A DNA stretch of 64,000 bases from contig CAZAOT010000001.1 of the NCBI GenBank assembly GCA_964487045.1, positions 70,745 to 134,744 on the forward strand. The letters run 5' to 3'. The position numbers and the translations under genes are program-made. The notes under the pieces are model-generated. The model did not search any database and had not been told where the DNA came from. It saw only the letters and a list, made by a program, of their open reading frames with translations. Shown here one piece after another: positions 1 through 64,000 of this stretch. Source of the stretch: an uncultured Candidatus Saccharibacteria bacterium (GTDB lineage Bacteria > Patescibacteriota > UBA1384 > DTJR01). The stretch's first letter is position 1; each line of letters starts with the position of its first letter.

Positions 1-1
1 C

Positions 2-3000
2 ACCGCTTATGTCGCTGGCATTACTTATGACGAGTCCTCTGGTTATATTTATGCCACAATAAACGCAGGAGCGATCAAAACCAAAATTGATGGAACGGGT
101 TATACCAAGTTAAGTTCTCAGGGCTCGGGCTCTGGATACATTTCTAACACCGCCGGTGGGCTGGTCTATAATACAAACGACAACAAACTATATATTGCCG
201 ATACTGGTAATAGTAGATTGACTGTGTTAAATGTTGGTGATTTCTCTGCACTCGCCGAGTCGTCATCGAGCGGTTTTTCAAAAGGCAGGCTGAATTATCC
301 CCGTGGTTTTTCTTATGATTCCTCAACTGGCTACTTTTATATAGCTGACGCATATAACCACCGAATTGTTAAGACAAAAATAGACGGTACTGGCTGGGAA
401 ACTTTTGGTACTTACGCTTCTAGTAGTAACTTGATAGGGCAATTCAATTATCCTTCGGACGTCTATTACGATTCGGCTAGCGAATATTTATATATAGCTG
501 AATCCGGTGGTTCAAGGATAGTTAAAACAAAATTTAATGGCGCTGGTTGGACGAGCTATGGCTCAAATGGGTCGGGTACTGGAAACTTTAATAATCCGTA
601 TGGAATATGGTACGACTCGGGTTCAGACTACATTTATGTTGCCGACACTAGTAACCGGCGAATTGTCAAAACCAAGATTGACGGCACCGGCTGGACGACT
701 TATGGTAGCTTGGGATCGGGGGTAGGTAATTTTAATAGTCCAAGGGATGTTGTTTTTGATTCTGCTTCTGGAAATTTATATATCGCTGACACTAGTAATT
801 ACCGAATTGTTAAGACACAAATAGACGGCACCGGCTGGACGACGTATGGCAGCGCAGGATCGGGGGCAGGTAATTTTAATAGTCCTACGGGGATTTCTTA
901 CGATTCATCAACGGGGAATATTTATGTCGTAGATTATGGTAATTATCGTGTGGTTCGCACACTGATTGATGGTTCGGGGTGGTCGGAGTTTGGGGTTAAT
1001 CATGGTAATGCCGGAGGTTATATTAGTGGAAGCTTTAATAATTTGACTGGAGGGATTTCATATGACTCTTCAACTGGCACCGTTTGGGTTGCTCAAGGAT
1101 CAAATACAGCACAAAGTTACAGCCAAATTATCGGATTTACAATGGGTGGTGGTTGGACAAGCTATGGCTCAAGCGGGTCGGGAGCGGGTAATTTTTCCAC
1201 GCCGTCGGCGGTGTATTACGACCAGCCTTCCGGTTATTTATATATTGCAGATAAAGACAATGAACGCATTGTAAAAACCAAGATCGACGGCACCGGTTGG
1301 ACGACTTATGGCAGCTCAGGATCGGGGGTAGGTCAGTTCGCTTTAAATACTATGGATGGAATTTGGTATGACGCCGCCACTGAATATATTTACATTGCTG
1401 ACACTGGGAATAACCGTATCGTCAAGACAAAAATAGACGGTACCGGCTGGACAACATATGGCAGTTATGGGACTGGGAATGGAAAATTTTCTAATCCACG
1501 CGGTATTAATTATGACTCTGCCTCTGAATATTTATATATTGCCGATTCTGGGAATAACCGTATCGTCAAGACAAAAATAGACGGCACCGGTTGGACGACT
1601 TATGGAAGTGGTGGCGCGGCGATAGATAAACTATCGTCCCCGTATGATGTTAAATACGACCCTGCCAGCGAATATTTATATATTGCCGACTATGGAAATA
1701 GCCGTGTAATTAAAACAAAAATTGATGGAACAGGGCTGACCTTTTACGGAGGCCCGGGTAACTCGAGTAGCTACAATAAAGGTGTAGGATTTTTAACCGG
1801 AATTACCGGTGTAGATTATGATGCGGCAACCGGCTATGTTTATGCAACCGCTTCGGGGACATCAGCCAATCGTATTTCAAAATTTAAAATGGATGGAAGC
1901 TATTTTGCAGCTCTTGGATCAGACGCTGGCAGTGGGATTGATGTATTTAGCGCACCGAACGGAATTGCTTATGATAGTAGCACTGGCAATTGCTACGTTA
2001 TGGATTCAAGTAATAATCGAGTCGCCAGAGTTAATATTGGCGGAGATAATTGGCAATCGATCGGTAGGGGATCACTAGATTTTAATCGTTATTATGGCAG
2101 AGGCTTTTTCTATGATCAATCAGCGGATGATATATTTTTAACCAATTCTTACCCAGGCACAATTTCTAAGATGAAGTTTGGCAGTGAATCGCGCACAAAT
2201 TATTTTATGACTTCTACCACAGGGCAGACAAAAGTCGGTCAAATTTCGTACCCAATAGATGTGTATTATGATAATGCCAGCGGTTATTTTTATATCCTTG
2301 ATGGGTCCACCAGTCTTATTAAAACAAAAGCAGATGGCACTGGGTGGACAACGCTTGGCAGTCTTTCTTCCCCAAAAAGTGTTTGGTATGATTCTGTCTC
2401 AGATTATATCTATGTAGCAGATACCAGTAACGACAGAATTGTTAAGAGTAAGATTGATGGGACTGGTCGTGTTAATTATGGCACCGCTGGAACTGGAATC
2501 GGCAACTTTAATGATCCTCAAGGCGTGTACTACGATGCCGCCTCTGAATACCTCTATATTGCTGACACTGGGAATAACCGAATTGTCAAAACCAAGATTG
2601 ACGGTACCGGCTGGACAACATATGGCACAACCGGTTCTGGTACAGGAAACTTTAACTCTCCCGGGCGCATATATTACGATGCGTCTTCAGATAATATCTA
2701 TATTGCTGATATTACCAACAACAGGATTGTAAGGACTAAAATTGACGGCACCGACTGGGCAACTTTAAATGTTTTTGATACACCTAATGACGTCCAGTAT
2801 GATTCGTCTACGGGATACTTGTATGTTCCATTAGCAAGAGGAAATGTACTTAAAACAAAATGGGATACATATAGTTCATATTCAACTACCTTATCGGCTA
2901 GCAACAAAGTCTTGCTTCAGTCTCAGGGGGACGGTATGAGGCTTGAGATGGATCCTTTAACTTCAAGGATTGTTTTTTATCCAGTATATAATACGAACAA

Positions 3001-5998
3001 GGATATATATGTCAAATCAGATGCTTTAAACACCTCTGGTGATACTTGGACTAAAATTGATGCTTACTGGAATCAGCCTGCGGGTCAATTGAAACTTGTC
3101 GTTGACGATACCGAATATGTAGGAACGGGAACTTGGGATCTACCGAGTTATGGCGACAATTTTTATGTTGGCTCAAATACAGCTGGCACAGAAACTCTCG
3201 GGGGATCAATTGACAATCTACGACTTATGGATATTTACGAAGATTCGGATATGCCGACCAATCCAACTACTGTTCATGGTTATTCTGCTACAAATAAGTC
3301 AATAGAGTTAACGAATGACCAGTGGTACACCTACACGACCACAGGACCGTATTTCGAGTGGTCGGGGGCGGCTGATGTCGGCTCGGGTATTTCTGGTTAT
3401 TATGTTTATTTTGGAACAAATGGATCTGCTAACCCAATAACACAGGGTACATTTCAAGAGGCGGCGACCTATCAAAACACTACTAACCTAACAACGGGTC
3501 AGACTTATTATTTGCGAGTTTCAGCAAAAGATAACTCCAACCATTCGGCAGTCGGAACAACATTATTTACCTACAAATATGATGTTGATCCTCCAAGTCC
3601 GCCAGACCATGTAGATGTGAATCCGCTTGGATGTTCAACCGCGGCAAGCTACACAATGAGTTGGGATGAGCCTAGCGGCGGTAATTCTGGGGTGATGGGC
3701 TACGAGTATAAAAATGGACCTGACGGAGAAGTAGCATATATTACAGAAAGACAGGCTGTTGTCAGCCATTATCAAGATAATGGTAACTTCTTTTATGTAA
3801 GAACTAAAAATAATGCTGGAAGTGTATCAAACTGGCAATCCGCAACTTATTGTTATGCTACGGATGCTGGGCCACCAACTAATCCGACAACAGTTGAAGG
3901 TAAAAATACCTCTGGTGGATCAGTTACTCTAACTAGTGGAAACTGGTATAATTACTCGAGTCCTTACTTCAGTTGGAATGATGGCACTGATGACACTGGC
4001 ATAGCAGGGTATTATGTATATTTTGGAATTTCTGCTGTTGCCGATCCGGCAACCGACGGAGTTTATCAAGCCGGAAAAACATACACTGCTACAGCCTCAA
4101 GCTCTGGGCAAAACTACTATTTAAGAATAAAAGCAAAGGATCTGGCAGGTAATGCTGCGGCAACGACTTGGGAGGCATTTAATTATCGATATTCGACTGA
4201 AGCGCCTGAAAACCCGACAAATCTAACGGTTTTATCGTCTCAAGGAAGTTCTACAAATTTGACTACTGCTACTTGGTACAATCATGCTCATCCATATTTC
4301 GAATGGTCGGGTGCCGGAGGGGGGCAGGGAGTCCAGGGTTATTATGTTTATTTTGGCACAACCGAAGGAGCGGATCCTCTGAACGATGGAGTATTTCAGG
4401 TTGCCAATACTTATTCGCCGACGACTATGAATTCAGGCTCAACTTATTATTTAAAAATTAAAGCCAAGGATAATGCTGGTAACCCTGCGAGTGCAACTTG
4501 GTCGCCGTTTAATTATAAATATGACGGTACGGCTCCCGAAATCCCCGAATTTATTTCAGTTGATCCTAAAAACTGTTCAACAACAACAAGCTTCACTCTA
4601 AGCTGGGATGCGGTTACTGACGGGCAATCGGGGCTTGCTGGTTATGACTATAAAAAGGGTAGTTCTGGTTCGGTGGTTGAGACAGATGAGCATTCGATAG
4701 CCGTGACTGCCTACCAAGAGGGCGATAACATTTTCTATGCCAGAAGCAAAGATAATGCAGGTAATACATCTTCTTGGCAAACTGGTGTATTTTGCTCGAC
4801 TGGAACTGTTCACGTGACTAGTGGTCCTCAAGCCGAAGCAGGTCCTTCTTCGCTTGAAGTATCGTGGGTAACTGACAAGAAATCAACCTCTTATGTGCAG
4901 GTATATGAAGGTAATACTTATATATCGGAACAAGGTCATACATCGTATTCGACTGCTCACTCAGTGCAAACGGTCGGTCTAAAGCCAGAGAAAGAATATC
5001 GATATAAATTAGTTTGGACAGACGAAAATGGTAATTTAGGTGAAAGTGAGTGGAATACAGCGGATACTGCTATCGCTCCAGTAGTGAAGGAGATCAGAGC
5101 AGACGTAACCGATCCTCGGACAGCACTTGTTTCGTGGCAAACTACATATGTTTCTACTTCAGAATTACAATTTGTGGACGGTACTAGAGAAGCTATAAAA
5201 TCTGGAACTGGTACTGATTTTTCACAAAAAATTGACAATCTCGAACCAGGAAAGAATTATCAAATTAGAATCAAATCCATCTCCGACGATGGAACTGAAT
5301 TTTTTGGTCAAGACGTGATAGAGACTCCACCACTTCCGACAATTTCAAATCTTAGAATGGAGTCAGACAATAAAGGTTCAAGTGTAAAGATTAAGGCTGA
5401 TTGGATTACCAATACTGAAACTACCCAAAGTCTTTTTTACGGATTAAAGGGAGAATCCAAAAAAGAAGTTTCATCTAGCGAGAAAAAGATAGAGCATAGC
5501 CTGGAAATTTCGGGCCTTCAAGATCAGACCGAGTATGAAATATATGTTTCTGGAGCAGATAAGTATGGCAATGTCATCAATTCCGAAGTAAGAACATTTA
5601 CTACTCCTATTGATACTAGACCGCCACAGATTTCCGAAATCACTACTGAGAGCTCAAACGTAGGATTAAACAAACTTGATAAAGCCCAAATAGCTGTATC
5701 GTGGAAGACTGACGAGCCTGCCTCTAGTTATATCGAATATTCTGAAGGCATTAGTGGCGATGATTACTCTAGCAAAACAACCGAGGACAAGAACTACTCC
5801 ACGAGTCGTGTGATTATTATTCCTGACTTAGATCCAAATCGAGCCTATCATATGAGGGTTGTGTCTACTGACAAAGCAGGAAACGTTACTAAATCAGAGG
5901 ATGTTTCGGTTGTTCCTGGAGAAGTACCGCGATCACTCTTGAAAGTATTGTTATCAACTTTTGAGAATGTGTTTGGTTGGTTGGGGAACTTGATTTAA
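2..5998 (+). CDS. Giant surface protein, 5'-truncated at window edge. It has >25 NHL-type beta-propeller repeats (IVKTKIDGTGWTTYGS...NFNSP...YYD...YIYIAD), then 3-4 FN3-like modules (HPYFEWSG...GYYVYFG...YYL..KAKDNAGN), PAP-N/FN3-like domains and a conserved C-terminal tail.
   Basis: Frame 2 is open from nt 2 with the same repeat motif, so the gene starts upstream of the window; the track gives 1926 aa from an internal Met at 218. Repeats and FN3 signatures were read directly from the translation. Confidence 0.8.
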   Translation, partial: TAYVAGITYDESSGYIYATINAGAIKTKIDGTGYTKLSSQGSGSGYISNTAGGLVYNTNDNKLYIADTGNSRLTVLNVGDFSALAESSSSGFSKGRLNYPRGFSYDSSTGYFYIADAYNHRIVKTKIDGTGWETFGTYASSSNLIGQFNYPSDVYYDSASEYLYIAESGGSRIVKTKFNGAGWTSYGSNGSGTGNFNNPYGIWYDSGSDYIYVADTSNRRIVKTKIDGTGWTTYGSLGSGVGNFNSPRDVVFDSASGNLYIADTSNYRIVKTQIDGTGWTTYGSAGSGAGNFNSPTGISYDSSTGNIYVVDYGNYRVVRTLIDGSGWSEFGVNHGNAGGYISGSFNNLTGGISYDSSTGTVWVAQGSNTAQSYSQIIGFTMGGGWTSYGSSGSGAGNFSTPSAVYYDQPSGYLYIADKDNERIVKTKIDGTGWTTYGSSGSGVGQFALNTMDGIWYDAATEYIYIADTGNNRIVKTKIDGTGWTTYGSYGTGNGKFSNPRGINYDSASEYLYIADSGNNRIVKTKIDGTGWTTYGSGGAAIDKLSSPYDVKYDPASEYLYIADYGNSRVIKTKIDGTGLTFYGGPGNSSSYNKGVGFLTGITGVDYDAATGYVYATASGTSANRISKFKMDGSYFAALGSDAGSGIDVFSAPNGIAYDSSTGNCYVMDSSNNRVARVNIGGDNWQSIGRGSLDFNRYYGRGFFYDQSADDIFLTNSYPGTISKMKFGSESRTNYFMTSTTGQTKVGQISYPIDVYYDNASGYFYILDGSTSLIKTKADGTGWTTLGSLSSPKSVWYDSVSDYIYVADTSNDRIVKSKIDGTGRVNYGTAGTGIGNFNDPQGVYYDAASEYLYIADTGNNRIVKTKIDGTGWTTYGTTGSGTGNFNSPGRIYYDASSDNIYIADITNNRIVRTKIDGTDWATLNVFDTPNDVQYDSSTGYLYVPLARGNVLKTKWDTYSSYSTTLSASNKVLLQSQGDGMRLEMDPLTSRIVFYPVYNTNKDIYVKSDALNTSGDTWTKIDAYWNQPAGQLKLVVDDTEYVGTGTWDLPSYGDNFYVGSNTAGTETLGGSIDNLRLMDIYEDSDMPTNPTTVHGYSATNKSIELTNDQWYTYTTTGPYFEWSGAADVGSGISGYYVYFGTNGSANPITQGTFQEAATYQNTTNLTTGQTYYLRVSAKDNSNHSAVGTTLFTYKYDVDPPSPPDHVDVNPLGCSTAASYTMSWDEPSGGNSGVMGYEYKNGPDGEVAYITERQAVVSHYQDNGNFFYVRTKNNAGSVSNWQSATYCYATDAGPPTNPTTVEGKNTSGGSVTLTSGNWYNYSSPYFSWNDGTDDTGIAGYYVYFGISAVADPATDGVYQAGKTYTATASSSGQNYYLRIKAKDLAGNAAATTWEAFNYRYSTEAPENPTNLTVLSSQGSSTNLTTATWYNHAHPYFEWSGAGGGQGVQGYYVYFGTTEGADPLNDGVFQVANTYSPTTMNSGSTYYLKIKAKDNAGNPASATWSPFNYKYDGTAPEIPEFISVDPKNCSTTTSFTLSWDAVTDGQSGLAGYDYKKGSSGSVVETDEHSIAVTAYQEGDNIFYARSKDNAGNTSSWQTGVFCSTGTVHVTSGPQAEAGPSSLEVSWVTDKKSTSYVQVYEGNTYISEQGHTSYSTAHSVQTVGLKPEKEYRYKLVWTDENGNLGESEWNTADTAIAPVVKEIRADVTDPRTALVSWQTTYVSTSELQFVDGTREAIKSGTGTDFSQKIDNLEPGKNYQIRIKSISDDGTEFFGQDVIETPPLPTISNLRMESDNKGSSVKIKADWITNTETTQSLFYGLKGESKKEVSSSEKKIEHSLEISGLQDQTEYEIYVSGADKYGNVINSEVRTFTTPIDTRPPQISEITTESSNVGLNKLDKAQIAVSWKTDEPASSYIEYSEGISGDDYSSKTTEDKNYSTSRVIIIPDLDPNRAYHMRVVSTDKAGNVTKSEDVSVVPGEVPRSLLKVLLSTFENVFGWLGNLI

Positions 5999-6040
5999 TA
6001 TGTTTAGCTAGTTGTTTTCGAATGAGAATAACTTATTGAG

Positions 6041-6673
6041 TTATTTTAATCCATTAATTATAAATCTTACGATATTCTTTTTGTAACTTGTTAAATCATA
6101 TTTTTTCGAGTTAATTTCTAGGAGCATGACCTGAGAAACAATTACGCTGAGTATCAAACCAGCAAATTCCATCGTTTTAAAATCAGTGTGAAATTCTTTT
6201 TTCCTTTGACCTTCGTCCAGTATTTCCTTCAGAGTTCTGTGAAAGTGATTATCCTCCATTTTGCCAATGAGATTGTTTTGTGAAATAGAAAATTCAAAAA
6301 TTGCCAATAATCCTAGCCTCTGATTGTCCATATTGCCATTTACCAGAAGATTAAGAGCTCTCTCGAGTTTAGCCTCAGCAGAAAAAGTATCTTGTATAGA
6401 AGACTCATATATTTGTTTGAATTCTAGACCCAACAAATCCATAACGCTTTTGAAAATATCTTCTTTGGAAGAAAAGTGATGATAAACAGTTCCTTTTACT
6501 ACATTAGCCTTCGCTGCAATCATATCAACGGTTGACCTGTCGAAACCATGCCGAGCAAAAATCCTTTTTGCTCCTAAAAGAATTTTTTTTCTACTGGACT
6601 TATAGATCCTTTTATTCAATTTGGGCATTAGGAAATATATATCATATATTGCATAAATAATAAATATTCCCAT
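6041..6673 (-). CDS. TetR/AcrR-family transcriptional regulator
   Basis: N-terminal HTH signature KKILLGAKRIFARHGFDRSTVDMIAAKANVVKGTVYHHFSSKEDIF. Likely true start is the internal Met (MPKLNKRI, ~6628). Divergent from the giant gene at 6745. Confidence 0.8.
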   Translation of the reverse strand: MGIFIIYAIYDIYFLMPKLNKRIYKSSRKKILLGAKRIFARHGFDRSTVDMIAAKANVVKGTVYHHFSSKEDIFKSVMDLLGLEFKQIYESSIQDTFSAEAKLERALNLLVNGNMDNQRLGLLAIFEFSISQNNLIGKMEDNHFHRTLKEILDEGQRKKEFHTDFKTMEFAGLILSVIVSQVMLLEINSKKYDLTSYKKNIVRFIINGLK

Positions 6674-6710
6674 ATAAAAAAAATAATGAACAGGCGGGGT
6701 AGGGAGTTTG

Positions 6711-6729
6711 CTTATTACCGACTGATAAG
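6711..6729. promoter_or_regulatory. Inverted repeat cttattaccgactgataag (CTTAT-N9-ATAAG) abutting the -10 TATAAT (6730-6735) of the giant-protein gene; candidate TetR operator.
   Basis: Read directly. Lies between divergent TetR (6041-6673) and the 6745 start. TATAAT is only 9 nt upstream of the ATG, so the mRNA is leaderless or has a very short leader. Confidence 0.4.
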
Positions 6730-6744
6730 TATAATATAAACAGA

Positions 6745-9700
6745 ATGGGAGGGCGTATTTATAAGGTTGTTTACAGGACGAAAACTGTTGGCCGTAGGTT
6801 TAGCCGTGCCTTTGGTAATCTTTTTTTTGATGCTATCCAGGTAGTAAAAGTTTTATTCAAAATTAGGCGTTGCCCTGAAAAATTTTTGTCTAAATTTTTA
6901 ATATTAGCATGCCTAATCTCAATGGCTGTTTTAGTTTATGTTTATCCGTCGTCTGCAAATAGCAAATCTTATTCGATAACTACAAAAGAAGATTGGGAGG
7001 GAGGCACTCTTTCTAATCTTATAACTACTGATGCTCCCGGGGATCTTAAACTTGCTTCGGGTGGAACACTTTCTCATCAGGCTTGGCAAGACCCTCCAAA
7101 TACTGTTGGCTCTGGTGCAGCTGCTTCGGATGGGACAGATATTTATTTGCTCCGGGGTAATTACGATATTAATTTTTATAAGTATTCGAGTGCAAAAAAT
7201 ACTTGGTCGACATTGGCTGACGCTCCAGTGCAGGTTGGCCAAAGTAGTGCGCTTACTTATGATAACAGCGGTCATTTTTATGCTTTTTTTGGTAGAAATA
7301 CTCGCCAGTTTTATAAATACACAATCGCAACAAATTCTTGGACTGCTCTGGGTGACTTGCCCGACACGGTTAATATTGGTTCAAATATGGTGTTTACTAA
7401 CGGCAAGTTGTATATCTTGCGCTCAAACGCAACGACTGATTTTTGGTCATATACAATCGAAACAGGCGCTTGGGCAACCCTCAAGGCAACGCCTGCTACA
7501 TTTACAACCGCAAACGGATTTGTGACAGATGGGACTTATATTTATGCCTGTCGAGGTAATACTTTATGGTATAGGTACAACATCGCTTCAAATATTTGGG
7601 AGGCAATGACGACAGTTCTGCCAATTTCTCTAGCAGAGCAAACAGATTTTGTTTTGAGAAATGGAAGTATTTATTTTGCCGCACCCAGCTCTGCAACATA
7701 TTACAAGTGTGAACTTAGTGGTTTGGCTTGTACCGGAAATGCGTGGACAACGGCTACAACACTTCCTGCCGCAACTCGTTATAGCAACGCTGTCTACAAT
7801 GCATCCGATGATTATATTTATATTTTTCGTGGTAATAGTACTTACGATTTTTGGAAATATAGGCCCGGGGAGAGCAAAGTTGCTGGTCCTCAAATTTTTC
7901 CGCAAAACTTTACTACTGGAGGAGATATTGTTTACGGTGGAGGCGACACGGTCTATGGCTTGAAGGGAGCAGCAGCAGCCAATGGTTTTTATTCATATTC
8001 GATTGCCTCAGGCACATGGACACTCAAATCAGTCACTGGCTTGCCAACCCTCAGCAATGATGCAAAGACTGTAAAAGCGGGGGATAAGATTTATACATCA
8101 TCGGCAGCAAGTACTGCCTTCACAGCTTACGACACTACCAATGATGCGGCTGGTTGGGTAGCTAAAGCGGTTTCTCCGGGGGCTTTCGGAGCAGGTACAT
8201 CATTTACGTATCTCGGTGGGGATCTTATCTATGCGATGAGAGGTGCGGGTACTGTAAGTTTCTATGCCTACAGCATTTCAAATAATAACTGGTCAACATT
8301 TGACCCAGCCGATCTGCCAGCTGGTCTCGCACCAAGCATTGGTGCCCGCACTGTGACTAATGGTACTGAAATATTTGCGACAATGGGTAATGGAAGTAGT
8401 AAATTTTATAAGTATGAAGCCCAAAGCAATACTTGGGAAGAGAAGACTCAGCTTCCATTTGGCGCATATTATGGAACGGATCTGACATATTACAACGGAA
8501 AAATTTATGCAATCGATGGAAACTATCGGTCCGGACTATACGAATATGATATTTCAGCAAATAGTTGGAGAAAATTAGCCGACCTTCAGACCAGAACGAA
8601 TCTAAATAATGGAATGTGGTCAGGAAGTTCTATCGAATACGTAGGAAACAATGATCTGATGATCACTTTCGGGGCATCAAATATGGTTTTCTTTTATGAT
8701 GTTGATTCAAATACTTTTGCTTCCAGCGGATCTTACGAGTCAGCTTCAATCGACTTGGGAAATGTTTCAGCTTGGGGCTCGCTAACTGTAGCCAAGACAA
8801 CTCCGAGTGGAACTTCGGTTGTGGTTGAGACCAAAACTAGTGCCGACAACACCAATTGGCCTGAAAATTGGACTGCAGTATCTGGCACAACTATTGGATC
8901 TGACATTAATCGGTATGTAAAAATAAAGATTACTTTGAACGCAAATGGTGATAGAACACTTGCTCCGACAGTCAGCTCTCTAACCTTAAATTATAATCCC
9001 GATGATGTTGATCCAACTAATCCTCAGCAGGGTTCATTCACGGGACTTTCAGCAGAGGGGGGCACTGCGATAACGTCAACGACTGCGTACAGACACGAAC
9101 ATCCTTATTTCAGCTGGTCTGCAGGCGCTGATGCTGATTCTTATGTAGAAGGATATTATGTGTATTTTGGTTCTAATCAATCAGCGGATCCACAAGTAGA
9201 TGGAGTGTATCAAACAGCTACAAATTACAAAGTAAATGACAAGATTGCCGTTGGGAACAACTATTTATTAGTTAAAACCAAGGACCAGGCTGGAAATATT
9301 ACCGATAGTGCTGTCCAAGGGTTTATCTATAATTATATAGGAGCTACGCCTGCTACCTCGACTTTGTCTTCTGACGCGGATTTTAACGCTGGAGACAAAA
9401 CTAACCTTAGTGTCTCATCGGATAGCTTTGCGTTAGAGTCAAAAGCTGGCTTTTGGCAACAACAAAAGCTTTCTGTTTTTCCAGCCACGAGCGCTGCAGG
9501 AGCATCGATTATTAAGAAGGGTAATAAGCTCTATGCTACTCGCGGCTCGACAAATGCTTTTTATTCCTATGATTATGATACAGATACTTGGGCAACACTA
9601 ACGAGTACTAATCTAGGAGCTATGACAACCAACGGAGGCCTGGTCGACGGTCCTGGAAATTATATTTACGCATACCGTGGTAGCACTAGCGCATCATTCT

Positions 9701-12700
9701 ATAGATATGACGTGACAGATGATGCAGCTGGTTGGAGTGATGCCGATGCGGATGATGTGCCTGCTGCGCTAGGCGCTGGCTGCAATTCAACTTATGATGG
9801 CTCTAGATATATTTATATGTTTAAGGGCAACTCAAATGTTTTTTATAGGTTTGATCCTCAGGGCGACTCTAATGGGACCTGGGAATCAATGGAGCCGGTA
9901 AATTTTGGGACAAACACAGCAAATAACACAGTCGCTGACGGAGGCCAGCTTGTCCATGACGGAAGCGGAACTATATATGCAATTCAGGGAGGTCATTATC
10001 CTGGCGGATTTGCCAAATATACTATTTCAAGTGATACATGGACGCCGTTAAACTTTATTCCTGTTGGACCGTCAAGTGGTGCTTCTATGGTATGGGATTC
10101 TACAACTTCAAAAATATTATTAATTCCGGGCTATTCACGTGAATATTTATATAGTTATAACCCAGCAAATTCTTCCTGGACAAAGCTCAGTGATGCCCCG
10201 ATGACTTTTACGACAGGTACATCGGCTACAATTTCAGGCGACTACATGTATGTAATCAAGGGAAATAGCACAGGGTTCTATCGCTATAGAATTTCCAAAA
10301 ATTCATGGGAAATGCCAAGCTTTAATTTATTTGGAACGAATTTTCAGGGTGGATCGTCTTTCGCCTCTATTACGGGCGCGTTTGTTTTAAAAGGTGATGG
10401 CGATAATTTCTATTTAAACAGAGGTAATCTCGATACTAGGTTCATAAGGTATAATTCAAGAACAGGCGCCAGTAACCAAATGCCATCACTTCCAAGTGCT
10501 TCCAACCAATATTCTCTGCAAGTTTATGACGATGATCGAAATGATATATACTATTATTCAACCGCAGACAGTACCTTCTATAAATATGATATTGATACTG
10601 AATCATGGGAGAAGATTGCTACGGATCTTTTGCCGCAAGCGCCAGCAGCTGGATCTTCTTTTGTTTATGACGGCTCTACTTATATATACTATTTTAGAGG
10701 CGGAACAGTTTGGTACAGATATAATATTACTGCCGATGCAGGCTCGAGATGGTCAACAGCACTGCCTACAACCGGAATGTCAACTCTGGGTTACGGTTCA
10801 GATACAGTCATCAAAGATGGGTTTGTTTATGCTAATAGAGGATCGGTTGGAAATCCCAATGAATTTCGAAAGTTTGACCTGAGTCAATTACCTTCAGGTT
10901 CATGGTCCAATTTAACATCGATTCCTTATCCGGTCGGATACGATGGATTTTTAGAGGACGGTGGAAATGGCAAGCTCTATATACTAGCTGCCCATAACAC
11001 TAATAGATTTTACGAGTATACAATTGGTACTGACTCCTGGGCTCAGGTGGCAAATTTTCCAGGAGTTGCATATCAAGGTTCGGCTGGTGCCTCCGATAAA
11101 TTAAGTAAGATCTTTGCAATCTCTGGAAACGGAACTGGTTCGTATGCAGATGGTCTTTATAGCTATGTAATACAATCAGCAACATCTTCGTTTAAAGAAG
11201 AGGGAAATTTCATTTCTCCATCAATCGAACTCTCTGGAGCATACAAATTCGCTAATCTTACGCTAAATTACGAAGAAAAAAATAACACAACCGTCACTGT
11301 GTATACTCAAACTTCGGCAAACGGAGCAAGCTGGAGTGATTGGTCGCAGGCCACTAATATGAAGAGCTATGGCTTATCCGAGTTGGCTCACCAATATCAA
11401 ATTAATTCACCGCTTGCCAGATATATAAAAATAAAAGTTGAGTTAGTTTCTGGCGATGGGGTACTGTCACCGTCAATCAGCCAAATAGATATAAATTACT
11501 ATCAAGACAATACGAAACCAACAAACCCGCAAGCGTTATCGCAGGCAAAATCTGCTAAAGTTTCCGGTAGTGATATTACAAGCGGAATGGATAAATGGTA
11601 CAATTTCCCGTCAGCTTACTTCGCAATGCCAGAATCGGAGGCTGCAAATGGTGCATCAGATGGCGCAAACGGCTCCGGAGTAGCAGGATATTATATATAT
11701 ATGGGAACGAGTTCAGACGCTGTTCCTTCTCAAAGTCGGGGTATCGCCAATCAAGTTGGTGAAGCAAATCTTCATTATCAGACAGATCTTGATCTTGAAT
11801 TATCCGTGGATAGCTCTGCGCTTGAAACAGGTAAAACATATTATCTCTTGACGCAATCTAAGGACGCAGCTGGCAATGTGGCTGAAGCTATAAAAACATT
11901 GTTTATTTATAGATTTGATTCAACTGCTCCTTCAGCGCCGGCATCTGTTAATGCGACACAAAATGATCAAAAAACCCAATTTAACTTTACATGGCCTGCG
12001 CAGGGCGCGGAAGGAGGAGCGGCCGATGTTGATCCAAACGATTCTGACTCTCTGATTAACCCCTCTGGTTTAGCTGGTTATAAATATAAGACTGGAGCTG
12101 CATGGTCGTCATTAATCACTGAGTCAACTGTAAGTATTTCAAATAATCAAAATTTAGCAGGGGAGAATACTTTTCACTTGATAGCAATTGACAATGCAGG
12201 TAACGAATCAAGTGAAGCGACAGTTAAGTTTTATATCGCTCCGACCCAACCGCAAAATTTAAGTGCCTTGCCGGTTACATCGGCTCAAAATCCATCTGAA
12301 ACTAACAACTTTAAGTTTGTCTGGGAAGCTCCAACGTCAATGAATGGCAGTATAAAGCAGTATCGCTATTCGGTTAACGCACCGCCAACCGCTTTGAATA
12401 CCGTTAATCAGGTTATTACAGGTACGACGCTAGGCTGGGGTGCTTACGCAACCCAACAGGGCAAGAACACGCTATATATTGTTGCTGAAGGCGATTGGGG
12501 TGGAAGCAATATTAATTACGATGCCTATGCAACCCTTGATTTTTATATCGAAACGCCCGCACCAAATCCTCCCGAAAACTTATCGGTTACAGACAGCTCT
12601 AACAGATCCAGCTCTGACTATAGATTGACTGTGGTTTGGAGTGAGCCAAAGACTGGCGAGGAGCCAGAAAATTATGTGGTAAAGCGATCAACTGATAATC

Positions 12701-14109
12701 AAAGTTTTTCGGAGGTTGGTACTACTTCTTCAACCGGGTTTCTGGATTCGGACTTGGAAGGAGATAAGACTTATTATTATAAAGTTTTTTCAAAAGATTC
12801 TGCAGGTGCACTTTCTGAAGATCAAGGCTCAAACGGTACGGTATCTAAGAAACCGACCGGAAAATATTCCACTCCACCAACGATCGCAGAATCATCAATT
12901 CATTCAGTAGCAGGAGCATCAACCGTTGAAATTAACTGGGTTACTAATCGTGCATCGGACTCATTTGTTGAATATGGTACAACTGAGGCTCTTGGGCAGA
13001 CTTACGGACAAAGAGAAGAGGTTACGGAACATAAGGTTAAGATTGATGGGCTAAAGGCTGGCAACAAGTATTATTTCAAAGCCCAGAGCTTGGATCCGGG
13101 TGATTTGAGAGACTACTCACAGACAGTTGGATATTCTGAGGTTCATGAGTTTGAAACAACGGCTGCTCCTACATTATCGAGCGTATCTTTCTCGAACATT
13201 ACTACAAGTTCGGCGATTATGAGTTTTGATACTAATAAAACTTCAACTGCGAAAATACAATATGGGACATCGACAGAGTATGGAAAAGAAATTGTTGATT
13301 CGTCAGGATCTGGAACTACTAAGCACACCGTTCTCCTTGAGGATTTACAGGATGGGACAACGTATCAGCTAAAAGTGACAATTACAGATGAAGAAAATAA
13401 TATCGTTGATTCTCCGGGTCATGCTTTTACCACAAGGGCAAAGCCAAAAATTGAGGCAATGAATATTGAGCCGATCAAAGATGCGTCCGATACGTCCGTC
13501 AAAGTCACTTGCGTCGCTAATGTCGAGGTAGCGTTCTCAGTTCAATATAGTCCATCTACTGATTCGGCGAAAAAAGAAGTAGCAACTGCTGAATTTAAGA
13601 AAGTGCACGAATTCACAGTCAATGGCTTGTCTGACCAGAGTAAATATTCTTTTCAGGCAATTGCTAGAGATCAACTTGGGAATGAGGTAAAGTCCGAAGT
13701 CAAAACATTTGATACACCAAACGACTCAAGACCACCTGCCATTACTGATATCTCGACTGAGAGTTCGAATGTGGGTCTTAATAAGCAGGACAAGGCGCAA
13801 ATTGTTGTTGCTTGGAAAACTGATGAGCCTACGACTAGCATGATTGAATATGGCGAAGGAATGTCTGGAACGGATTACAGCCAGAAGACTAAAGAAGACG
13901 CAACCATGACCAATTCCCACCTTGTAATTATTTCAGATCTTGAGCCAAGCCAAGCTTATCACATAAGGATTTCGTCTACGGATAAGGGAGGGAATAATAC
14001 TAAATCAGAGGATATTTCGGTTGTTCCTGGCGAAGTTCCAAAATCTGTCTTACAGATGCTACTTAATACTTTTAAAGATGTTTTTGGATGGATGGGAAAG
14101 TTGATATAG
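6745..14109 (+). CDS. Giant (2454 aa) membrane-anchored surface protein. N-terminal signal/anchor, Kelch-like beta-propeller blades (~50-aa repeats with YxY/FYKY/W motifs), FN3-like modules, PAP-N/FN3 domains, and a conserved C-terminal module shared with the 2-5998 protein.
   Basis: Long ORF. Hydrophobic segment FLILACLISMAVLVYVY near the N-terminus. The C-terminal 130 aa are ~60% identical to the C-terminus of the first giant protein (…SEDISVVPGEVPKSVLQMLLNTFKDVFGWMGKLI). Start uncertain: an in-frame TTG before SKFLILACLIS is possible. Confidence 0.8.
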   Translation: MGGRIYKVVYRTKTVGRRFSRAFGNLFFDAIQVVKVLFKIRRCPEKFLSKFLILACLISMAVLVYVYPSSANSKSYSITTKEDWEGGTLSNLITTDAPGDLKLASGGTLSHQAWQDPPNTVGSGAAASDGTDIYLLRGNYDINFYKYSSAKNTWSTLADAPVQVGQSSALTYDNSGHFYAFFGRNTRQFYKYTIATNSWTALGDLPDTVNIGSNMVFTNGKLYILRSNATTDFWSYTIETGAWATLKATPATFTTANGFVTDGTYIYACRGNTLWYRYNIASNIWEAMTTVLPISLAEQTDFVLRNGSIYFAAPSSATYYKCELSGLACTGNAWTTATTLPAATRYSNAVYNASDDYIYIFRGNSTYDFWKYRPGESKVAGPQIFPQNFTTGGDIVYGGGDTVYGLKGAAAANGFYSYSIASGTWTLKSVTGLPTLSNDAKTVKAGDKIYTSSAASTAFTAYDTTNDAAGWVAKAVSPGAFGAGTSFTYLGGDLIYAMRGAGTVSFYAYSISNNNWSTFDPADLPAGLAPSIGARTVTNGTEIFATMGNGSSKFYKYEAQSNTWEEKTQLPFGAYYGTDLTYYNGKIYAIDGNYRSGLYEYDISANSWRKLADLQTRTNLNNGMWSGSSIEYVGNNDLMITFGASNMVFFYDVDSNTFASSGSYESASIDLGNVSAWGSLTVAKTTPSGTSVVVETKTSADNTNWPENWTAVSGTTIGSDINRYVKIKITLNANGDRTLAPTVSSLTLNYNPDDVDPTNPQQGSFTGLSAEGGTAITSTTAYRHEHPYFSWSAGADADSYVEGYYVYFGSNQSADPQVDGVYQTATNYKVNDKIAVGNNYLLVKTKDQAGNITDSAVQGFIYNYIGATPATSTLSSDADFNAGDKTNLSVSSDSFALESKAGFWQQQKLSVFPATSAAGASIIKKGNKLYATRGSTNAFYSYDYDTDTWATLTSTNLGAMTTNGGLVDGPGNYIYAYRGSTSASFYRYDVTDDAAGWSDADADDVPAALGAGCNSTYDGSRYIYMFKGNSNVFYRFDPQGDSNGTWESMEPVNFGTNTANNTVADGGQLVHDGSGTIYAIQGGHYPGGFAKYTISSDTWTPLNFIPVGPSSGASMVWDSTTSKILLIPGYSREYLYSYNPANSSWTKLSDAPMTFTTGTSATISGDYMYVIKGNSTGFYRYRISKNSWEMPSFNLFGTNFQGGSSFASITGAFVLKGDGDNFYLNRGNLDTRFIRYNSRTGASNQMPSLPSASNQYSLQVYDDDRNDIYYYSTADSTFYKYDIDTESWEKIATDLLPQAPAAGSSFVYDGSTYIYYFRGGTVWYRYNITADAGSRWSTALPTTGMSTLGYGSDTVIKDGFVYANRGSVGNPNEFRKFDLSQLPSGSWSNLTSIPYPVGYDGFLEDGGNGKLYILAAHNTNRFYEYTIGTDSWAQVANFPGVAYQGSAGASDKLSKIFAISGNGTGSYADGLYSYVIQSATSSFKEEGNFISPSIELSGAYKFANLTLNYEEKNNTTVTVYTQTSANGASWSDWSQATNMKSYGLSELAHQYQINSPLARYIKIKVELVSGDGVLSPSISQIDINYYQDNTKPTNPQALSQAKSAKVSGSDITSGMDKWYNFPSAYFAMPESEAANGASDGANGSGVAGYYIYMGTSSDAVPSQSRGIANQVGEANLHYQTDLDLELSVDSSALETGKTYYLLTQSKDAAGNVAEAIKTLFIYRFDSTAPSAPASVNATQNDQKTQFNFTWPAQGAEGGAADVDPNDSDSLINPSGLAGYKYKTGAAWSSLITESTVSISNNQNLAGENTFHLIAIDNAGNESSEATVKFYIAPTQPQNLSALPVTSAQNPSETNNFKFVWEAPTSMNGSIKQYRYSVNAPPTALNTVNQVITGTTLGWGAYATQQGKNTLYIVAEGDWGGSNINYDAYATLDFYIETPAPNPPENLSVTDSSNRSSSDYRLTVVWSEPKTGEEPENYVVKRSTDNQSFSEVGTTSSTGFLDSDLEGDKTYYYKVFSKDSAGALSEDQGSNGTVSKKPTGKYSTPPTIAESSIHSVAGASTVEINWVTNRASDSFVEYGTTEALGQTYGQREEVTEHKVKIDGLKAGNKYYFKAQSLDPGDLRDYSQTVGYSEVHEFETTAAPTLSSVSFSNITTSSAIMSFDTNKTSTAKIQYGTSTEYGKEIVDSSGSGTTKHTVLLEDLQDGTTYQLKVTITDEENNIVDSPGHAFTTRAKPKIEAMNIEPIKDASDTSVKVTCVANVEVAFSVQYSPSTDSAKKEVATAEFKKVHEFTVNGLSDQSKYSFQAIARDQLGNEVKSEVKTFDTPNDSRPPAITDISTESSNVGLNKQDKAQIVVAWKTDEPTTSMIEYGEGMSGTDYSQKTKEDATMTNSHLVIISDLEPSQAYHIRISSTDKGGNNTKSEDISVVPGEVPKSVLQMLLNTFKDVFGWMGKLI

Positions 14110-14142
14110 GTTAGAGGTAAATTTGATATTCTGGTATAATAA

Positions 14143-14859
14143 ATGGGAAATAGGAGGGCTTTGTCTACACACGAAGCAGTTATTGAAGTAAAAGGGCTGG
14201 AAAAAACTTTTAAAGTTGGTCCGAACGAAATAAAAGCTCTTAGAGGGGTTGATTTAACGATTAAATCAACAGAATTTATTATTATATTCGGGCCTTCGGG
14301 CTGTGGTAAGACGACAATGATGAATATTATTGCCGGCATAGATACTCCTACAAAAGGTTCGGTAAAAGTTAGGGGAACTGACATATTTGCACTGAAAGAG
14401 GAAAAGAGAGGGATTTTTAGATCTGAAAAAATCGGAATTATTCACCAGATGGCTTACTGGGCTAAATCGCTAAATGTCCTACAAAACGTAGCTCTTCCTC
14501 TAATTATTGAAGGCCAAAAGGAAAAGATGGCAATAGAGCGAGCCGAGAAAGTTCTTCGAGAGCTTGGACTAGAGGAATTAGCTGGTCAACGACCAACTCA
14601 GCTTTCTGGGGGTCAGCAGCAGAAAATAGGTTTTGCCAGGGCGCTTATTACTAGCCCCTGGATTATTTTTGCAGACGAGCCCACTGGAAACCTAGACTCA
14701 AAGTCGGCTGAAGAAATTATGAAGTTATTTAAAATGTTAAATGAGAAATATAAAAGGACAATTATTCTGGTTACACACAACAAAGACTACTGGGGGCTGG
14801 GGACCAGAAGAATTGAAATGAAAGACGGTGTAATTTCTAAAGACGTGAAGCATGGATAG
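14143..14859 (+). CDS. ABC transporter ATP-binding protein (MacB/LolD/FtsE-like)
   Basis: Walker A GPSGCGKTT, ABC signature LSGGQQQKIGFARAL, Walker B IIFADEPTGNLD. Extended -10 TGgTATAAT (14124-14132) lies 10 nt before the ATG, so the transcript is possibly leaderless. Confidence 0.9.
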   Translation: MGNRRALSTHEAVIEVKGLEKTFKVGPNEIKALRGVDLTIKSTEFIIIFGPSGCGKTTMMNIIAGIDTPTKGSVKVRGTDIFALKEEKRGIFRSEKIGIIHQMAYWAKSLNVLQNVALPLIIEGQKEKMAIERAEKVLRELGLEELAGQRPTQLSGGQQQKIGFARALITSPWIIFADEPTGNLDSKSAEEIMKLFKMLNEKYKRTIILVTHNKDYWGLGTRRIEMKDGVISKDVKHG

Positions 14860-16054
14860 AAAATTTTTAGTTAAATTTGCATTTAAGAATCTGATGATGC
14901 ATAAGTCAAGAACAGTTTTGACTGTGCTTGGTGTGACGGTGGGTATATCAGCGATAGTCTTTTTAGTCGCATTTGCCTTCGGAATCGAAAGGCTGGTTAC
15001 AAGTGAAGTTACTAAGGGAAATGCATATAAGTTGATCGATGTTGGTACTGGAAGCGTGCAAGCGCTTAGAATTAACGAAGAAACTATCAACCAGCTCAAA
15101 CAAATATCTGGAGTCAAGTCGATTGAGCCTACCCTTAATATTGGGGCGAAAGCCAAGGATAAAGATCGTACAACAGATGTCACTTTTTCAGGTACAAGCG
15201 ATAAATATCTCGAATGGAGTGGCCTTGCTACACGTTGGGGAACGGGCTTAGAAAAGACTAAAACCGGTAAGCCGATTTTAGTTAATAGTGCTTTCTTAAA
15301 ATTTATGCCTTCATACAATAATCAGACTATCTTGGGGCAAGAAGTTAGCTTTGATTTAGTGATTCCTAAGGAGCTGACTTCAGAGGATGCCAAGAAAGCC
15401 ACCGACGCAAAATTTACAATTGTTGGTGTTGTACCTGATGGTGCGATTGCGACTGTCTATGCCAGGTACGGCGATGTCTTGGAGCTCGGGGCTAAGAATT
15501 TTTCGCAGATAAAAGTTGAATCTCAAACTGACGATAAGGTTAAAATCGACACAATTAGAAAGCAAATTGAAAACCTTGGTTACAAAACTCAGTACGTAGG
15601 GGATACTGTCGCGCAGATTGAACAAATCTTTCAAATTTTCAAAATTATTTTGGGAAGTTTCGGCCTGATCGCTCTGATTGTCGCTGCACTTGGTATGTTT
15701 AATACTTTGACTATTTCACTTTTGGAAAGAACCAAAGAAGTGGCTCTTCTAAAAATTCTTGGAATGCGCCGAAAAGACATTTCCTCAATATTCTTAACCG
15801 AAGCAATTTCAATTGGCGTCTTTGGCGGCGTGGTCGGTGTATTTACTGGATATTTAATCGGTCTCGGAGCTAACTCCTTGTTTAATTATTTTGCTACTCG
15901 TGCCGGAGGGGAATCAGTAGACGTATTTATGTTCCCAATTTGGTTTATGCTCGCGATTTGGGCTTTTGCGATTTTACTTGGCATAATAACCGGTATCTAT
16001 CCAGCTCGAAGAGCCTCCAAAGTCGATGCTCTTGATGTTCTAAGGTACGAGTAA
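14852..16054 (+). CDS. ABC transporter permease, FtsX/MacB-type (N-terminal TM, large extracytoplasmic domain, C-terminal 3-TM FtsX domain)
   Basis: Starts AFKNLMMHKSRTVLTVLGV as in MacB/LolE. Overlaps the ATPase gene by 8 nt. Hydrophobic C-terminal third. Confidence 0.85.
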   Translation: MDRKFLVKFAFKNLMMHKSRTVLTVLGVTVGISAIVFLVAFAFGIERLVTSEVTKGNAYKLIDVGTGSVQALRINEETINQLKQISGVKSIEPTLNIGAKAKDKDRTTDVTFSGTSDKYLEWSGLATRWGTGLEKTKTGKPILVNSAFLKFMPSYNNQTILGQEVSFDLVIPKELTSEDAKKATDAKFTIVGVVPDGAIATVYARYGDVLELGAKNFSQIKVESQTDDKVKIDTIRKQIENLGYKTQYVGDTVAQIEQIFQIFKIILGSFGLIALIVAALGMFNTLTISLLERTKEVALLKILGMRRKDISSIFLTEAISIGVFGGVVGVFTGYLIGLGANSLFNYFATRAGGESVDVFMFPIWFMLAIWAFAILLGIITGIYPARRASKVDALDVLRYE

Positions 16055-16070
16055 TTTTTATAAAAAAGAA

Positions 16071-16098
16071 GGCGAACGTCCCCGGAGGGTCGTTCGCC
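16071..16098. terminator. GC-rich hairpin ggcgaacg…cgttcgcc between convergent genes (bidirectional terminator candidate); a second hairpin aaggctg-cgtgt-cagcctt follows at 16113-16131.
   Basis: Stem read directly (8 bp plus an inner extension with one mismatch). No downstream T-run on the + strand; A-run upstream (T-run for the minus strand). Confidence 0.5.
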
Positions 16099-16123
16099 TT
16101 AGAAGCGCCCTGAAGGCTGCGTG

Positions 16124-16933
16124 TCAGCCTTTCTTGCCGTACTTGATGTAGTTCGGGCAGAGATGCTGCGGCAGAGTGCCTTCGCGGACCTCTGACTTGT
16201 AACCGTCGCGGAGGCTGCCGTGGTAGCCGTAGTTGCGAAGCAGTAGCAGCCTCGCCTCTGGATCGGCGAGGAGAGTTGCCATCGGGATGGCGTGCTGCCT
16301 GGTGCAGCCCAGGCAGTAAATCGGTACGTCGCCCTCGCCGAAGCAGCCAGTGATCCATGAATCGGTCTGGTCCCAGTACAGGGGTTCGTACCTGTCGCTA
16401 CTCGTCAGATACCGGGTCGCCAGCTTGTAAGGTAGGGCGAATTTCGCGAAGCGCTCAGGCAGAAATGAGAGATCCTGAAAGATGATCGTTTCGTTCATCG
16501 CCGCGATGCCGTTGCCGGCTGCGACGCTGAACTGTCTGAGGCTCGTGAGCACGGTCGTCTCGTTGTCTTGTAGCTCGGCTGAGAGCACAATCGCGCGGCT
16601 CGGCACCGAAAAGTAGGCGCCATCATCGAGAAAGCCCTGACCGATGAAGTATGGTCTCATCGGCCTGCCAGAGAGTCCCATGCAGATCTGAACTGAGTTC
16701 GATGTTAGGTCCTCTCTGAAATGAATGATTGGTGTCGGATCAAGATCAAGAATCTCTTGTGGCACTTCGACTCTTGTCCGGTCATGCCAACCAAAGTCGG
16801 GGATCGGCTCGAAGATCAGCGAGCCCTTAGACGTCTGGTAGCAGATTGTCCCGCGATGCCGATCGCAGACTCCGCGATTCCTGTCCGTCTTGCGAACGTG
16901 CAACTTCATGCTTACTTCCGAGACTTTGTTCAT
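16124..16933 (-). CDS. Hypothetical protein (269 aa) encoded in a GC-rich island; several Cys/His pairs (CDRHRGTIC, GCFGEGDVPIYCLGC). Orphan, probably horizontally acquired.
   Basis: ORF fills the GC-rich island and has a GC3-rich codon pattern unlike its neighbours. SD GGGAGAAG 3 nt before the ATG. Minus-strand promoter TTGATT-17-TAATAT at 17032-17060. Confidence 0.5.
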   Translation of the reverse strand: MNKVSEVSMKLHVRKTDRNRGVCDRHRGTICYQTSKGSLIFEPIPDFGWHDRTRVEVPQEILDLDPTPIIHFREDLTSNSVQICMGLSGRPMRPYFIGQGFLDDGAYFSVPSRAIVLSAELQDNETTVLTSLRQFSVAAGNGIAAMNETIIFQDLSFLPERFAKFALPYKLATRYLTSSDRYEPLYWDQTDSWITGCFGEGDVPIYCLGCTRQHAIPMATLLADPEARLLLLRNYGYHGSLRDGYKSEVREGTLPQHLCPNYIKYGKKG

Positions 16934-17031
16934 ACTTCTCCCTATCCCTTGCGGGAGAGCGGTTTTCGCCGGAGTCGCTCACTCCATATTAAGGTGCGTC
17001 GTGTCCTTGTCTCAAGACAGGGAAACGCTAA

Positions 17032-17060
17032 ATATTATCAAATTATGGATCGAAAATCAA
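17032..17060 (-). promoter_or_regulatory. Sigma70-like promoter (TTGATT-17-TAATAT) for the GC-rich orphan gene 16124-16933
   Basis: Hexamers and spacing read on the minus strand. Confidence 0.4.
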
Positions 17061-17127
17061 GTATCTTAACTGGTAAAAGTAAAGAGAACTTGACAGTCAG
17101 ACGCCAGCTATGATATTTTTGATTCTT

Positions 17128-17170
17128 GGCAGTGTCTCGCCTCGATTTCCCCCTTCGGGCAGACACTGCC
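17128..17170. repeat. Perfect 10-bp inverted repeat ggcagtgtct-N23-agacactgcc in the groES leader
   Basis: Read directly. Lies between a candidate TTGACA (17089) promoter and groES ATG 17308. Does not match the CIRCE consensus. Confidence 0.6.
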
Positions 17171-17307
17171 TATAAACTAAGCAAGTCCCATATATCTCAA
17201 TCTCTTGCAATATTCCTAATCTAGGAAATCTGCAAATAGATATCGATACTACGGGACTTCCGGAATTGCTTCCTGCCTTGGAGCGCAATTCACGGAGCGG
17301 AGGACAT

Positions 17308-19255
<1,948 letters not shown>

Positions 19256-19308
19256 CCTCCTGCGGAGGAATTTCTAAGTTCTAATTCCTAATTTCAAAGT
19301 AAGGAATC

Positions 19309-19336
19309 AAAAAAGCGCCGCAGGGCGCTTTTTTGA
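19309..19336. terminator. Rho-independent terminator downstream of groEL: aaaaaagcgcc-gcag-ggcgctttttt (bidirectional)
   Basis: 6-bp GC stem flanked by an A-run and a T-run. Confidence 0.75.
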
Positions 19337-19350
19337 TAATTAAAGCAAAG

Positions 19351-19385
19351 GGCGCGGATGAGGAGGGAACGTCCTCATCCGCGCC
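19351..19385. repeat. Perfect 14-bp stem hairpin ggcgcggatgagga-gggaacg-tcctcatccgcgcc
   Basis: Read directly; part of a three-hairpin GC-rich cluster after groEL. Confidence 0.6.
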
Positions 19386-19400
19386 AGGAGAGCGAGCAGC

Positions 19401-19420
19401 CCTGCCTGCCGGCAGGCAGG
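19401..19420. repeat. Perfect 20-bp palindrome cctgcctgccggcaggcagg
   Basis: Read directly. Confidence 0.6.
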
Positions 19421-19488
19421 TCGATCAGGAAAAAGGCCCGCTCGAGTAATTCTTCGGTTATTATATTGCTAATTAACTTGTAAGTCAA

Positions 19489-19719
19489 CTATTTGGGTAC
19501 TTTTTGGAAGAGCTCAAAAATTGATAGTCCGATCTGTTTGACCGATGGCCAGGCAGCCGGCAAAAGGAGGATAAATAAAATTATCCAGATGAGGTTTTTT
19601 TTGAAAAAATTTATTAGCGCGAAAACGAGAAATAAGATTATTAAAATGGCTAGCGGTAGGCGATAAACAGCAGGAATTAGTTCTAAAAGTGAATTGTAAT
19701 AGTTAACGATTGTTGTCAT
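19489..19719 (-). CDS. Small hypothetical membrane protein (76 aa, 2 predicted TM)
   Basis: ORF with two hydrophobic helices (LPLAILIILFLVFALINFF / LIWIILFILLLPAAW). No recognisable family. Confidence 0.4.
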   Translation of the reverse strand: MTTIVNYYNSLLELIPAVYRLPLAILIILFLVFALINFFKKNLIWIILFILLLPAAWPSVKQIGLSIFELFQKVPK

Positions 19720-19808
19720 ATGATAATTCTAGCAAAAACTGGGAGCTTAAACCAGAAACCATAAATCCTAAATCCGAACAAAAATCAAATAACAAATCCT
19801 AAATTTAT

Positions 19809-20750
19809 TTATTTGTCATTGGGTATTTTTTCGTCATTCTTGTTTTGGGTTTCGGTTTTTTTATTATGAAACCTTGTATGGACTTCCTTTAAGTGTTCGT
19901 CTGTAACATGAGTGTAAACCTGAGTTGTAGTGACATTGACGTGCCCAAGGAGGCGCTGGACTGAACGAATATCGGCGCCGCCGCGCAAAATGTCTGTCGC
20001 AAATGAGTGGCGCAGAGTGTGGGGAGTGACTTTTTTGACTATTCCGGCTTCTTTGGCGGCGCCTTGGACGATTCTTTCGACTTGCCGAGTAGTTAGGCGC
20101 TGCGTTTCTTTCTCCTGATCTTCTTTGCGCACTGTTAACACTCTGATAAAAACCGCTTCATCTTTATCTTCACGTTTTTTCAAATATTTTTTAAGTGTTT
20201 CACAGGCTGCTTCAGAGAGAAATACAATTCTTCTCTTGCCGCCTTTGCCCAAGACCGAAAATTCCCCACGCTCTAGATTTAATTGATCTATATCCATGTT
20301 CACGAGTTCGGAAACCCTGGTGCCTGTTGAAAATAGGACTTCTAGGATTGCTCTATTCCTAAGGTCCATCAAATCTGATCCGCCGTAGACCTTTAGGATC
20401 CTCTCAACTTCTCCTTTTTCTAAAAATTCAATTTCTCGCTCCGGGGTATCAGCGAGTTCTATCTTTTCTGCTGCTAGAGATTTGATATCGTTTTTGGCTA
20501 AATATTTGAGAAAGCTCCTGATCGAAATCATGTAGTAGTTGAGGGTCTTGTTGGCGAAATTTTTGCGGTGAAGCTCTAATCTCCACTTTTTAATTATCTC
20601 CAAATCTATTTCTTCTACCGATTTAACCCCTTTCTCTTTGGCAAAATCGGCGAACTTATTCAGATATGCGTCGTAGTTTCGAATTGTAAGCTGGGAGTGA
20701 CCGCGCTCTAGTTCGATATATTCTAAAAATTCTCTTATGTATTTGTCCAT
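19809..20750 (-). CDS. Tyrosine site-specific recombinase, XerC/XerD family
   Basis: C-terminal catalytic region HTLRHSFATDILRGGADIRSVQRLLGHVNVTTTQVYTHV (R..H..R..Y). N-terminal SAM-like domain. SD GAGGAAAT before the ATG. Confidence 0.85.
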   Translation of the reverse strand: MDKYIREFLEYIELERGHSQLTIRNYDAYLNKFADFAKEKGVKSVEEIDLEIIKKWRLELHRKNFANKTLNYYMISIRSFLKYLAKNDIKSLAAEKIELADTPEREIEFLEKGEVERILKVYGGSDLMDLRNRAILEVLFSTGTRVSELVNMDIDQLNLERGEFSVLGKGGKRRIVFLSEAACETLKKYLKKREDKDEAVFIRVLTVRKEDQEKETQRLTTRQVERIVQGAAKEAGIVKKVTPHTLRHSFATDILRGGADIRSVQRLLGHVNVTTTQVYTHVTDEHLKEVHTRFHNKKTETQNKNDEKIPNDK

Positions 20751-20842
20751 ATTTCCTCGCTAGATCCTTCGGCTCGCTTTGCTTGCTCAGGATGAAAATG
20801 ATTACATTTTCATTTTACGACATTAGGTGGTTAGAAGCAAAG

Positions 20843-21463
20843 TTAGTCGTTTTTTGAGTGTTTGATATGTCTCCAGATATACCAAACAAGTCCAATGAGA
20901 ATTAAAATGCCTATGGCATAATCGAATTTGTGAAAATAATCTTTAAGTGAGTTCCAATTTTCTCCCAGTTTAAAACCTACCCAGCCTAGGAAATAAGACC
21001 AGATCACCGATCCGATAAATGTCCAAACCGAGAACCAAAACAAGTTAACTCGCGCGATTCCGGCTGGAAAGGAAATGAAAGTTCTAATAACCGGAAGAAG
21101 TCTGCCTACAAAAACTGCTCCCATACCCCATCTACCGAACCACCGGTCTGCAATATCTAGGTCGTGCTTGCTCATCAGGATGTATTTTCCATATTTCTCG
21201 ATCAATGGTCGTCCTCCTTTTGCGCCTACCCAGTAGGACAAAAGAGATCCCCAGAGGCACCCAACTCCACCGGCTATTGCGACCCAAAAAAGATTAAATT
21301 TACCAGTAGAAACTAAATATCCCGAAAAAGGCATGATAACCTCTGAGGGCAGGGGGATGTTGGCGGATTCAATGCCCATTAGAAGAACTATTCCCCAATA
21401 ATCCATTGCTGAGATTGTGTTGATAACGAAATGGCTCAGTGCTGAAAGAATTGTTTCTACCAT
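20843..21463 (-). CDS. DedA/SNARE-associated (TVP38) family membrane protein
   Basis: EKYGKYILMSKHDLDIADRWFGRWGMGAVFVGRLLPVIRTFISFPAGIARVNLFWFSVWTFIGS matches the DedA signature region. Start taken at MVETIL, preceded by AGGAG; the track ORF extends to 21550. Confidence 0.75.
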   Translation of the reverse strand: MVETILSALSHFVINTISAMDYWGIVLLMGIESANIPLPSEVIMPFSGYLVSTGKFNLFWVAIAGGVGCLWGSLLSYWVGAKGGRPLIEKYGKYILMSKHDLDIADRWFGRWGMGAVFVGRLLPVIRTFISFPAGIARVNLFWFSVWTFIGSVIWSYFLGWVGFKLGENWNSLKDYFHKFDYAIGILILIGLVWYIWRHIKHSKND

Positions 21464-21479
21464 AGTGAATACTCCTAAG

Positions 21480-22097
21480 TTATATAAATAGTTCAAATCC
21501 AAATAAATAGAACACGGCTTCGGTAACGGCAAATGCGACCAAGAATCCACCGACGACTTGCCACAGAGTGTGTTTTTTGAGAGTAACCCTTGCCCAACCT
21601 ATGATGGGAATGAGGAGAAAAAGTGGGGCGAAACGAAGTCCTCCTAAAATCGTAATTGCGGTGACTACTGAAGTTGTGACGGCTGTATGGAAGCTAATTT
21701 TCCAATAAAAAGTAATGACAGTAGTAATTATTGTCATACATAATCCAGAGAGGGTATATACGACAAACTTAAGCGGAGCTTTAAGGAAATACAGGATTGC
21801 TAAGGCAGCTACAATTGAACCGATAAAAACAACTAGATACAGCGGTCTGTCCTCTCTGTTAGTTAGGTCTAGGTCATCTACCCAACCTAATTTATAAGTA
21901 ACAGCGAAAAACAAAAGTGGTAGAAATATCAAAAATGGTGCTATAAAAGTGATCCATTTCAAACCTTCGGAAAAATCTGCAGCGTACCAAAAGATTAGAA
22001 ACACAAAGAAAACCGTTGCGACAAGCGGTGGAAAAAACGCCCATGAGATTATCTCAGCTACAAAATGCCTATATCTTTTTTCTGCTACTTGTTTCAT
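21480..22097 (-). CDS. Polytopic membrane protein, degenerate PAP2-like (ISFHTA…ARVTLKKHTLWQV)
   Basis: Six predicted TM helices. Motifs resemble PAP2 PSGH and SRx5Hx3D with substitutions. Overlaps the downstream PAP2 gene by 4 nt. Confidence 0.45.
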   Translation of the reverse strand: MKQVAEKRYRHFVAEIISWAFFPPLVATVFFVFLIFWYAADFSEGLKWITFIAPFLIFLPLLFFAVTYKLGWVDDLDLTNREDRPLYLVVFIGSIVAALAILYFLKAPLKFVVYTLSGLCMTIITTVITFYWKISFHTAVTTSVVTAITILGGLRFAPLFLLIPIIGWARVTLKKHTLWQVVGGFLVAFAVTEAVFYLFGFELFI

Positions 22098-22675
22098 GCA
22101 AACCTAATTTTCTTCAAAAACTTTATCATTGGTTTCCAGACAGCTTTATCAAGTGGCTTTTCGAAAAGCTTTATTAGTCCTATACCAAGAAGTGCCGAAA
22201 CAGCTCCGCCTAGAATATCGAGCGGGAAGTGTATGCCGAGCGTGACTCTGGCAGCGCAGATTATAACTGCAAATAATAGAAACCAGTTGGCCGCTTTTTT
22301 ATATCCAAAGAAATATAATCCAAAGGTTAGGGTAAAGAGGGCTGTGGCGTGATCTGAGGGAAATGAGTAGTCAGGTCTATGGAAAATCAGTTCTTTTGCT
22401 CCGATAAATGCTAAGTCTGGCCTAGGTCTGAACCAGATAGCTGGGACGACATTTTTGGTGATAATGAACCAGCTAATCAGCATGCCGGCAAAGGAAAAAG
22501 CTAAGGCTCTCTGCTCTTTTTTAACTGCAAACCATAATATTAAGAGGACTACCGGTAAAGCATAAACCAGATAAACACCTAAAAAAATAATAATCTTATC
22601 CAAGGCAGTACTTTTCCCGACGAGTGACTCGTTGAGCCAAACCAAAATACTCTGATCAATCGACAATATGTTCAT
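22094..22675 (-). CDS. PAP2-family lipid phosphatase (undecaprenyl-diphosphatase/PgpB-like)
   Basis: Canonical PAP2 motifs: RPRP, PSDHA, ARVTLGIHFPLDILGG. Confidence 0.8.
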   Translation of the reverse strand: MNILSIDQSILVWLNESLVGKSTALDKIIIFLGVYLVYALPVVLLILWFAVKKEQRALAFSFAGMLISWFIITKNVVPAIWFRPRPDLAFIGAKELIFHRPDYSFPSDHATALFTLTFGLYFFGYKKAANWFLLFAVIICAARVTLGIHFPLDILGGAVSALLGIGLIKLFEKPLDKAVWKPMIKFLKKIRFA

Positions 22676-22743
22676 GTGCTAATTGTAGCAATAAACCTAG
22701 ATTGATCAATATTTTTATTGCTAGCTAGGTGTATAATTAAACT

Positions 22744-23259
22744 ATGCTCTTAGAGTTAAGTAAGATCGCTGGTTTATCTGTAGGCTCTTTTGATGAAGGG
22801 GCCTTGGTTGGAAAAATTGTAAAACCAGTTATTAGCTATAAGGAGAAAAAAGTACTTGGGTTTGTAGTTAAGCCAAGCGGTTTTCTCGCTCAAAACAAAG
22901 TCATTTCTATTGAAGATGTAATCGATATCGACCAAAGTGGTCTTGTAGTAAGGTCGGCAGAGAGCTTGATCGATCTGGGTGAAGTTGTTCGCATGTCTGA
23001 AATTATCAAATCAAAATTTAAGCTGATTGGTCTTGGGGTGGAAAGCAAAGAAGGGAAATATCTGGGCAATGTTTATGATGCTTTGGTTGACTCGAGCTCA
23101 GGTGAGATAATTAGAATTTATGTCAGACAATTTTTGTCTGATTACGTTTTTGATCATAGCCAGATTGAGGAGATCACCTTAAAGATGGTAAAACTGCGAA
23201 CAGAAAAAAGACAAAGAGCTAAGAAAACAATCGAATCATTTTCTCAGGCGAAGGCATAG
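22744..23259 (+). CDS. PRC-barrel domain protein (two tandem PRC barrels)
   Basis: Two internally repeated ~75-aa segments (…GKIVKPVISYKEKKVLGFVV… / …GNVYDALVDSSSGEIIRIYV…), typical of PRC-barrel/YlmC-like proteins. Inference from pattern. Confidence 0.5.
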   Translation: MLLELSKIAGLSVGSFDEGALVGKIVKPVISYKEKKVLGFVVKPSGFLAQNKVISIEDVIDIDQSGLVVRSAESLIDLGEVVRMSEIIKSKFKLIGLGVESKEGKYLGNVYDALVDSSSGEIIRIYVRQFLSDYVFDHSQIEEITLKMVKLRTEKRQRAKKTIESFSQAKA

Positions 23260-23291
23260 CGGGATTTTAATAATAATGTTAGCCTTAGAAT

Positions 23292-23513
23292 ATGCAAAAT
23301 ATTTTAATTTGGGCGAGTAATATAGCCATCTTTTCTTCTTATATCGCCTATGAGTGGGCGATGATTAAGGGCAAAGCCAAGCCACATCGCACAACTCGGT
23401 TGGTTATCGCTGTCATTGTTATCTTGGGATTTCTTTCGATGTATGCCCAGGGTGATCGAGTTGTGGTGTGGTTTCTTGGAATTTGTTCGATTCAATCGAT
23501 CGTAATGTTTTGA
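23292..23513 (+). CDS. Small membrane protein (73 aa), possibly the N-terminal part of a frameshifted gene
   Basis: Two hydrophobic helices. Overlaps the next ORF (23468-23860) by 46 nt in a different frame. Confidence 0.35.
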   Translation: MQNILIWASNIAIFSSYIAYEWAMIKGKAKPHRTTRLVIAVIVILGFLSMYAQGDRVVVWFLGICSIQSIVMF

Positions 23514-23860
23514 TGAGTCTTAAGTATGGTATGGGCGGATGGTCTAAAACCGATATTTTGTGTTTAATGTTAGCAGTATTAGGCATAATTCTATGGAAAA
23601 TCACTGATAACCCAGCCTTAGGACTTTACGCTGCTGTGACTGCCGATTTCGCGGGTATGATCCCAGCGCTTGTGAAAACCTATAAAAATCCAGCAACAGA
23701 GCATTATCTGGCATATGCTTTTGATCTTACGGCAATTCTTTTGACGGGCCTAGCGATCCGAAACGGAGGATTCAATGAATATCTTTATCCGGTTTATTTA
23801 TTTTTAATAAATGGGCTGATGATGATTTTTCTGCTTAGAGATAAGCCAGTTTCTAGCTGA
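23468..23860 (+). CDS. Membrane protein (130 aa, 3-4 TM), possibly the C-terminal part of a frameshifted gene
   Basis: GTG start. Frame is open only from 23456. Hydrophobic throughout. Confidence 0.35.
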   Translation: MVSWNLFDSIDRNVLMSLKYGMGGWSKTDILCLMLAVLGIILWKITDNPALGLYAAVTADFAGMIPALVKTYKNPATEHYLAYAFDLTAILLTGLAIRNGGFNEYLYPVYLFLINGLMMIFLLRDKPVSS

Positions 23861-23879
23861 TCGATCAGTCGAGTTACTT

Positions 23880-24554
23880 TTAAGTAGGTCTTTTAATTAT
23901 CAACTCTTGCTCAGGGGATTCGGATAACAGATTTTCAACTATAATCTTTGAAACATAATCGGGATCCATGTAGTCTTTATAGTCAGCCGGTTTTGCCTCA
24001 TCGAATAGCTTGGTTTTCATGCCACCAGGATAAACAGCGATCACTTTGATATTTGATTCCTTGAGCTCTTCCTGAAGTGACTTTGTGAAGCCACTCGCTG
24101 CAAACTTGCTAGCGCAATAAGCAGCCGAATTTGGCCGGCCGGAAAGCGCACTTGTTGAGATAATGTTCAAAATTATTCCTGAATTCTGCCTCCTCATTTC
24201 TCTAAGAGCCGCCTGAGTGCCATAGATTAATCCAAAAACATTTACCTCAAACATTTTTACAAGCCGCTTGGGCTCAATAGATTCAACTGGTGCGTGAGCA
24301 ATCCAAATACCAGCATTATTAATCCAAATATCGATTTTTCCGTGTCGTTTAGCAATCTCTTGAGCAGAATTAGCGACCTTCTCTGGATCAGTGACGTCAC
24401 ATATTTCATATGCTGCACCTAGCTCATTTGCTGTTGCTTTGGTTTTTGGCTCATCGATATCCAAAATAATAATTTTGTTTTGTTTGCTTAGGTTTTTAGC
24501 AATCGCTTTACCTAATCCCTCACCCCCACCAGTAATGACAATTGTTTGTTTCAT
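23880..24554 (-). CDS. Short-chain dehydrogenase/reductase (SDR) family oxidoreductase
   Basis: TGGGEGLGKAIA Rossmann motif, NNAG, and catalytic YCASK (YxxxK). Confidence 0.85.
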   Translation of the reverse strand: MKQTIVITGGGEGLGKAIAKNLSKQNKIIILDIDEPKTKATANELGAAYEICDVTDPEKVANSAQEIAKRHGKIDIWINNAGIWIAHAPVESIEPKRLVKMFEVNVFGLIYGTQAALREMRRQNSGIILNIISTSALSGRPNSAAYCASKFAASGFTKSLQEELKESNIKVIAVYPGGMKTKLFDEAKPADYKDYMDPDYVSKIIVENLLSESPEQELIIKRPT

Positions 24555-24562
24555 AATGTTTT

Positions 24563-25162
24563 TTATATTTGTGGTATATCGGTGCCATTTGTCTCTTGAG
24601 GTTTATTACCTCGAACAGCGAGGGTAATTAGGGCGATTAAGGCAACTCCCGCAACAACGGCGGCAATAATTCCATAAAGCTTGTTTCCTGCGCTTGAAGT
24701 TGTGTCAGTCGCAGCAGTTGTAGCTACAGGGGTTGTTATAACGGCTGGCTGCCCGATAAGTGATTCGTCTGTAGAACCTAGAGGTACTGCAGTTGCAGAA
24801 GTGAGTGATCCAATGGCAGAGTCGGTAGTTGAGCTAGTTTGGTCAGTCGTGGCAGTATCAACCCCGAAGCTATTTACTGATGATTCTGTGTTTGAAGAGC
24901 TAGTTGGTGCGGTTGGGCTAATCACAAAACTCGAATTGGTGCTTGCGCCGGATGAGGAAGTAGAACCACTTGTTTCATTAACTGGTGCGGCTGGGACTGG
25001 TGGTAGTGCGATTGAGCTATTATTTTGCGTAAGAGAGGGAGGAAGCGTATCTGCTGAAATGCTATTTTTCAGAAAATAATAAGAGCTTCCGAGCCCCGCG
25101 ACGACCACTATTGCTAGTGCCGAAAATGTTATAATTCTATTTTTGTTTGACTTTGATGCCAT
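24563..25162 (-). CDS. Ser/Thr-rich surface protein with N-terminal signal/anchor and C-terminal hydrophobic anchor
   Basis: N-terminal TM (ITFSALAIVVVAGLGSSYYF), long S/T/A low-complexity region, C-terminal TM (LYGIIAAVVAGVALIALITLAV). SD GGAGGAAA. Confidence 0.5.
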   Translation of the reverse strand: MASKSNKNRIITFSALAIVVVAGLGSSYYFLKNSISADTLPPSLTQNNSSIALPPVPAAPVNETSGSTSSSGASTNSSFVISPTAPTSSSNTESSVNSFGVDTATTDQTSSTTDSAIGSLTSATAVPLGSTDESLIGQPAVITTPVATTAATDTTSSAGNKLYGIIAAVVAGVALIALITLAVRGNKPQETNGTDIPQI

Positions 25163-25273
25163 TTTCCTCCTTATGTCTTATCTAATTAAATCTCTATCGG
25201 AGGGATTAGTCAATTATCTTATCTATCTCACTTACACCTTTAAATTTATCTGCAAACCTGTTAATATACTCGT

Positions 25274-26452
25274 ATGTCGTTATCTATCGGAATAGTAGGG
25301 CTGCCAAATGTTGGCAAGTCGACGCTGTTTAATGCAATGCTCAAAAGTGAGCTTGCTGAGGCAGCTAATTTTGCGTTTACGACAATCGATCCTAACGTAG
25401 GAATTGTCGATGTGCCCGATAATCGCCTCGAAAAATTATCAGAAATCGAGAATTCTGATCGAATCGTACCTGCAACGGTCAAATTTATTGATATTGCCGG
25501 GATAATTGCCGGAGCACATAAAGGTGAGGGGCTTGGTAATAAATTTCTAGCTAATATTAGAGAAGTTGACGCAATTGCTATGGTTGTTCGAACTTTTGAA
25601 AATAAAGACGTGATGCATGTCTCAGGCGATATCAATCCCAAAAGTGATATTGAGACGATCATGACCGAGCTGGTGCTAGCTGATATGGAAACACTTGAGA
25701 AAAGGATACCTGCAGTTGAGAAAGAAGTAAGGGCAGACGAGAAATCAGCGGCTAAAAAGTTAGAGGCATACCATAAGGTTTCGAAAGTTTTTGAAAATTC
25801 TCGCCCAGCAATTGAGGCGGGGCTTGATGAAGAAGAGAAATTTCTTCTTAAAGAGGCAAATTTTCTGACATTAAAGCCATTTTTATACATATTTAATGTT
25901 TCGGAAGATAAGGTTGGAGAATACCCAGCCGATCTTATCGAGGCATACGAGCTCGAGGGATTGGTCAGGACTTGCCCCGTTAGAGATAGCCGACGCCTTG
26001 ATGGGGGAGAAGAGTCGGGTGCTGTTCGAGAGTCGGCGTCGATCTCTAACGGGGTGAACGCGACCGTTATTTCTGCCAAAATCGAGTCAGAATTAAATTC
26101 TTTGAGCGATATAGATCGAATCGAATATCTTAGCGACCTTGGACTTGAAGAACCAGGACTTAACCGACTAATAGTATCGGCATATAAAACCTTAGGTTTG
26201 GTTTCATTCTTCACTGCAGGTCCGATGGAAGCTAGAGCTTGGACTATCAACGAAGGCGATAAAGCGCCTCGAGCAGCTGGAAAAATTCATCAAGATTTTG
26301 AAAAAAAGTTTATCAAGGCTGAAGTAGTAGCCTACGATGATTTCGTATCTCTTGGTGGCTGGAAGGCTGCTAAAGAGGCTGGTAAAGTAAGGCTCGAAGG
26401 CAAAGAATATCAGGTCAAAGAAGCTGACGTTTTGTTTATTCATCACGGGTAG
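25274..26452 (+). CDS. ychF: Ribosome-binding ATPase YchF (Obg-family GTPase) with a 30-aa in-frame insertion
   Basis: MSLSIGIVGLPNVGKSTLFNAM, …DIAGIIAGAHKGEGLGNKFLANIREVDAI…, C-terminal TGS domain …AGKIHQDFEKKFIKAEVV… collinear with E. coli YchF, except for the extra segment LVRTCPVRDSRRLDGGEESGAVRESASISNG. Confidence 0.9.
   Translation: MSLSIGIVGLPNVGKSTLFNAMLKSELAEAANFAFTTIDPNVGIVDVPDNRLEKLSEIENSDRIVPATVKFIDIAGIIAGAHKGEGLGNKFLANIREVDAIAMVVRTFENKDVMHVSGDINPKSDIETIMTELVLADMETLEKRIPAVEKEVRADEKSAAKKLEAYHKVSKVFENSRPAIEAGLDEEEKFLLKEANFLTLKPFLYIFNVSEDKVGEYPADLIEAYELEGLVRTCPVRDSRRLDGGEESGAVRESASISNGVNATVISAKIESELNSLSDIDRIEYLSDLGLEEPGLNRLIVSAYKTLGLVSFFTAGPMEARAWTINEGDKAPRAAGKIHQDFEKKFIKAEVVAYDDFVSLGGWKAAKEAGKVRLEGKEYQVKEADVLFIHHG
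25975..26054. repeat. GC-rich palindromic element inserted in-frame inside ychF. Arms ccccgttagagatagccgacgcc / ggcgtcgatctctaacgggg, with internal direct repeat agagtcgg.
   Basis: Read directly; ~20-bp inverted-repeat arms. Composition contrasts with the AT-rich host gene. Reading frame is preserved. Confidence 0.7.
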
Positions 26453-26473
26453 GCGAAACAAAATTGTTTTTGG

Positions 26474-26571
26474 TATAATTCTTAGCAGAAAGTAAAGTTT
26501 GTCCCACTCCGCCCCAAGGAGGGCTTCGCGGGACTTTCGGGGCAGTTATACTGCCTCGAAACGGAGGAAAA
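26474..26571 (+). promoter_or_regulatory. Extended -10 promoter (TGgTATAAT, 26471-26479) followed by a structured ~80-nt GC-rich leader with hairpins at 26501-26534 and 26541-26555, upstream of the 26572 CDS
   Basis: Hexamer and hairpins read directly. SD GGAGG at 26563-26567. Confidence 0.4.
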
Positions 26572-27480
26572 ATGACAGGACTAGGCGGACCAGCACAACC
26601 AATAGAATCAAGTGATGGCGTAAAAATCCCAGTGACAACTGGAGAGTTTCCTACTAAAGAACAATCAACGGTTCCTGAAAGAGTTATTAGTGATATCAAA
26701 CCGCCTGAAGCCCCGGCTGCATCTATTCAAGTACCCGTGCAGGGCGAAGATGAAGCGATGCAAACAGCTCTAGGTAATATTGATAAAGTGGCCAAGCAGT
26801 CACAAACTGCTCCTTCGGGTTTGGAAATACGAGAAGAAAATGCTGGAGAGCCAGTTGAGATTAAAACAGATCAAGCCACACAGGATGCAGTTAGCGATTC
26901 GCTAAAAGGTAAGAGCCCGGAAAGTTTAGAGGCGCTTGTTTCAGCCGATGCAGATCCTGGACCATCATCGGAAGAATTACCTCCGGCTATGTCAGCAGAA
27001 GCACCTGCTGAACTACCTCAAGCTCCAATTGAAGCTGCAGCTCCAGAGTCTGCCCCAGTAGCTGCGCCTCCTACGGAAGAACCGGCTCCGGCACCCTTTG
27101 TTTTGCCTCCTGCTCCTACTGAGGAAGTCATAGAAGAAACCCCGCCAGATGCTGCTCCGGTGATTGGTGAACCAAGAAAGATTTCTAGAGCTGAAGAGAA
27201 TCAAGGAGTTGAGAGAGTGATTGCTAACATGCAGGAATATCGAAGGCAGCGAAATCTTGCAATTGATCGCCAAAGACAGATTGCGGATCAAATTCTTGCA
27301 GAAACAGATTCGGAAAAGCAAAAAGCACTTGAGCTTGATCTTCGTCAAGTTACCAGAGAAATTGATGGGTGGAATAATGAATTGAATATATTAGCCGCTA
27401 ATATGGCGTTTTATATTAATTACCGAGTTGGTCCGTCAAACCAAGAGCAGGGCCCTGGTGTGGCAGGAGGAGTAAAATAA
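26572..27480 (+). CDS. Hypothetical Pro/Ala/Glu-rich protein with a C-terminal coiled-coil-like region
   Basis: Low-complexity PAPE repeats. Stop overlaps the next start (TAATG). Confidence 0.5.
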   Translation: MTGLGGPAQPIESSDGVKIPVTTGEFPTKEQSTVPERVISDIKPPEAPAASIQVPVQGEDEAMQTALGNIDKVAKQSQTAPSGLEIREENAGEPVEIKTDQATQDAVSDSLKGKSPESLEALVSADADPGPSSEELPPAMSAEAPAELPQAPIEAAAPESAPVAAPPTEEPAPAPFVLPPAPTEEVIEETPPDAAPVIGEPRKISRAEENQGVERVIANMQEYRRQRNLAIDRQRQIADQILAETDSEKQKALELDLRQVTREIDGWNNELNILAANMAFYINYRVGPSNQEQGPGVAGGVK

Positions 27481-27995
27481 TGGAAACAATTGAAGTTTTA
27501 TATATTATCCTGGGAGCGTGTGTCGTCGTAATCACTGTCACTATAGTTTGGCTTGCCAACGAAACAATGAGATTGGTGCGGTCGCTTCGCAAATCAAGCG
27601 AGGATGTAGAGTTTATGACCAGTGAATTCAAGGAAAAAGTTCTGATGGTAAGCGAGGCCTTGGATCGAGCTGGCTCGGCCGCAACGAATATTATTTCATT
27701 AGTCGAGGACGCGATTGAAGGAATTAAGGAAAAGCGTGATCAGCTTTCTGACTCGATAGGCTTAGTGACGGGAGTAGGCGAGTATTTCAAAAAACGAAAA
27801 GAAAAGTCGGATGAAAAGAAAGAAGAGCCGATAGAAGAAAAACCAAAAAAAGTTGTAAAAAAAATAAATGAACCTGTCCAGGAAAAGGTAAAAAAAGAAG
27901 AACCAGAGGAAGAAATTAAAGAAGAAGAGACTAAAAAAGCTGATGATCTTGAAGATGCCAAGCCAATCAAAAAGGAAGTGGCTGAAAAGAAATAA
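27480..27995 (+). CDS. Membrane-anchored protein (N-terminal TM plus a Lys/Glu-rich coiled-coil tail; DUF948-like architecture)
   Basis: TM YIILGACVVVITVTIVWL, then a charged KE-rich tail. SD GGAGGAG 8 nt upstream. Confidence 0.5.
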   Translation: METIEVLYIILGACVVVITVTIVWLANETMRLVRSLRKSSEDVEFMTSEFKEKVLMVSEALDRAGSAATNIISLVEDAIEGIKEKRDQLSDSIGLVTGVGEYFKKRKEKSDEKKEEPIEEKPKKVVKKINEPVQEKVKKEEPEEEIKEEETKKADDLEDAKPIKKEVAEKK

Positions 27996-28743
27996 TCTGA
28001 TTTGGTTTGTAGTACTAATACTTATAGTTTTTGGCGCAGTGATTGTTTTCCGCAGGATGGATCTAAAATCCACCCAAAAACAGGCTTTGGTTGAGAATGC
28101 CTTGGCGCCTTCTGTTACAAGCACTCCAAGTGAAGCGCCTAGCGTTTTGAATATTTCTGTGCAATCAACCCGAACCATTTCGCCGGAGCTTAATTTAGAC
28201 GTGCCATTTACCTCGCAGGCGCCTACTGCTAACTGGGATGCTCAACATGAAGAGAATTGCGAGGAAGCATCGCTTCTGATGGCCAATCGTTATTTTAGTT
28301 CTAGAGAAATAGATTCAGCCGAAGACGCGGAAAGTGGAATGCAGCAGATTATCGATTGGGAAAATGTTAACTTAGGTGTTTCTGATTCAATTGACGCCGA
28401 GCAAACCTCTAGAATAGTGAAAGAATTTTTAAATTTAAAATCAGAAGTTTTGACTAATCCAAGCGTAGAGCAAATCAAGCAAGCGATTTTTGATGGAAAA
28501 TTAGTTCTTGTACCCGCTAGTGGCCGAGAATTAAAAAACCCATTTTTTAAGCAGCCCGGGCCGCTTTATCACATGCTTGTTATCAAGGGCTACAGTGAGA
28601 ATAAATTTATTACAAATGATCCTGGTACTAGGCGCGGTGAAAACTATGTTTATGACGTAAAAACGATTTTAGACGCCAATCATGAGTGGAATGGTGGCGA
28701 TGTGCTCAGTGGAAAGGCTAAAATAGTTGTCGTTTCTAAGTAA
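27943..28743 (+). CDS. Membrane-anchored papain-like cysteine peptidase, C39-like domain
   Basis: N-terminal TM. Motifs FTSQAPTANWDAQHEENCEEASLLMANRYF (Gln…Cys) and YHMLVIKGY (His) resemble the C39/BtrH-like peptidase fold. Start uncertain; the track start overlaps the previous gene by 53 nt. Confidence 0.5.
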   Translation: MILKMPSQSKRKWLKRNNLIWFVVLILIVFGAVIVFRRMDLKSTQKQALVENALAPSVTSTPSEAPSVLNISVQSTRTISPELNLDVPFTSQAPTANWDAQHEENCEEASLLMANRYFSSREIDSAEDAESGMQQIIDWENVNLGVSDSIDAEQTSRIVKEFLNLKSEVLTNPSVEQIKQAIFDGKLVLVPASGRELKNPFFKQPGPLYHMLVIKGYSENKFITNDPGTRRGENYVYDVKTILDANHEWNGGDVLSGKAKIVVVSK

Positions 28744-28752
28744 CTATTAGCC

Positions 28753-28781
28753 TTGACTAATTGTCCGATAAGGAGTAAAAT
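28753..28781 (+). promoter_or_regulatory. Sigma70-like promoter TTGACT-17-TAAAAT for the GC-rich Cys-rich gene
   Basis: Hexamers and 17-nt spacer read directly. Confidence 0.45.
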
Positions 28782-28823
28782 CTAACCACTTCGTTGTTCA
28801 CACCATTCTCTGGAGGAAGCAAG

Positions 28824-29483
28824 ATGTCGAGTAGTCGATTGTATTTCCGCGAAGAACCGCCGGTTGCGGAGGGTGTCTTGCCGTCGCTTGGCGGATCGGG
28901 CCTGAATATTCCGCCGGATGAGCTGGCGAGACGCCAGCGTTGTCGCGGCAATCACAAGGAGCTACCGAACCCGCAGAAGTACGGGTATCCGGTGAGCCTC
29001 GAGCACTGCGACTGTAACCGCTGCGAGGCGGTTGGGGACTGCAGCGCTCGCCTCGATGCTTTGCGTGCGATCTGCGCTGAAGCAATGGAGTTCGATAAGG
29101 AGACGATGCTCTTCTTCGCTGGATCCGAGGTCTGCCAGTCGTGCCGGTACTTCGCCGAGTGTTCTGCTCGGTCTGAGGCGCGGCGCAGTCACTGCGTTGC
29201 TCCTGAAGAGGAAAAGCCGAAGCCCAAGCGCCGACCTACGATTGAGGAGTGGCATGAGCGACATGCGCCGGCTGGCGGACCCGAGTTCTTCGGCTGGCCC
29301 TTGATCGAGTCATCGCTGGCTTGCCAGTGCTGCCCCGACTTGAAGGGTTGCCTGAAGGAAGTCGCACGCCAGAGCATGTGCGCTGACGGCAAGCCGAAGA
29401 AGGGCGATATTGAGACTCCCTTCGACCCCAGGCACCCTGCGTGTAAGGCATGTGGACACTGCGAAGCGCTTCGCGCAACGTAG
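28824..29483 (+). CDS. Cys-rich hypothetical protein (219 aa) in a GC-rich island; paired-Cys motifs CDCNRC, CQSCRYFAEC, CQCCPDLKGC, CKACGHC (putative metal-binding)
   Basis: SD GGAGGAAG 7 nt before the ATG at 28824; the track TTG start at 28794 is probably an over-extension. GC3-rich codons. Followed by hairpin gggtggc…gccaccc at ~29507-29536. Confidence 0.5.
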   Translation: MSSSRLYFREEPPVAEGVLPSLGGSGLNIPPDELARRQRCRGNHKELPNPQKYGYPVSLEHCDCNRCEAVGDCSARLDALRAICAEAMEFDKETMLFFAGSEVCQSCRYFAECSARSEARRSHCVAPEEEKPKPKRRPTIEEWHERHAPAGGPEFFGWPLIESSLACQCCPDLKGCLKEVARQSMCADGKPKKGDIETPFDPRHPACKACGHCEALRAT

Positions 29484-29596
29484 GTGTGAACAACTAGAGT
29501 CTCCAAGGGTGGCGGGCCGCAAGGTCGGCCACCCGTTTACATTCTGGATATTTATAAAATTTTTGATATGATATCTCAAGTCAAAAGATAAGTTTT

Positions 29597-29640
29597 GGCC
29601 TCATCATCTAGTGGTTAGGATACCATGTGATGATTTTTGA
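29597..29640 (+). other. tRNA-like 5' fragment. The first ~30 nt resemble the 5' half (acceptor + D-arm, ctagtggttagga) of the downstream tRNA-Glu; no anticodon/T-arm/3' acceptor found.
   Basis: Compared by eye with tRNA-Glu at 29748. Folds only as hairpin tcatca…tgatga. Possible tRNA remnant or att-site duplicate. Confidence 0.35.
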
Positions 29641-29747
29641 CAATATTGATAAGTCTGGCGTTCCACCCGCCAGACGCATCCTGGACACTGCGGGATTTTC
29701 GAGGTGGTACTCGAAAATTATTTTAAAAAAATTAAAAAATAGCTGAA

Positions 29748-29822
29748 GGCCCCTTCGTCTAGTGGTTAGGACGTCAGGTTCTCATCCTGGCAACGAGGGT
29801 TCGATTCCCTCAGGGGTCACCA
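29748..29822 (+). tRNA. tRNA-Glu (anticodon CTC), CCA encoded
   Basis: Cloverleaf by hand: acceptor GGCCCCT/AGGGGTC, D-loop AGTGGTTAG, anticodon stem TCAGG/CCTGG with loop TTCTCAT, T-arm GAGGGTTCGATTCCCTC, discriminator A + CCA. Followed by T6. Confidence 0.9.
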
Positions 29823-29897
29823 GCTATTTTTTAATTCAGTCAGCTTGCTCTCCGTGCGGTTTGCGAGTGGAGCGCAAACCTAAATCGCTAAAGAATT

Positions 29898-29918
29898 CAC
29901 CCTAGGGGTGTTTTTTTT
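29898..29918 (+). terminator. Small intrinsic terminator caccc-tag-ggggtg + T8
   Basis: Read directly; a second hairpin ggtttgcg-agtggag-cgcaaacc lies at 29858-29880. Confidence 0.45.
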
Positions 29919-29935
29919 GTTTATAAAATCAAAGC

Positions 29936-29985
29936 GGCCAGGTTCCGACTCTTTTACCCGTGGGTAAAAGAGTCGGAACCTGGCC
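29936..29985. repeat. Perfect 24-bp inverted repeat ggccaggttccgactcttttaccc-gt-gggtaaaagagtcggaacctggcc
   Basis: Arms verified base by base as exact reverse complements. Sits at the boundary of a ~215-bp GC-rich non-coding stretch (29986-30200). Confidence 0.8.
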
Positions 29986-30497
29986 GTGTGTGGGTCCCCA
30001 ATGGCGCCGCTCGTGCATCTCATGCTTGAAGCATCTGCGCGGGCCGCCGGCGCCGGTGTCGCGCGTCTGCTTAACGCGGTCAAAGGTGGGGTTCCGTCGG
30101 AACGACGAGCCGATCGGAGGTCCATACTTCATGCTACCATCTCCTCTTGTGCTCCGGACGAACCGGAGTTAATGGGAACGAACATCCTCGGCTTTGACTA
30201 AGCTAGTCTCAGCTCAAGAATTAGTAGGCATATATTAGCAAAAATGCTCAAAATTGTCAACCCCTATAACTAAAATATATTGTCGCTTTAGCGACCCCGC
30301 TAACAAAAGTCGATTTTGCGCTTCGAGAGGCCGATTCTAGCGAAGCGATTTTCGGAGTGTCTCAGAAAGCAAAATCGTCTTTTGGGCGTGTTAGGGTGAG
30401 GAAAGTTTTGAAAACCTAGGGAATTTGCTCGCAACAAATCCCTGGGTTTTCAAATTGTCTGTTAGCTTTAGCTAACTAATTTGATATAATTAAATTA

Positions 30498-30713
30498 ATG
30501 AAAAATAGGTTGATTTTAGGTAGTAGCTCACTTCTGACAGGACTGGCGTTATTCTTTTTTGCTCTAAAAAGCGACCCATCAGCTCAGGCTGATGTAATTG
30601 CACTTGATCCGATGGCGGCCGCGCGATTTCAAATAGTTCTCTATGGCGGTATTCTGTTAGTGCTTATTTCTTTTGTCTTTTTCGTCTTGGCTGCAACTTC
30701 GTCAAAAGACTAA
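30498..30713 (+). CDS. Small hypothetical membrane protein (71 aa, 2 TM)
   Basis: ORF with two hydrophobic segments; no family recognised. Confidence 0.35.
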   Translation: MKNRLILGSSSLLTGLALFFFALKSDPSAQADVIALDPMAAARFQIVLYGGILLVLISFVFFVLAATSSKD

Positions 30714-31978
30714 AGTCTGTAAAGATAGAACCAAAAAACTGATTTTGCCGGTATAGCTTCCTCTGGGAAGCTAATTTTCTTTAAGGCTACTCCAGATGAA
30801 TTTCCCGAAACGATATAAACTTCGCTAGATGCCTTCTTCTCGATAACTAATTGCCTAATTTTATACTTCTTGGCAAGTGTCTTCCCGTTTGAAAAATTAT
30901 ACTCGGAGTCATCGGTAATTTCCTTGTCTGAAGAATTGTAGAGTAAATTCCAGCCGATTGAAGGAGTAAGCGAGCTTTGTGAGTCAGTTGGGCTTGGGTC
31001 AAGCATTTTTTTGTCTTTATTGGAGCTGTATACGAGCGCGCCAGCATTTTGAGCAAATATTGATTGCGAGTCAGAACTTTTTATCCATTTTCCTCCAAGT
31101 AGCTGGTAAGCATCGAGGTTGTTTGATTCGAATAGATCATTTTTAGAGTTTTTTTCAAAACCAATTACACTCCAGCCCGGATAGAAAGTATATTTGCTAA
31201 TATTTGATAAAGAGGTGACCGAGGGGACTGCACTAGCTGTCTGTGATGGTGAAGGCGTAGACGAAACAGAAGTAGGAGGACTAGCTATAGGCGATGTTTC
31301 GGGGGATCTGGCAATAGAACTAGTGGGAGTGGGAGTCTCCTGAAAGGCTTTTTCTACCGAAAATGGGAGCATATTGCCTGAGGAAGCATCTTGCTCAACC
31401 TTAGGATCCTTTTCTAACTCAATTAGGCTAATACTCGATATATTTATTGTGCTTTCGCCCGAGAGGAAAATATAAAAATAATTGTCTCTAAAATTATCGT
31501 CGATATTAAAATATTTTTCGACTGTCGTTTCGTCTTTAGCTTCAGAGAGGGGATAAATCAGTGCATTTGGAGAAGAAACCCCGTTTTTTTGTATCCCAAA
31601 GTTCAGGATAGAAGATGGCTGAAAAATCGCAGTAGAATAGCTGATTTTTAGATGATAAGTTTTGTCCTTGCTTAAAGCAACTTTCTGGCTCAAAAGAGTA
31701 TAAGCATTGGCTTTATCATCTTGAGCGTTATTCTCAATGCGCAAAGTTGAGCTAACAACCTTAATGGAATTTAGCTCACTATTTGCTTTTTTGATCCATA
31801 CGTTGCTGTTTAATGACTCTTCCTTAAAATTAACATTTTTAAGAATTTGAACTTCAGGAGAAGATATATCAGCTGAGATCAGGCGGGAAATTTGGGGTGA
31901 CAGAAACAAAAGAAGTGCTAGCACACCCAAAATTGCCGCATATACAGGAAAATATTTGTTCAAATCCCGCTCCTTCAA
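30710..31978 (-). CDS. Secreted/anchored hypothetical protein with N-terminal signal anchor and S/T/P-rich linker
   Basis: N-terminal hydrophobic segment VYAAILGVLALLLFL; PTSS-rich segment mid-protein. Confidence 0.55.
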   Translation of the reverse strand: MKERDLNKYFPVYAAILGVLALLLFLSPQISRLISADISSPEVQILKNVNFKEESLNSNVWIKKANSELNSIKVVSSTLRIENNAQDDKANAYTLLSQKVALSKDKTYHLKISYSTAIFQPSSILNFGIQKNGVSSPNALIYPLSEAKDETTVEKYFNIDDNFRDNYFYIFLSGESTINISSISLIELEKDPKVEQDASSGNMLPFSVEKAFQETPTPTSSIARSPETSPIASPPTSVSSTPSPSQTASAVPSVTSLSNISKYTFYPGWSVIGFEKNSKNDLFESNNLDAYQLLGGKWIKSSDSQSIFAQNAGALVYSSNKDKKMLDPSPTDSQSSLTPSIGWNLLYNSSDKEITDDSEYNFSNGKTLAKKYKIRQLVIEKKASSEVYIVSGNSSGVALKKISFPEEAIPAKSVFWFYLYRL

Positions 31979-32054
31979 TCCTTATGCTACAAGAACATTA
32001 TAGCTGATTTTGAGTAATTAATGATAGTTTAAAAATAATTTTTCTAATCTGTTA

Positions 32055-32083
32055 TTGCAAAATCTATCATTTAGATCTAATAT
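32055..32083 (+). promoter_or_regulatory. Sigma70-like promoter TTGCAA-17-TAATAT upstream of the GC-rich basic-protein gene
   Basis: Hexamers and spacer read directly. Confidence 0.4.
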
Positions 32084-32174
32084 AGCGCTTAAGAAGTACG
32101 TTCCTTTAAGGGAGGCGATGTATCCTCAGGTAGCCGCAGCGTTTGACTAGACACTATTTCTACCGAGGTGTGTC

Positions 32175-32600
32175 ATGTCTGGCAGAAGAAAGAAGCCGTT
32201 TGCGCAAACGGGAGGAGAGGTGCTGGTCAGGTTTACTCCACCTGCAAGTGGAGTTCCGAGGACGATTGGCGAGACCGTAGATGGTGACAAGATCGTGGTC
32301 TCGCCGAATGCGATTCGACAGGCCAAAAGGGTCTGTGAACCCAAGGGCATCAGGCCGCCATTCTATCTCTGGCTTTTGAGCGAGTACATGGGCGATAGCC
32401 ACAAGATCAGGCTTCGCGGTTACGCTGTCAAGGTTAAGGCCACCCGAGGCCAGATCGACGACTTTGTCGCGAAGCGAGGCGATCCTCGTCTCCCAGACTA
32501 TCTGTTCGAGAAGCGCTTTGGGCCCAAAGCCGCGATCAGGCGGCGAAAGCGCTCTCGCAAGGCGGACGAGCTTCGCCGGAAGGCGCAGCGCCTTGCGTAG
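32175..32600 (+). CDS. Small basic hypothetical protein (141 aa, Arg/Lys-rich ends; possible nucleic-acid binding) in a GC-rich island
   Basis: SD GAGGTG 6 nt before the ATG. GC3-rich codons. N-terminal RRKKP and C-terminal RRRKRSRKADELRRKAQR. Confidence 0.5.
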   Translation: MSGRRKKPFAQTGGEVLVRFTPPASGVPRTIGETVDGDKIVVSPNAIRQAKRVCEPKGIRPPFYLWLLSEYMGDSHKIRLRGYAVKVKATRGQIDDFVAKRGDPRLPDYLFEKRFGPKAAIRRRKRSRKADELRRKAQRLA

Positions 32601-32617
32601 GGCGTACTGACTTCTTC

Positions 32618-32646
32618 TTGGCCCCGGCAGTATCTGCCGGGGCCAA
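32618..32646. terminator. Perfect 13-bp GC-rich hairpin ttggccccggcag-tat-ctgccggggccaa between convergent genes
   Basis: Arms verified as reverse complements. Confidence 0.6.
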
Positions 32647-32664
32647 CCTCATTATTAGATCTTA

Positions 32665-34158
32665 TTAGGCTGTTTTGGCAAACATATTCCAAATATCTAA
32701 AACGGTACTTCCAACTGAGGGGTTTGAAGTGCCCGATGATTGCTCTTCTGGATGTGTTGTCCTAGCTTCTGACCATTCTTCCGCGGAAGTATCATCAGAT
32801 GTTTCAGGTGGAGCGGAATATTGTTGCAAAAGCGTGCTGTACTCAGGAGAAGCAAAGCTTCTTGTCGCAAGGGTGAGAGCCGCGCCAGAGTTTCTAAATT
32901 TATTATTAAGAGCCTTTTGCCAAGTATCACTCAGGCGAAATAGCCCGGCCAGTTTATCGCTTTTAGAAAGTGCCTCGACAATTTGCGCCGGGGTAGATGT
33001 TTTTGGATCAATGTTGTAACGCTTCATTAACTCTTCTTTTGTGCTAACTCCTTCAGTTTGAAGAATTGTTTCAAAAAGCTGTTCACTATTATATGAAAAA
33101 TATCGTGCTCTAAAATCGATCAGGCTAGATGTGTTTTGTGCACCTTCGAGGAAGTGGGCGGTCATATCGGCCACAATTTCTTGAGCTGCGTGCATTCTAA
33201 GTTCCATTACTTTTTTTGGGTCGGTTTCGCTCTGAGAAGCTACAATTAAATCGCTAATATAGTTCCTAAAAAATGGCTTGGCTATTGTTGGATTAGCAAG
33301 AAGACTCAGAATTTCTTTAAGTTCTGGAGTGTCCGAAAAAGATTCGAGTCCAGAGTGGGGATTTTTAGCCGCTTCAAGAAAGCTAGTATATTTCGGTCCC
33401 CAGATTGAGAAAGCGGCCGCGTGGGCAAATTCGTGTCTAAGTAGGAAAGCCTTATCCGCGCCTTTTTCCTTGAAGAAATTATTATAAATAAAAATATTAA
33501 ATTTATTAGTTTTCTCGTCATAGGCAACATATGAATAAATATCAACGTTTTTATATTTTGCGTCTACTTCATCACCTGGAACGTCTTTGACAATGATCTC
33601 GCCATTTAGTATTCCAAGCATTTTTTCGCTTGATATCCGCTGATTTAAAATCATGCCATAAAAAGCTTCCCTGGCACTTTCAATTGTCTCAGCGGTCTGC
33701 TCAGCATTAATCTTGTTATCTATAAGCTTCTGATGAAGGGGAGCGATCAAGTTTGATTCAACTTGCATAAGTTGCTTAGCTAGTGCCTCGGGATTCTCCA
33801 CTGCAAAAACATCCTGCTTACTTTCGAGGTAGTTAACGAGAACTTCTTGACTGCAGCCGGTGCGGGTGAGCGCCTTGGCTAGATTCCTTGGCTCAAGGAG
33901 AGCAGCTTCGGCCGTACGTCTTTGATTTGCGACTTCTCTTTGGAGAACTCTTTCAAACTGCTCTTCTTGATCAATTTCGGGATCAGGATTAATTCTTTCC
34001 TCGGCTCTGAGCATTCTGAGAGAAAAATCTGATTCTTGGCTGGTTGGGATTGTTTCGATTGGCTGAGGCACTTGGTCTGTGTCATTAACGCCAGGAGACT
34101 CCATCGAAAAATCATCTTTTGAGCTATCTAATGTTGGTTCCTTCTCAGCGTTATCCAT
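32665..34158 (-). CDS. Hypothetical soluble protein with HExxH zinc-metallopeptidase motif (LLRHEFAHAAAF); last gene of the 32665-42999 operon
   Basis: HEFAH read directly; no TM segments. Acidic N-terminal region. Abuts the upstream gene (34159). Confidence 0.55.
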   Translation of the reverse strand: MDNAEKEPTLDSSKDDFSMESPGVNDTDQVPQPIETIPTSQESDFSLRMLRAEERINPDPEIDQEEQFERVLQREVANQRRTAEAALLEPRNLAKALTRTGCSQEVLVNYLESKQDVFAVENPEALAKQLMQVESNLIAPLHQKLIDNKINAEQTAETIESAREAFYGMILNQRISSEKMLGILNGEIIVKDVPGDEVDAKYKNVDIYSYVAYDEKTNKFNIFIYNNFFKEKGADKAFLLRHEFAHAAAFSIWGPKYTSFLEAAKNPHSGLESFSDTPELKEILSLLANPTIAKPFFRNYISDLIVASQSETDPKKVMELRMHAAQEIVADMTAHFLEGAQNTSSLIDFRARYFSYNSEQLFETILQTEGVSTKEELMKRYNIDPKTSTPAQIVEALSKSDKLAGLFRLSDTWQKALNNKFRNSGAALTLATRSFASPEYSTLLQQYSAPPETSDDTSAEEWSEARTTHPEEQSSGTSNPSVGSTVLDIWNMFAKTA

Positions 34159-37100
34159 TTAGGCCTTTTTATTGCCAGCTGAAGATATATCTCCGATTTG
34201 CTGGTCAAATGATTTTCCATCTTTGGTCTCAGCGGATAGGATTGATTGGGCCTGTTTTTGATCGGAATCTATCTGATCAATGGATTTCATCGATTCATCC
34301 TCGTCTGTTTCAGGAACTTCTTTCTGATCATCTGGCTTTAGGGCGCTTGCCGGTTTTGTTACGGCAACTTCAGCGATTTGTCCCTCGATCGTTTTTCCTT
34401 CCTTGGTCTGTCCGGCCAAAATCCCACCAATCTGCTCGCTGATATGCGTGTCGAGTTGCTCTACAGCTTGAGTTGGATTACTTACGACGGTTTGCTCTTT
34501 TATCCCTGCCATCTTCATCTCGTCAATGGTGTTAACAACCTCTTCTCCTTTATCCTTGGTTCTTTCGATGTCTTCTACCGAAGGAGTAGCAGCGCCAGAT
34601 AGTGCCGTTCCTGGTGCGAAACTACTGACCTGCGAAACGGCTTTTTTTGCATCTTGGGGAGATGGGTTAGATGACAATGTTTTGACTGCTTGGGTAAGTT
34701 GGCCTTTTAGATCATCGAAGTTTCGGCTGCTGCCTGACTTGAAACTCTCAGAAACTTTTTGTACGACAGCTTTTCCAATAACTGACTTATCCTCTTTAAG
34801 AGCCTTTGAAATTTGTCCAATTGCATCTTGCGTAATATCCCTTGAATCAACGCTTTGTTTGATGGTGTTAACGATTTCTGGCGTGGCGGTGGTAGGCAGA
34901 TAGCGTTTTATTTGCTCAAACGGCAAACTGGGGTTCTGAGCGATCGCTACCGCAGTCTTGGCTGGAGTACCGGCGACTTGCAGAGTTTTAGCGATCGTCT
35001 CTTTGGACTTATTGTTTGTTTCTTTAAGCCTTTCGATATAGTAAGTCGCATTTTTGTCGAAATAAGTTTGATTTTGAGAATGAAGAGACTCAATAACCTT
35101 GCTAGTATTCTGGGTTGAAGTTGATAGGGGAGCTTGGCTTTCGAGATTAGCTCTGATTGCTGATTTTAAGTCGAGATAGCCAGAAGTGGCATCTTTATTG
35201 TCTTTCTCCATCTCAACTTTAAGCGCATTCTCATCTAGTGGAGATTTTTCAGAAGGTAAACCTCGCTTGAAATTGATGATTTTATTGTAGGCTGCTTCGG
35301 GATTCTTAAAATTAGTTTTTAGGTCTACGGGATTGATAATTCCTTGCTGCAGGGAAAGTTTGAGAACTTCTATTGGTAGCACATCGAGCATGCCTTTTTG
35401 CGCAAGAGACTTAACTGCCTCTGGATGAACGATGCGATTTTGATCTACAACTTTGGCCAAGCTAGTCACTTTGCGGGCGGCATCGGCGCGCATTAGCGCG
35501 CCTTGATTATCAAGAACCTGCCCGTTTTTATTTCTCAGCTCATTTACTATGTTTGTTTCGCGAAACAAAGATTGGTTGCTGGTGTTTAAAATTTTTCTGA
35601 ATGTTTGGGGCTTGATATCAGAAATGGTATTAACCAGCAATCCAGAAGGACGATCTAGGTTTGCTTTGTGAGCTTTAGCGCTGATACTTTCGACTTCGCG
35701 AGCATTTATTCCGCCAGTGCTTCGGTTGACGATTGACGAGAAGGTTCGGGCAAACGATCTTGTTTCTTCCTTGTTTGTCGTATTTGTAACGTTTCGGTTG
35801 AGGTTGCGATTGGTCGGAGCAATAATCGACTGGGCTGCCTTAGACTCCAGGATCTTATCTGTAACTACGCCGGCAGCATTTTGCTGTTTCACTTTTAGTT
35901 CGGCGTTAGCACCTTTGGACAAGCCAAGGTTGGCAGCTAAGGATGATTTGGAGAGGGATAAGCTTAGCTTCTTAATATCATTTTCGATCGTAAATGGCAG
36001 ACGAATTAAAAATATTATTACGGCGCTTTTTACTAAGATGCTTACTGCGAGCATAAGTCCGCCAGCCCCAGTTGGAGCCGAGACAGTATTCATAAGATAA
36101 AAAATAAAGTTTACTGCGGGGGTATAGAAAAGCGCGATTAGCATAATCGTCCACCATTTTCTAAATAATCCTTGGGTTTGCGGCATCACATAGCAAGCAA
36201 AAGCGATTGGTGAGATGACGGTAAGGATACCGACCACAATTGGTCGAAGCGCCAACACATATTCGAAGGCAAAAACGACGACCGAAGGAATGAAAATGAA
36301 AATCGTACCGAGTACGCCAGATACAAGAGAATATTTGTTGTCACTTGCGGCCGAACCCATAACGGTGCCACCAATATTGAAAATTACATTGAGCGCCTCC
36401 TGGCCCGCATTTACTGAATTGTAAACACCATGCAATCCGAGACTAGCTCCACCGCCCATGATGTTATAGAAAGGATGAACAGCGTTATAAGGAGAGAACA
36501 CTTGAAATTGATAGAGAAAATCGACACCACGCGAAAGGATAAAGATCATGTAGATTGCAAGATATCCGCCGATTAGGGCAATGATAAGATTGGGAAGCAT
36601 CCGCTTGACCGTATAGGTATTGATATCGATATGCAGAATATTGGCAAAAGCAATTAAAAATAATAGAATCAAGCCTAGTGAAACGGCGATCCCGCGAACT
36701 ATCCTAAAGCCAGAATTTACCCAGCCACCTGGGCCGCTATTATTTGGCTCTAGGTCGGCAGTTAACTGAGAATAATTTTTATTATCATAAATTCCACTAT
36801 TTGTTCCGGTCGATAGAAGTTTGCCTACACCAAAAATGTTGTTTCCACTGACTTTAAGCGGGCCGCCAGAATTATTTGTTCCGGTGCAAAGTCCTGTTGT
36901 TGATCCAGGTGTGGCGCTAAGCGGAGAGGAAAAAGTTATTGAGTTGTCATAGTTCGACATTCCAACGGCCTGGATAGTACAGGTAGAGTTGGTAGCAAAT
37001 TCGGCGGTTGCGGAGGCGGAGACGGAGATAATAGCGCAAAATGGACCTTGCAAAATATTTTCTTTTTGAAATCTGAACATGTCATTGCAGATTCCTGTAA

Positions 37101-37293
37101 AATCTTTAGAGCTTGTAGAAGTAGGCGCTGATGTAGATCCGGCTAGGGAAGTGGTTGACCAGTCTTTGAAGCCTGCGTTGTTCGCTCCAGCATTGCCCAC
37201 ATTGAACTCTGCTTTAGCTTTGCTGGAGAAAGAAAAAGATAATGCTAAAGCTAACACTAGAAAACTTAAGTATTTTATTTTAATCAAACCCAA
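34159..37293 (-). CDS. Large polytopic membrane protein (1044 aa). Signal peptide, extracytoplasmic N-domain, 6-8 TM core, long hydrophilic C-terminal extension; VirB6/TrbL/TcpH-like architecture.
   Basis: Signal MGLIKIKYLSFLVLALALSFSFSSKAKA, then a multi-TM core (…GLFRKWWTIMLIALFYTPAVNFIFYL…) paralogous to 39383-42349, then a ~550-aa low-complexity hydrophilic tail. Confidence 0.6.
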   Translation of the reverse strand: MGLIKIKYLSFLVLALALSFSFSSKAKAEFNVGNAGANNAGFKDWSTTSLAGSTSAPTSTSSKDFTGICNDMFRFQKENILQGPFCAIISVSASATAEFATNSTCTIQAVGMSNYDNSITFSSPLSATPGSTTGLCTGTNNSGGPLKVSGNNIFGVGKLLSTGTNSGIYDNKNYSQLTADLEPNNSGPGGWVNSGFRIVRGIAVSLGLILLFLIAFANILHIDINTYTVKRMLPNLIIALIGGYLAIYMIFILSRGVDFLYQFQVFSPYNAVHPFYNIMGGGASLGLHGVYNSVNAGQEALNVIFNIGGTVMGSAASDNKYSLVSGVLGTIFIFIPSVVVFAFEYVLALRPIVVGILTVISPIAFACYVMPQTQGLFRKWWTIMLIALFYTPAVNFIFYLMNTVSAPTGAGGLMLAVSILVKSAVIIFLIRLPFTIENDIKKLSLSLSKSSLAANLGLSKGANAELKVKQQNAAGVVTDKILESKAAQSIIAPTNRNLNRNVTNTTNKEETRSFARTFSSIVNRSTGGINAREVESISAKAHKANLDRPSGLLVNTISDIKPQTFRKILNTSNQSLFRETNIVNELRNKNGQVLDNQGALMRADAARKVTSLAKVVDQNRIVHPEAVKSLAQKGMLDVLPIEVLKLSLQQGIINPVDLKTNFKNPEAAYNKIINFKRGLPSEKSPLDENALKVEMEKDNKDATSGYLDLKSAIRANLESQAPLSTSTQNTSKVIESLHSQNQTYFDKNATYYIERLKETNNKSKETIAKTLQVAGTPAKTAVAIAQNPSLPFEQIKRYLPTTATPEIVNTIKQSVDSRDITQDAIGQISKALKEDKSVIGKAVVQKVSESFKSGSSRNFDDLKGQLTQAVKTLSSNPSPQDAKKAVSQVSSFAPGTALSGAATPSVEDIERTKDKGEEVVNTIDEMKMAGIKEQTVVSNPTQAVEQLDTHISEQIGGILAGQTKEGKTIEGQIAEVAVTKPASALKPDDQKEVPETDEDESMKSIDQIDSDQKQAQSILSAETKDGKSFDQQIGDISSAGNKKA

Positions 37294-39004
37294 TATGTAC
37301 CCCTTTTGTATTGGTATCTTTCTTTATTATCTCATTTGGCGAAAGGTCTGGGAAGATCTCCTTGGCGCGTCTCGTCAATGTTTCGCCGATTCCAGACATT
37401 CCAGTTTTCAGATTTGAGTCAAAGTAAAGCGGTGGCACTAAAATTTTCGAGACAGGAAAATCACTCTCTTTTTCGGAATTTTCAGCGCTTTTTCTTAAGA
37501 TCAATTCTCCAACTTCGTATATTTGCTGCTGAGCTGCCTGCGGGCCATAGGTAGCAATATCTCGAAGTGCGAATTCTCCTGGTCCGTACAGCGATGAACC
37601 GAGTGATGTGATTGGGCTTTCCAACTTAGGATAGTAACCTACCGCGCAAAGATAATTTTCAGTTCCTGGAGCGACTACTGAAGGCCAGTTGAAATCGTAT
37701 TCAAGAGAAATTTTTGTTGGAGGTTCGATCTTTTTATTGCTTGTTACATCGGTGCATTTTATTTCACCGGCTGAAGTAATATCAAATTCATACGGCTCAT
37801 TTTCTTTGCCTGTTGCTGGGGAGGGAGAGCCTTTGTAGTGAATGGTGACTTTATATTGTTTTGAAATATCAGTCATAATACGAAGCGATCCTTCTGAAAT
37901 TTGATTTTCATCGATCGCTTTCTGACTGGCCGGATCATCAAAAACAAGAGCTCCAGATGACGTACTATTCTTTAAAAGACTTTTGATTGCTTTAACTGCC
38001 CAGACGGCTGGGTTTAACTGGTATAATTTCTCAACGACATACATCGTGTAGGCGATCGGGATAATCGCTATTATGGCGCAGCAGGCGAGCCATTTGACGC
38101 CTTTTTTGGCGAGTCGATCAGCACTCTCTACGCCTTCTTTTATCTTTACGCCTTCTTTTCCAATTTTGATTGCTGTCTTGGCAACTTTGGGAGCGTTTTT
38201 GGCTACCTCGGTTGCCGCCACTGCGGCTAGAGACACACCAAGAGTTTCAGGGGCGGCGGCAATTTCTGCTCCTTCAGCCGCTGCTACAGCCCCTTCGCCA
38301 ATGGCTTCTGCGCCTTCAACTGCTTTTGCGCCCGCGTTGGCAGCCTGACCTCCGAGCTCAGCTACTTTTTCTCCAGCTCCTACGGCTTTACTGCCTGCGT
38401 CAGCTGCTTTCTCTCCAGCTCCGACTACTTTTCCGCCCGCGTTGGCAGCTTGCTCGGCTCCGTTTGCACCTTCTTGAATTCCTTCTGCGCCACCCGACAC
38501 GGCTTCGCCAGCCGGAGGAGTTTCTCCTGCGGGTGTCCCTGGCTCGGGCGCTCCCTCGGGTGTTTCAGCGTCAGGAGTTTCAGGATTTTCGCCTTGCGTA
38601 TTCCACTCAGGATGCTTTTCTCTAAAAGCCGCTAGGTTTTCGTCGTAGTTTTTATAGTAATCGCCAGCATTAGCCCTGGTCCCGTCGGCATTTCTCATCA
38701 CCTCATCCCTTATTCCTGGTCTTAGCCGTCCGTATTCGTCTTCATTTGGATTTTTGAGCGTTCCATCTTCCCTCTGATTGACTTTCTTCGAGCCATTCTC
38801 TGAATTTGGCTCGTCTGATTTATTTAACCCAAGCTTATCGCGAACAAATTTTTCTCCGCGACCTCGGTTGAAGGTACTATCAACATTTTTTAGATCATCG
38901 ACGCTGTCATATGCATCGCTAATAAAACCGCCATCATCATTATGCCTAGGGCTTCTTGCTTGTGCTTCTTCAAGTTCTCGTTGTCGCTGTTCGTCAACTA
39001 CCAT
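37280..39004 (-). CDS. Bitopic membrane protein (574 aa). Acidic/Pro-rich cytoplasmic N-region, Ala/Gly-rich repeats (GAGEKAADAGSKAVGAGEKVAELGGQAANAGAKAVEGAEAIGEGA), single TM, ~250-aa C-terminal domain.
   Basis: Read from translation; TM WLACCAIIAIIPIAYTMYVV. Overlaps its neighbours by 11 and 14 nt. Confidence 0.6.
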   Translation of the reverse strand: MVVDEQRQRELEEAQARSPRHNDDGGFISDAYDSVDDLKNVDSTFNRGRGEKFVRDKLGLNKSDEPNSENGSKKVNQREDGTLKNPNEDEYGRLRPGIRDEVMRNADGTRANAGDYYKNYDENLAAFREKHPEWNTQGENPETPDAETPEGAPEPGTPAGETPPAGEAVSGGAEGIQEGANGAEQAANAGGKVVGAGEKAADAGSKAVGAGEKVAELGGQAANAGAKAVEGAEAIGEGAVAAAEGAEIAAAPETLGVSLAAVAATEVAKNAPKVAKTAIKIGKEGVKIKEGVESADRLAKKGVKWLACCAIIAIIPIAYTMYVVEKLYQLNPAVWAVKAIKSLLKNSTSSGALVFDDPASQKAIDENQISEGSLRIMTDISKQYKVTIHYKGSPSPATGKENEPYEFDITSAGEIKCTDVTSNKKIEPPTKISLEYDFNWPSVVAPGTENYLCAVGYYPKLESPITSLGSSLYGPGEFALRDIATYGPQAAQQQIYEVGELILRKSAENSEKESDFPVSKILVPPLYFDSNLKTGMSGIGETLTRRAKEIFPDLSPNEIIKKDTNTKGVHIGFD

Positions 39005-39386
39005 TGTTAGCTTTATTTATTTCTTCTTTGAGGGCTTGCTCAAGGTAGATAAAAATATTTATTTGTAGATAAGCGAATATGTCCTTATTATTCTGGTTGG
39101 TAATTGCTTTCAAACAATTATTGACTGTCTTGTCTATAACAGATTCTCTAAACATAACATCTTGGTTAATAAAATAATTCCCATAAGCCAGCTCGAAGTA
39201 TGTTAAGGCCAACGATCGAATCTTTGATTTTAAGCTTCGTTGCTCAAGTATTTTTATAGAACCAAAATCTGTCCATCCAGCTCGTAAATATTCAGCATAA
39301 TCACATAATCTTGCAGTCTGCCGCGCTGCAATCTCTTCAAGGGCTATCCTATGCTGCAAAAGGTTTTTATCAGTTATTATTTTCAT
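38994..39386 (-). CDS. Small cytoplasmic hypothetical protein (130 aa)
   Basis: ORF translationally coupled in the operon (4-nt overlap upstream, 11-nt overlap downstream). Confidence 0.45.
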   Translation of the reverse strand: MKIITDKNLLQHRIALEEIAARQTARLCDYAEYLRAGWTDFGSIKILEQRSLKSKIRSLALTYFELAYGNYFINQDVMFRESVIDKTVNNCLKAITNQNNKDIFAYLQINIFIYLEQALKEEINKANNGS

Positions 39387-42349
39387 ATATTTCTTTCATT
39401 TGGGTTTCTTATTGTTGCAGCAGAGATTGCCCGTTTTAGTTCTTCAATAACTGGCCTATCAATTTCAGATCCATTTGGTAATCCAGCTATTTGGGCAGCG
39501 ATGAAGTCTTTAGCTTGCTTTAATTCTTCGGGGGGGACACTACTTGGATCCGTAGAATGTCTATCGAAAGTTTCGACAGACTTAATAATTTGTGGTACAG
39601 AGGCTCCTTGATTGATGGATAGTTTGCCGGCAATTCTAAGCACAGCTTGATTATCATCTTTTGCATGTGATGATCCCATGACTTTAATTGAAGCTGCTGA
39701 AACACCCAGGATTCGGTCTTCAAGTTCCTTGTCAATATTTCCATCAGGGTAAAACTCTTGCTTTACTTTTGTAAGTATTTCAGGAGCATTTGTTCCTCGC
39801 GATGCTTCGAGATCTTGTACGAGTTTTGATATCTCAGCCTTTTTGGATGGGTCTTTTCTGGTTAAAATGTTTCCTATTTCTGCTAATCCGATTTCAGTTT
39901 CATTATTTAAGCTGTCGATGTCTTCGGGCGATAGGTTATTTGATTGTTGAGCGCCTAGTAAACTCCTTATTCTTTCCAGGGGGTTACCTGTAGTAACTCT
40001 AAGTTGTGTTTTTAATCCACCTAAAGAATCGTTGATTTCTCTTAAATGTTGAGACACACCCGACAAACCTTCGGCAACCTCTGCTCCGTAGTCTTCTGGG
40101 ATATCAGCCCCTGGGCCGTCGCCGGAATAAAAATCCTGAAGGCTTGGGCCTCGACCGCCATTGGGCGCTCCGCTTGGTCCACCTGAAGTGGGTCCGCTAG
40201 CTCCTCCTGGGGGCGTTCCTCCTCCTTGCGGCCTAGGTCTTCTAGGTGTGGTTGGTGGGGTCGGAGATCCGTTATCTCCTAATATATATTCAACAACCTT
40301 TCTATTTACGAGAGCCTGCTGTGTCTCAATAGGAACGTGACTTCTAGCTTCCCTGGCTAATAATTTCTGAAGCTGATCAAAAAGAGGTTTCGCTAAGTTT
40401 AGGTTGTCTTCAAAAGTTCTTGCTTGTCCTCCAGCTTTCCATCTTTCACCCCTTTCGTTCTTGTTCCAATTTTTTCTCATTGCTGCAAAAACTCTTTGAT
40501 AGCCTGGCATATTGTCATCATTAACTCGTTCTTTTTGTAAAAGCTTAGTCATAAAATCAAATGCTTTTGCTTGTCTATCTGGATCATTTGCTGGGGCTAT
40601 TTCTCGTTCTATATTTCTAAGCAGGTTGACCAAAGCATATTTATACTCCTCTAGGTCGGATGATTTTTCAGTATGGGACAGATCGGAACCTAATCGTTCT
40701 ACCTCTGATTTAGTTCTTGCATAAGGACTAGCAAATCTCTTAAACGCCCAGTTCGTTCTTCTGCGCGCCTTATCCTCTTCTTTAGCATCTGATTCTGCAG
40801 ATTCTTTTATTGCACCCGCCCATCCAGAGATTAAACTTGCGGGGCCATACTGCTCAAGTGCAAACAAGGTTTTGTAAGGTAAGCTTCCTTGCAAATTATC
40901 GCTTAGCTGTTTCTCCCTAGATTCTTCTGCTTGAGTATAATAAGTTCGCAGTAATCCCGCTTCGGATGTATTCCTTACCTCATCTTCATTCTCGGAAAAA
41001 AATCGATTGGCTTCTATATCATCATGTTGATTTGGTTCCAGAGCATTGTTTTGGTATCTGTCGTAATATTCTTCTATTTGCTCATCCGAGATATTGCCTA
41101 TCGGAATATTCGCACCGAACATGTTCGTTCTGGCATTATCATCCTCGGCAAGTCTTTGCCTAAATCCTGAAATTTGATATTGACGGAGCGCTGCCTGGCC
41201 TTCATTACTCTGCAGTTTATCTCTTGCCGCATTATCGAATTTTCCTGCACTTCGTTCTTTCATCATGGTTGTACTAATACCTGCTTCCAAGCCGCGTCTT
41301 CTTTCGTATAATGCTCTTGGAATTTTCTTAGAATAATCTGCAACCGCAAGGCCTTTTTTGTATCCCGATGTTACTTGACCAGGAAGGGCAGCTATTGCTC
41401 CGCTAACATCTTTTTCCCACGTAAATGGTGCTCTGACTGCGAAGGCAAATAGAGCGATTTTTAAAACCATCGGTATTAGATTTCCAATTAAGCTCGACAG
41501 GAAGCCATCCCCGACTGCTCCTGCCATAGAAGGAATTAGTTTAGCTAGATAATAAATGACGGCGAGTAGTAGTGGATAATAAATCCAAAAAACAAGTATT
41601 TTCCACCATTTTTTAAACACCCCTTCGGTTTCAGGAAGAGCTGATAGGCCGACTGCAACTGGTCCAAAGGCAACGGCAAGTAGTACGATCCAAGGTCTTA
41701 GAGAATGAAATAAACCAAGCATTAAAAGTGCGCCTACTAAGAATATATTCATAATAACAGGCACAAGTGCTAGCAAACTACCGATGGCAAAGTTGAGAAA
41801 CATTGTTAGGAATCCCAGGATTGTGCTTCCCCCTGATGTTACAGCTAAGCCTCCGCCCACCATACTAATCCAATCCCACGAACCTGGTGGGTGGAAGATT
41901 GGTACGGCACTTTGGAGCGCATCGAGAATTGATGACATGATTGTAGCGATCGGGAGAAGTAAGTTTCCCAGGAACGCGGCAAAGATTAATTTGGGAATAA
42001 TTTTTTTAATCGCATAAGTTTCGATATTCAAATTGAGGATATTTCTGAAGGCTACATATATTAAAAATAGAAAAAGGCAGATATTAAGCAGCCCTCGTGA
42101 GAAGGAGTAGAGTCTAAAAAACCATTCGTTTGAAAGTTTACCAGTTGATACATTGATATTAGTGCCATTTAGCATTTTGGTCAGGAATTGCGGATCAGCA
42201 GCATAGGTTATGGATGGCCCGCTGCTAATAGCAATTGATTCACTGGAGTTTGCTTTTATATCAATTGAAATAAAATTCCAGGCCGCTAGAGCAATAATAA
42301 TAAATAGTAGTGAATATATCTTTTTCATTTTCGATCGATAATTAAGCAT
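39383..42349 (-). CDS. Large polytopic membrane protein (988 aa), paralog of 34159-37293; VirB6/TrbL-like core with a Gly/Pro-rich segment (PRRPRPQGGGTPPGGASGPTSGGPSGAPNGG) and a long C-terminal hydrophilic domain
   Basis: Signal peptide MKKIYSLLFIIIALAAW. TM core with conserved …ALPETEGVFKKWWKILVFWIYYP… (compare VMPQTQGLFRKWWTIMLIALFYTP in the paralog). Gly/Pro-rich tracts are typical of TrbL C-termini. Confidence 0.6.
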   Translation of the reverse strand: MLNYRSKMKKIYSLLFIIIALAAWNFISIDIKANSSESIAISSGPSITYAADPQFLTKMLNGTNINVSTGKLSNEWFFRLYSFSRGLLNICLFLFLIYVAFRNILNLNIETYAIKKIIPKLIFAAFLGNLLLPIATIMSSILDALQSAVPIFHPPGSWDWISMVGGGLAVTSGGSTILGFLTMFLNFAIGSLLALVPVIMNIFLVGALLMLGLFHSLRPWIVLLAVAFGPVAVGLSALPETEGVFKKWWKILVFWIYYPLLLAVIYYLAKLIPSMAGAVGDGFLSSLIGNLIPMVLKIALFAFAVRAPFTWEKDVSGAIAALPGQVTSGYKKGLAVADYSKKIPRALYERRRGLEAGISTTMMKERSAGKFDNAARDKLQSNEGQAALRQYQISGFRQRLAEDDNARTNMFGANIPIGNISDEQIEEYYDRYQNNALEPNQHDDIEANRFFSENEDEVRNTSEAGLLRTYYTQAEESREKQLSDNLQGSLPYKTLFALEQYGPASLISGWAGAIKESAESDAKEEDKARRRTNWAFKRFASPYARTKSEVERLGSDLSHTEKSSDLEEYKYALVNLLRNIEREIAPANDPDRQAKAFDFMTKLLQKERVNDDNMPGYQRVFAAMRKNWNKNERGERWKAGGQARTFEDNLNLAKPLFDQLQKLLAREARSHVPIETQQALVNRKVVEYILGDNGSPTPPTTPRRPRPQGGGTPPGGASGPTSGGPSGAPNGGRGPSLQDFYSGDGPGADIPEDYGAEVAEGLSGVSQHLREINDSLGGLKTQLRVTTGNPLERIRSLLGAQQSNNLSPEDIDSLNNETEIGLAEIGNILTRKDPSKKAEISKLVQDLEASRGTNAPEILTKVKQEFYPDGNIDKELEDRILGVSAASIKVMGSSHAKDDNQAVLRIAGKLSINQGASVPQIIKSVETFDRHSTDPSSVPPEELKQAKDFIAAQIAGLPNGSEIDRPVIEELKRAISAATIRNPNERNI

Positions 42350-42999
42350 GCTCCACCTTTGTATTCGTATTTCAGGTCATTGTTGTAGTTGGTCTGCAAT
42401 GCTGAGGCGTGAAAGGAGCAGGCGAGTTGTGCCAGAGGCTCCATAATCTTAGTTGTAATGAAGTTAGTAGCATCGCAAGTCATTTTCTCAATCGAATTTG
42501 ACCAGCTGCTGGAGAGTCCGGCCATTTCGCAAACGGTTTTGTTATTGTATGGACTATTGCGAGTGTCAACGATAGTCAATTCGTTGTTTGTAACTGTCCA
42601 GTCGAGAGGCCCGGCATTTGGTGCGGGAGTAATTGTGACCTTGTACCACCTAACGCCATTTTGGTCGACTGTCGAGACAGGTGTGCGGGCAGTCGATGGC
42701 GTCGTTAGGGTTGATGTGCCAGATTGAGTCGCACCTGGCGTTTTTGACTCTAGTGTATCAGCCGAGTCTGAAGAGGTGGGGCTTACTAGATCTCCAATTG
42801 GAAGCCCTGCGCCGGCGCTATTGTCAGCGCCCGGCTGCTCGGTGAAGAAACCGTCTATTGGAGAAGAGTCAGTTATTGGGCTTTCAGACGGGAGGGTAAC
42901 ATTGTCGCTTTTGCGAGAGTTAAGGTATACAAACACAACAGCGATTATCAAAATCACTGCCAATCCTAGAGCAATTTTTGCTTTATTAGATAGCTGCAA
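42325..42999 (-). CDS. Membrane-anchored secreted protein (224 aa). N-terminal TM, S/T-rich linker, C-terminal 4-Cys globular domain; first gene of the operon.
   Basis: TTG start preceded by GGGAGGGG. TM ALGLAVILIIAVVFVYL. Confidence 0.55.
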   Translation of the reverse strand: MQLSNKAKIALGLAVILIIAVVFVYLNSRKSDNVTLPSESPITDSSPIDGFFTEQPGADNSAGAGLPIGDLVSPTSSDSADTLESKTPGATQSGTSTLTTPSTARTPVSTVDQNGVRWYKVTITPAPNAGPLDWTVTNNELTIVDTRNSPYNNKTVCEMAGLSSSWSNSIEKMTCDATNFITTKIMEPLAQLACSFHASALQTNYNNDLKYEYKGGACLIIDRK

Positions 43000-43089
43000 A
43001 ACCCCTCCCTAAGTTACTTACTAATTTTACCATACAAATAGGACAAGAAAAACCGCATTTTATTCAAAATAACTGACTATAGGCCTCGG

Positions 43090-43119
43090 TTTACAATCTT
43101 GTCGAAATTGGACTAAAAT
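43090..43119 (+). promoter_or_regulatory. Candidate sigma70 promoter TTTACA-18-TAAAAT for the glycan-locus operon
   Basis: Hexamers read directly in the divergent intergenic region. Confidence 0.35.
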
Positions 43120-43166
43120 AGGTCAAACTCTTTAATTCTCTTCCTATATATAGTAATCTTTAGCAG

Positions 43167-44642
43167 ATGAGTTACACAAAAAAAGTTGCTTTTAGCACAG
43201 CATCCCAGTTTGTCGGTAAATTCGCTGGGATAGCGATCTCTCTGGTTACAATTGGAATTTTATTTAGATTTTTAGGAGTCGAGGGATCGGGAAAGTACAC
43301 TACTACATTTGCCTTTACCTCATTTTTCGCTTTATTTGCCGATATAGGGCTTGGCTGGACTCTGCTTCGAGAACTCTCAATCAAGCAGACGAAAGAAGAA
43401 AAGAGTAAGGTTTTTAAGAATATCTTTACCTTAAGAATCATCTTAGGTATTGCGGTCTATGCAATTGCTTCAGCTTTGGTCTGGGCTTTTAATTATCCGA
43501 CAGACGTAAAAATGGCAGTTGGAGTTTTGGCGATCGCTTGGTTTTTCCAGTCACTAACTTCGAGCGTTGTTCAGATCTACCTCAATACTTATCGAATGGA
43601 TATTGCCGTTATGGGAGAAGTGGTAGGCAAGGCGTTCATATTGCTCTTTGTCTATCTCGCCTCAACTTCAGGGGGCAACCTAATTTCGGTCATGTTCGCT
43701 TATTTAGTGGGATGTTTTGTAAATTTTGTGATCGTTTGGCTCTTAGCTGGTAGATTCATTCCCACCGGGCTGGCTTTCGACAAAACCTATTGGCGCTATG
43801 CCCTGCGTCAGGCTATTCCGATTGGGATTACTTTGGTCTTTGGCTATGTTTATTACAAAGTTGACTCCCTGATGCTCTCTCTTCTTAAAGGAATGACCGA
43901 TGTAGGAATTTATGGCGCCCCTTACAAATTACTTGAAGTATTGCAAATGTTTCCCGCGCTATTTTTGGGAGCTTCATTCTCGCTTATAACCAAATACGTG
44001 ACCGATAAAGATGAGCGTGTAAACTCAGCTTTTCAGAAACAATTTGATTTTCTTTCGACAATTGCCTGGCCAGTTGTGATTGGAACTTTCGTGCTGGCTC
44101 TGCCGATAATTAAATTTATAACGGGCTCGGATGGCCAATTTGTAGACGCTTCGACAGTTACCATCCTCGGACTGCCTATGACTTCGGTAATATGTCTTAA
44201 GATCTTAATTTTCTCAGTTGGTGTCAATTTCTTCAGTTCGCTTTATAATTTTATGATCGTATCACTCGGTAAGCAAAAACAAATGGTCTGGCCGACAATC
44301 GGTTTTGCGCTTTTTAATGTAGCTTTGAACTGGTTCTTAATTCCAAGATACAGCTATATTGGAGCATCGGCAGCGACACTTCTGACTGAGGGCATGGTTC
44401 TCCTGACGACCTACTTTATTGCCAAGAAAAATATTTTTCTGCCGCTTCAATTTAATAATTTTGTTAAAATTGCTCTTAGCGCCATTGCGATGGGAATTGC
44501 GACCCACTACACTTATCAGTTGACCGGAGGATTATTCTTAAGTATTGTTGCCGCGCTTGTCGTCTATGGAGTGTTGGCGCTTGCTCTTGGCATAGTCCCA
44601 CAGGAGTTATTAAATAAAGTATTTAAATTTAAAAAATCATGA
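43167..44642 (+). CDS. Polysaccharide biosynthesis flippase (Wzx-like, MOP superfamily)
   Basis: ~12-14 predicted TM helices over 491 aa, MOP-flippase-like organisation. First gene of the glycosyltransferase cluster. Confidence 0.75.
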   Translation: MSYTKKVAFSTASQFVGKFAGIAISLVTIGILFRFLGVEGSGKYTTTFAFTSFFALFADIGLGWTLLRELSIKQTKEEKSKVFKNIFTLRIILGIAVYAIASALVWAFNYPTDVKMAVGVLAIAWFFQSLTSSVVQIYLNTYRMDIAVMGEVVGKAFILLFVYLASTSGGNLISVMFAYLVGCFVNFVIVWLLAGRFIPTGLAFDKTYWRYALRQAIPIGITLVFGYVYYKVDSLMLSLLKGMTDVGIYGAPYKLLEVLQMFPALFLGASFSLITKYVTDKDERVNSAFQKQFDFLSTIAWPVVIGTFVLALPIIKFITGSDGQFVDASTVTILGLPMTSVICLKILIFSVGVNFFSSLYNFMIVSLGKQKQMVWPTIGFALFNVALNWFLIPRYSYIGASAATLLTEGMVLLTTYFIAKKNIFLPLQFNNFVKIALSAIAMGIATHYTYQLTGGLFLSIVAALVVYGVLALALGIVPQELLNKVFKFKKS

Positions 44643-45730
44643 AAGTAGCAATTGATATTCAAACGACTCTAGGCAAGCCAACTGGCTTTGGTTTCTACGT
44701 ATCCAATCTAGTGGAAGCTTTAAAGAAGAGGACTGATAAGGATTTGGAGCTGGAGCTTATCAGTCCAAACTATGACCGCGATTTCTCTACACCACAGAGA
44801 TTTTACTGGGACCAATTTACTTATCCAAAAATCGCTAGAGCCAAGAAAGTCGATATTTTGCACCAACCTTGCTTCTCGGCGCCGCTTTCTTTCAATAAAC
44901 CGGTGGTTGTAACCATCCACGACATCATCAGCCTACTTTTTCCCGAGACCATTCCGTTTGCCTCTAGAATGTTTTATTCCAAATGGATGCCTTTTTCCTA
45001 CCGGAAAGCTTCTAAAATTATCACAATCTCTCAGTCTACGAAGCGAGACATTGTAAGAGTTTTAGGAATTCCCGAGAGTAAAATTACGGTTATTCCGCTT
45101 GGCTTTGATAAAAAAATGGAGGAGCGTCAGAGCAAAAATAAGATCGAGGAAGTGAAGAAGAAATATCACCTACCTCAAAATTATCTTCTCCACATTGGTA
45201 CTCTAGAGCCGCGAAAAAACCTCGATTTCTTAATTGATGTTTTTGCTGAAGTAATTCAAAAGGATGATAAAAATGATCTTCATCTTGTGATCACTGGCAA
45301 GAAGGGCTGGTATTATGAGGGCTTGTTTGAAAAGGTTAAAAATTTGTCTTTAGAGAAGAGGGTTATCTTTACCGGATATATTGACGAGGAAGATAAGGCG
45401 GCCATCTATCAGGGTGCTCGAATATTTACTTTCCCGTCGATTTATGAGGGCTTTGGTTTGCCACCACTTGAGGCGATGGCCGCCGGAATTCCGGTAATTT
45501 CTTCTAATACATCATCGATGCCCGAGGTAATTGGTGACGCTGGAATTTTGATCTCGCCATATGATAAATCGGCTTGGGTGAAGGCAATTTGCGACGTTGA
45601 TTCAAGTGAAAAACTGCGATCCGAGATGATAAGGAAAAATCTTGACCAAGTTAAAAAATTTTCGTGGGATAAAACCGCAGAAAAAACAATCGAAATATAT
45701 ACAAAGGTGTTCAATGAGCAAAAAGCCTAA
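44639..45730 (+). CDS. Glycosyltransferase family 4 (GT-B fold)
   Basis: C-terminal EX7E region …[36 protein letters not shown]…. Confidence 0.85.
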
Positions 45731-46802
45731 AATTATATTCATTTCCGAATCTATCAGGCGAGACTCCCATGCTCCAATGAGATTTTTTAAAGAGCTTGAA
45801 GTTGTCCATCTCTATCTAAATGCTCCTTATGGCGATATGTCGCAAGATGACCTTGAAGGTGCAAGACAAGTGAAAATCGAAAATTTATTGCAAGAATTGA
45901 TCGCTGAGAAACCAGACATTATCCAAGGCGCTGAACCATTTGGCTCAAGGCTAAGTCTAAAGCTTGCGAATATTTGCCTTAAAGCTTGCCAAAAGACAGG
46001 AGCAAAACTGGTTGTGCCAATTCTAGAAAATCGGCCACTTAGCGAGAGATTTAATTTGGTTCAACGAGCAGTGCTTAGAGCTTTCTGTCCTGGCTATTTC
46101 AAATTTGCTAGTGCGGTGGTTGTCTTGAACAAAGGCGCGAAAGTCAATGTCAAAGCTTACGCCAAAAATGCCAAAATAATTGAAGGAATTGTTTGGGGGG
46201 TGTGGGGAGTTGATACAGATCTTTTCAAAAAAATTGCAGAAAAAGAGAAGAATAGTTTGATCTATGTGGGGCGCTTGGTAGAGGACAAGGGGCTAAAGTA
46301 TATGCTCGAGGGTTTTGCAAAATCTTGTGAAAAAATATCAGATTTAAAGCTTAGGCTGGCTGGACGAGGGGACTATGAAGAGCAGATGCGCAGTTTTATC
46401 AAAGAAAGAAATTTAGAGTCAAATGTGAAATTCTTAGGCTTAGTCAAAAATACCGAATTGCCAAAATATTTCTCAAAAGCGGAGCTTTGTATCTATCCTT
46501 CGATTACAATGAAGCGTTGGGAAGAACAGGTTGGCACGGTTAATTTTCAGGCAATGGCCTGTGAGACGCCAGTCGTGACGACTAAAAGTGGCGCAATTCC
46601 TGAATACATAAAGGACGGTGAGGGAGCATTTCTTGTCAAAGAAAAAAGTGCGGAAGCGATTAGCGTAGCAGTCTTAGATTATTTTTCAGATCGAAAGCGG
46701 ATGCTGGAGGTGCAGAAGCGAGCCAGAAATTTTGTGATGAGATATGATATAAGAAGCGAGATTGCCAAAGCGGAAAAATTATTACTTGAAATAATAAAGT
46801 GA
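45714..46802 (+). CDS. Glycosyltransferase family 4 (second paralog)
   Basis: …[18 protein letters not shown]…[20 protein letters not shown]… Start taken at MSKKPKIIF, preceded by AAGGTG; the track start is 45642. Confidence 0.75.
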
Positions 46803-48232
46803 AGAATAATATTGTTATTTTTTCGGTAAGTTTACTGGTCGCACTTGTGGTCGGTTTTTTGATGTCAAGTGTTGTCAAAGTCGGTGTGCCGCTGGCAATC
46901 GGTATTGGCGCAATAATATTTTTGATACCGCTTTTATTTCAAAATCCACAGCTCGGGCTTGGTCTAATAGCATTTTTCCTGCCATTTGAAAGAATCCCTT
47001 CGTTTGAGGTTGCCGGCGCATCAGTCAAAATAAATTATATTTTGATTGCAGTGGTGTTCTTTGTATATTTCTTGACGAAACTTGCCTCGGGGGAGTTGAA
47101 GATCCCGAAAGATCCTAGCAGATATATCGTGGCGCTCTTTATTGCCAGTTTAACTTTTTCATTTTCCCAGGCCCTAAATTTCGAGCGATCAATTATGGTC
47201 TTGTTGTTCATGATTTTGATGTTTGTAGTTTATCTAACGGTTACATTTATGGTTCAGGACAAAAAGGCACTCAGTTATGTTCTCTATGGCTTAGTTTATG
47301 GAGCAATTTTCTCAGCAGTTCTCGGGCTTTTCCAGTTTGCTGGAGACGCAGTTGGCTTGCCAACACAAATTACGCTTCTTAAAGAAGGTTATGACAAATC
47401 AACTTTCGGATTTGCCAGGGTTCAAGGAACAGCGATTGAGCCACTTTATTTCGCAAATTATATCTTTATTCCATTATTTTTAATGTTGGTTCTTTTAGTA
47501 CGTGGTCAAGCTGAGAAATTAATTAATAAAAACCTCGCTTATGCATTGGCGGTGGGGCTACTTCTAAATTTTGTTCTCACGGTTTCGCGCGGTGCATATC
47601 TCGGGCTCGCTGGGGCAGGTCTTGTTTTGATCATTAGCCAAGCGAAGCTGATCTTAAGAGCTAAAACTATTATTACGACCGTTATGATTGGCCTGATTGT
47701 GATCGTTGGGGCATATCTTGCGCTAGTTAAAAGTGAACCGCGAGCGATTGATGAATTTATCGGACACGTGATGGTCAATGACCGTGATGACGGTGAATCG
47801 GTTGTCTCGAGAGTAAGTGCGACCAAAGAAGCATTTATGATGTGGCAAGAGCATCCAATTTTCGGTGTTGGTCTTGGTAATTACGGTCCGCTAGTCCAGG
47901 GAGATACCAAGGATACTCCGGAGGGAGGATGGTTCATCGTCAACAATGAATATGTAGAATTGCTGGCTGAAAATGGCATTGTTGGTCTTGGGATGTTTGT
48001 AGGCCTTCTCGTGCTTGTTTTCCTGCGAGCCTTGGCAGCAATTCGCAAAACAACCGATCAATTTTTGAAATCCGTCATGATCTCATTGACTTTGGCTCTT
48101 TTGGCGGTTTTGATTCAATATGCGTCGTTTTCGACCATTTATATTTTCCACATTTGGTTCTTGATCGCGCTTGTAAGTAGCGTGAGCGCCATAATCTTAT
48201 CTAAAAATGAAAATCGACAAAATATTAATTAA
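46799..48232 (+). CDS. O-antigen ligase/polymerase-like membrane protein (Wzy_C domain)
   Basis: ~10 TM helices. Conserved LTVSRGAYLGLAGAGLVLI segment and a large external loop. GTG start overlapping the previous stop. Confidence 0.65.
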   Translation: MKNNIVIFSVSLLVALVVGFLMSSVVKVGVPLAIGIGAIIFLIPLLFQNPQLGLGLIAFFLPFERIPSFEVAGASVKINYILIAVVFFVYFLTKLASGELKIPKDPSRYIVALFIASLTFSFSQALNFERSIMVLLFMILMFVVYLTVTFMVQDKKALSYVLYGLVYGAIFSAVLGLFQFAGDAVGLPTQITLLKEGYDKSTFGFARVQGTAIEPLYFANYIFIPLFLMLVLLVRGQAEKLINKNLAYALAVGLLLNFVLTVSRGAYLGLAGAGLVLIISQAKLILRAKTIITTVMIGLIVIVGAYLALVKSEPRAIDEFIGHVMVNDRDDGESVVSRVSATKEAFMMWQEHPIFGVGLGNYGPLVQGDTKDTPEGGWFIVNNEYVELLAENGIVGLGMFVGLLVLVFLRALAAIRKTTDQFLKSVMISLTLALLAVLIQYASFSTIYIFHIWFLIALVSSVSAIILSKNENRQNIN

Positions 48233-49331
48233 GCTAATAATTCTTGCCCTTCCATTTTATTTTATCCGTTTTTCGATTGGGCCGATTCCTACAACTTTAT
48301 TTGAAGTTTTAGTATATGTTGTTTTCCTGATACTTCTTTTTGGCAAAAAAATTTCTTGGCCGAAAAATTCAAAAATTATTACTCCAGCTTTGATTTTTGT
48401 TGGCGCAGGCTTACTTGGTGCATTTGTTGATCCAAATTTAGCTGATGGGCTTGGGTTGTGGAAAGCTTTTTTCTTTGATGGCTTCTTGATTTTTCTGATG
48501 ATCGTGAGTTCAAGAGAAGAGGAGGATTATGCTCCAATATTATTTTATAGCGGAGTGTTAGTTTCTCTTCTGTGCTTACTTATTTTCTATGTTAGTGGTG
48601 GCACGACAGATGGAAGGATACTTGATCTGGATCGGCTAAGTCCAAATTATCTAGCTATGTTTTTGACTCCGCTTCTAGCAATTGGAATGTATGAGGTTTA
48701 TCGCAAGAGAACTTTGGCGAACATCATTGGCTCTTTCGTGATTGCTTTTGCGCTTGTGCTAACACAGTCGCGAGGGGCGCTTGTTGGCTTAGCGGGGGCG
48801 CTAATTGGAGCAATATATTTCTATCTCTCTAAGAGAAAAGTTTCTTATAAGAACTGGGCTTTGCTTGGAATGATTGTCGTTTTTATTGTCGGCGGATATT
48901 TAGTTTTTAAACCGGATTGGTCTGACCATGCTAGAAAGTCTACCAGTTCAAATATAAGGTATTATATCTGGACAACATCGCTTGAAGTAATTGGCAAGAG
49001 TCCTGTCCTTGGAGTTGGAATATCTAATTACCAGAATTATTTTTCTACGATGACATCAGATCGTGTTAATTACCCAGAATTTATTTCGCCACAAGCTTTG
49101 ACTGCCCATAACATCTATCTTCAATTTCTTGCGACAACTGGACTTGTCGGCTTGATAGCATTCATCTATCTTCTTATAAAGTCAAAATTTATTAGGAAAA
49201 ATGGTGCGATAGGACTAGCGATATTTGCACTTCTTGCCTATGGGCTTGTGGATACTCCGTTTTTTAGAAATGATTTAGCGGCATTATTCTGGATATTGAT
49301 CGCAATTACTAATATAAGAAGAGATGACTGA
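48207..49331 (+). CDS. O-antigen ligase/polymerase-like membrane protein (second Wzy_C paralog)
   Basis: LTQSRGALVGLAGALIGAIYF motif; polytopic. Confidence 0.6.
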   Translation: MKIDKILIKLIILALPFYFIRFSIGPIPTTLFEVLVYVVFLILLFGKKISWPKNSKIITPALIFVGAGLLGAFVDPNLADGLGLWKAFFFDGFLIFLMIVSSREEEDYAPILFYSGVLVSLLCLLIFYVSGGTTDGRILDLDRLSPNYLAMFLTPLLAIGMYEVYRKRTLANIIGSFVIAFALVLTQSRGALVGLAGALIGAIYFYLSKRKVSYKNWALLGMIVVFIVGGYLVFKPDWSDHARKSTSSNIRYYIWTTSLEVIGKSPVLGVGISNYQNYFSTMTSDRVNYPEFISPQALTAHNIYLQFLATTGLVGLIAFIYLLIKSKFIRKNGAIGLAIFALLAYGLVDTPFFRNDLAALFWILIAITNIRRDD

Positions 49332-50799
49332 GCGGGTGGAAAGCTTTGTAAAGAATAGAAAAAAACTATTTTTCTGCTTGATTTTCTTAGTTTCATTTAT
49401 TGTCACCTCGATTGGCATTAATCAGACGGGTGAGACCTGGGATGAAATACCTTATTACAATGCGGCCAAGCAATATGCCTCCAATATAAAACATTTCCGC
49501 ACTAAGGGTGAAGATTGGGCGGCCAATAAAGAACATCCTCCGGTAGCTAAATATGTCTACATGGTAGCATCTGCGTTTGAAATGCAAAAAGAAGGTGAGA
49601 ATTACACCGGAGGAAGATTGGCTAGTGCGGCAATGATTAGTCTTACAATTTCACTGACCTTTTTACTTACATTGGAATTGTTCGGGGCTTTAGCTGGGTT
49701 GCTCGCTGCTATTGTGCTCTTATTAACCCCACCTTTTATTGGATTTGGCCGAGTGCTTGGTATGGACTCGCCAACCGCCCTTGCAATCACGCTAATTGGA
49801 ATAAGTTTTTATAAATTTGCTAATTCTAAGGCGATGCCGAAAGACTATATCATTCCTGCGCTAGTTTTTTCACTTGGCATCGCTACGAGATACAATATAG
49901 TCCTTTCAGGCTTATTTTTGCCCGTTGCGGTTCTTCTTTTTTCTTCCTGGCGTTTTGAACTAAAGAAGTGGCTTAGCTTTTTTATATTTCCAATTGCGGC
50001 AGTACTGATTTTTTATTTAGTTTGGCCGTTTTTGTGGCAGGATCCTATCGGGGGAATTGACAAAAGCATCGGTCATTGGGGGCAGGTAAAAGAATGGTAC
50101 TTTGGGGTATCGAATGCTACATTGCCAAATTCTTATTTTCTATCGTATTTCTTTTATGTGACTCCAGCAGTAGTATTGATACTCTCTGCGCTGGGGCTGA
50201 TAATTAAACCTTGGAATAACAAAAAATTATATATTCTTGCTCTACTGCTTGTTCCTTTTATAAATAGCGTGGTGGGGATTAAGCAGGGCGGGGTGCGCTA
50301 TCTACTTTTTGTGTTCGTGCCTCTGGCAATTTTTTCTGGATTAGGCCTGAGCTTTTTAATTAAGAAAGTTAAATATTTATGGCTGCAAATCATCTTAATA
50401 CTCTCGTTAATCGTTTATATGTCTTTTGTAATGGTGAGCTACTATCCATACTATATTGATTACTATAATGAATTTATGGGTGGTGCAAAAGGCAACTATG
50501 AGAAAAAGGCTTTACAGCTAGGCTGGTGGGGAGAGGGGGGCAAGAGATCGGCAGATTATCTGAACAATAATGCTCCAATTGGGTCAACTATATTCAATAA
50601 TATGAAACCAGAACATACCCTTGATAATCTACGGGCTGATTTAGTAATGGTTAAATCAACTGAGAATCCAGATTACATTGTTTACAATACCCTCTGGGCG
50701 TGGGGAAGCGGATATGAGGTAAGCCCAGAATATACGATAGTTCACCAAGAAAAAGCAGCAGGTGCTCCTATAGTGACGGTTGCAAAGAAAATTAAATAA
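49324..50799 (+). CDS. GT-C fold glycosyltransferase, PMT/ArnT-like (family 39/83)
   Basis: First extracytoplasmic loop with acidic DE motif (GETWDEIPYYNAAKQY); ~11 TM. Confidence 0.65.
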   Translation: MTERVESFVKNRKKLFFCLIFLVSFIVTSIGINQTGETWDEIPYYNAAKQYASNIKHFRTKGEDWAANKEHPPVAKYVYMVASAFEMQKEGENYTGGRLASAAMISLTISLTFLLTLELFGALAGLLAAIVLLLTPPFIGFGRVLGMDSPTALAITLIGISFYKFANSKAMPKDYIIPALVFSLGIATRYNIVLSGLFLPVAVLLFSSWRFELKKWLSFFIFPIAAVLIFYLVWPFLWQDPIGGIDKSIGHWGQVKEWYFGVSNATLPNSYFLSYFFYVTPAVVLILSALGLIIKPWNNKKLYILALLLVPFINSVVGIKQGGVRYLLFVFVPLAIFSGLGLSFLIKKVKYLWLQIILILSLIVYMSFVMVSYYPYYIDYYNEFMGGAKGNYEKKALQLGWWGEGGKRSADYLNNNAPIGSTIFNNMKPEHTLDNLRADLVMVKSTENPDYIVYNTLWAWGSGYEVSPEYTIVHQEKAAGAPIVTVAKKIK

Positions 50800-50943
50800 G
50801 TTATCTGCTCGCTAGCGAAATCTAATAAATTCGATCTCTAGACGATTTTTTTCTTAAAGCGAGTTTTTCTAAACTTGCATTTTTTTGCAGCTTAAGCTTC
50901 AATCAAAATATATTATTACAGGTTTATTAATATTAATATTTTA

Positions 50944-53900
50944 ATGAATAAAAGCGCAAAAACTATTTCGATAATCTTTCCTGCTTACAACGAAGAAAAG
51001 AATATCAAAAAAACGGTAAACGAAGCTTATAAATTTGCTGAAAAAGCATTTAAAGATTTCGAAATTATTGTAGTTGATGACGGATCTGTAGATAATACAG
51101 CAACAATTGTCGAAGAAATTTCTAATACAAAAAAGAAAGTAAAACTTTTAAAAAATGGCAGAAATTTGGGATATGGCGCGACTGTTTGGAAGGGTTTGAA
51201 GGCAGCCAAGAAAAAACTAATTTTCTTCTCTGATGCTGATCGTCAATTTGATCTAAGAGAAATCGCAAGTATCTTAGAGCATGTGGGGGAGTACGATGTG
51301 GTGATCGGTTATAGACGCAAGCGAAAAGATCCTTTTCTAAGAAAACTGAATGCCTGGGGTTGGAAACTCTTGTTGCGCTTAGTTTTAAATTTAAAAGTAC
51401 GTGACATAGATTGCGCTTTTAAGTTATTTAGGCGTGATGTTGTAGAGAAAGTATCGGTTAAGTCGACTGGTGCGACATTCTCAGCTGAACTAATTTACAA
51501 CATCAAGAAAAAGGGCTTTAGAATTAAAGAAGTCGGCGTGGGCCACTATCCGCGAGTTGCAGGTAGCCCCACCGGTGCAAAGCTATCTGTGATCAAGAAG
51601 GCATTCGTCGAACTTTGGCGTTTTTATAGGCAGGATAAAGATCTAGTGAGGCAGAAGAGTCGATTCGTGTACTTTGGTGGCGCCATAATACTATTTTTAT
51701 CGAGAATATTACTGCGATCCAATTCTATGGATTTTTTTGACTCTAGTGAATATGCCTGGAGGACGAATGACGCTTCTTTTCTAGGCGCGCTAGCAACTGG
51801 GCATGCACCTTTTCATCCCCTGTATGTTTTCTTCAGCTGGTTGCTTCACAGTCTTCCATTTAAGCCAAGTGAAATTACTTCGCTGGAGATAACATCGGCT
51901 TTGATGGGAAGTCTATCGATCGTCTTCCTATTCTTATTTGTAAAAAAATTATTCAATTCTCGTGTTGCATGGTTGTCTGCAACTATTTTTAGTTTGCTGC
52001 CATTTGTCTGGGTAAGTCAAACAACAATTTTAGTGGATGCTTCTGAACACACTTTTTATTTCTTAAGTTTGTTTTTATGGTTAATAGCATTGCAAAGTCA
52101 GAATTTAAATGGAAAGATTTACGCTCTTTGCGCTGGTTTGTCATTTGGCTTGGCCGCATTTGCCCATACTCAGGTTGCTATCTGGATAGTAAGTATTTTA
52201 GCTATGCCAATACTAACTACAGAATTTAAACGTAAATCGCTCCTTGATCTACTTTACAAATTTTTATTATTCTTCTTGGGTGGTTCGTTCTTTATATACT
52301 TATATTTAGAGTTACTGCTTTATTCTCACTCAATCGGTTGGCACGAACCTAGCACTAGCTACAAAGCCGCTCTTAAGTATCTATTGTTTGGCAATATTGG
52401 AGATCGTGATCCGATTGAAATTAAAAAAACTATATACTATCTGGTTAGCCTTGCTTCAAGTGTTGTCGTTCTAACAGGTCTTTTTGGTGCTATCAAGATG
52501 TTTTTACAAGAGAAGCGAAAATTGTTGTTTGTGTTTTTATGGTTTATTCCTTTTGTTATTGGCTCGACATATATTTATGAAAATTTATATGCTAGGACGC
52601 TGATAATAGGTCTAGCAGCAATTGCAGTTTGTAGCGCTTATTTTTTACTTAATATAAAAAAATTCAAAAGTATTTGGATTGGTTTGGTCTTGGCGCAACT
52701 CATAATATTAAGCGTTCCCGTAGTGGCAAGATACCATAATTATCCATCTCCAATTGAAAATATAAAATCATTCATTTCCACCGTTGAGCCTGATGGGATA
52801 TTCATTTCATCAAATGTTACAAAGACGATGGCTAATTCTGCGTATAAAGGTGAATATGTAAATTTCGGAGATGTGGGATACGGTGCAGGTTTTGTACAGG
52901 ATAAGACCAAGCAGGCCCTAGCTGATGGCAAACCTGTTTTCGTTCTGTCTGACGCTTTGATTTCGCCATACAGAAGATATGATGGTTCTTATTACGACCT
53001 CAGGTCTGTTGGGACTGGCAACGGCTCTAGTCATGGCACTGAGCTAGAAAACTTATTTAAAAACTTTAATATCTATCTCAGGAAGGTAGAGAGCTATTCA
53101 TTTAGACGGGCACTATATCAGGTTAGTAATAATTTTGATGATGATGTTTTGAATAATATTGAGTCGGAGGCCAAAAAATCACCAATTGTTTTTGGCAGAC
53201 TAGTTTCTAATCAGGAGGCCGTATCTGGAGCGATTATTAATAATTATAATAAGAATTTGTGTGGCACAGTTAAAGAAAATATAACTCGTTTAGACTTTGG
53301 ACTATGTCTAATAAGAAATTTCAGAAAAGAACCAGAAAACTGGACCTTTACGGATAAAGATGGTCGGTTCTACTTGCCATCAGATAAACCAAGCATAAAT
53401 TTAGCGATTGGAACAAACCCGGGTCAGACCAGAGTATCTTCTTTGGATGGGCAGTTTGCCAAAGAAGAGGTTATCTATCCGCAGGCTAAATATCGAGCTG
53501 AATACACAAGCCTGGAGGAGCTCAAAAGTATAATTTCTGATATCGATAGGTCTTATTATGTTGTTTCTTACGAAAAGGACGGACAAATTCGTCTTAGGCT
53601 TTATACATACGAATTCAGTTTATCTAAGACAAACACAATCGATGCAAAAAATATAGTTGCTGAGGCCGGGAAGATAGTAAAGGATGGGGTCTTATCAAAG
53701 AAAGTTCGTGTTTCCGACGAGAGAGCAGGATATATGGCTTCTGGTCCATATATGGATTTGGCTGAAGGCAAGTATATTGCGGTTTTCAGCCTAAGAAAGA
53801 GTAGCCAAAGTAAAGGAGCAGTACTGCTTGATGTTTCAGGTGATTATGGGCGGATTGATCTTGGCAAAGTGGAGAAGAATATTAGCGAGCTGTCTAGTGA

Positions 53901-54024
53901 TAAATATAAAAAAATAGAACTGCCGTTTGTATTACAGGCGGGAACCGGAGGAGTTGAGTTTAGGGTTAAAGCAGAGCCTAATAGTGGAATTTATTTAGAA
54001 TCGATTGAGATAAAAAAGAACTAG
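50944..54024 (+). CDS. Fusion protein (1026 aa): N-terminal Dpm1-like GT2 (polyprenol-phosphate sugar synthase type) + polytopic GT-C/PMT-like membrane domain + ~450-aa C-terminal extracytoplasmic domain
   Basis: GT2 motifs IIFPAYNEEKNI, VVDDGSVDNT, FSDADRQFD; then >10 TM helices; then a hydrophilic C-terminus. Confidence 0.7.
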   Translation: MNKSAKTISIIFPAYNEEKNIKKTVNEAYKFAEKAFKDFEIIVVDDGSVDNTATIVEEISNTKKKVKLLKNGRNLGYGATVWKGLKAAKKKLIFFSDADRQFDLREIASILEHVGEYDVVIGYRRKRKDPFLRKLNAWGWKLLLRLVLNLKVRDIDCAFKLFRRDVVEKVSVKSTGATFSAELIYNIKKKGFRIKEVGVGHYPRVAGSPTGAKLSVIKKAFVELWRFYRQDKDLVRQKSRFVYFGGAIILFLSRILLRSNSMDFFDSSEYAWRTNDASFLGALATGHAPFHPLYVFFSWLLHSLPFKPSEITSLEITSALMGSLSIVFLFLFVKKLFNSRVAWLSATIFSLLPFVWVSQTTILVDASEHTFYFLSLFLWLIALQSQNLNGKIYALCAGLSFGLAAFAHTQVAIWIVSILAMPILTTEFKRKSLLDLLYKFLLFFLGGSFFIYLYLELLLYSHSIGWHEPSTSYKAALKYLLFGNIGDRDPIEIKKTIYYLVSLASSVVVLTGLFGAIKMFLQEKRKLLFVFLWFIPFVIGSTYIYENLYARTLIIGLAAIAVCSAYFLLNIKKFKSIWIGLVLAQLIILSVPVVARYHNYPSPIENIKSFISTVEPDGIFISSNVTKTMANSAYKGEYVNFGDVGYGAGFVQDKTKQALADGKPVFVLSDALISPYRRYDGSYYDLRSVGTGNGSSHGTELENLFKNFNIYLRKVESYSFRRALYQVSNNFDDDVLNNIESEAKKSPIVFGRLVSNQEAVSGAIINNYNKNLCGTVKENITRLDFGLCLIRNFRKEPENWTFTDKDGRFYLPSDKPSINLAIGTNPGQTRVSSLDGQFAKEEVIYPQAKYRAEYTSLEELKSIISDIDRSYYVVSYEKDGQIRLRLYTYEFSLSKTNTIDAKNIVAEAGKIVKDGVLSKKVRVSDERAGYMASGPYMDLAEGKYIAVFSLRKSSQSKGAVLLDVSGDYGRIDLGKVEKNISELSSDKYKKIELPFVLQAGTGGVEFRVKAEPNSGIYLESIEIKKN

Positions 54025-54025
54025 T

Positions 54026-55183
54026 TTATTGGTGCTCGGCAATAAATTTTTTATAAACTTCAAAAGCAGGTTTGTTTTTAGTTGCATTAACTTTTCCGGC
54101 TTTGTCAATTTCGGCACCAACTAACCCGAAGTGACTGTCGTTCTCGTTACCGATAATTTTATTAACCGGGTTGTCAAAGAGGGTATAAACAATTACTCCT
54201 TTAAAGTAGCCAGAAGAATATACATTCGTTAGGAAGCGGCTAAAAAATTCTGCTTGGTACTGTTCCCCTTGGCTCTCACTCATATTTTCACCCTTGCTTC
54301 CACCGCTCGCATTTGTTTCAACTAGCCAGACATCCTTTTTTATTGATTTTAGCTTTTCGGCTAGGTTCATATAGCTACCGTAATTATATTCACGACTAGT
54401 TGGGTCTGTCCCGTCGCTCGAATACCAGCTCCAGCCCAAGATATCGAAGTCAGCCCCATCAGCAATAAAGCGAGGAAAAATATCATATAGAATCCAATGT
54501 CCACTCAGGACAATCTTAGCGTTAGGATCGTTTTGTCTGATTCCTTTCGACATTCCCTTGATCCACTCGAGAGTTGTATTGTACATATCTTGAGAATAAT
54601 CAATTCCATTTTCTCCCTTGATAATTTCGCCGCTGGTGTCTGCTTTTTTGACGATTGTGCCACTTATCTCGTTTGCAATCTGGTAGTATTTGACCTTCCC
54701 CTTATAACGTTTTGATGCATAGGACCCCATCCTGTAGCCCTCTTCATAATAATCAGCCTTGCCAACCGTAGCAGGAATGTTGGGGTCTAATACAAGCAAA
54801 AGATCCAAACCAGAGCTAGATATACTATTAATAAATTGGTCATTATCACTTTCTAAATAATTAATTTTAAATGGCGAATCTATTTTTCCTATTTCTAGAT
54901 TAGCTCTAATTAAATTCAGGCCAAGCTCCTTGGCTTTAGCTATTTGTAGATCTGCATGCTCTTGAAAAAATCCCTCATTAAGATTGTTGAGGGTGTAGGC
55001 CCCTCCCTGTGCACCCCAGACAAATGATTTATTCAAATTGGCGACTGGAGAGGGAGACGGGGTTGGTGTTTGAGCAACTTTAGTTCGGTTCGTTGAAGCC
55101 TTAATTTTCAAAATATTTCCGGTGATTAAGCCGACTACTATTGCTAGGGCCAATATTAAAAAAGCATTGGTGTATTTTTGCAC
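54026..55183 (-). CDS. Secreted/anchored TIM-barrel glycoside hydrolase (GH5-like; family assignment tentative)
   Basis: N-terminal anchor. Motifs YQIANEISG and VWLVETNASGG (possible acid/base and nucleophile Glu). GTG start. Confidence 0.45.
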   Translation of the reverse strand: MQKYTNAFLILALAIVVGLITGNILKIKASTNRTKVAQTPTPSPSPVANLNKSFVWGAQGGAYTLNNLNEGFFQEHADLQIAKAKELGLNLIRANLEIGKIDSPFKINYLESDNDQFINSISSSGLDLLLVLDPNIPATVGKADYYEEGYRMGSYASKRYKGKVKYYQIANEISGTIVKKADTSGEIIKGENGIDYSQDMYNTTLEWIKGMSKGIRQNDPNAKIVLSGHWILYDIFPRFIADGADFDILGWSWYSSDGTDPTSREYNYGSYMNLAEKLKSIKKDVWLVETNASGGSKGENMSESQGEQYQAEFFSRFLTNVYSSGYFKGVIVYTLFDNPVNKIIGNENDSHFGLVGAEIDKAGKVNATKNKPAFEVYKKFIAEHQ

Positions 55184-55259
55184 TATTTATAAGATATCTT
55201 CTTTTTACCTTAGTCGCAAATTGTTTACTTTTAAGAAGAAAAATTGTACATTGAGAGCA

Positions 55260-56378
55260 ATGAAAGATGTTTTAATTGTCGTTCCAACCTTTAACGAAAA
55301 AGAGAATATCTCCAATCTTATTTTAGAAATTCGCAAAGCTAAAGTAGACGCGGATATTTTGGTTGTGGATGATAATTCTCCTGATGGAACTGGCAAAATC
55401 GTTGAAGATCTCAGAAAGAGCGATAAGGGTTTGTTTGTTTTGCACCGCAAGGAAAAAGCTGGCTTAGGTAAGGCCTATGTAGCTGGTTTTTCATGGGGAT
55501 TAGAACATGGCTATAAAAAACTAATTTCCATGGATGCTGATTTTTCGCATCCGGTTAGCTCGCTAAATTCACTTATTAACCTATGTTCGAAGAAATCTGT
55601 GGCAATTGGCTCGCGATATATAAAAGGCGGGAAAATTGTTGGCTGGAAGTGGAATCGATATGCAAATTCCTGGGGAGCAAACTATGTCACAAGGGCTCTC
55701 CTTAGGATAAAAGCCAAAGACTCTACCGCTGGCTTTAAGTGCTATCCAGCAGAATTTTTGCGTGAGGTAAATTTAGAAACGATCCAGGCGGCAGGCTATG
55801 CTTTTCAGGTAGAGATGCTTCTTCGGGCCCAGGAGCTTGGTTATAAATTACTCGAAACACCTATTACTTTCGTAGATCGAACTGCCGGAGAGAGCAAAAT
55901 CCAGGGAGAATTAAAGAAATCTGCTAAGACTGTTATGCAACTCGCGGTGTCCAAAAAGTCATATCGACAATTTGTGAAATTCGCCATTGTGGGGGCATCT
56001 TGCGCTCTGGTCGATTGGGCTGTTTTTTATCTAGTAAAATTAATATATAGCAATTATTTCTCATCTGTAGAGCTACAGATGGCAAGACAGATCGCTAAGG
56101 CAGTTTCTTTTATTTTTTCCGCTAGTGTGAATTATTACTTCAATCGTATTTGGACTTTTAAATCGAAGGATAAGGCTGTTGCTTCTCAGGCTACAAAGTT
56201 CTTTCTCGTCGCGTCGATTGGATTATTATTCAACTCAGTAATCTTCTACGCGGTAACTGCCAAACTAAATTGGCGAGATATTTTTGGCCTGATTATCGCT
56301 ACTGCGCTTGTAACTCTCTGGAATTTTTTCATCAATCGAATTTGGACTTTCAAGGAAGATGAAAAAATCAAATCTTAA
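55260..56378 (+). CDS. Dpm1/ArnC-like GT2 (polyprenol-monophosphate sugar synthase) fused to a C-terminal GtrA-like 4-TM domain
   Basis: VVPTFNEKENI, VVDDNSPDGT, MDADFSHP; C-terminus FVKFAIVGASCALVDWAVFYLV…YYFNRIWTFK (GtrA-like). Start at MKDVLIVVP; the track start is 55122. Confidence 0.8.
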   Translation: MKDVLIVVPTFNEKENISNLILEIRKAKVDADILVVDDNSPDGTGKIVEDLRKSDKGLFVLHRKEKAGLGKAYVAGFSWGLEHGYKKLISMDADFSHPVSSLNSLINLCSKKSVAIGSRYIKGGKIVGWKWNRYANSWGANYVTRALLRIKAKDSTAGFKCYPAEFLREVNLETIQAAGYAFQVEMLLRAQELGYKLLETPITFVDRTAGESKIQGELKKSAKTVMQLAVSKKSYRQFVKFAIVGASCALVDWAVFYLVKLIYSNYFSSVELQMARQIAKAVSFIFSASVNYYFNRIWTFKSKDKAVASQATKFFLVASIGLLFNSVIFYAVTAKLNWRDIFGLIIATALVTLWNFFINRIWTFKEDEKIKS

Positions 56379-57849
56379 ATGGTTGATTCTGATATTAGCT
56401 GGACTTATTACGAGATTTTTATTTTTAGGGATTAGGCCGCTTGAGGGAGACGAGGGGATTGTTCTTAAAATCGCCAGTAGCGCCGATTTAAAATCATTAT
56501 TTAATGCGGTTAGCCACGATGTTCATCCGCCCCTTTTTCATTTCTTGCAATTTATAACTCTCAAGCTTTGGCCACTTTCTGAGTATTCGGCGCGAGTGGT
56601 AAGTGCCATTGCAGGTTTTGTAGCAATATATTTTATTTATAAAGTTTTCGAGAAAATCAGCAATCAAAAAGTTGCTTTCTGGGTAGCGCTATTGTCAATT
56701 TTTAATCCAGTTCTAACTTATCATTTTGCCGAGGCCAGGCCGTACGGAGTGTTGGTAATGCTGATTTTTGCTCAATTATTTGTATTTTTGCAGTTAATTG
56801 AAAGTAAAAAGAAGCGACACTTGTTTGGGTTTTTCGCGTTATCCACACTGTTAGTTTTAACCCAATATATTTCATTTGTGTTTTTATTCGGAGAGCTAGC
56901 CTATTTGATTTTATTAAAACGAAAAATGATCACTTGGCAAAAAGTAGTAAGCGGACTTCTGGCTATTGCTATGTTTGGTGCTTTGTGGGGAAAGGTATTT
57001 ATCTCGCAGGTTCAAGGACGTTCCCTTGAGCAGTCACAGGCGCTCAACATCAAGGATAATTTAATAGGCGTTTTTAATGGAATCTATCGCTTCTTTGCTG
57101 GGAGATTATTTTTGGACCTCGATCCTTCAATCTCTAGAAATTTGAGTTTTGCCAAAGATAACCCAGTCTTGTTTATTGTTTTTATTCTTTCAATTGTCAT
57201 TCCATTAGGACTTTTGGTGTGGGGTATTATTGATCTTAAGAAGAGAAATAAAGACAATCTATATCTGTTGCTAATAATTTTTACCCCAAGCATTTTAGCA
57301 GCCTTGCTCTCTAGTGAAATTGGTCCTCGCGCAGTCAGATATTTACTCTTTTTGGTGCCGGTTTGTCTTTATATAATAGTAGAGCTGTATTTTTCTAAAA
57401 AGACGCTTGCTAAGAATATTGTGTTCTCTGCATTTATGGTGATATATCTTGGTGCATTTGTTTCAGGATTTTATTTTGAGAGAACTAAGCCGGGGGTTAA
57501 TGCAATCGCAACTTATTTGTTAAGAAACGCTGACCCTGGAGATAAGGTCGTCGTAAGAGGTGGCTTCGGCGGCGGGGAAAGATTTGTGCTCAAATATTAC
57601 TTGGGAGATGAGAGTGGAGTTGAAATATTTGATTTGTACGGCGATTACCAAGTGGGGAATTTAGATAAAATAAAATCAAGAGACTCTTTCAAATATATTA
57701 AAAATATTAAAGCTCTCGATAATAAAAAAAATGTTTGGTTTTATGATATGACTTATAATTTTGATGAAACTACTATTGTGGGGAATTTTGAAAAGTTTGG
57801 TCTTGGAAAAGATAAAGAAAACAAAGAGCTGATGCTCTATAAGTTCTAA
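56359..57849 (+). CDS. GT-C fold glycosyltransferase, PMT/ArnT-like (family 39/83)
   Basis: Loop-1 DE motif (GIRPLEGDEGIVLKIAS); ~11 TM. Overlaps the upstream Dpm1-like gene by 20 nt. Confidence 0.7.
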   Translation: MKKSNLKWLILILAGLITRFLFLGIRPLEGDEGIVLKIASSADLKSLFNAVSHDVHPPLFHFLQFITLKLWPLSEYSARVVSAIAGFVAIYFIYKVFEKISNQKVAFWVALLSIFNPVLTYHFAEARPYGVLVMLIFAQLFVFLQLIESKKKRHLFGFFALSTLLVLTQYISFVFLFGELAYLILLKRKMITWQKVVSGLLAIAMFGALWGKVFISQVQGRSLEQSQALNIKDNLIGVFNGIYRFFAGRLFLDLDPSISRNLSFAKDNPVLFIVFILSIVIPLGLLVWGIIDLKKRNKDNLYLLLIIFTPSILAALLSSEIGPRAVRYLLFLVPVCLYIIVELYFSKKTLAKNIVFSAFMVIYLGAFVSGFYFERTKPGVNAIATYLLRNADPGDKVVVRGGFGGGERFVLKYYLGDESGVEIFDLYGDYQVGNLDKIKSRDSFKYIKNIKALDNKKNVWFYDMTYNFDETTIVGNFEKFGLGKDKENKELMLYKF

Positions 57850-57856
57850 GCTAAAC

Positions 57857-57906
57857 TTGATCTCTACTCTTGCTGGTGCTATATTGTCCTGATCTGAATA
57901 TTCAGA
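57857..57906 (+). promoter_or_regulatory. Sigma70-like promoter TTGATC-17-TATATT (57857-57885) followed by the perfect 14-bp palindrome tctgaatattcaga (57893-57906) at the predicted transcription start
   Basis: Hexamers, spacing and palindrome read directly; candidate operator. Confidence 0.45.
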
Positions 57907-57927
57907 CGATCCTTGAGGAGGCAGGAA

Positions 57928-58608
57928 ATGCTTCAGACAGTCGTATCGGCGTCAGCGGGCTTAATGACTACCTACCACGTAGAACGTGCTGGGGTCATTA
58001 GTCTTGGATCACTCGGGAGAGGACTAGTTGTGGTCAGTCGCAACATCTTCTGCCGTTACCTCATATCTCCAGAAGGCGAGATGGGGTTCTTCGATCAGCA
58101 GTGTCTCGCAAGTTCGCGCATGAATAACACCCTTGTCGGCGGAAAGATTGACTTGGCTGCCTATATGGCAGGTGCCTTCAAGGGATTGTGCACTAACTGC
58201 ATCGAGGGAACGGCGAGTGTTGTATCGCGAGATTTTCTCGCCCAGGTACTGCCAACTCTCGACCTGTCTATTCTGAAGGTGGAGCGGTTCTCACTGGTGA
58301 TAACAACGCTTCAAAGTGCCGACAAGGCCTGCAGCTTCATGATGAGACGTCGTATCCAAGGCTTTCCGGAGTATTTGACCGGCGCCTACACTCTGCCTAC
58401 TGATCTGCTACACGAGGCAGGTAAGCTGTTCAGATCATCCTGGCTTCAGGGCAACCTGGATTCGATCGATGCTCTGGTCAGGTCAACTGGAGAGACGCCT
58501 CAGCTCAGAGGGGCAGGTTCAGCTGGTATACTTTCGAGTCCACTTCGCGCGAATTTGATGAAGTGGTTCAAGGGAATCACGTGTCACGAAGCTATCTCTC
58601 TAGAATGA
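57928..58608 (+). CDS. Hypothetical protein (226 aa) in a GC-rich island; orphan
   Basis: SD GAGGAGG 6 nt before the ATG at 57928; the track TTG start at 57913 is probably an over-extension. Codon usage richer in GC than neighbours. Confidence 0.45.
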   Translation: MLQTVVSASAGLMTTYHVERAGVISLGSLGRGLVVVSRNIFCRYLISPEGEMGFFDQQCLASSRMNNTLVGGKIDLAAYMAGAFKGLCTNCIEGTASVVSRDFLAQVLPTLDLSILKVERFSLVITTLQSADKACSFMMRRRIQGFPEYLTGAYTLPTDLLHEAGKLFRSSWLQGNLDSIDALVRSTGETPQLRGAGSAGILSSPLRANLMKWFKGITCHEAISLE

Positions 58609-58628
58609 GCGTCTTTTGCTTTATCTCT

Positions 58629-58658
58629 AGGCCGCTGCGCCATCTGACGCAGCGGCCT
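58629..58658 (+). terminator. Perfect 11-bp GC-rich hairpin aggccgctgcg-ccatctga-cgcagcggcct followed by a T-rich tract
   Basis: Arms verified as reverse complements; ttgtcttttt downstream. Confidence 0.6.
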
Positions 58659-58695
58659 ATTGTCTTTTTAGGAGTAAAAATGTATTTTTTAAGTA

Positions 58696-59844
58696 ATGGA
58701 AAACCAAAAAACAATTCTTTTTGACGGAAGATTTCTGGCTCTTTCTAATGCTGGCCTCGGCCGGTATTCTTCCGAGGTTTTAAAAAATATGCTTTCTCTT
58801 TCTGGCGATGACCTAAAGTTTATTATTTTAGTCATGCCAAAGACTAAATTTTCCGATGACCTGAAGGAAGCAATTTCCAAAAAAGAATCATTGGTTGAGG
58901 TTATCGAATTTGACGCTAAGCACTATTCATATAGAGAACAAACAGCGCTAAAAAAATTACTTGATGAAATCAAACCTGATTTGGTTCATTTCACCAATCT
59001 AAATCATCCGGTTTTTTATAAAGGTAAGTTTGTGGTTACTATTCATGACTTAACTCTGTTTGATTATGCCGAGCGTGCAAGCGCCTTTAAGAAGTTTGCT
59101 TATAGCTATGTGATTAAAAAAGCCGCTCAAAATTCACAAAAAATTCTTACTGTCAGCGAATTTGCGAAGCGCCAAATGGTCAAAAAATTTGCCATCAATG
59201 CTAGCAAGGTGGTGGTTACCTATAATGGTATTGATGATAAGTTCAAAAAAATTACCAACCCACGAACTCTTCTCCAGGGTGAAAAATATGGGCTAGATAA
59301 GCCGTACTATTTATATGTCGGTCAGTGGAGAAGCCATAAGAACCTACTTGTTTTGGTCCGCGCTTTTGCGCAGCTGATGCAAAAGGGACTTCAGGGAAAA
59401 GTAGAGCTGGTTTTTGCTGGTAAAATCGATAAGAAATATCCAGAGCTTACCAGTGAAGTAGAAAAATTAGGGCTAAAAAACGATGTTAAATTTACTGGCT
59501 TTGTAGAGGATGCAGATTTGCCGATAATTTATAATAATGCTCTCGCTTTTGTCTTTCCCTCGCTTTCCGAAGGATTTGGCTTACCGGCCCTAGAAGCTCA
59601 GGCTTGCGCAACGCCAGTTGTTTCCAGCGATAAGACTTCGCTTCCGGAGGTTTTAGGGGATGGCGCGGTTTACTTTAATGCGACAAGTGTATCTGATTTA
59701 ACCAAGAAGATGATCGATGTTCTTCAGGACGAAAAGCTTAGAAATAAGCTGATCGATGAGGGTCTCGAAAACGCGAAAAGGTTCACTTGGAAGCAAACAG
59801 CCCAGAAAACTCTTGAAGTTTACTCTGATTTATTGTATAAATAG
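58696..59844 (+). CDS. Glycosyltransferase family 4
   Basis: …FPSLSEGFGLPALEAQACATPVVSSDKTSLPEVLGD… (EX7E motif). Confidence 0.85.
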   Translation: MENQKTILFDGRFLALSNAGLGRYSSEVLKNMLSLSGDDLKFIILVMPKTKFSDDLKEAISKKESLVEVIEFDAKHYSYREQTALKKLLDEIKPDLVHFTNLNHPVFYKGKFVVTIHDLTLFDYAERASAFKKFAYSYVIKKAAQNSQKILTVSEFAKRQMVKKFAINASKVVVTYNGIDDKFKKITNPRTLLQGEKYGLDKPYYLYVGQWRSHKNLLVLVRAFAQLMQKGLQGKVELVFAGKIDKKYPELTSEVEKLGLKNDVKFTGFVEDADLPIIYNNALAFVFPSLSEGFGLPALEAQACATPVVSSDKTSLPEVLGDGAVYFNATSVSDLTKKMIDVLQDEKLRNKLIDEGLENAKRFTWKQTAQKTLEVYSDLLYK

Positions 59845-59877
59845 CTAATTTAGTAAATATATTTGGAGGACATGAGT

Positions 59878-61863
59878 ATGGAAAATATGGCAATTTATTT
59901 TGCACTTGCGAGCGCGCTTGTCGCAATTGTTTATGGACTGCTTGTCAGTCGATGGATTTTGAAAAAAGAGGTGGGGAATAAAAAGATGGTTGAAATTGCT
60001 CAAGCAATTCAACAGGGTGCTTCTGCGTATATGAATCGACAGTATAAGACCGTTGCTGTTGTAGCAGTAATTTTAGCGGTCGTTTTATATTTTGCTCTTG
60101 GCATTTATTCAGCTATTGGATTCTTAATAGGAGCAATTTTGTCGGCTTTGGCCGGATATATCGGAATGTTTGTTTCGGTGAGAGCAAATATCAGAGTTGC
60201 CGAAGCTGCGCGAACTGGTATTAAAGAGGCCATGGACGTCGCATTTAAGGGTGGCTCGGTTACCGGTCTTTTGGTAGTCGGACTTGGACTTCTAGGTGTA
60301 GCTGGATTTTACGCTCTTACTAGAGATCCTAAGGCTCTTATCGGACTAGGTTTTGGAGGTTCGCTAATTTCAGTTTTTGCTAGACTTGGCGGAGGAATTT
60401 TTACTAAGGCTGCGGACGTAGGGGCTGACTTAGTCGGAAAAGTTGAAAAAGACATTCCTGAAGATGATCCAAGAAACCCAGCTGTTATTGCCGATAACGT
60501 CGGAGATAATGTAGGAGACTGCGCTGGAATGGCTGCAGACTTGTTTGAAACTTATGCAGTAACTGCAGTTGCAACAATGTTGCTTGGAACTTTGATTTTC
60601 CGAGACAGTAATGTTGGTGTAATTTTCCCGCTAGTTCTTGGAGGAATTTCAATTCTCTCATCGGTTGTCGGTAGCTTCTTCGTAAGACTATCTGGAACTA
60701 AGATTATGGGCGCTCTGTATAAGGGGTTAATTGCTTCCGGAGTTATTTCTGCCGTAGCATTTTATTTTGCCTCCCAGTACATGATGGCTGACTATCAACC
60801 ACTTAATTTGTTCTATTGTTCGCTTATCGGTCTTGGTGTAACCGCAGGTATGTTCATTATTACCGAATACTTTACCTCAACGATCTACAATCCTGTTAAG
60901 TCGATCGCTAAAGCTTCGACCACCGGACACGGGACTAACATTATCACTGGACTTGCTGTTTCGATGAAGGCAACCATCCTACCGGTCTTGTTAATTGCTG
61001 CTGGTACGCTTGGAGCTTATGCGCTATCTGACATTTATGGAGTCGCTATCGCAGCTTTCGCAATGCTTTCGATGACAGGTATTGTCGTTGCAATTGATGC
61101 TTATGGACCAATTACAGACAACGCTGGCGGAATCGCTGAGATGGCTGGTCTTCCACAAAAGGTTAGAGATGTTACTGATCCGCTCGATGCGGTTGGAAAC
61201 ACGACCAAGGCTGTGACAAAGGGTTATGCTATTGCTTCAGCAGGACTAGCCGCAATCGTATTATTTTCTTCTTACACTGAAGAGATAAGAAATCTTGGCG
61301 TAAATCTAGATTTTTCACTTTCTGATCCTAAGGTTTTGATCGGATTGTTTATCGGTGGTCTTCTACCTTATTGGTTTGGTGCGCTCTCAATGGAAGCAGT
61401 TGGAAAAACTGCCGGAGCAGTTGTCGAAGAGGTAAGACGACAATTCAGGACTATCAAGGGAATTATGGAAGGAACCGCTAAGCCTGACTATACAAGAAGC
61501 GTTGATATTGTAACCAAGGCAGCTATCAAGCAAATGATTTATCCTGCGCTTATTCCAGTTATCGTTCCGATTTTAGTCGGATTCTTGCTCGGACCAGTTG
61601 CACTTGGAGGTGTTCTGGTTGGTTCGATTGTCACCGGGATCTTTGTCGCTATCTCAATGACCTCAGGCGGAGCAGCTTGGGATAATGCTAAGAAGTATAT
61701 CGAGCTTGGTAATTATGGTGGAAAGGGCTCAGACGCTCACAAGGCAGCTGTGACCGGAGACACCGTTGGTGATCCTTACAAAGACACTGCTGGACCAGCC
61801 ATCAACCCTATGATCAAAATCTTGAACATTATTGCTCTTTTGATCGTATCGTTCATTATATAA
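59878..61863 (+). CDS. hppA: Membrane-bound H+/Na+-translocating pyrophosphatase
   Basis: Conserved [21 protein letters not shown] and GG…DAxGN motifs; 15-16 TM. SD GGAGGA 7 nt before the chosen ATG; the track start is 59863. Confidence 0.9.
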
Positions 61864-61869
61864 TCAAAA

Positions 61870-62118
61870 ATGATTAACAAATCTCTTATTGTGGCTGAGA
61901 AGCCACTTAAGATTAGGGTAGGTAAGCTTTCTCCTTCGATTGTAAAGCTGATTCTGAGCGACAATCAGTCATTCGAGATAAATCGAAAGTATCTACCCGC
62001 TAGTGCGAAGACAGGGGACGAGCTATACTTGAATTTGATAGACGAAGAATCGTTTGGCTCAACTAAGAAAGAAATAGCTCAAGAGCTACTTGAGCAAATC
62101 CTATCCAAGGATGACTAA
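61870..62118 (+). CDS. Small hypothetical protein (82 aa)
   Basis: ORF immediately after hppA; no family recognised. Confidence 0.4.
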   Translation: MINKSLIVAEKPLKIRVGKLSPSIVKLILSDNQSFEINRKYLPASAKTGDELYLNLIDEESFGSTKKEIAQELLEQILSKDD

Positions 62119-63925
62119 AGAAAAGAAAACTAAAGATAAGAAGCTTGGGTTTAATCCGTATGCTATTATTTTTGGTTCTATAGCAGTAATTCTGCTTTTG
62201 GCACTCGCAATCTTTGCATATGGCTATGCTTACTCGGATAAAGTTTTGCTTAATTCATATCTGCAAGGTAGCAATGTCTCATCTCAAACTAGGGATGAAC
62301 TTAAGTCTGAAATTGATCAAATCAACAATGACTATACTGACAAAAAGATAGTTGTCACATTTGAGGACAAGAAATGGGAGATTAGTTATGAAGATATGGC
62401 CTGGTCTCTCGAGAGAGAAAAGACGCTAGATTCAATCTTTTCGTATGGACACTCGGAAAAATTCCAAAATAAATATTTCGATCTGCTCCGTTCTGTCGTC
62501 AAAAAGAAAGATTTTAATCTCGAATATAAGTTTAATGAAATGGTTGTGCTGGACTGGGTTAATGGAATAAATAGTGAGATCGGTCAACCCAAGCAAGAAA
62601 CAAATATTGTTATAAAGAAGGGTGAAGCAAAAATTACCGATTCGAATACCGGGAAAAAAATAAATGACGAGTTTATAAAATCGGCGATTTTAGAACGTCT
62701 CTCTCTGAAGGCGAAGGGTGATATCAAGGCTGAATTAATAGAAGACCAGAGTGTGATTAGCAGAAGCGAGGCTGAAGCGTTAGTACAGAAGGCTAAAGAT
62801 CTTGTCCAAAATGATGTCCAAATAGTTGGGCCCAATGAATCAATCACGCTAAGTAAGGATAGGCTTGGGTCAATAATTGAGCTTAAGAAAAGAGAGAAAA
62901 AAGGATTTTTCAAAAGCGAGCTTGGTGATGCATATGTATCTTTTGATGCCGAAAAAATAAAGTCATTTTTACAAGAAAACTTAAATGAATTAAATAACCA
63001 AGCGGTTGATGCAAAGTTCACAATCTCATCCGGCCAAATAACTCTGACTTCGCCATCGCAAGCAGGTAAAGAGATAAAAATGGATGAGTCGGTAAGTAGA
63101 ATTGTTGGTGGGCTTGAGCAGGGAGAGCAAAAAATTAATTTGCCAACCAAGATTCAAGAGCCTTCTATCTCGGCCCAAACTAGTGAAGATATTAAAAAAA
63201 TCGGTATTAAGGAATTGATTGGTACTGCTACAACAGATTTCAAAAAATCTCCGGCTAATAGAATTCACAATATCGAAACAGGACTAAAATATATTTCTGG
63301 AGCGATTGTAAAACCTGGCGAAGAATTTTCGACAGTTAAAAGGCTTGGCAGCATTGATCAATCTGGGGGTTATTTACCTGAGCTGGTCATCAAGGAAAAC
63401 GAGACGGTTCCTGAGTTTGGCGGTGGTTTGTGCCAAGTTTCTTCAACTCTATTTAGAGCGGCTATGCAATCGGGTCTTAAGATAACGGAAAGACAGAATC
63501 ACTCTTATCGAGTTAGCTATTATGAGCCACCAGTTGGCATGGATGCGACTATTTATTCACCAAGACCGGACTTTAAATTTAGAAACGATACTGATTCATA
63601 TATCTTGATTTATGGTCATATCGAAGGGACTAAAATAACCTTTGATATTTACGGGACGAAAGATGGTCGCGAAGTATCGATTACAGATCCTATCGTCTAT
63701 GACATAACGGATCCGCCTGAGCCAATTTATGTAGATGATCCTAGCTTGGAGCCAGGAGAAATTAAGCAAACCGACAAGGCCCATCCTGGGGCAAAAGCAT
63801 CTTTTCGATATGTAGTTAAGAAAAATGGTAAAATTTTGAGTGAAGAAAAATTTGTTTCTTCTTATGTGCCTTGGGCGGCAAAATATTTGAGAGGGCCTCA
63901 GGTGGAGAGCTCTCCTACTCCATAA
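62111..63925 (+). CDS. VanW-family protein (N-terminal TM anchor, central domain, C-terminal VanW domain)
   Basis: C-terminal VanW-like segment …GGGLCQVSSTLFRAAMQSGLKITERQNHSYRVSYYEPPVGMDATIYSP…; TM IIFGSIAVILLLALAIFAY. Start taken at the ATG; the track TTG start is 62090. Confidence 0.7.
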   Translation: MTKEKKTKDKKLGFNPYAIIFGSIAVILLLALAIFAYGYAYSDKVLLNSYLQGSNVSSQTRDELKSEIDQINNDYTDKKIVVTFEDKKWEISYEDMAWSLEREKTLDSIFSYGHSEKFQNKYFDLLRSVVKKKDFNLEYKFNEMVVLDWVNGINSEIGQPKQETNIVIKKGEAKITDSNTGKKINDEFIKSAILERLSLKAKGDIKAELIEDQSVISRSEAEALVQKAKDLVQNDVQIVGPNESITLSKDRLGSIIELKKREKKGFFKSELGDAYVSFDAEKIKSFLQENLNELNNQAVDAKFTISSGQITLTSPSQAGKEIKMDESVSRIVGGLEQGEQKINLPTKIQEPSISAQTSEDIKKIGIKELIGTATTDFKKSPANRIHNIETGLKYISGAIVKPGEEFSTVKRLGSIDQSGGYLPELVIKENETVPEFGGGLCQVSSTLFRAAMQSGLKITERQNHSYRVSYYEPPVGMDATIYSPRPDFKFRNDTDSYILIYGHIEGTKITFDIYGTKDGREVSITDPIVYDITDPPEPIYVDDPSLEPGEIKQTDKAHPGAKASFRYVVKKNGKILSEEKFVSSYVPWAAKYLRGPQVESSPTP

Positions 63926-63935
63926 GTTACAAAAA

Positions 63936-64000
63936 TGTCTAAAAAGCATAAAGCCAATATCACACTGATAATTTTAGCTGTCGTTAGCGCGATAATTGTT
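63936..64000 (+). CDS. Start of a membrane protein (MSKKHKANITLIILAVVSAIIV…), truncated by the window end
   Basis: ATG followed by a hydrophobic stretch; only 21 codons visible. Confidence 0.3.

Follow-up and report, generated by a model that had tools for sequence, protein, structure and literature searches.

Organisation of the locus

Within the window, the whole 64-kb stretch of DNA analysed here, six minus-strand genes run from 42999 to 32665, and our ORF map reproduced exactly the positions and the dense packing given by a first-pass annotation of the same sequence. The genes and the elements bordering them are:

42325..42999, minus strand: g1, 224 aa, anchored in the membrane near its N-terminus (residues 9-27), followed by a Ser/Thr/Pro-rich linker and, at the C-terminus, a 4-Cys domain
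39383..42349, minus strand: g2, 988 aa (981 aa from an alternative ATG at 42328), an extended VirB6/TrbL-family protein
38994..39386, minus strand: g3, 130 aa, small and soluble, without a TM segment
37280..39004, minus strand: g4, 574 aa, bitopic
34159..37293, minus strand: g5, 1044 aa (1032 aa in public calls, which begin 12 codons later), an extended VirB6/TrbL-family protein
32665..34158, minus strand: g6, 497 aa, soluble, without a signal peptide, with an HExxH motif
43000..43166, no strand assigned: divergent g1/flippase intergenic region with promoter-like sites on both strands (consensus scan)
32618..32646, no strand assigned: perfect 13-bp G+C-rich hairpin, 19 nt past the g6 stop codon

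Neighbouring genes overlap by 4-25 nt or abut. The g1/g2 overlap is 25 nt, or 4 nt if g2 begins at the Met of the public gene calls, and is followed by overlaps of 4 nt (g2/g3), 11 nt (g3/g4) and 14 nt (g4/g5), while g5 and g6 directly abut. The promoter-like site on the g1 side lies on the minus strand at 43105..43076 with 10/12 matches, which as a consensus-scan result alone is not proof of function. Judging from its sequence, the hairpin likely forms the 3' boundary of the transcription unit; no U-tract follows it on the minus strand.

The gene order g1-g2-(g3)-g4-g5-g6 was kept in about 35 independent related loci at 29-62% identity and is therefore not a chance arrangement. Overlapping genes and rigid synteny in these loci support the unity of the operon.

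g2 and g5 share a membrane core

The paralogy of g2 and g5, proposed in the first-pass annotation, was confirmed in the membrane core, where BLASTP aligned ~265 residues with 26% identity (E=6e-25) and both motifs quoted in its favour are present. Between the long tails of the two proteins there is at best a weak relationship (hhalign prob 57%, E=1e-4). Their parts are as follows:

nt 41405-42124, minus strand: g2 membrane core (about residues 76-315), core profile score 2e-73
nt 36724-37113, minus strand: g5 4-Cys ectodomain (residues ~61-190), after a signal-like segment
nt 35944-36723, minus strand: g5 membrane core (residues 191-450), with invariant R350, P362, A364, P371 and W380
residues 469-527, minus strand: g5 disordered linker
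nt 34369-35706, minus strand: g5 tail domain (residues 530-975), all-helical and confidently folded in the AF2 model

Both proteins had been described as carrying an extracytoplasmic N-domain, a core of 6-8 helices and a very long C-terminal extension. For g5, we recovered the signal-like segment, an ectodomain of ~170 aa with four Cys and a tail of ~600 aa, but the core comprises 5-6 helices. Hydropathy and the AF2 model, in which five long core helices are seen, placed these at residues 191-219, 226-260, 323-359, 361-403 and 412-449, with an external loop at 255-322; K+R-rich loops at 221-235, at 371-382 and past the last TM agree with five spans and a cytoplasmic C-terminus. In g2 there is no real N-domain, as only ~50 aa separate the N-terminal hydrophobic segment from the core. 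Its tail of ~670 aa is Cys-free and contains a Gly/Pro/Ser linker at residue ~700. The Gly/Pro tract that had been taken as typical of TrbL tails is indeed present, but it is this low-complexity linker, which varies from 19 to 66 aa across orthologs, is not conserved and is not diagnostic of TrbL. Conserved Cys pairs occur in all predicted ectodomains of the operon and in none of the tails.

Several lines of evidence place the cores of g2 and g5 in the VirB6/TrbL superfamily

Searches with Pfam TrbL (PF04610) gave no match to g2 and a match to g5 of 17.3 bits (E=0.0043, profile positions 51-212 of 215), which falls below the gathering score of 25.9. Sub-threshold TrbL matches were likewise found in 14 of 27 relatives (best E=4e-5). 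Among ten superfamily members sampled, two exceed the gathering score, P0172 with 29.0 bits and P0100 with 27.5 bits; both are also matched by the profile of the g2/g5 core, at roughly 1e-49 to 1e-51. The g2 orthologs P0036 and P0023 carry a precomputed PF19590 (TrbL_3) annotation from public pipelines. When the family profile was compared with PDB sequences, the top match was TrwI, the VirB6 protein of plasmid R388 (E=0.038), and g5 residues P371, T373, F377 and W380 aligned with its P-T-x-x-F-F-x-x-W motif. TrwI was also the top PDB match in Foldseek (prob 0.96-1.0), with a TM score of 0.42, which is below 0.5, and E-values of only 0.13-0.29. The alignments extend over almost all of the TrbL model and over the complete TrwI chain. 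As modelled, the fold thus appears to resemble that of the solved VirB6, and the g5 core has at least five hydrophobic helices, with TM2 followed by a large external loop, and a conserved Trp-containing segment, as VirB6 proteins do.

A link to secretion genes came from P0024, a homolog of both proteins (phmmer 1.4e-11 for g5, 1.6e-10 for g2), which sits in a complete Saccharibacteria T4SS cluster ordered as five T4SS pilins, VirB6-like, PrgI, TraC/TrsD-like, VirB4 and lysozyme/C39; the order at locus L042 is VirB6-PrgI-TraC-like. Sequence profiles, transitive homology, the Foldseek result and this distant homolog in a real T4SS cluster support the conclusion that g2 and g5 are divergent members of the VirB6/TrbL superfamily, as first proposed. 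PrgH of pCF10, Tn916 Orf15/ConG and TcpH, to which the two proteins had also been likened, are monoderm and polytopic, some with large C-terminal cytoplasmic domains, but comparing the core profile with PrgH and Tn916 Orf15 by hhalign returned nothing (prob <1%), and the PrgH-like label was not reproduced. Nor is the family undescribed, as had been considered: the core profile matches ~24,000 cluster representatives, orthologs are tagged TrbL_3, and Patescibacteria VirB6 homologs have been published (PMC12102498, PMC10633639), having been recovered in one survey mostly by the MPF-T VirB6 profile and not by PrgH (PMC12102498).

The partner genes g1, g3, g4 and g6

The topologies initially assigned to the other four products hold: g1 is anchored and carries four Cys, g4 is bitopic, and g3 and g6 are soluble. 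The C-terminal domain of g1, with C157, C175, C194 and C218, aligned with the N-terminal ectodomain of g5 at all four Cys (hhalign prob 89.5%, E=2e-6). On this sequence evidence g1 supplies, as a separate protein, a homolog of the 4-Cys ectodomain that g5 carries as a fusion, so that g1 plus g2 mirrors g5. Orthologs of g1 were found in 17 loci. By comparison, g3 could be identified in fewer than half of the orthologous operons, with four distinct orthologs of at least 100 aa, and is hence an accessory, variable member. The features of g4 and g6 are:

nt 38033-38089, minus strand: g4 TM (residues 306-324)
nt 37283-38017, minus strand: g4 external domain (~245 aa), conserved, with invariant C417 and C453
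nt 33421-33435, minus strand: g6 HExxH (residues 242-246), kept in 20 of 21 orthologs

The N-region of g4 (~300 aa) is of low complexity, rich in Ala/Gly/Glu/Lys and cytoplasmic by the positive-inside rule. With respect to its suggested VirB8/VirB10-like nature, the topology is consistent with a bitopic, N-in VirB8-like layout, but no Pfam match at E<=1, no PDB profile match and no hhalign match to PrgL/PrgD (prob <1%) was obtained; 23 orthologs were collected, and the AF2 model (pLDDT 44.7) is too low in confidence to be used for a fold search. In g6, an invariant E327 lies in an ExxAE/D helix 85 residues downstream of HExxH and is a candidate third zinc ligand, as would be needed if g6 were a zincin-type metallopeptidase. 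The extreme C-terminus carries a conserved hydrophobic-x-x-hydrophobic-W-D/E-x-x-T-G motif after a Gly/Ser-rich linker, and the protein has no Pfam, NCBIfam or PDB match. Profiles of g1, g3, g4 and g6 had no match in the Saccharibacteria T4SS clusters, nor among the T4SS proteins of pCF10 and Tn916, and the four therefore form an accessory set without demonstrated T4SS ancestry; by sequence they appear to be lineage-specific and without recognisable fold.

No T4SS ATPase, PrgI or pilin genes lie near the operon

Pfam scans and phmmer with Saccharibacteria VirB4 detected no genes for VirB4, VirD4, PrgI/VirB3, TrsD or VirB2-like pilins in the 64-kb window, bearing out the reported absence of VirB4/VirD4, and none of these lies in the examined flanks (<=10 kb per side) of the ~35 related loci. 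In phmmer searches with the proteins of the T4SS cluster at locus L005, run on every ORF of the window and of the related loci, nothing except VirB6 was matched. The window covers 64 kb of a contig recorded at 320,625 bp, the longest one to encode identical g2 and g5 proteins. Placement beside VirB4 and other T4SS genes, a further VirB6 feature, is accordingly absent at the ~35 orthologous loci (flanks <=10 kb) and present only for the distant homologs at loci L005 and L042. The upstream neighbour of g1 is instead a flippase/GT/Wzy polysaccharide cluster, whose flippase gene is divergent from g1 in all 21 related loci whose upstream flank could be examined; it is the sole constant neighbour there.

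As comparators from Patescibacteria we used the essential locus SEML1_0006-0019 of Southlakia epibionticum and the Saccharibacteria cluster in GCA_028286395.1 (PMC10633639, PMC12102498). Their VirB6 proteins share a homologous core of a common superfamily (phmmer 1e-10 to 1e-11), a length of ~900-1000 aa, a monoderm CPR host and the lack of a relaxase. However, they have an N-domain of ~400 aa, which here is short (g2) or replaced by the 4-Cys ectodomain (g5), and they are clustered with VirB2-like pilins, PrgI, TrsD, VirB4 and lysozyme/peptidase, none of which is near the operon; the operon, in turn, has two paralogs with ~600-aa tails and four private accessory genes. The best profile and Foldseek match, TrwI together with Pfam TrbL (PDB 7o3v/8rt9), has a 5-6-helix polytopic core with a conserved P-x-T-x-x-F-x-x-W region, but is a 342-aa protein of a diderm conjugative system, without ectodomain or long tail and only 16-20% identical. 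The analogy to tandem, extended VirB6 proteins of Rickettsiales proved apt: the rvh system, as the literature describes it (Alvarez-Martinez and Christie 2009, as relayed in PMC12857230), has VirB6 paralogs in a row with large hydrophilic extensions, and T4SS genes occupy separate loci of a reduced genome, as in the dispersed Rickettsia islands (PMC12102498). The lineage, however, is unrelated (diderm alphaproteobacteria), and the likeness is drawn from literature, not from the sequence of the extensions. The literature already recognises 'extended VirB6' as a class (PMC12857230). Novelty seems to lie in the locus itself, with its conserved operon layout, flippase neighbour, isolation from T4SS genes and kinship between the g1 and g5 ectodomains.

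Proposed function and alternatives

We consider it probable, with considerable room for doubt, that the operon specifies the membrane-channel portion of a T4SS of the Patescibacteria type (monoderm, MPF-FATA-like), encoded apart from the ATPase locus of an ultra-small, Berkelbacteria-like candidate-phyla host. In this model, g2 and g5, which are paralogous extended VirB6 proteins with polytopic cores homologous to VirB6/TrbL, would each most likely span the membrane five times with the N-terminus outside and the C-terminus inside. Disulfide-type 4-Cys ectodomains, one fused to g5 and the other supplied by g1 for g2, would face the cell wall or the host side, and the two Cys-free helical tails (~600 aa each) may build a large cytoplasmic platform. 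The solved R388 machine has its VirB6 homolog, TrwI, modelled as part of the stalk complex together with TrwJ/VirB5. g4 could be a lineage-specific structural partner in the position taken elsewhere by VirB8-like proteins, and the cytoplasmic g6 might either dock on the tails as a processing factor or be a client or substrate. The putative g2/g5 complex would act together with VirB4, TrsD and PrgI encoded at another place in the genome. This reading is also favoured by the published essentiality of T4SS genes in Southlakia (PMC10633639) and the wide occurrence of VirB4 across Patescibacteria (PMC12102498). Against it count the absence of VirB4, VirD4, PrgI/VirB3, TrsD and pilin genes from the window and the examined flanks, the sub-threshold Pfam results for g2 and g5, the weak Foldseek values, an accessory set without demonstrated T4SS ancestry, and a constant neighbour that is a polysaccharide cluster.

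Rather unlikely, yet deserving of consideration, is an autonomous, exapted envelope complex no longer driven by VirB4, in which two VirB6-derived channel proteins and their own accessories would, for example, form a pore for host contact, provide a platform for assembly at the cell surface or cooperate with the polysaccharide pathway encoded next to them. Such a role is favoured by the rigid synteny in isolation from all T4SS genes across ~35 loci (examined flanks <=10 kb), by the flippase/GT/Wzy cluster divergent from g1 wherever that flank was examined, by four co-conserved accessory genes without detectable T4SS homologs, and by g2/g5 tails that differ from Saccharibacteria VirB6 in size and in architecture, that is, in the position of the core within the proteins. 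However, we know of no VirB6-family protein that acts without VirB4, and the polysaccharide adjacency may reflect inherited synteny within one clade. VirB4, the universal T4SS hallmark, occurs in 2,417 of 3,035 genomes of Patescibacteria (80%), and 176 of 480 Patescibacteria VirB6 homologs (37%) lie away from virB4 (PMC12102498), so that a detached locus is to be expected even of genuine T4SS components.

It is very improbable that the operon was left behind or carried by a mobile conjugative element, such as an ICE or a plasmid transfer module, from which ATPase and relaxase have disappeared. Such elements typically encode VirB6/TrbL proteins, a tyrosine recombinase gene lies in the window at 19809-20750 and a serine recombinase gene lies ~10 kb from the operon in one relative, but the GC content of the operon (0.42-0.45) matches that of the window, no relaxase, T4CP or repeat boundary was found, and housekeeping genes flank the operon in relatives (an aminoacyl-tRNA synthetase with Pfam tRNA-synt_2b, S6-SSB-S18, EF-P, GroEL). 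Moreover, conservation of gene order down to 29% identity indicates vertical inheritance and a chromosomal core locus.

That the cores belong to an unrelated transporter family and resemble VirB6 only as a generic helical-bundle artefact is largely refuted and now highly unlikely: g2 and g5 do stay under the curated Pfam threshold, Foldseek E-values exceed 0.1 and hhalign was negative against PrgH and Tn916 Orf15, but four independent searches converge on VirB6/TrbL with no other family recurring, the alignments cover nearly all of the TrbL model and the whole TrwI chain including the P-T-F-W motif, and a homolog lies between pilin genes and PrgI/VirB4 in a T4SS cluster.

A tightly packed operon encodes two paralogous giant membrane proteins

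The six minus-strand genes between 42999 and 32665, designated g1 to g6 in order of transcription, form a compact operon whose ORF coordinates and overlaps we reproduced exactly as described in the first-pass annotation.

Genes of the operon (window positions)
42999..42325, minus strand: g1, 224 aa
42349..39383, minus strand: g2, 988 aa, giant VirB6/TrbL-like membrane protein
39386..38994, minus strand: g3, 130 aa
39004..37280, minus strand: g4, 574 aa, bitopic protein
37293..34159, minus strand: g5, 1044 aa, giant VirB6/TrbL-like membrane protein
34158..32665, minus strand: g6, 497 aa, HExxH protein

The pairs g1/g2, g2/g3, g3/g4 and g4/g5 overlap by 25, 4, 11 and 14 nt, respectively, and g5 and g6 abut. 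Public gene calls place the starts of g2 and g5 further downstream (981 and 1032 aa), so that the first overlap becomes 4 nt and a 22-nt gap precedes g5. Between g1 and a polysaccharide flippase gene lies a 167-bp divergent intergenic region in which promoter-like sites are predicted on each strand, and a 13-bp perfect GC-rich hairpin lies 19 nt past the g6 stop codon. As proposed from the sequence earlier, g2 and g5 are paralogous in their polytopic membrane domain, the core (BLASTP E=6e-25, 26% identity over ~265 residues), and the motifs quoted at that time were found; g2 and g5 are the only two VirB6-core genes in the window.

The g2 and g5 cores are divergent VirB6/TrbL-superfamily domains

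Several searches, each independent of the others, identify both cores as divergent members of the VirB6/TrbL superfamily, the support being cumulative and no single significant score decisive. In Pfam, g5 matched TrbL below threshold (E=0.0043), covering profile positions 51-212 of 215, and 14 of 27 family members matched the same profile (best 4e-5) with no second family recurring. When the family profile was searched against all PDB sequences, the top match was TrwI, the VirB6 of plasmid R388 (E=0.038), and the invariant P371/T373/F377/W380 segment aligned to P-T-x-x-F-F-x-x-W of TrwI. An AlphaFold2 model of g5 built from a 39-sequence alignment (mean pLDDT 80) retrieved TrwI chains from the PDB at ranks 1, 2 and 4-6 in Foldseek (probability 0.87-1.00), with ~270 aligned columns spanning the whole target, TM scores of 0.30-0.43 and E values of only 0.13-0.29. 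Public pipelines tag g2 orthologs as TrbL_3. Finally, the distant Saccharibacteria homolog P0024 was related by phmmer to both g5 (1e-11) and g2 (1e-10), and its locus is a textbook Saccharibacteria T4SS cluster comprising, in order, five T4SS pilins, a VirB6-like protein, PrgI, a TraC/TrsD-like protein, VirB4, a 976-aa protein and a lysozyme/C39 protein. Pfam, the PDB profile search, Foldseek and the T4SS-cluster homolog agree with the VirB6 assignment made for the two giant proteins in the first-pass annotation, and it is very improbable that the cores represent a non-VirB6 transporter.

The 976-aa protein of the P0024 locus (12161-15091 in L005, GCA_028286395.1), encoded between VirB4 and the lysozyme/C39 gene, has no family match and showed no relationship to g2 or g5 by phmmer; it is a further large uncharacterised protein linked to a T4SS.

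A search of the 256-residue core profile against 1.84 billion representatives returned 23,909 proteins when the cut-off was E<=1e-3 and 4,674 when it was E<=1e-30; the majority are 850-1100 aa long. Among ten matches sampled, two exceeded the TrbL gathering score (29.0 and 27.5 vs 25.9 bits) and three further ones lay near it. Proteins termed 'extended VirB6', which have large hydrophilic domains, are already recognised as a class (PMC12857230), and a Patescibacteria survey reports 480 VirB6 homologs, most of which were detected with the proteobacterial VirB6 profile and not with PrgH (PMC12102498). The tables of this survey that were examined here list no Berkelbacteria genome, so the clade may lie outside the published analysis.

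One copy of the duplicated unit appears to be split

The 4-Cys domain at the C-terminus of g1 and the N-terminal ectodomain of g5 are homologs (hhalign probability 89.5%, E=2e-6), with all four Cys aligned over 68 columns. Since g2 does not contain a 4-Cys ectodomain, g1 and g2 together reproduce the architecture of g5, and the operon amounts to a duplicated unit with one copy split. The two ~600-aa C-terminal tails are at most weakly related. In g5, residues 530-975 form an all-helical domain that was confidently predicted by AlphaFold2 (pLDDT ~90) and is not disordered; a fold search yielded no informative structural neighbour for it. The Gly/Pro tract of g2 is a linker that varies among orthologs.

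Segments rich in K+R are located at residues 221-235 and 371-382 and directly past the last hydrophobic helix, and the AlphaFold2 model of g5 contains five long helices. Their positions fit a core of five spans in an N-out/C-in orientation, which is the classical VirB6 topology. Conserved Cys pairs occur in all predicted external domains (the g1 C-domain, the g5 N-domain and the g4 C-domain), and the tails contain no Cys at all. On the basis of the K+R distribution, the five helices and the restriction of Cys to external domains, we assign the tails, with moderate confidence, to the cytoplasm.

Accessory proteins of the operon

The bitopic protein g4 combines an Ala/Gly/Glu/Lys-rich low-complexity cytoplasmic region with a conserved external domain of ~245 aa that carries two invariant Cys. 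It had been suggested to be VirB8-like or VirB10-like; topology aside, no such link was found by Pfam, PDB profile searches or hhalign. A homolog search returned only three proteins, and the AlphaFold2 model built from three sequences was unusable (pLDDT 44.7). The low-complexity region itself (residues ~150-300 of g4, whose gene spans 37280-39004 on the minus strand) is quasi-repetitive, for example GAGEKAADAGSKAVGAGEKVAELGG, and varies greatly in length among orthologs; opposite to it, at 38170-38625, it creates a 151-aa ORF that is spurious.

g6 is devoid of a signal peptide. Its HExxH motif is present in 20 of 21 orthologs, and a Glu located 85 residues downstream is invariant. Past a Gly/Ser linker, the C-terminus bears a conserved motif (hydrophobic-x-x-hydrophobic-W-D/E-x-x-T-G). 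As far as these motifs indicate, g6 may be a zincin-type enzyme that docks via its tail peptide, and a role as an effector is possible.

PDB profile searches with g4 and g6 returned low-complexity noise only (ribosomal L19e, OSCP), and NCBIfam gave nothing meaningful for any of the six proteins. Profiles of g1, g3, g4 and g6 did not match Saccharibacteria T4SS clusters, pCF10 or Tn916. In hhalign comparisons of the core, g1, g3, g4 and the g5 N-domain with PrgD-PcfA of pCF10 and Orf13/14/15/17 of Tn916, all probabilities were <1%, at the low sensitivity that results from templates consisting of single sequences.

The operon is conserved as a unit apart from other T4SS genes

The order g1, g2, (g3), g4, g5, g6, with g3 recognised in a minority of operons only, recurs in seven GTDB genomes, 25 metagenome contigs and several assembly contigs, over which g5 identity ranges from 62% to 29%. 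Assemblies with the operon include JAPLVK01, JAOUGE01, PEZV01, CAYYMZ01, CAZIOI01, CAZOJE01 and JBDRAU01. The polysaccharide flippase gene is divergent from g1 in 21 of 21 loci covering the upstream flank; downstream, many loci have an aminoacyl-tRNA synthetase gene (Pfam tRNA-synt_2b), and some encode a conserved 422-aa membrane protein. No VirB4, PrgI, TrsD or pilin genes were present in any locus within flanks of up to 10 kb per side, and no Walker A motif was detected among the large unassigned flank ORFs; the large flank ORFs encode tRNA synthetase, Wzy, MacB/FtsX, peptidase M16, GroEL and Ig-repeat proteins. Likewise, no ORF across the 64-kb window matched VirB4, VirD4 or any other T4SS family, in line with the absence of both ATPases noted in the first-pass annotation.

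We consider it reasonably probable that the operon specifies a membrane channel or platform of the VirB6 type that belongs to a Patescibacteria-type T4SS. This channel or platform would have been duplicated, extended and combined with lineage-specific partners, and the ATPase locus would be encoded apart from g1-g6. The survey reports VirB4 in 2,417 of 3,035 Patescibacteria genomes and places 176 of the 480 VirB6 homologs away from virB4 (PMC12102498). From the initial proposal of an undescribed T4SS-like module the VirB6 assignment stands; the claims of an undescribed family (given 23,909 core-profile matches and Patescibacteria VirB6 homologs already surveyed) and of a TrbL-typical Gly/Pro tract do not, and a VirB8/VirB10-like g4 finds no support beyond topology.

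An exapted module that functions without VirB4 is rather unlikely in our judgement; it would be in keeping with the complete and rigid isolation from T4SS genes, the private accessory gene set and the recurrent polysaccharide neighbour. We also put forward, as a doubtful proposal, that duplicated VirB6 channel proteins gave rise to an envelope machine that is self-sufficient and needs no VirB4. Its parts would be two VirB6-derived pores bearing disulfide-bonded ectodomains, one private bitopic partner and an HExxH protein of the cytoplasm that docks through its C-terminal peptide, and the ultra-small epibiont would employ it at its site of contact with the host or for surface assembly; if true, this would be the first VirB6-family system acting outside a T4SS. 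That the operon is a mobile-element remnant is scarcely credible, as its GC content equals that of the remaining window and its synteny with housekeeping genes is conserved.

T4SS genes are essential for epibiotic growth of Southlakia (PMC10633639), and such genes are required for the epibiotic life of the sole genetically tractable Patescibacterium. In one CPR lineage, VirB6 channel genes are duplicated and extended, have no ATPase gene beside them, and are accompanied by a constant group of partner proteins that go unrecognised by current T4SS profiles; a free-standing copy of the VirB6 ectodomain (g1) and a candidate client or processing enzyme (g6) stand out. VirB8 homologs are seldom detectable in Patescibacteria according to the survey (PMC12102498), and for the VirB8-like and substrate components that are 'missing' from these organisms the locus offers concrete candidates. 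It is also a test case for VirB6 action without VirB4. Should the VirB4 locus simply reside elsewhere in the genome, our results would be a useful annotation refinement and no surprise.

Genomic surroundings and host lineage

The window looks like a candidate-phyla-radiation (Patescibacteria) chromosome, with two giant NHL/Kelch/fn3 surface proteins, a long glycosyltransferase/Wzy/PMT cluster, GroEL, H+-PPase and VanW. The nearest titled relatives of g5 are from MAGs labelled Candidatus Berkelbacteria or, loosely, 'uncultured Saccharibacteria', and a common ancestor has been reported for Berkelbacteria, Saccharibacteria and the Kazan group (PMC7427843). In the two giant predicted surface proteins (218-5998 and 6745-14109, plus strand; 1926 and 2454 aa), beta-propeller repeats of the NHL or Kelch type precede fn3/Big_3 domains; both are adhesin candidates for an epibiotic CPR cell. 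A gene for a XerC/D-type tyrosine recombinase (19809-20750, minus strand) and the sole tRNA of the window, tRNA-Glu with anticodon CTC (29748-29822, plus strand), showed no sign of bounding a mobile element around the operon.

A four-gene block (26572-29483, plus strand) encodes a soluble 302-aa protein, an anchored 171-aa protein, a TM-anchored Peptidase_C39_2-like protein (27943-28743, plus strand) and a 229-aa protein containing 18 Cys. In about nine related loci (8 distinct contigs), the genes for the C39-like and 171-aa proteins lie within a few kb of the operon; as a VirB1-like partner, the peptidase reached only E=0.012 against the Saccharibacteria T4SS lysozyme/C39 protein. The 422-aa protein (30710-31978, minus strand) has an N-terminal TM segment and no family match; its gene is kept downstream of g6 in the related loci L007, L008, L018, L023, L024 and L027, and in the window 687 bp and a strong hairpin lie between the two genes. 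The surface-polysaccharide cluster (43167-59844) is mostly on the plus strand, with a single minus-strand gene at 54026-55183, and encodes a Polysacc_synt flippase, several GT4/GT2 glycosyltransferases, a GtrA-fused GT2, two Wzy_C O-antigen-ligase-like proteins and three PMT_2 proteins. In all related loci covering that flank, the first genes of the cluster and the operon point away from each other.

Follow-up and report, generated by a model that had tools for sequence, protein, structure and literature searches.

Gene content of the locus

The window analyzed in this study (the whole stretch of DNA, 64 kb) comes from an uncultivated bacterium with WS2 and Berkelbacteria genomes among its relatives, and contains a cluster of approximately 17 kb, whose gene order is conserved among relatives (Table 1). 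All twelve genes listed in an earlier, sequence-only reading of this DNA were recovered at their positions and with the domain types ascribed to them (ORF list and Pfam); the Pfam assignments of these domain types all exceed the gathering scores. Two genes in the interval were absent from that reading, namely a hydrolase-like gene on the minus strand and a G+C-rich ORF.

Table 1. Features of the locus (coordinates refer to the window)
Feature	Coordinates	Strand	Basis
MOP/Wzx-type flippase, 491 aa, polytopic	43167..44642	+	Pfam Polysacc_synt, E 2.3e-25
GT4 a, cytoplasmic glycosyltransferase, conserved core	44639..45730	+	Glycos_transf_1, E 1.4e-38
GT4 b, glycosyltransferase, some relatives only	45642..46802	+	Glycos_transf_1, E 2.8e-38
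Wzy_C protein 1, polymerase/ligase-like, polytopic	46799..48232	+	Wzy_C, E 1e-18
Wzy_C protein 2	48207..49331	+	Wzy_C, E 1.1e-25
GT-C enzyme 1, PMT_2 type, 491 aa, accessory	49324..50799	+	PMT_2, 42.3 bits (cutoff 26.1)
Fusion protein (GT2, GT-C, outer domain), 1026 aa	50944..54024	+	Pfam, alignment, AlphaFold2 model
Clan GH-A-like (beta/alpha)8 glycoside hydrolase, membrane-anchored	54026..55183	-	Weak GH53 and GH5 matches
GT2-GtrA, type-III-DPMS-like	55260..56378	+	Pfam Glycos_transf_2 and GtrA_DPMS_TM (E 9.6e-24)
GT-C enzyme 3, PMT_2 type, 496 aa	56359..57849	+	PMT_2, 48.2 bits
G+C-rich cassette with 226-codon ORF (57928-58608)	57857..58669	+	Composition, promoter, terminator
GT4 c, glycosyltransferase, conserved core	58696..59844	+	Glycos_transf_1, E 9.5e-38

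The same order (Wzx, GT4, Wzy, Wzy, fusion, minus-strand hydrolase, GT2-GtrA, GT4) was found in five other contigs (L001, L002, L003, L082 and the P0012 contig). Contig L002 ends inside the fusion gene and so supplies the right-hand half only, and in L003 there was no match past GT2-GtrA. In these syntenic loci, identity to the window's proteins is 51–54% for the flippase (L001 and L003), 64–66% for GT4 a (L001 and L003), 51–66% for GT4 c (L001 and L002) and 59–75% for GT2-GtrA (L001–L003). GT4 b is 55% identical to its counterpart in L003 and is without one in L001, while GT-C enzyme 1 gave no tblastn match in L001–L003. Wzy_C protein 1 was counted as conserved in six loci, though L002 covers the right-hand half only. 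The top NCBIfam matches of Wzy_C protein 2, all weak, include RfaL (E 3e-9, below the cutoff) and O-glycosylation ligase models.

The cassette between GT-C enzyme 3 and GT4 c has a G+C content of 52–53%, versus 28–40% in its flanks, and carries a promoter-like site, a GAGGAGG ribosome-binding site, the ORF and a strong intrinsic terminator. The ORF has no relatives, matching only itself among 5.8 billion proteins, and searches of this region against Pfam, NCBIfam and Rfam gave no match.

Architecture of the fusion protein

Within the fusion protein, Pfam recognizes Glycos_transf_2 at residues 9–170 (E 3.8e-30) and PMT_2 at residues 292–445 (39.5 bits), and finds no match in the last approximately 430 residues. 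The predicted architecture comprises (i) a cytoplasmic GT2 domain resembling polyprenyl-phosphate glycosyl synthases (residues 1–230), (ii) a GT-C domain with approximately 11 transmembrane helices and a D263-F-F-D266 motif in an outer loop (residues 232–599), and (iii) an extracytoplasmic domain (residues 600–1026) ending in a CBM6/CBM4-like beta-sandwich. In the AlphaFold2 model (pLDDT 86.9, pTM 0.80), the membrane helices again number approximately 11 and clusters of K/R fall in the predicted inner loops, which places the GT2 inside the cell and predicts that the catalytic loop of the GT-C, together with the 430-aa C-terminal domain, lies outside.

The possibility, raised in the earlier reading, that an assembly or annotation artefact had joined two genes was checked against other assemblies (NCBI, JGI, ENA and Logan). 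These contain 24 further full-length homologues (1011–1055 aa, 37–68% identity, at least 98% coverage) which share the whole architecture. Alignment of the 25 sequences revealed not a single gap across the junction (residues 205–263) in any of them, and DDGSxD, D97-A-D99-x-Q101, D263FFD266 and H287/P289/H291/P292 are invariant. Moreover, the gene is one uninterrupted ORF and the model is confident and continuous over residues 214–256. Nothing was found in support of an artefact, the chance of which we regard as negligible; the fusion is genuine.

Synthase and transferase domains

Among solved structures, the closest relatives of the fused GT2 by sequence are ArnC (E 6.5e-18), followed by the Pyrococcus DPMS (E 1.6e-14), with alignments that cover approximately 200 residues, including DADxQ. 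Fold comparison with Foldseek returned ArnC (9asc, E 8e-12), DPMS (9ep0 and 5mlz, E approximately 5e-11) and GtrB (9nyd, E 8.8e-10), and the top NCBIfam models were ArnC, PgfS, AglJ and PpgS. By similarity, this domain is thus most like a polyprenyl-phosphate sugar synthase. Its nearest GT2 relatives (45–50% identity) reside in GT2-GtrA-PMT_2 proteins.

The second GT2 of the locus, that of GT2-GtrA, matches the Pyrococcus enzyme 5mlz over the full length of the protein (E 1.3e-36, with DAD aligned); judged by sequence, this gene is built like the Pyrococcus type-III DPMS, an architecture that is already known. The description of both GT2 domains as Dpm1-like holds: their closest relatives are synthases of the ArnC, DPMS, GtrB, PgfS and PpgS type and both retain the DADxQ-type motif. 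The gene of GT-C enzyme 3 (58% identical to its L002 counterpart) shares its first 20 nt with the 3′ end of GT2-GtrA. In the L001 and L082 loci, the GT-C-like gene that adjoins GT2-GtrA is another one.

All three GT-C enzymes are of the PMT_2 type according to Pfam, and outer loop 1 of each contains an acidic motif: the invariant D263FFD266 in the fusion, GETWDE...HPP in enzyme 1 and LEGDEG...HPPLFH in enzyme 3. The membrane part of the fusion also matched a chain of the yeast oligosaccharyltransferase complex in Foldseek (8age_A, E 1.4e-7; presumably STT3). Synthase-like GT2s with a DADxQ-type motif and three such GT-Cs bear out the proposed scheme, in which polyprenyl-phosphate sugars serve glycosylation outside the cytoplasm. 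The enzymes had also been called PMT/ArnT-like; none of the window's GT-C proteins reached the true PMT model (GT39, PF02366) or an ArnT equivalog, so that naming them Pmt or ArnT is unjustified.

The joining of GT2 and GT-C might have no mechanistic meaning, the GT2 being an ordinary one that acts on a cytoplasmic lipid-linked oligosaccharide or serves a general donor pool, and fused merely for anchoring or co-expression. Relatives do encode split and GT2-less versions, the latter (683–835 aa) being about as common as the fused ones among cluster representatives, and the same GT2 subfamily is also fused to numerous unrelated C-terminal partners, such as GH5-like, ABC and oxidoreductase domains. 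In L003 a separate GT2 without transmembrane segments is encoded; with only approximately 31% identity to the GT2 of the fusion, and with a GT4 gene between its own gene and that of the GT-C, it might not have arisen by fission of the fusion. Against such a reading, which appears decidedly improbable, the entire GT2, including the acceptor region that follows the DXD, aligns with ArnC/DPMS and not with soluble or processive GT2s, the length and sequence of the junction are kept over the 25 homologues down to 37% identity, and three-part synthase-GtrA-GT-C fusions exist whose GT2 is 50% identical.

Outer module, hydrolase and possible acceptors

The module at the end of the outer domain superimposes on CBM6 and CBM4 with target-normalised TM-scores of 0.66–0.72 (rmsd 3.2–3.6 Å; Foldseek E 1e-4 to 1e-6), a beta-sandwich likeness to CBMs that is generic. 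The same module occurs in 2727 proteins, frequently in tandem; when eight of them were scanned with Pfam, two proved to be DUF2079 membrane proteins and two gave weak CBM_4_9 matches. In the model it looks carbohydrate-binding, and protein binding is also possible.

The hydrolase gene and the fusion gene are convergent neighbours, tail to tail. Its product has an N-terminal transmembrane helix followed by a TPTPSPSP linker, matches GH53 (Pfam, E 1.8e-4) and a GH5 mannanase (E 0.015) weakly, and has N171-E172 and E289 as invariant residues. Only 23 homologues were found, limited to the lineage of the fusion and in several cases located on contigs equal in size to the fusion-bearing ones: this GH-A-like family co-occurs with the fusion.

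Ser/Thr-rich anchored surface proteins, put forward earlier as nearby acceptors, are present: the composition of protein 24563–25162 is 31% S+T, and proteins 30710–31978 and 42325–42999 have S/T/P-rich linkers. The last of these is encoded next to Wzx, and L001 and L003 retain its C-terminal domain in the same place. Two giant proteins of the window combine NHL or Kelch beta-propellers with fn3 domains.

The Wzy_C family includes PglL-type O-oligosaccharyltransferases. The locus might serve protein O-glycosylation, an idea of the earlier reading, with one or more GT-Cs and/or a PglL-like Wzy_C protein modifying Ser/Thr/Pro-rich linkers from polyprenyl-phosphate donors, after the models of Ppm1/Pmt in Actinobacteria and GtrB/PgtC2 or PgfS/PgfM in streptococci. 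Anchored S/T(P)-rich proteins are common in the window, one of them beside Wzx, such a linker is found in the hydrolase-like protein itself, and in streptococci GtrB and a GT-C enzyme glycosylate S/T-rich linkers (PMC12041528). However, the GT-Cs match PMT_2 and never PF02366, and the conserved one, the fusion, has a CBM-like module and co-occurs with a glycoside hydrolase. We consider this explanation possible but rather unlikely for the locus as a whole; proteins may be the targets of the accessory GT-C enzymes 1 and 3, which is compatible with a glycan pathway. On account of the CBM-like outer module and the co-occurring hydrolase, we favour a glycan over Ser/Thr-rich proteins as the predicted acceptor.

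Proposed pathway

Although a flippase and two Wzy_C proteins agree with the notion of a Wzx/Wzy polymer locus, the description falls short. Neither the window nor the 10-kb flanks annotated with Pfam around the fusion in L001, L082 and the P0012 contig yielded a priming phosphoglycosyltransferase, a chain-length regulator or an LCP ligase, which leaves the Wzx/Wzy part of the proposal incomplete. The window also contains no genes of nucleotide-sugar synthesis.

The lack of a priming enzyme in these regions would suit lipoglycan assembly of the kind seen for mycobacterial lipomannan/LAM, in place of an undecaprenyl-diphosphate repeat-unit pathway. In the cytoplasm, GT4s would add sugars to a lipid primer in the membrane; once flipped by the Wzx-like protein, it would be elongated and branched outside by synthase-fed GT-Cs, with the CBM-bearing fusion in an Emb/AftD-like role and the hydrolase releasing or trimming the product. 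Three GT4s, two synthases and three GT-Cs match the classes of PimA/PimB, Ppm1 and PimE/Mpt/Emb, CBM-like outer domains on GT-Cs are typical of the polymer-elongating Emb and AftD, and GT4 c has weak matches to IagA/BgsA (E 5e-16) and MGlcDAG synthase (E 2.4e-9), both below the cutoffs. Nevertheless, a MOP-family flippase together with two Wzy_C proteins is typical of repeat-unit pathways linked to undecaprenyl diphosphate, the GT4 matches are non-specific and the gene for the priming enzyme may simply lie at another site in the genome, as is often the case for WecA, and we hold the lipoglycan route to be unlikely.

We think it somewhat probable that the locus encodes a lineage-conserved pathway which assembles and decorates a cell-surface glycan, and in which the fusion both loads and transfers a sugar; the functions of its proteins are inferred from similarity and models. 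The cytoplasmic GT4s, the Wzx-type flippase and the two Wzy/ligase-like proteins would make or attach a carrier-linked glycan, to which the GT-Cs would add further sugars at the outer face of the membrane from polyprenyl-phosphate-linked monosaccharides. These donors would come from two synthases: GT2-GtrA, a synthase with a putative flippase paired with a separate GT-C, and the N-terminal GT2 of the fusion.

The fused GT2 would transfer sugar from a nucleotide sugar to polyprenyl phosphate at the inner leaflet. Since the fusion has no GtrA-like domain, flipping is assumed to occur in trans, the simplest candidate being the GtrA-like domain encoded just beyond the hydrolase gene, after which the fusion's own GT-C would move the sugar to the acceptor. 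The outer domain, with its CBM-like end, may hold this acceptor, most likely a polysaccharide chain, and the membrane-anchored hydrolase may trim, release or remodel the same polymer. That the GT2 feeds its own GT-C, the flipping route, the glycan acceptor and the sugars themselves are all putative.

Multi-component transmembrane glycosylation by a three-component mechanism is established (PMC11194591, PMC8035078), and the GtrA-like domain of DPMS has been proposed as the flippase of its own product (PMC12992685). The GT2-GT-C fusion had been considered unusual. Our searches yielded no characterised example; rarity, in contrast, is not borne out, because Novipirellula, Ktedonobacteria, Paractinoplanes and further groups encode GT2-PMT, GT2-GtrA-PMT_2, GtrA-GT2-PMT_2 and GT2-GT87 proteins. 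With GT2-GT-C or GT2-GtrA-GT-C fusions in at least three named groups (Pirellulales, Ktedonobacteria and relatives of Actinoplanes), the fusion is uncharacterised and not unique. It would represent a variant of a well-known system, in which the lipid-loading step inside the cell and the transfer step outside are joined in one protein.

Gene content of the glycosylation locus

An ORF listing and Pfam scans, in which all domain matches exceeded the Pfam gathering scores, reproduced at exact coordinates the genes that the sequence-only reading had assigned to an extracytoplasmic glycosylation locus. Two features within the same interval were missing from its list: a gene on the minus strand encoding a hydrolase-like protein, and a G+C-rich cassette.

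Coordinates of the features of the glycosylation locus and of other genes in the window
Feature	Position (nt)	Strand	Basis
Giant secreted-type protein, 1926 aa	218-5998	+	
Giant secreted-type protein, 2454 aa	6745-14109	+	
MacB-type ABC transporter pair	14143-16054		
XerC/D-type tyrosine recombinase	19809-20750	-	
DedA/VTT-domain protein	20843-21550	-	
PAP2-family phosphatase	21480-22097	-	
PAP2-family phosphatase	22094-22675	-	
Peptidase C39-like protein	27943-28743	+	
tRNA-Glu (CTC)	29748-29822	+	
Operon of large proteins	32665-42999	-	
Ser/Thr-rich protein, 224 aa	42325-42999	-	
Wzx-type flippase	43167-44642		Pfam (Polysacc_synt)
GT4 enzyme	44639-45730		Pfam
GT4 enzyme	45642-46802		Pfam
Wzy_C protein	46799-48232		Pfam
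Wzy_C protein	48207-49331		Pfam
GT-C 1, PMT_2-type	49324-50799		Pfam
Fusion protein, 1026 aa, containing a PMT_2-type GT-C	50944-54024		Pfam
GT2 domain of the fusion protein	residues 9-170		Pfam
Terminal beta-sandwich module of the fusion protein	~53640-54021 (residues ~900-1026)		
Hydrolase-like protein	54026-55183	-	
Second GT2 with GtrA_DPMS_TM	55260-56378		Pfam (GtrA_DPMS_TM, E 9.6e-24)
GT-C 3, PMT_2-type	56359-57849		Pfam
G+C-rich island	57857-58669	+	
Island ORF, 226 codons	57928-58608		
Intrinsic terminator	58628-58659		
GT4 enzyme	58696-59844		Pfam
H+-pyrophosphatase	right of the interval		Pfam
VanW/PG_binding_4 protein	right of the interval		Pfam

The two Wzy_C proteins are candidates for a polymerase, a ligase or an O-oligosaccharyltransferase, functions that the present methods cannot separate. 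No nucleotide-sugar genes were found within the 64-kb window. The proposal of a Wzx/Wzy-type locus is supported by the Polysacc_synt match and the two Wzy_C proteins, but neither an initiating (priming) phosphoglycosyltransferase nor a chain-length regulator was found in the window or, at three related loci (L001, L082 and the contig encoding the database protein P0012), in the 10 kb of flanking sequence annotated with Pfam; both may be encoded elsewhere. The lack of a priming enzyme in these stretches suggests a lipomannan-like lipoglycan route, against which stand the Wzx and Wzy proteins themselves.

About 20 kb away lie a DedA/VTT-domain protein and, after it, two PAP2-family phosphatases, three candidate proteins for the recycling or translocation of the polyprenyl-phosphate that the pathway would use up as a carrier. 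Further to the left lie two giant proteins, both combining beta-propeller repeats of the NHL or Kelch type with fn3 and Ig-like domains at the C-terminus, followed by the ABC transporter pair. A link of the recombinase, the C39-like protein or the sole tRNA of the window to the glycan locus is not evident.

The GT2-GT-C fusion is genuine

That the 1026-aa protein might be an assembly artefact joining two genes was refuted. A search of 5.8 billion proteins yielded 24 full-length relatives besides the window's own protein (1011-1055 aa, 37-68% identity, at least 98% coverage), all with the same Pfam architecture and originating from NCBI, JGI, ENA and Logan assemblies. The alignment of the 25 sequences contains no gaps across the junction (residues 205-263), and the AlphaFold2 model built on it (pLDDT 86.9, pTM 0.80) is unbroken across the junction helices 214-230 and 232-256.

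The GT2 part (residues 1-230) carries the motifs PAYNE, DDGSxD and D97-A-D99-x-Q101, which are invariant in the 25-sequence alignment. Its best solved relatives by sequence are ArnC (E 6.5e-18) and the Pyrococcus DPMS (E 1.6e-14), aligned over approx. 200 residues and thus past the nucleotide-binding half, while the best fold matches in Foldseek are ArnC, DPMS and GtrB (E 8e-12 to 9e-10). The best NCBIfam models are ArnC, PgfS, AglJ and PpgS, each below its equivalog cutoff (for ArnC, 76 bits vs a cutoff of 529). The predicted Dpm1-like character was supported for both GT2 domains of the locus, which share the DAD(x)Q motif and have ArnC, DPMS, GtrB, PgfS and PpgS as their nearest relatives; judged by sequence and fold, both are putative polyprenyl-phosphate monosaccharide synthases.

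The membrane domain (residues 232-599) has a PMT_2 match and approx. 11 membrane helices, and its first outer loop contains the invariant residues D263-F-F-D266 and H287/P289/H291/P292. Foldseek matched it to chains of the yeast oligosaccharyltransferase complex (e.g. 8age_A, subunit unspecified, E 1.4e-7). Clusters of Lys and Arg occur in loops predicted to face inwards, and together with the predicted helices they assign a cytoplasmic location to the GT2 domain and an external one to residues 600-1026.

This outer domain, which gave a pLDDT of 85.1 when modelled by itself, ends in a module of 110-130 residues that matches the single-domain structures CBM6, CBM4 and BT0996-C (target-normalised TM-scores 0.66-0.72, rmsd 3.2-3.6 A). 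A profile search against 1.84 billion cluster representatives located the entire 430-residue domain in only approx. 30 clusters at 50% identity, of which approx. 9 contain fused proteins (1011-1055 aa) and approx. 13 proteins lacking the GT2 (683-835 aa). The terminal beta-sandwich module alone was detected in 2727 of these representatives, frequently as an array of 2-13 copies in tandem. A Pfam scan of eight proteins bearing this module identified two DUF2079 polytopic membrane proteins, one Gly_transf_sug and one Calx-beta protein, with weak CBM_4_9 matches in two of the eight; in the fusion protein itself the module has no Pfam match at E <= 0.01. This widespread module, for which Pfam has no model, may flag many more glycan-acting membrane enzymes.

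Fusions in other lineages

The same GT2 subfamily is joined to a GT-C enzyme in other lineages, and the principle of the fusion therefore recurs in the databases. The architectures found there are GT2-PMT (P0065 of Novipirellula, 815 aa), GT2-PMT_2 (P0075 of Paractinoplanes), GT2-GT87 (P0056) and, in Ktedonobacteria, GT2-GtrA-PMT_2 (P0030, 923 aa) and GtrA-GT2-PMT_2-YkcB_C (P0033, 1151 aa). Their N-terminal GT2 (39-50% identity to the fused GT2 domain) is followed by a PMT, PMT_2 or GT87 membrane domain, in some cases with GtrA as well. In contrast, their GT-C and C-terminal domains (e.g. YkcB_C) are not homologous to those of the window's fusion at the tblastn level.

The description of the GT2-GT-C fusion as unusual does not hold for the databases. 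The publications searched contain no account of such a protein, which is no proof that none exists; they include a review of three-component glycosylation systems, in which no fusion is mentioned (PMC8035078).

In the window a synthase is joined to a flippase-like domain and, separately, to a transferase; in other phyla all three are combined in one chain. Such varied covalent combinations constitute evidence of the Rosetta-stone type that these components work as a physical unit. The opposing explanation, that the fusion involves no mechanistic coupling of its parts, is weakened by the conservation of the junction and by the existence of the complete three-part fusions.

The putative second donor synthase

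The product of the second GT2 gene aligns over its full length (query residues 4-337, E 1.3e-36) with the type-III DPMS of Pyrococcus furiosus (5mlz), including the DAD of the catalytic domain as well as the four GtrA-like helices, and its architecture is therefore already known. The type-III enzymes (5mlz, 9ep0) consist of a monomeric GT2 joined to such a GtrA-like four-helix domain, which a 2026 study proposed to flip the enzyme's own product; in that study, strictly defined type-III DPMS were found in archaea alone (PMC12992685). The window protein differs in that its closest relatives come from bacteria (MAGs labelled WS2 and Berkelbacteria) and that, of the strict polar-pocket motifs, Asn248 aligns with Asp, while the alignment stops short of positions 338-341 (Phe338, Arg/Asn341). 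The 1026-aa fusion has no GtrA-type domain.

The 3' end of the GT2-GtrA gene overlaps the start of the separate GT-C 3 gene by 20 nt. L001 and L082 have another GT-C-like gene, located on the opposite side of GT2-GtrA. A separate GT-C partner for this synthase is therefore conserved even where the partner is not orthologous.

Classification of the GT-C enzymes

All three GT-C proteins have PMT_2 matches above the cutoff and carry DE or DxxD motifs in their first outer loops, in agreement with the proposed GT-C identity. A closer affiliation with Pmt or ArnT was not upheld: none matches the PF02366 model (PMT, GT39), and a sequence comparison of the three GT-C parts with solved structures gave nothing significant (ArnT, 5ezm, at E 1.8; the rest were chance matches). 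PF02366 is weakly matched by some homologues of the fusion, and the NCBI name of the unfused homologue in Berkelbacteria, "glycosyltransferase family 39 protein", is an automatic label. The three proteins cannot be aligned with one another by BLAST, so that no meaningful phylogeny against PMT, ArnT and AftA can be drawn. The window yielded no Arn genes, and no window protein attains the equivalog cutoff of a named member of the three-component systems. As judged by these models, the system falls outside the equivalog families Pmt (GT39), ArnT and Gtr.

Conservation of the locus

The same gene order was found on five further contigs, namely L001 (candidate division WS2 ADurb.Bin280), L002 (a MAG), L003 (Candidatus Berkelbacteria), L082 and the P0012 contig. 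As far as each contig reaches, it comprises Wzx, GT4, an optional second GT4, two Wzy, the fusion, the hydrolase (minus strand), GT2-GtrA, GT4, H+-PPase and VanW; L002 starts inside the fusion gene and covers the right-hand half only, and L003 has no match past GT2-GtrA. GT-C 1 and GT-C 3 are accessory: the former has no counterpart in L001-L003 and the latter has one only in L002. Since this order is kept even where the fusion proteins of two relatives share no more than 38% identity, the locus probably makes a core envelope component.

In L003 (9998-14241) the fusion is replaced by three genes, encoding a 234-aa GT2, a GT4 and a 792-aa protein composed of the GT-C and the outer domain, which begins precisely at the first membrane helix. 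The separate GT2 is only approx. 31% identical to the fused domain, and a clean fission is therefore unproven. It has no transmembrane helix. The three-gene arrangement recalls the eukaryotic DPM1, which depends on membrane partners.

The operon divergent from the Wzx gene encodes large proteins without Pfam matches, apart from a weak TrbL/VirB6 match in one protein of 1044 aa. Parts of it, a 988-aa protein and the C-terminal domain of the Ser/Thr-rich 224-aa protein, are kept beside the glycan locus in L001 (1-4676) and L003 (1200-3330). This operon may encode a secretion or surface apparatus and could be a source of acceptor or partner proteins for the glycan locus.

The gene on the minus strand between the two putative synthases codes for a protein in which an N-terminal membrane anchor and a TPTPSPSP linker accompany a domain weakly similar to GH53 and to GH5 mannanases. 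The catalytic pair of clan GH-A consists of an NE motif and a later Glu; the invariant residues here are N171-E172 and E289. Only 23 relatives were found in the protein collection, seven of them on contigs equal in length to fusion-bearing contigs, a pairing confirmed directly in three cases (L003, the P0012 contig and the window's contig). Together with the DPMS similarities, the resemblance to GH5 mannanases hints at mannose, too weakly for a claim.

The G+C-rich island

The island between GT-C 3 and the last GT4 gene has a G+C content of 52-53%, vs 28-40% in its flanks. It contains a promoter-like site, in which the -10 element is of the extended kind, the ribosome-binding site GAGGAGG, an ORF whose third-position G+C (0.56) exceeds that of the neighbouring genes (approx. 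0.35), and the strongest intrinsic terminator of the region. The ORF product matched only itself among 5.8 billion proteins, and no match was obtained in Pfam, NCBIfam or Rfam. The corresponding slot is occupied in L002 by a non-homologous G+C-rich island and in the P0012 contig by a 241-aa gene without a Pfam match, and is empty in L001 and L082. A structured RNA would agree with the plus-strand fold z-score of -2.5, but this explanation is less favoured, given the missing Rfam match and z-scores of only -2.5 and, on the minus strand, -0.65. The island is better read as a putative protein gene without relatives, because of its strong ribosome-binding site, 226-codon ORF and terminator, and may represent a slot for variable cassettes or a rapidly evolving gene.

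Relation to known systems and proposed mechanism

In three-component glycosylation systems a cytoplasmic GT2 produces a polyprenyl-phosphate monosaccharide, a small GtrA-type domain or other flippase brings it to the outer side, and a GT-C enzyme there attaches the sugar to a surface polymer (PMC11194591, PMC8035078). As in GtrA/GtrB/GtrC, CsbB/GtcA/YfhO and GacI/GacK/GacL, all three functions are encoded in the window, twice over; the flippase is represented by the GtrA_DPMS_TM domain of the second GT2, and the Wzx-type protein is also present. By analogy, the system would work like the GtrABC and CsbB-GtcA-YfhO class. Unlike these systems, the window joins one synthase to a flippase-like domain and the other to a GT-C covalently, and the fused GT-C continues into an outer domain of 430 aa, the end of which is CBM-like. 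The covalent synthase-GT-C link, the lineage-specific outer domain and the fixed GH-A-like partner are its distinctive features.

The pairing of a GT2 synthase with a GT-C is also common to ArnC/ArnT, where ArnC is the solved structure that best matches the fused GT2, and to Ppm1/Pmt; the window differs from the former in lacking ArnA/B/D/E/F genes, and from the latter in that its proteins do not match the true PMT model. The Ppm1 of M. tuberculosis carries a fused Lnt-like domain and is not known to be joined to its own transferase. The mycobacterial Emb and AftD are GT-C membrane enzymes that use a polyprenyl-phosphate sugar donor and whose extracytoplasmic CBM-like domains hold the growing polysaccharide. 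The outer domain of the fusion resembles them in terminating in a CBM6/4-like sandwich. However, no sequence similarity to Emb/AftD was detected, and the mycobacterial donor synthase is separate and of another type, with no GT2 fusion known.

The best-supported explanation is a surface-glycan pathway in which cytoplasmic GT4s, the MOP-family flippase and the Wzy/ligase-like proteins would supply a carrier-linked glycan. Outside, the GT-C enzymes would attach sugars taken from polyprenyl-phosphate donors, which the two GT2 synthases would produce. The fusion would produce, and may channel, its own donor, probably flipped by the neighbouring GtrA-like domain, and its GT-C would pass the sugar to a glycan held by the CBM-like domain and processed by the GH-A-like enzyme. 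This module and this partner are only indirect pointers to a surface polymer as the acceptor. Ser/Thr-rich surface proteins, suggested as acceptors from the sequence, are a possible alternative: such linkers are frequent in the window, one linker protein is conserved beside the Wzx gene, and glycosylation of Ser/Thr-rich linkers has a precedent in streptococci (PMC12041528). Their O-glycosylation could be carried out particularly by the accessory GT-Cs or a PglL-like Wzy_C protein.

For the surface-glycan pathway, a stronger version appears rather improbable: a self-contained fusion would make its donor inside, move the sugar across the membrane along the helices of its GT-C part, independently of a GtrA-type flippase, and transfer it outside while the CBM-like domain holds the growing glycan. 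To our knowledge, the way in which Dol-P-Man and Dol-P-Glc cross the membrane in eukaryotes is still an open question. If self-flipping were true, a natural synthase-transferase fusion would provide a direct handle on the membrane crossing of lipid-linked monosaccharides.

Almost nothing is known of envelope building in such uncultivated bacteria, represented by MAGs only. The fusions described here offer single-polypeptide constructs for structural and biochemical studies of how a donor is handed over across the membrane.
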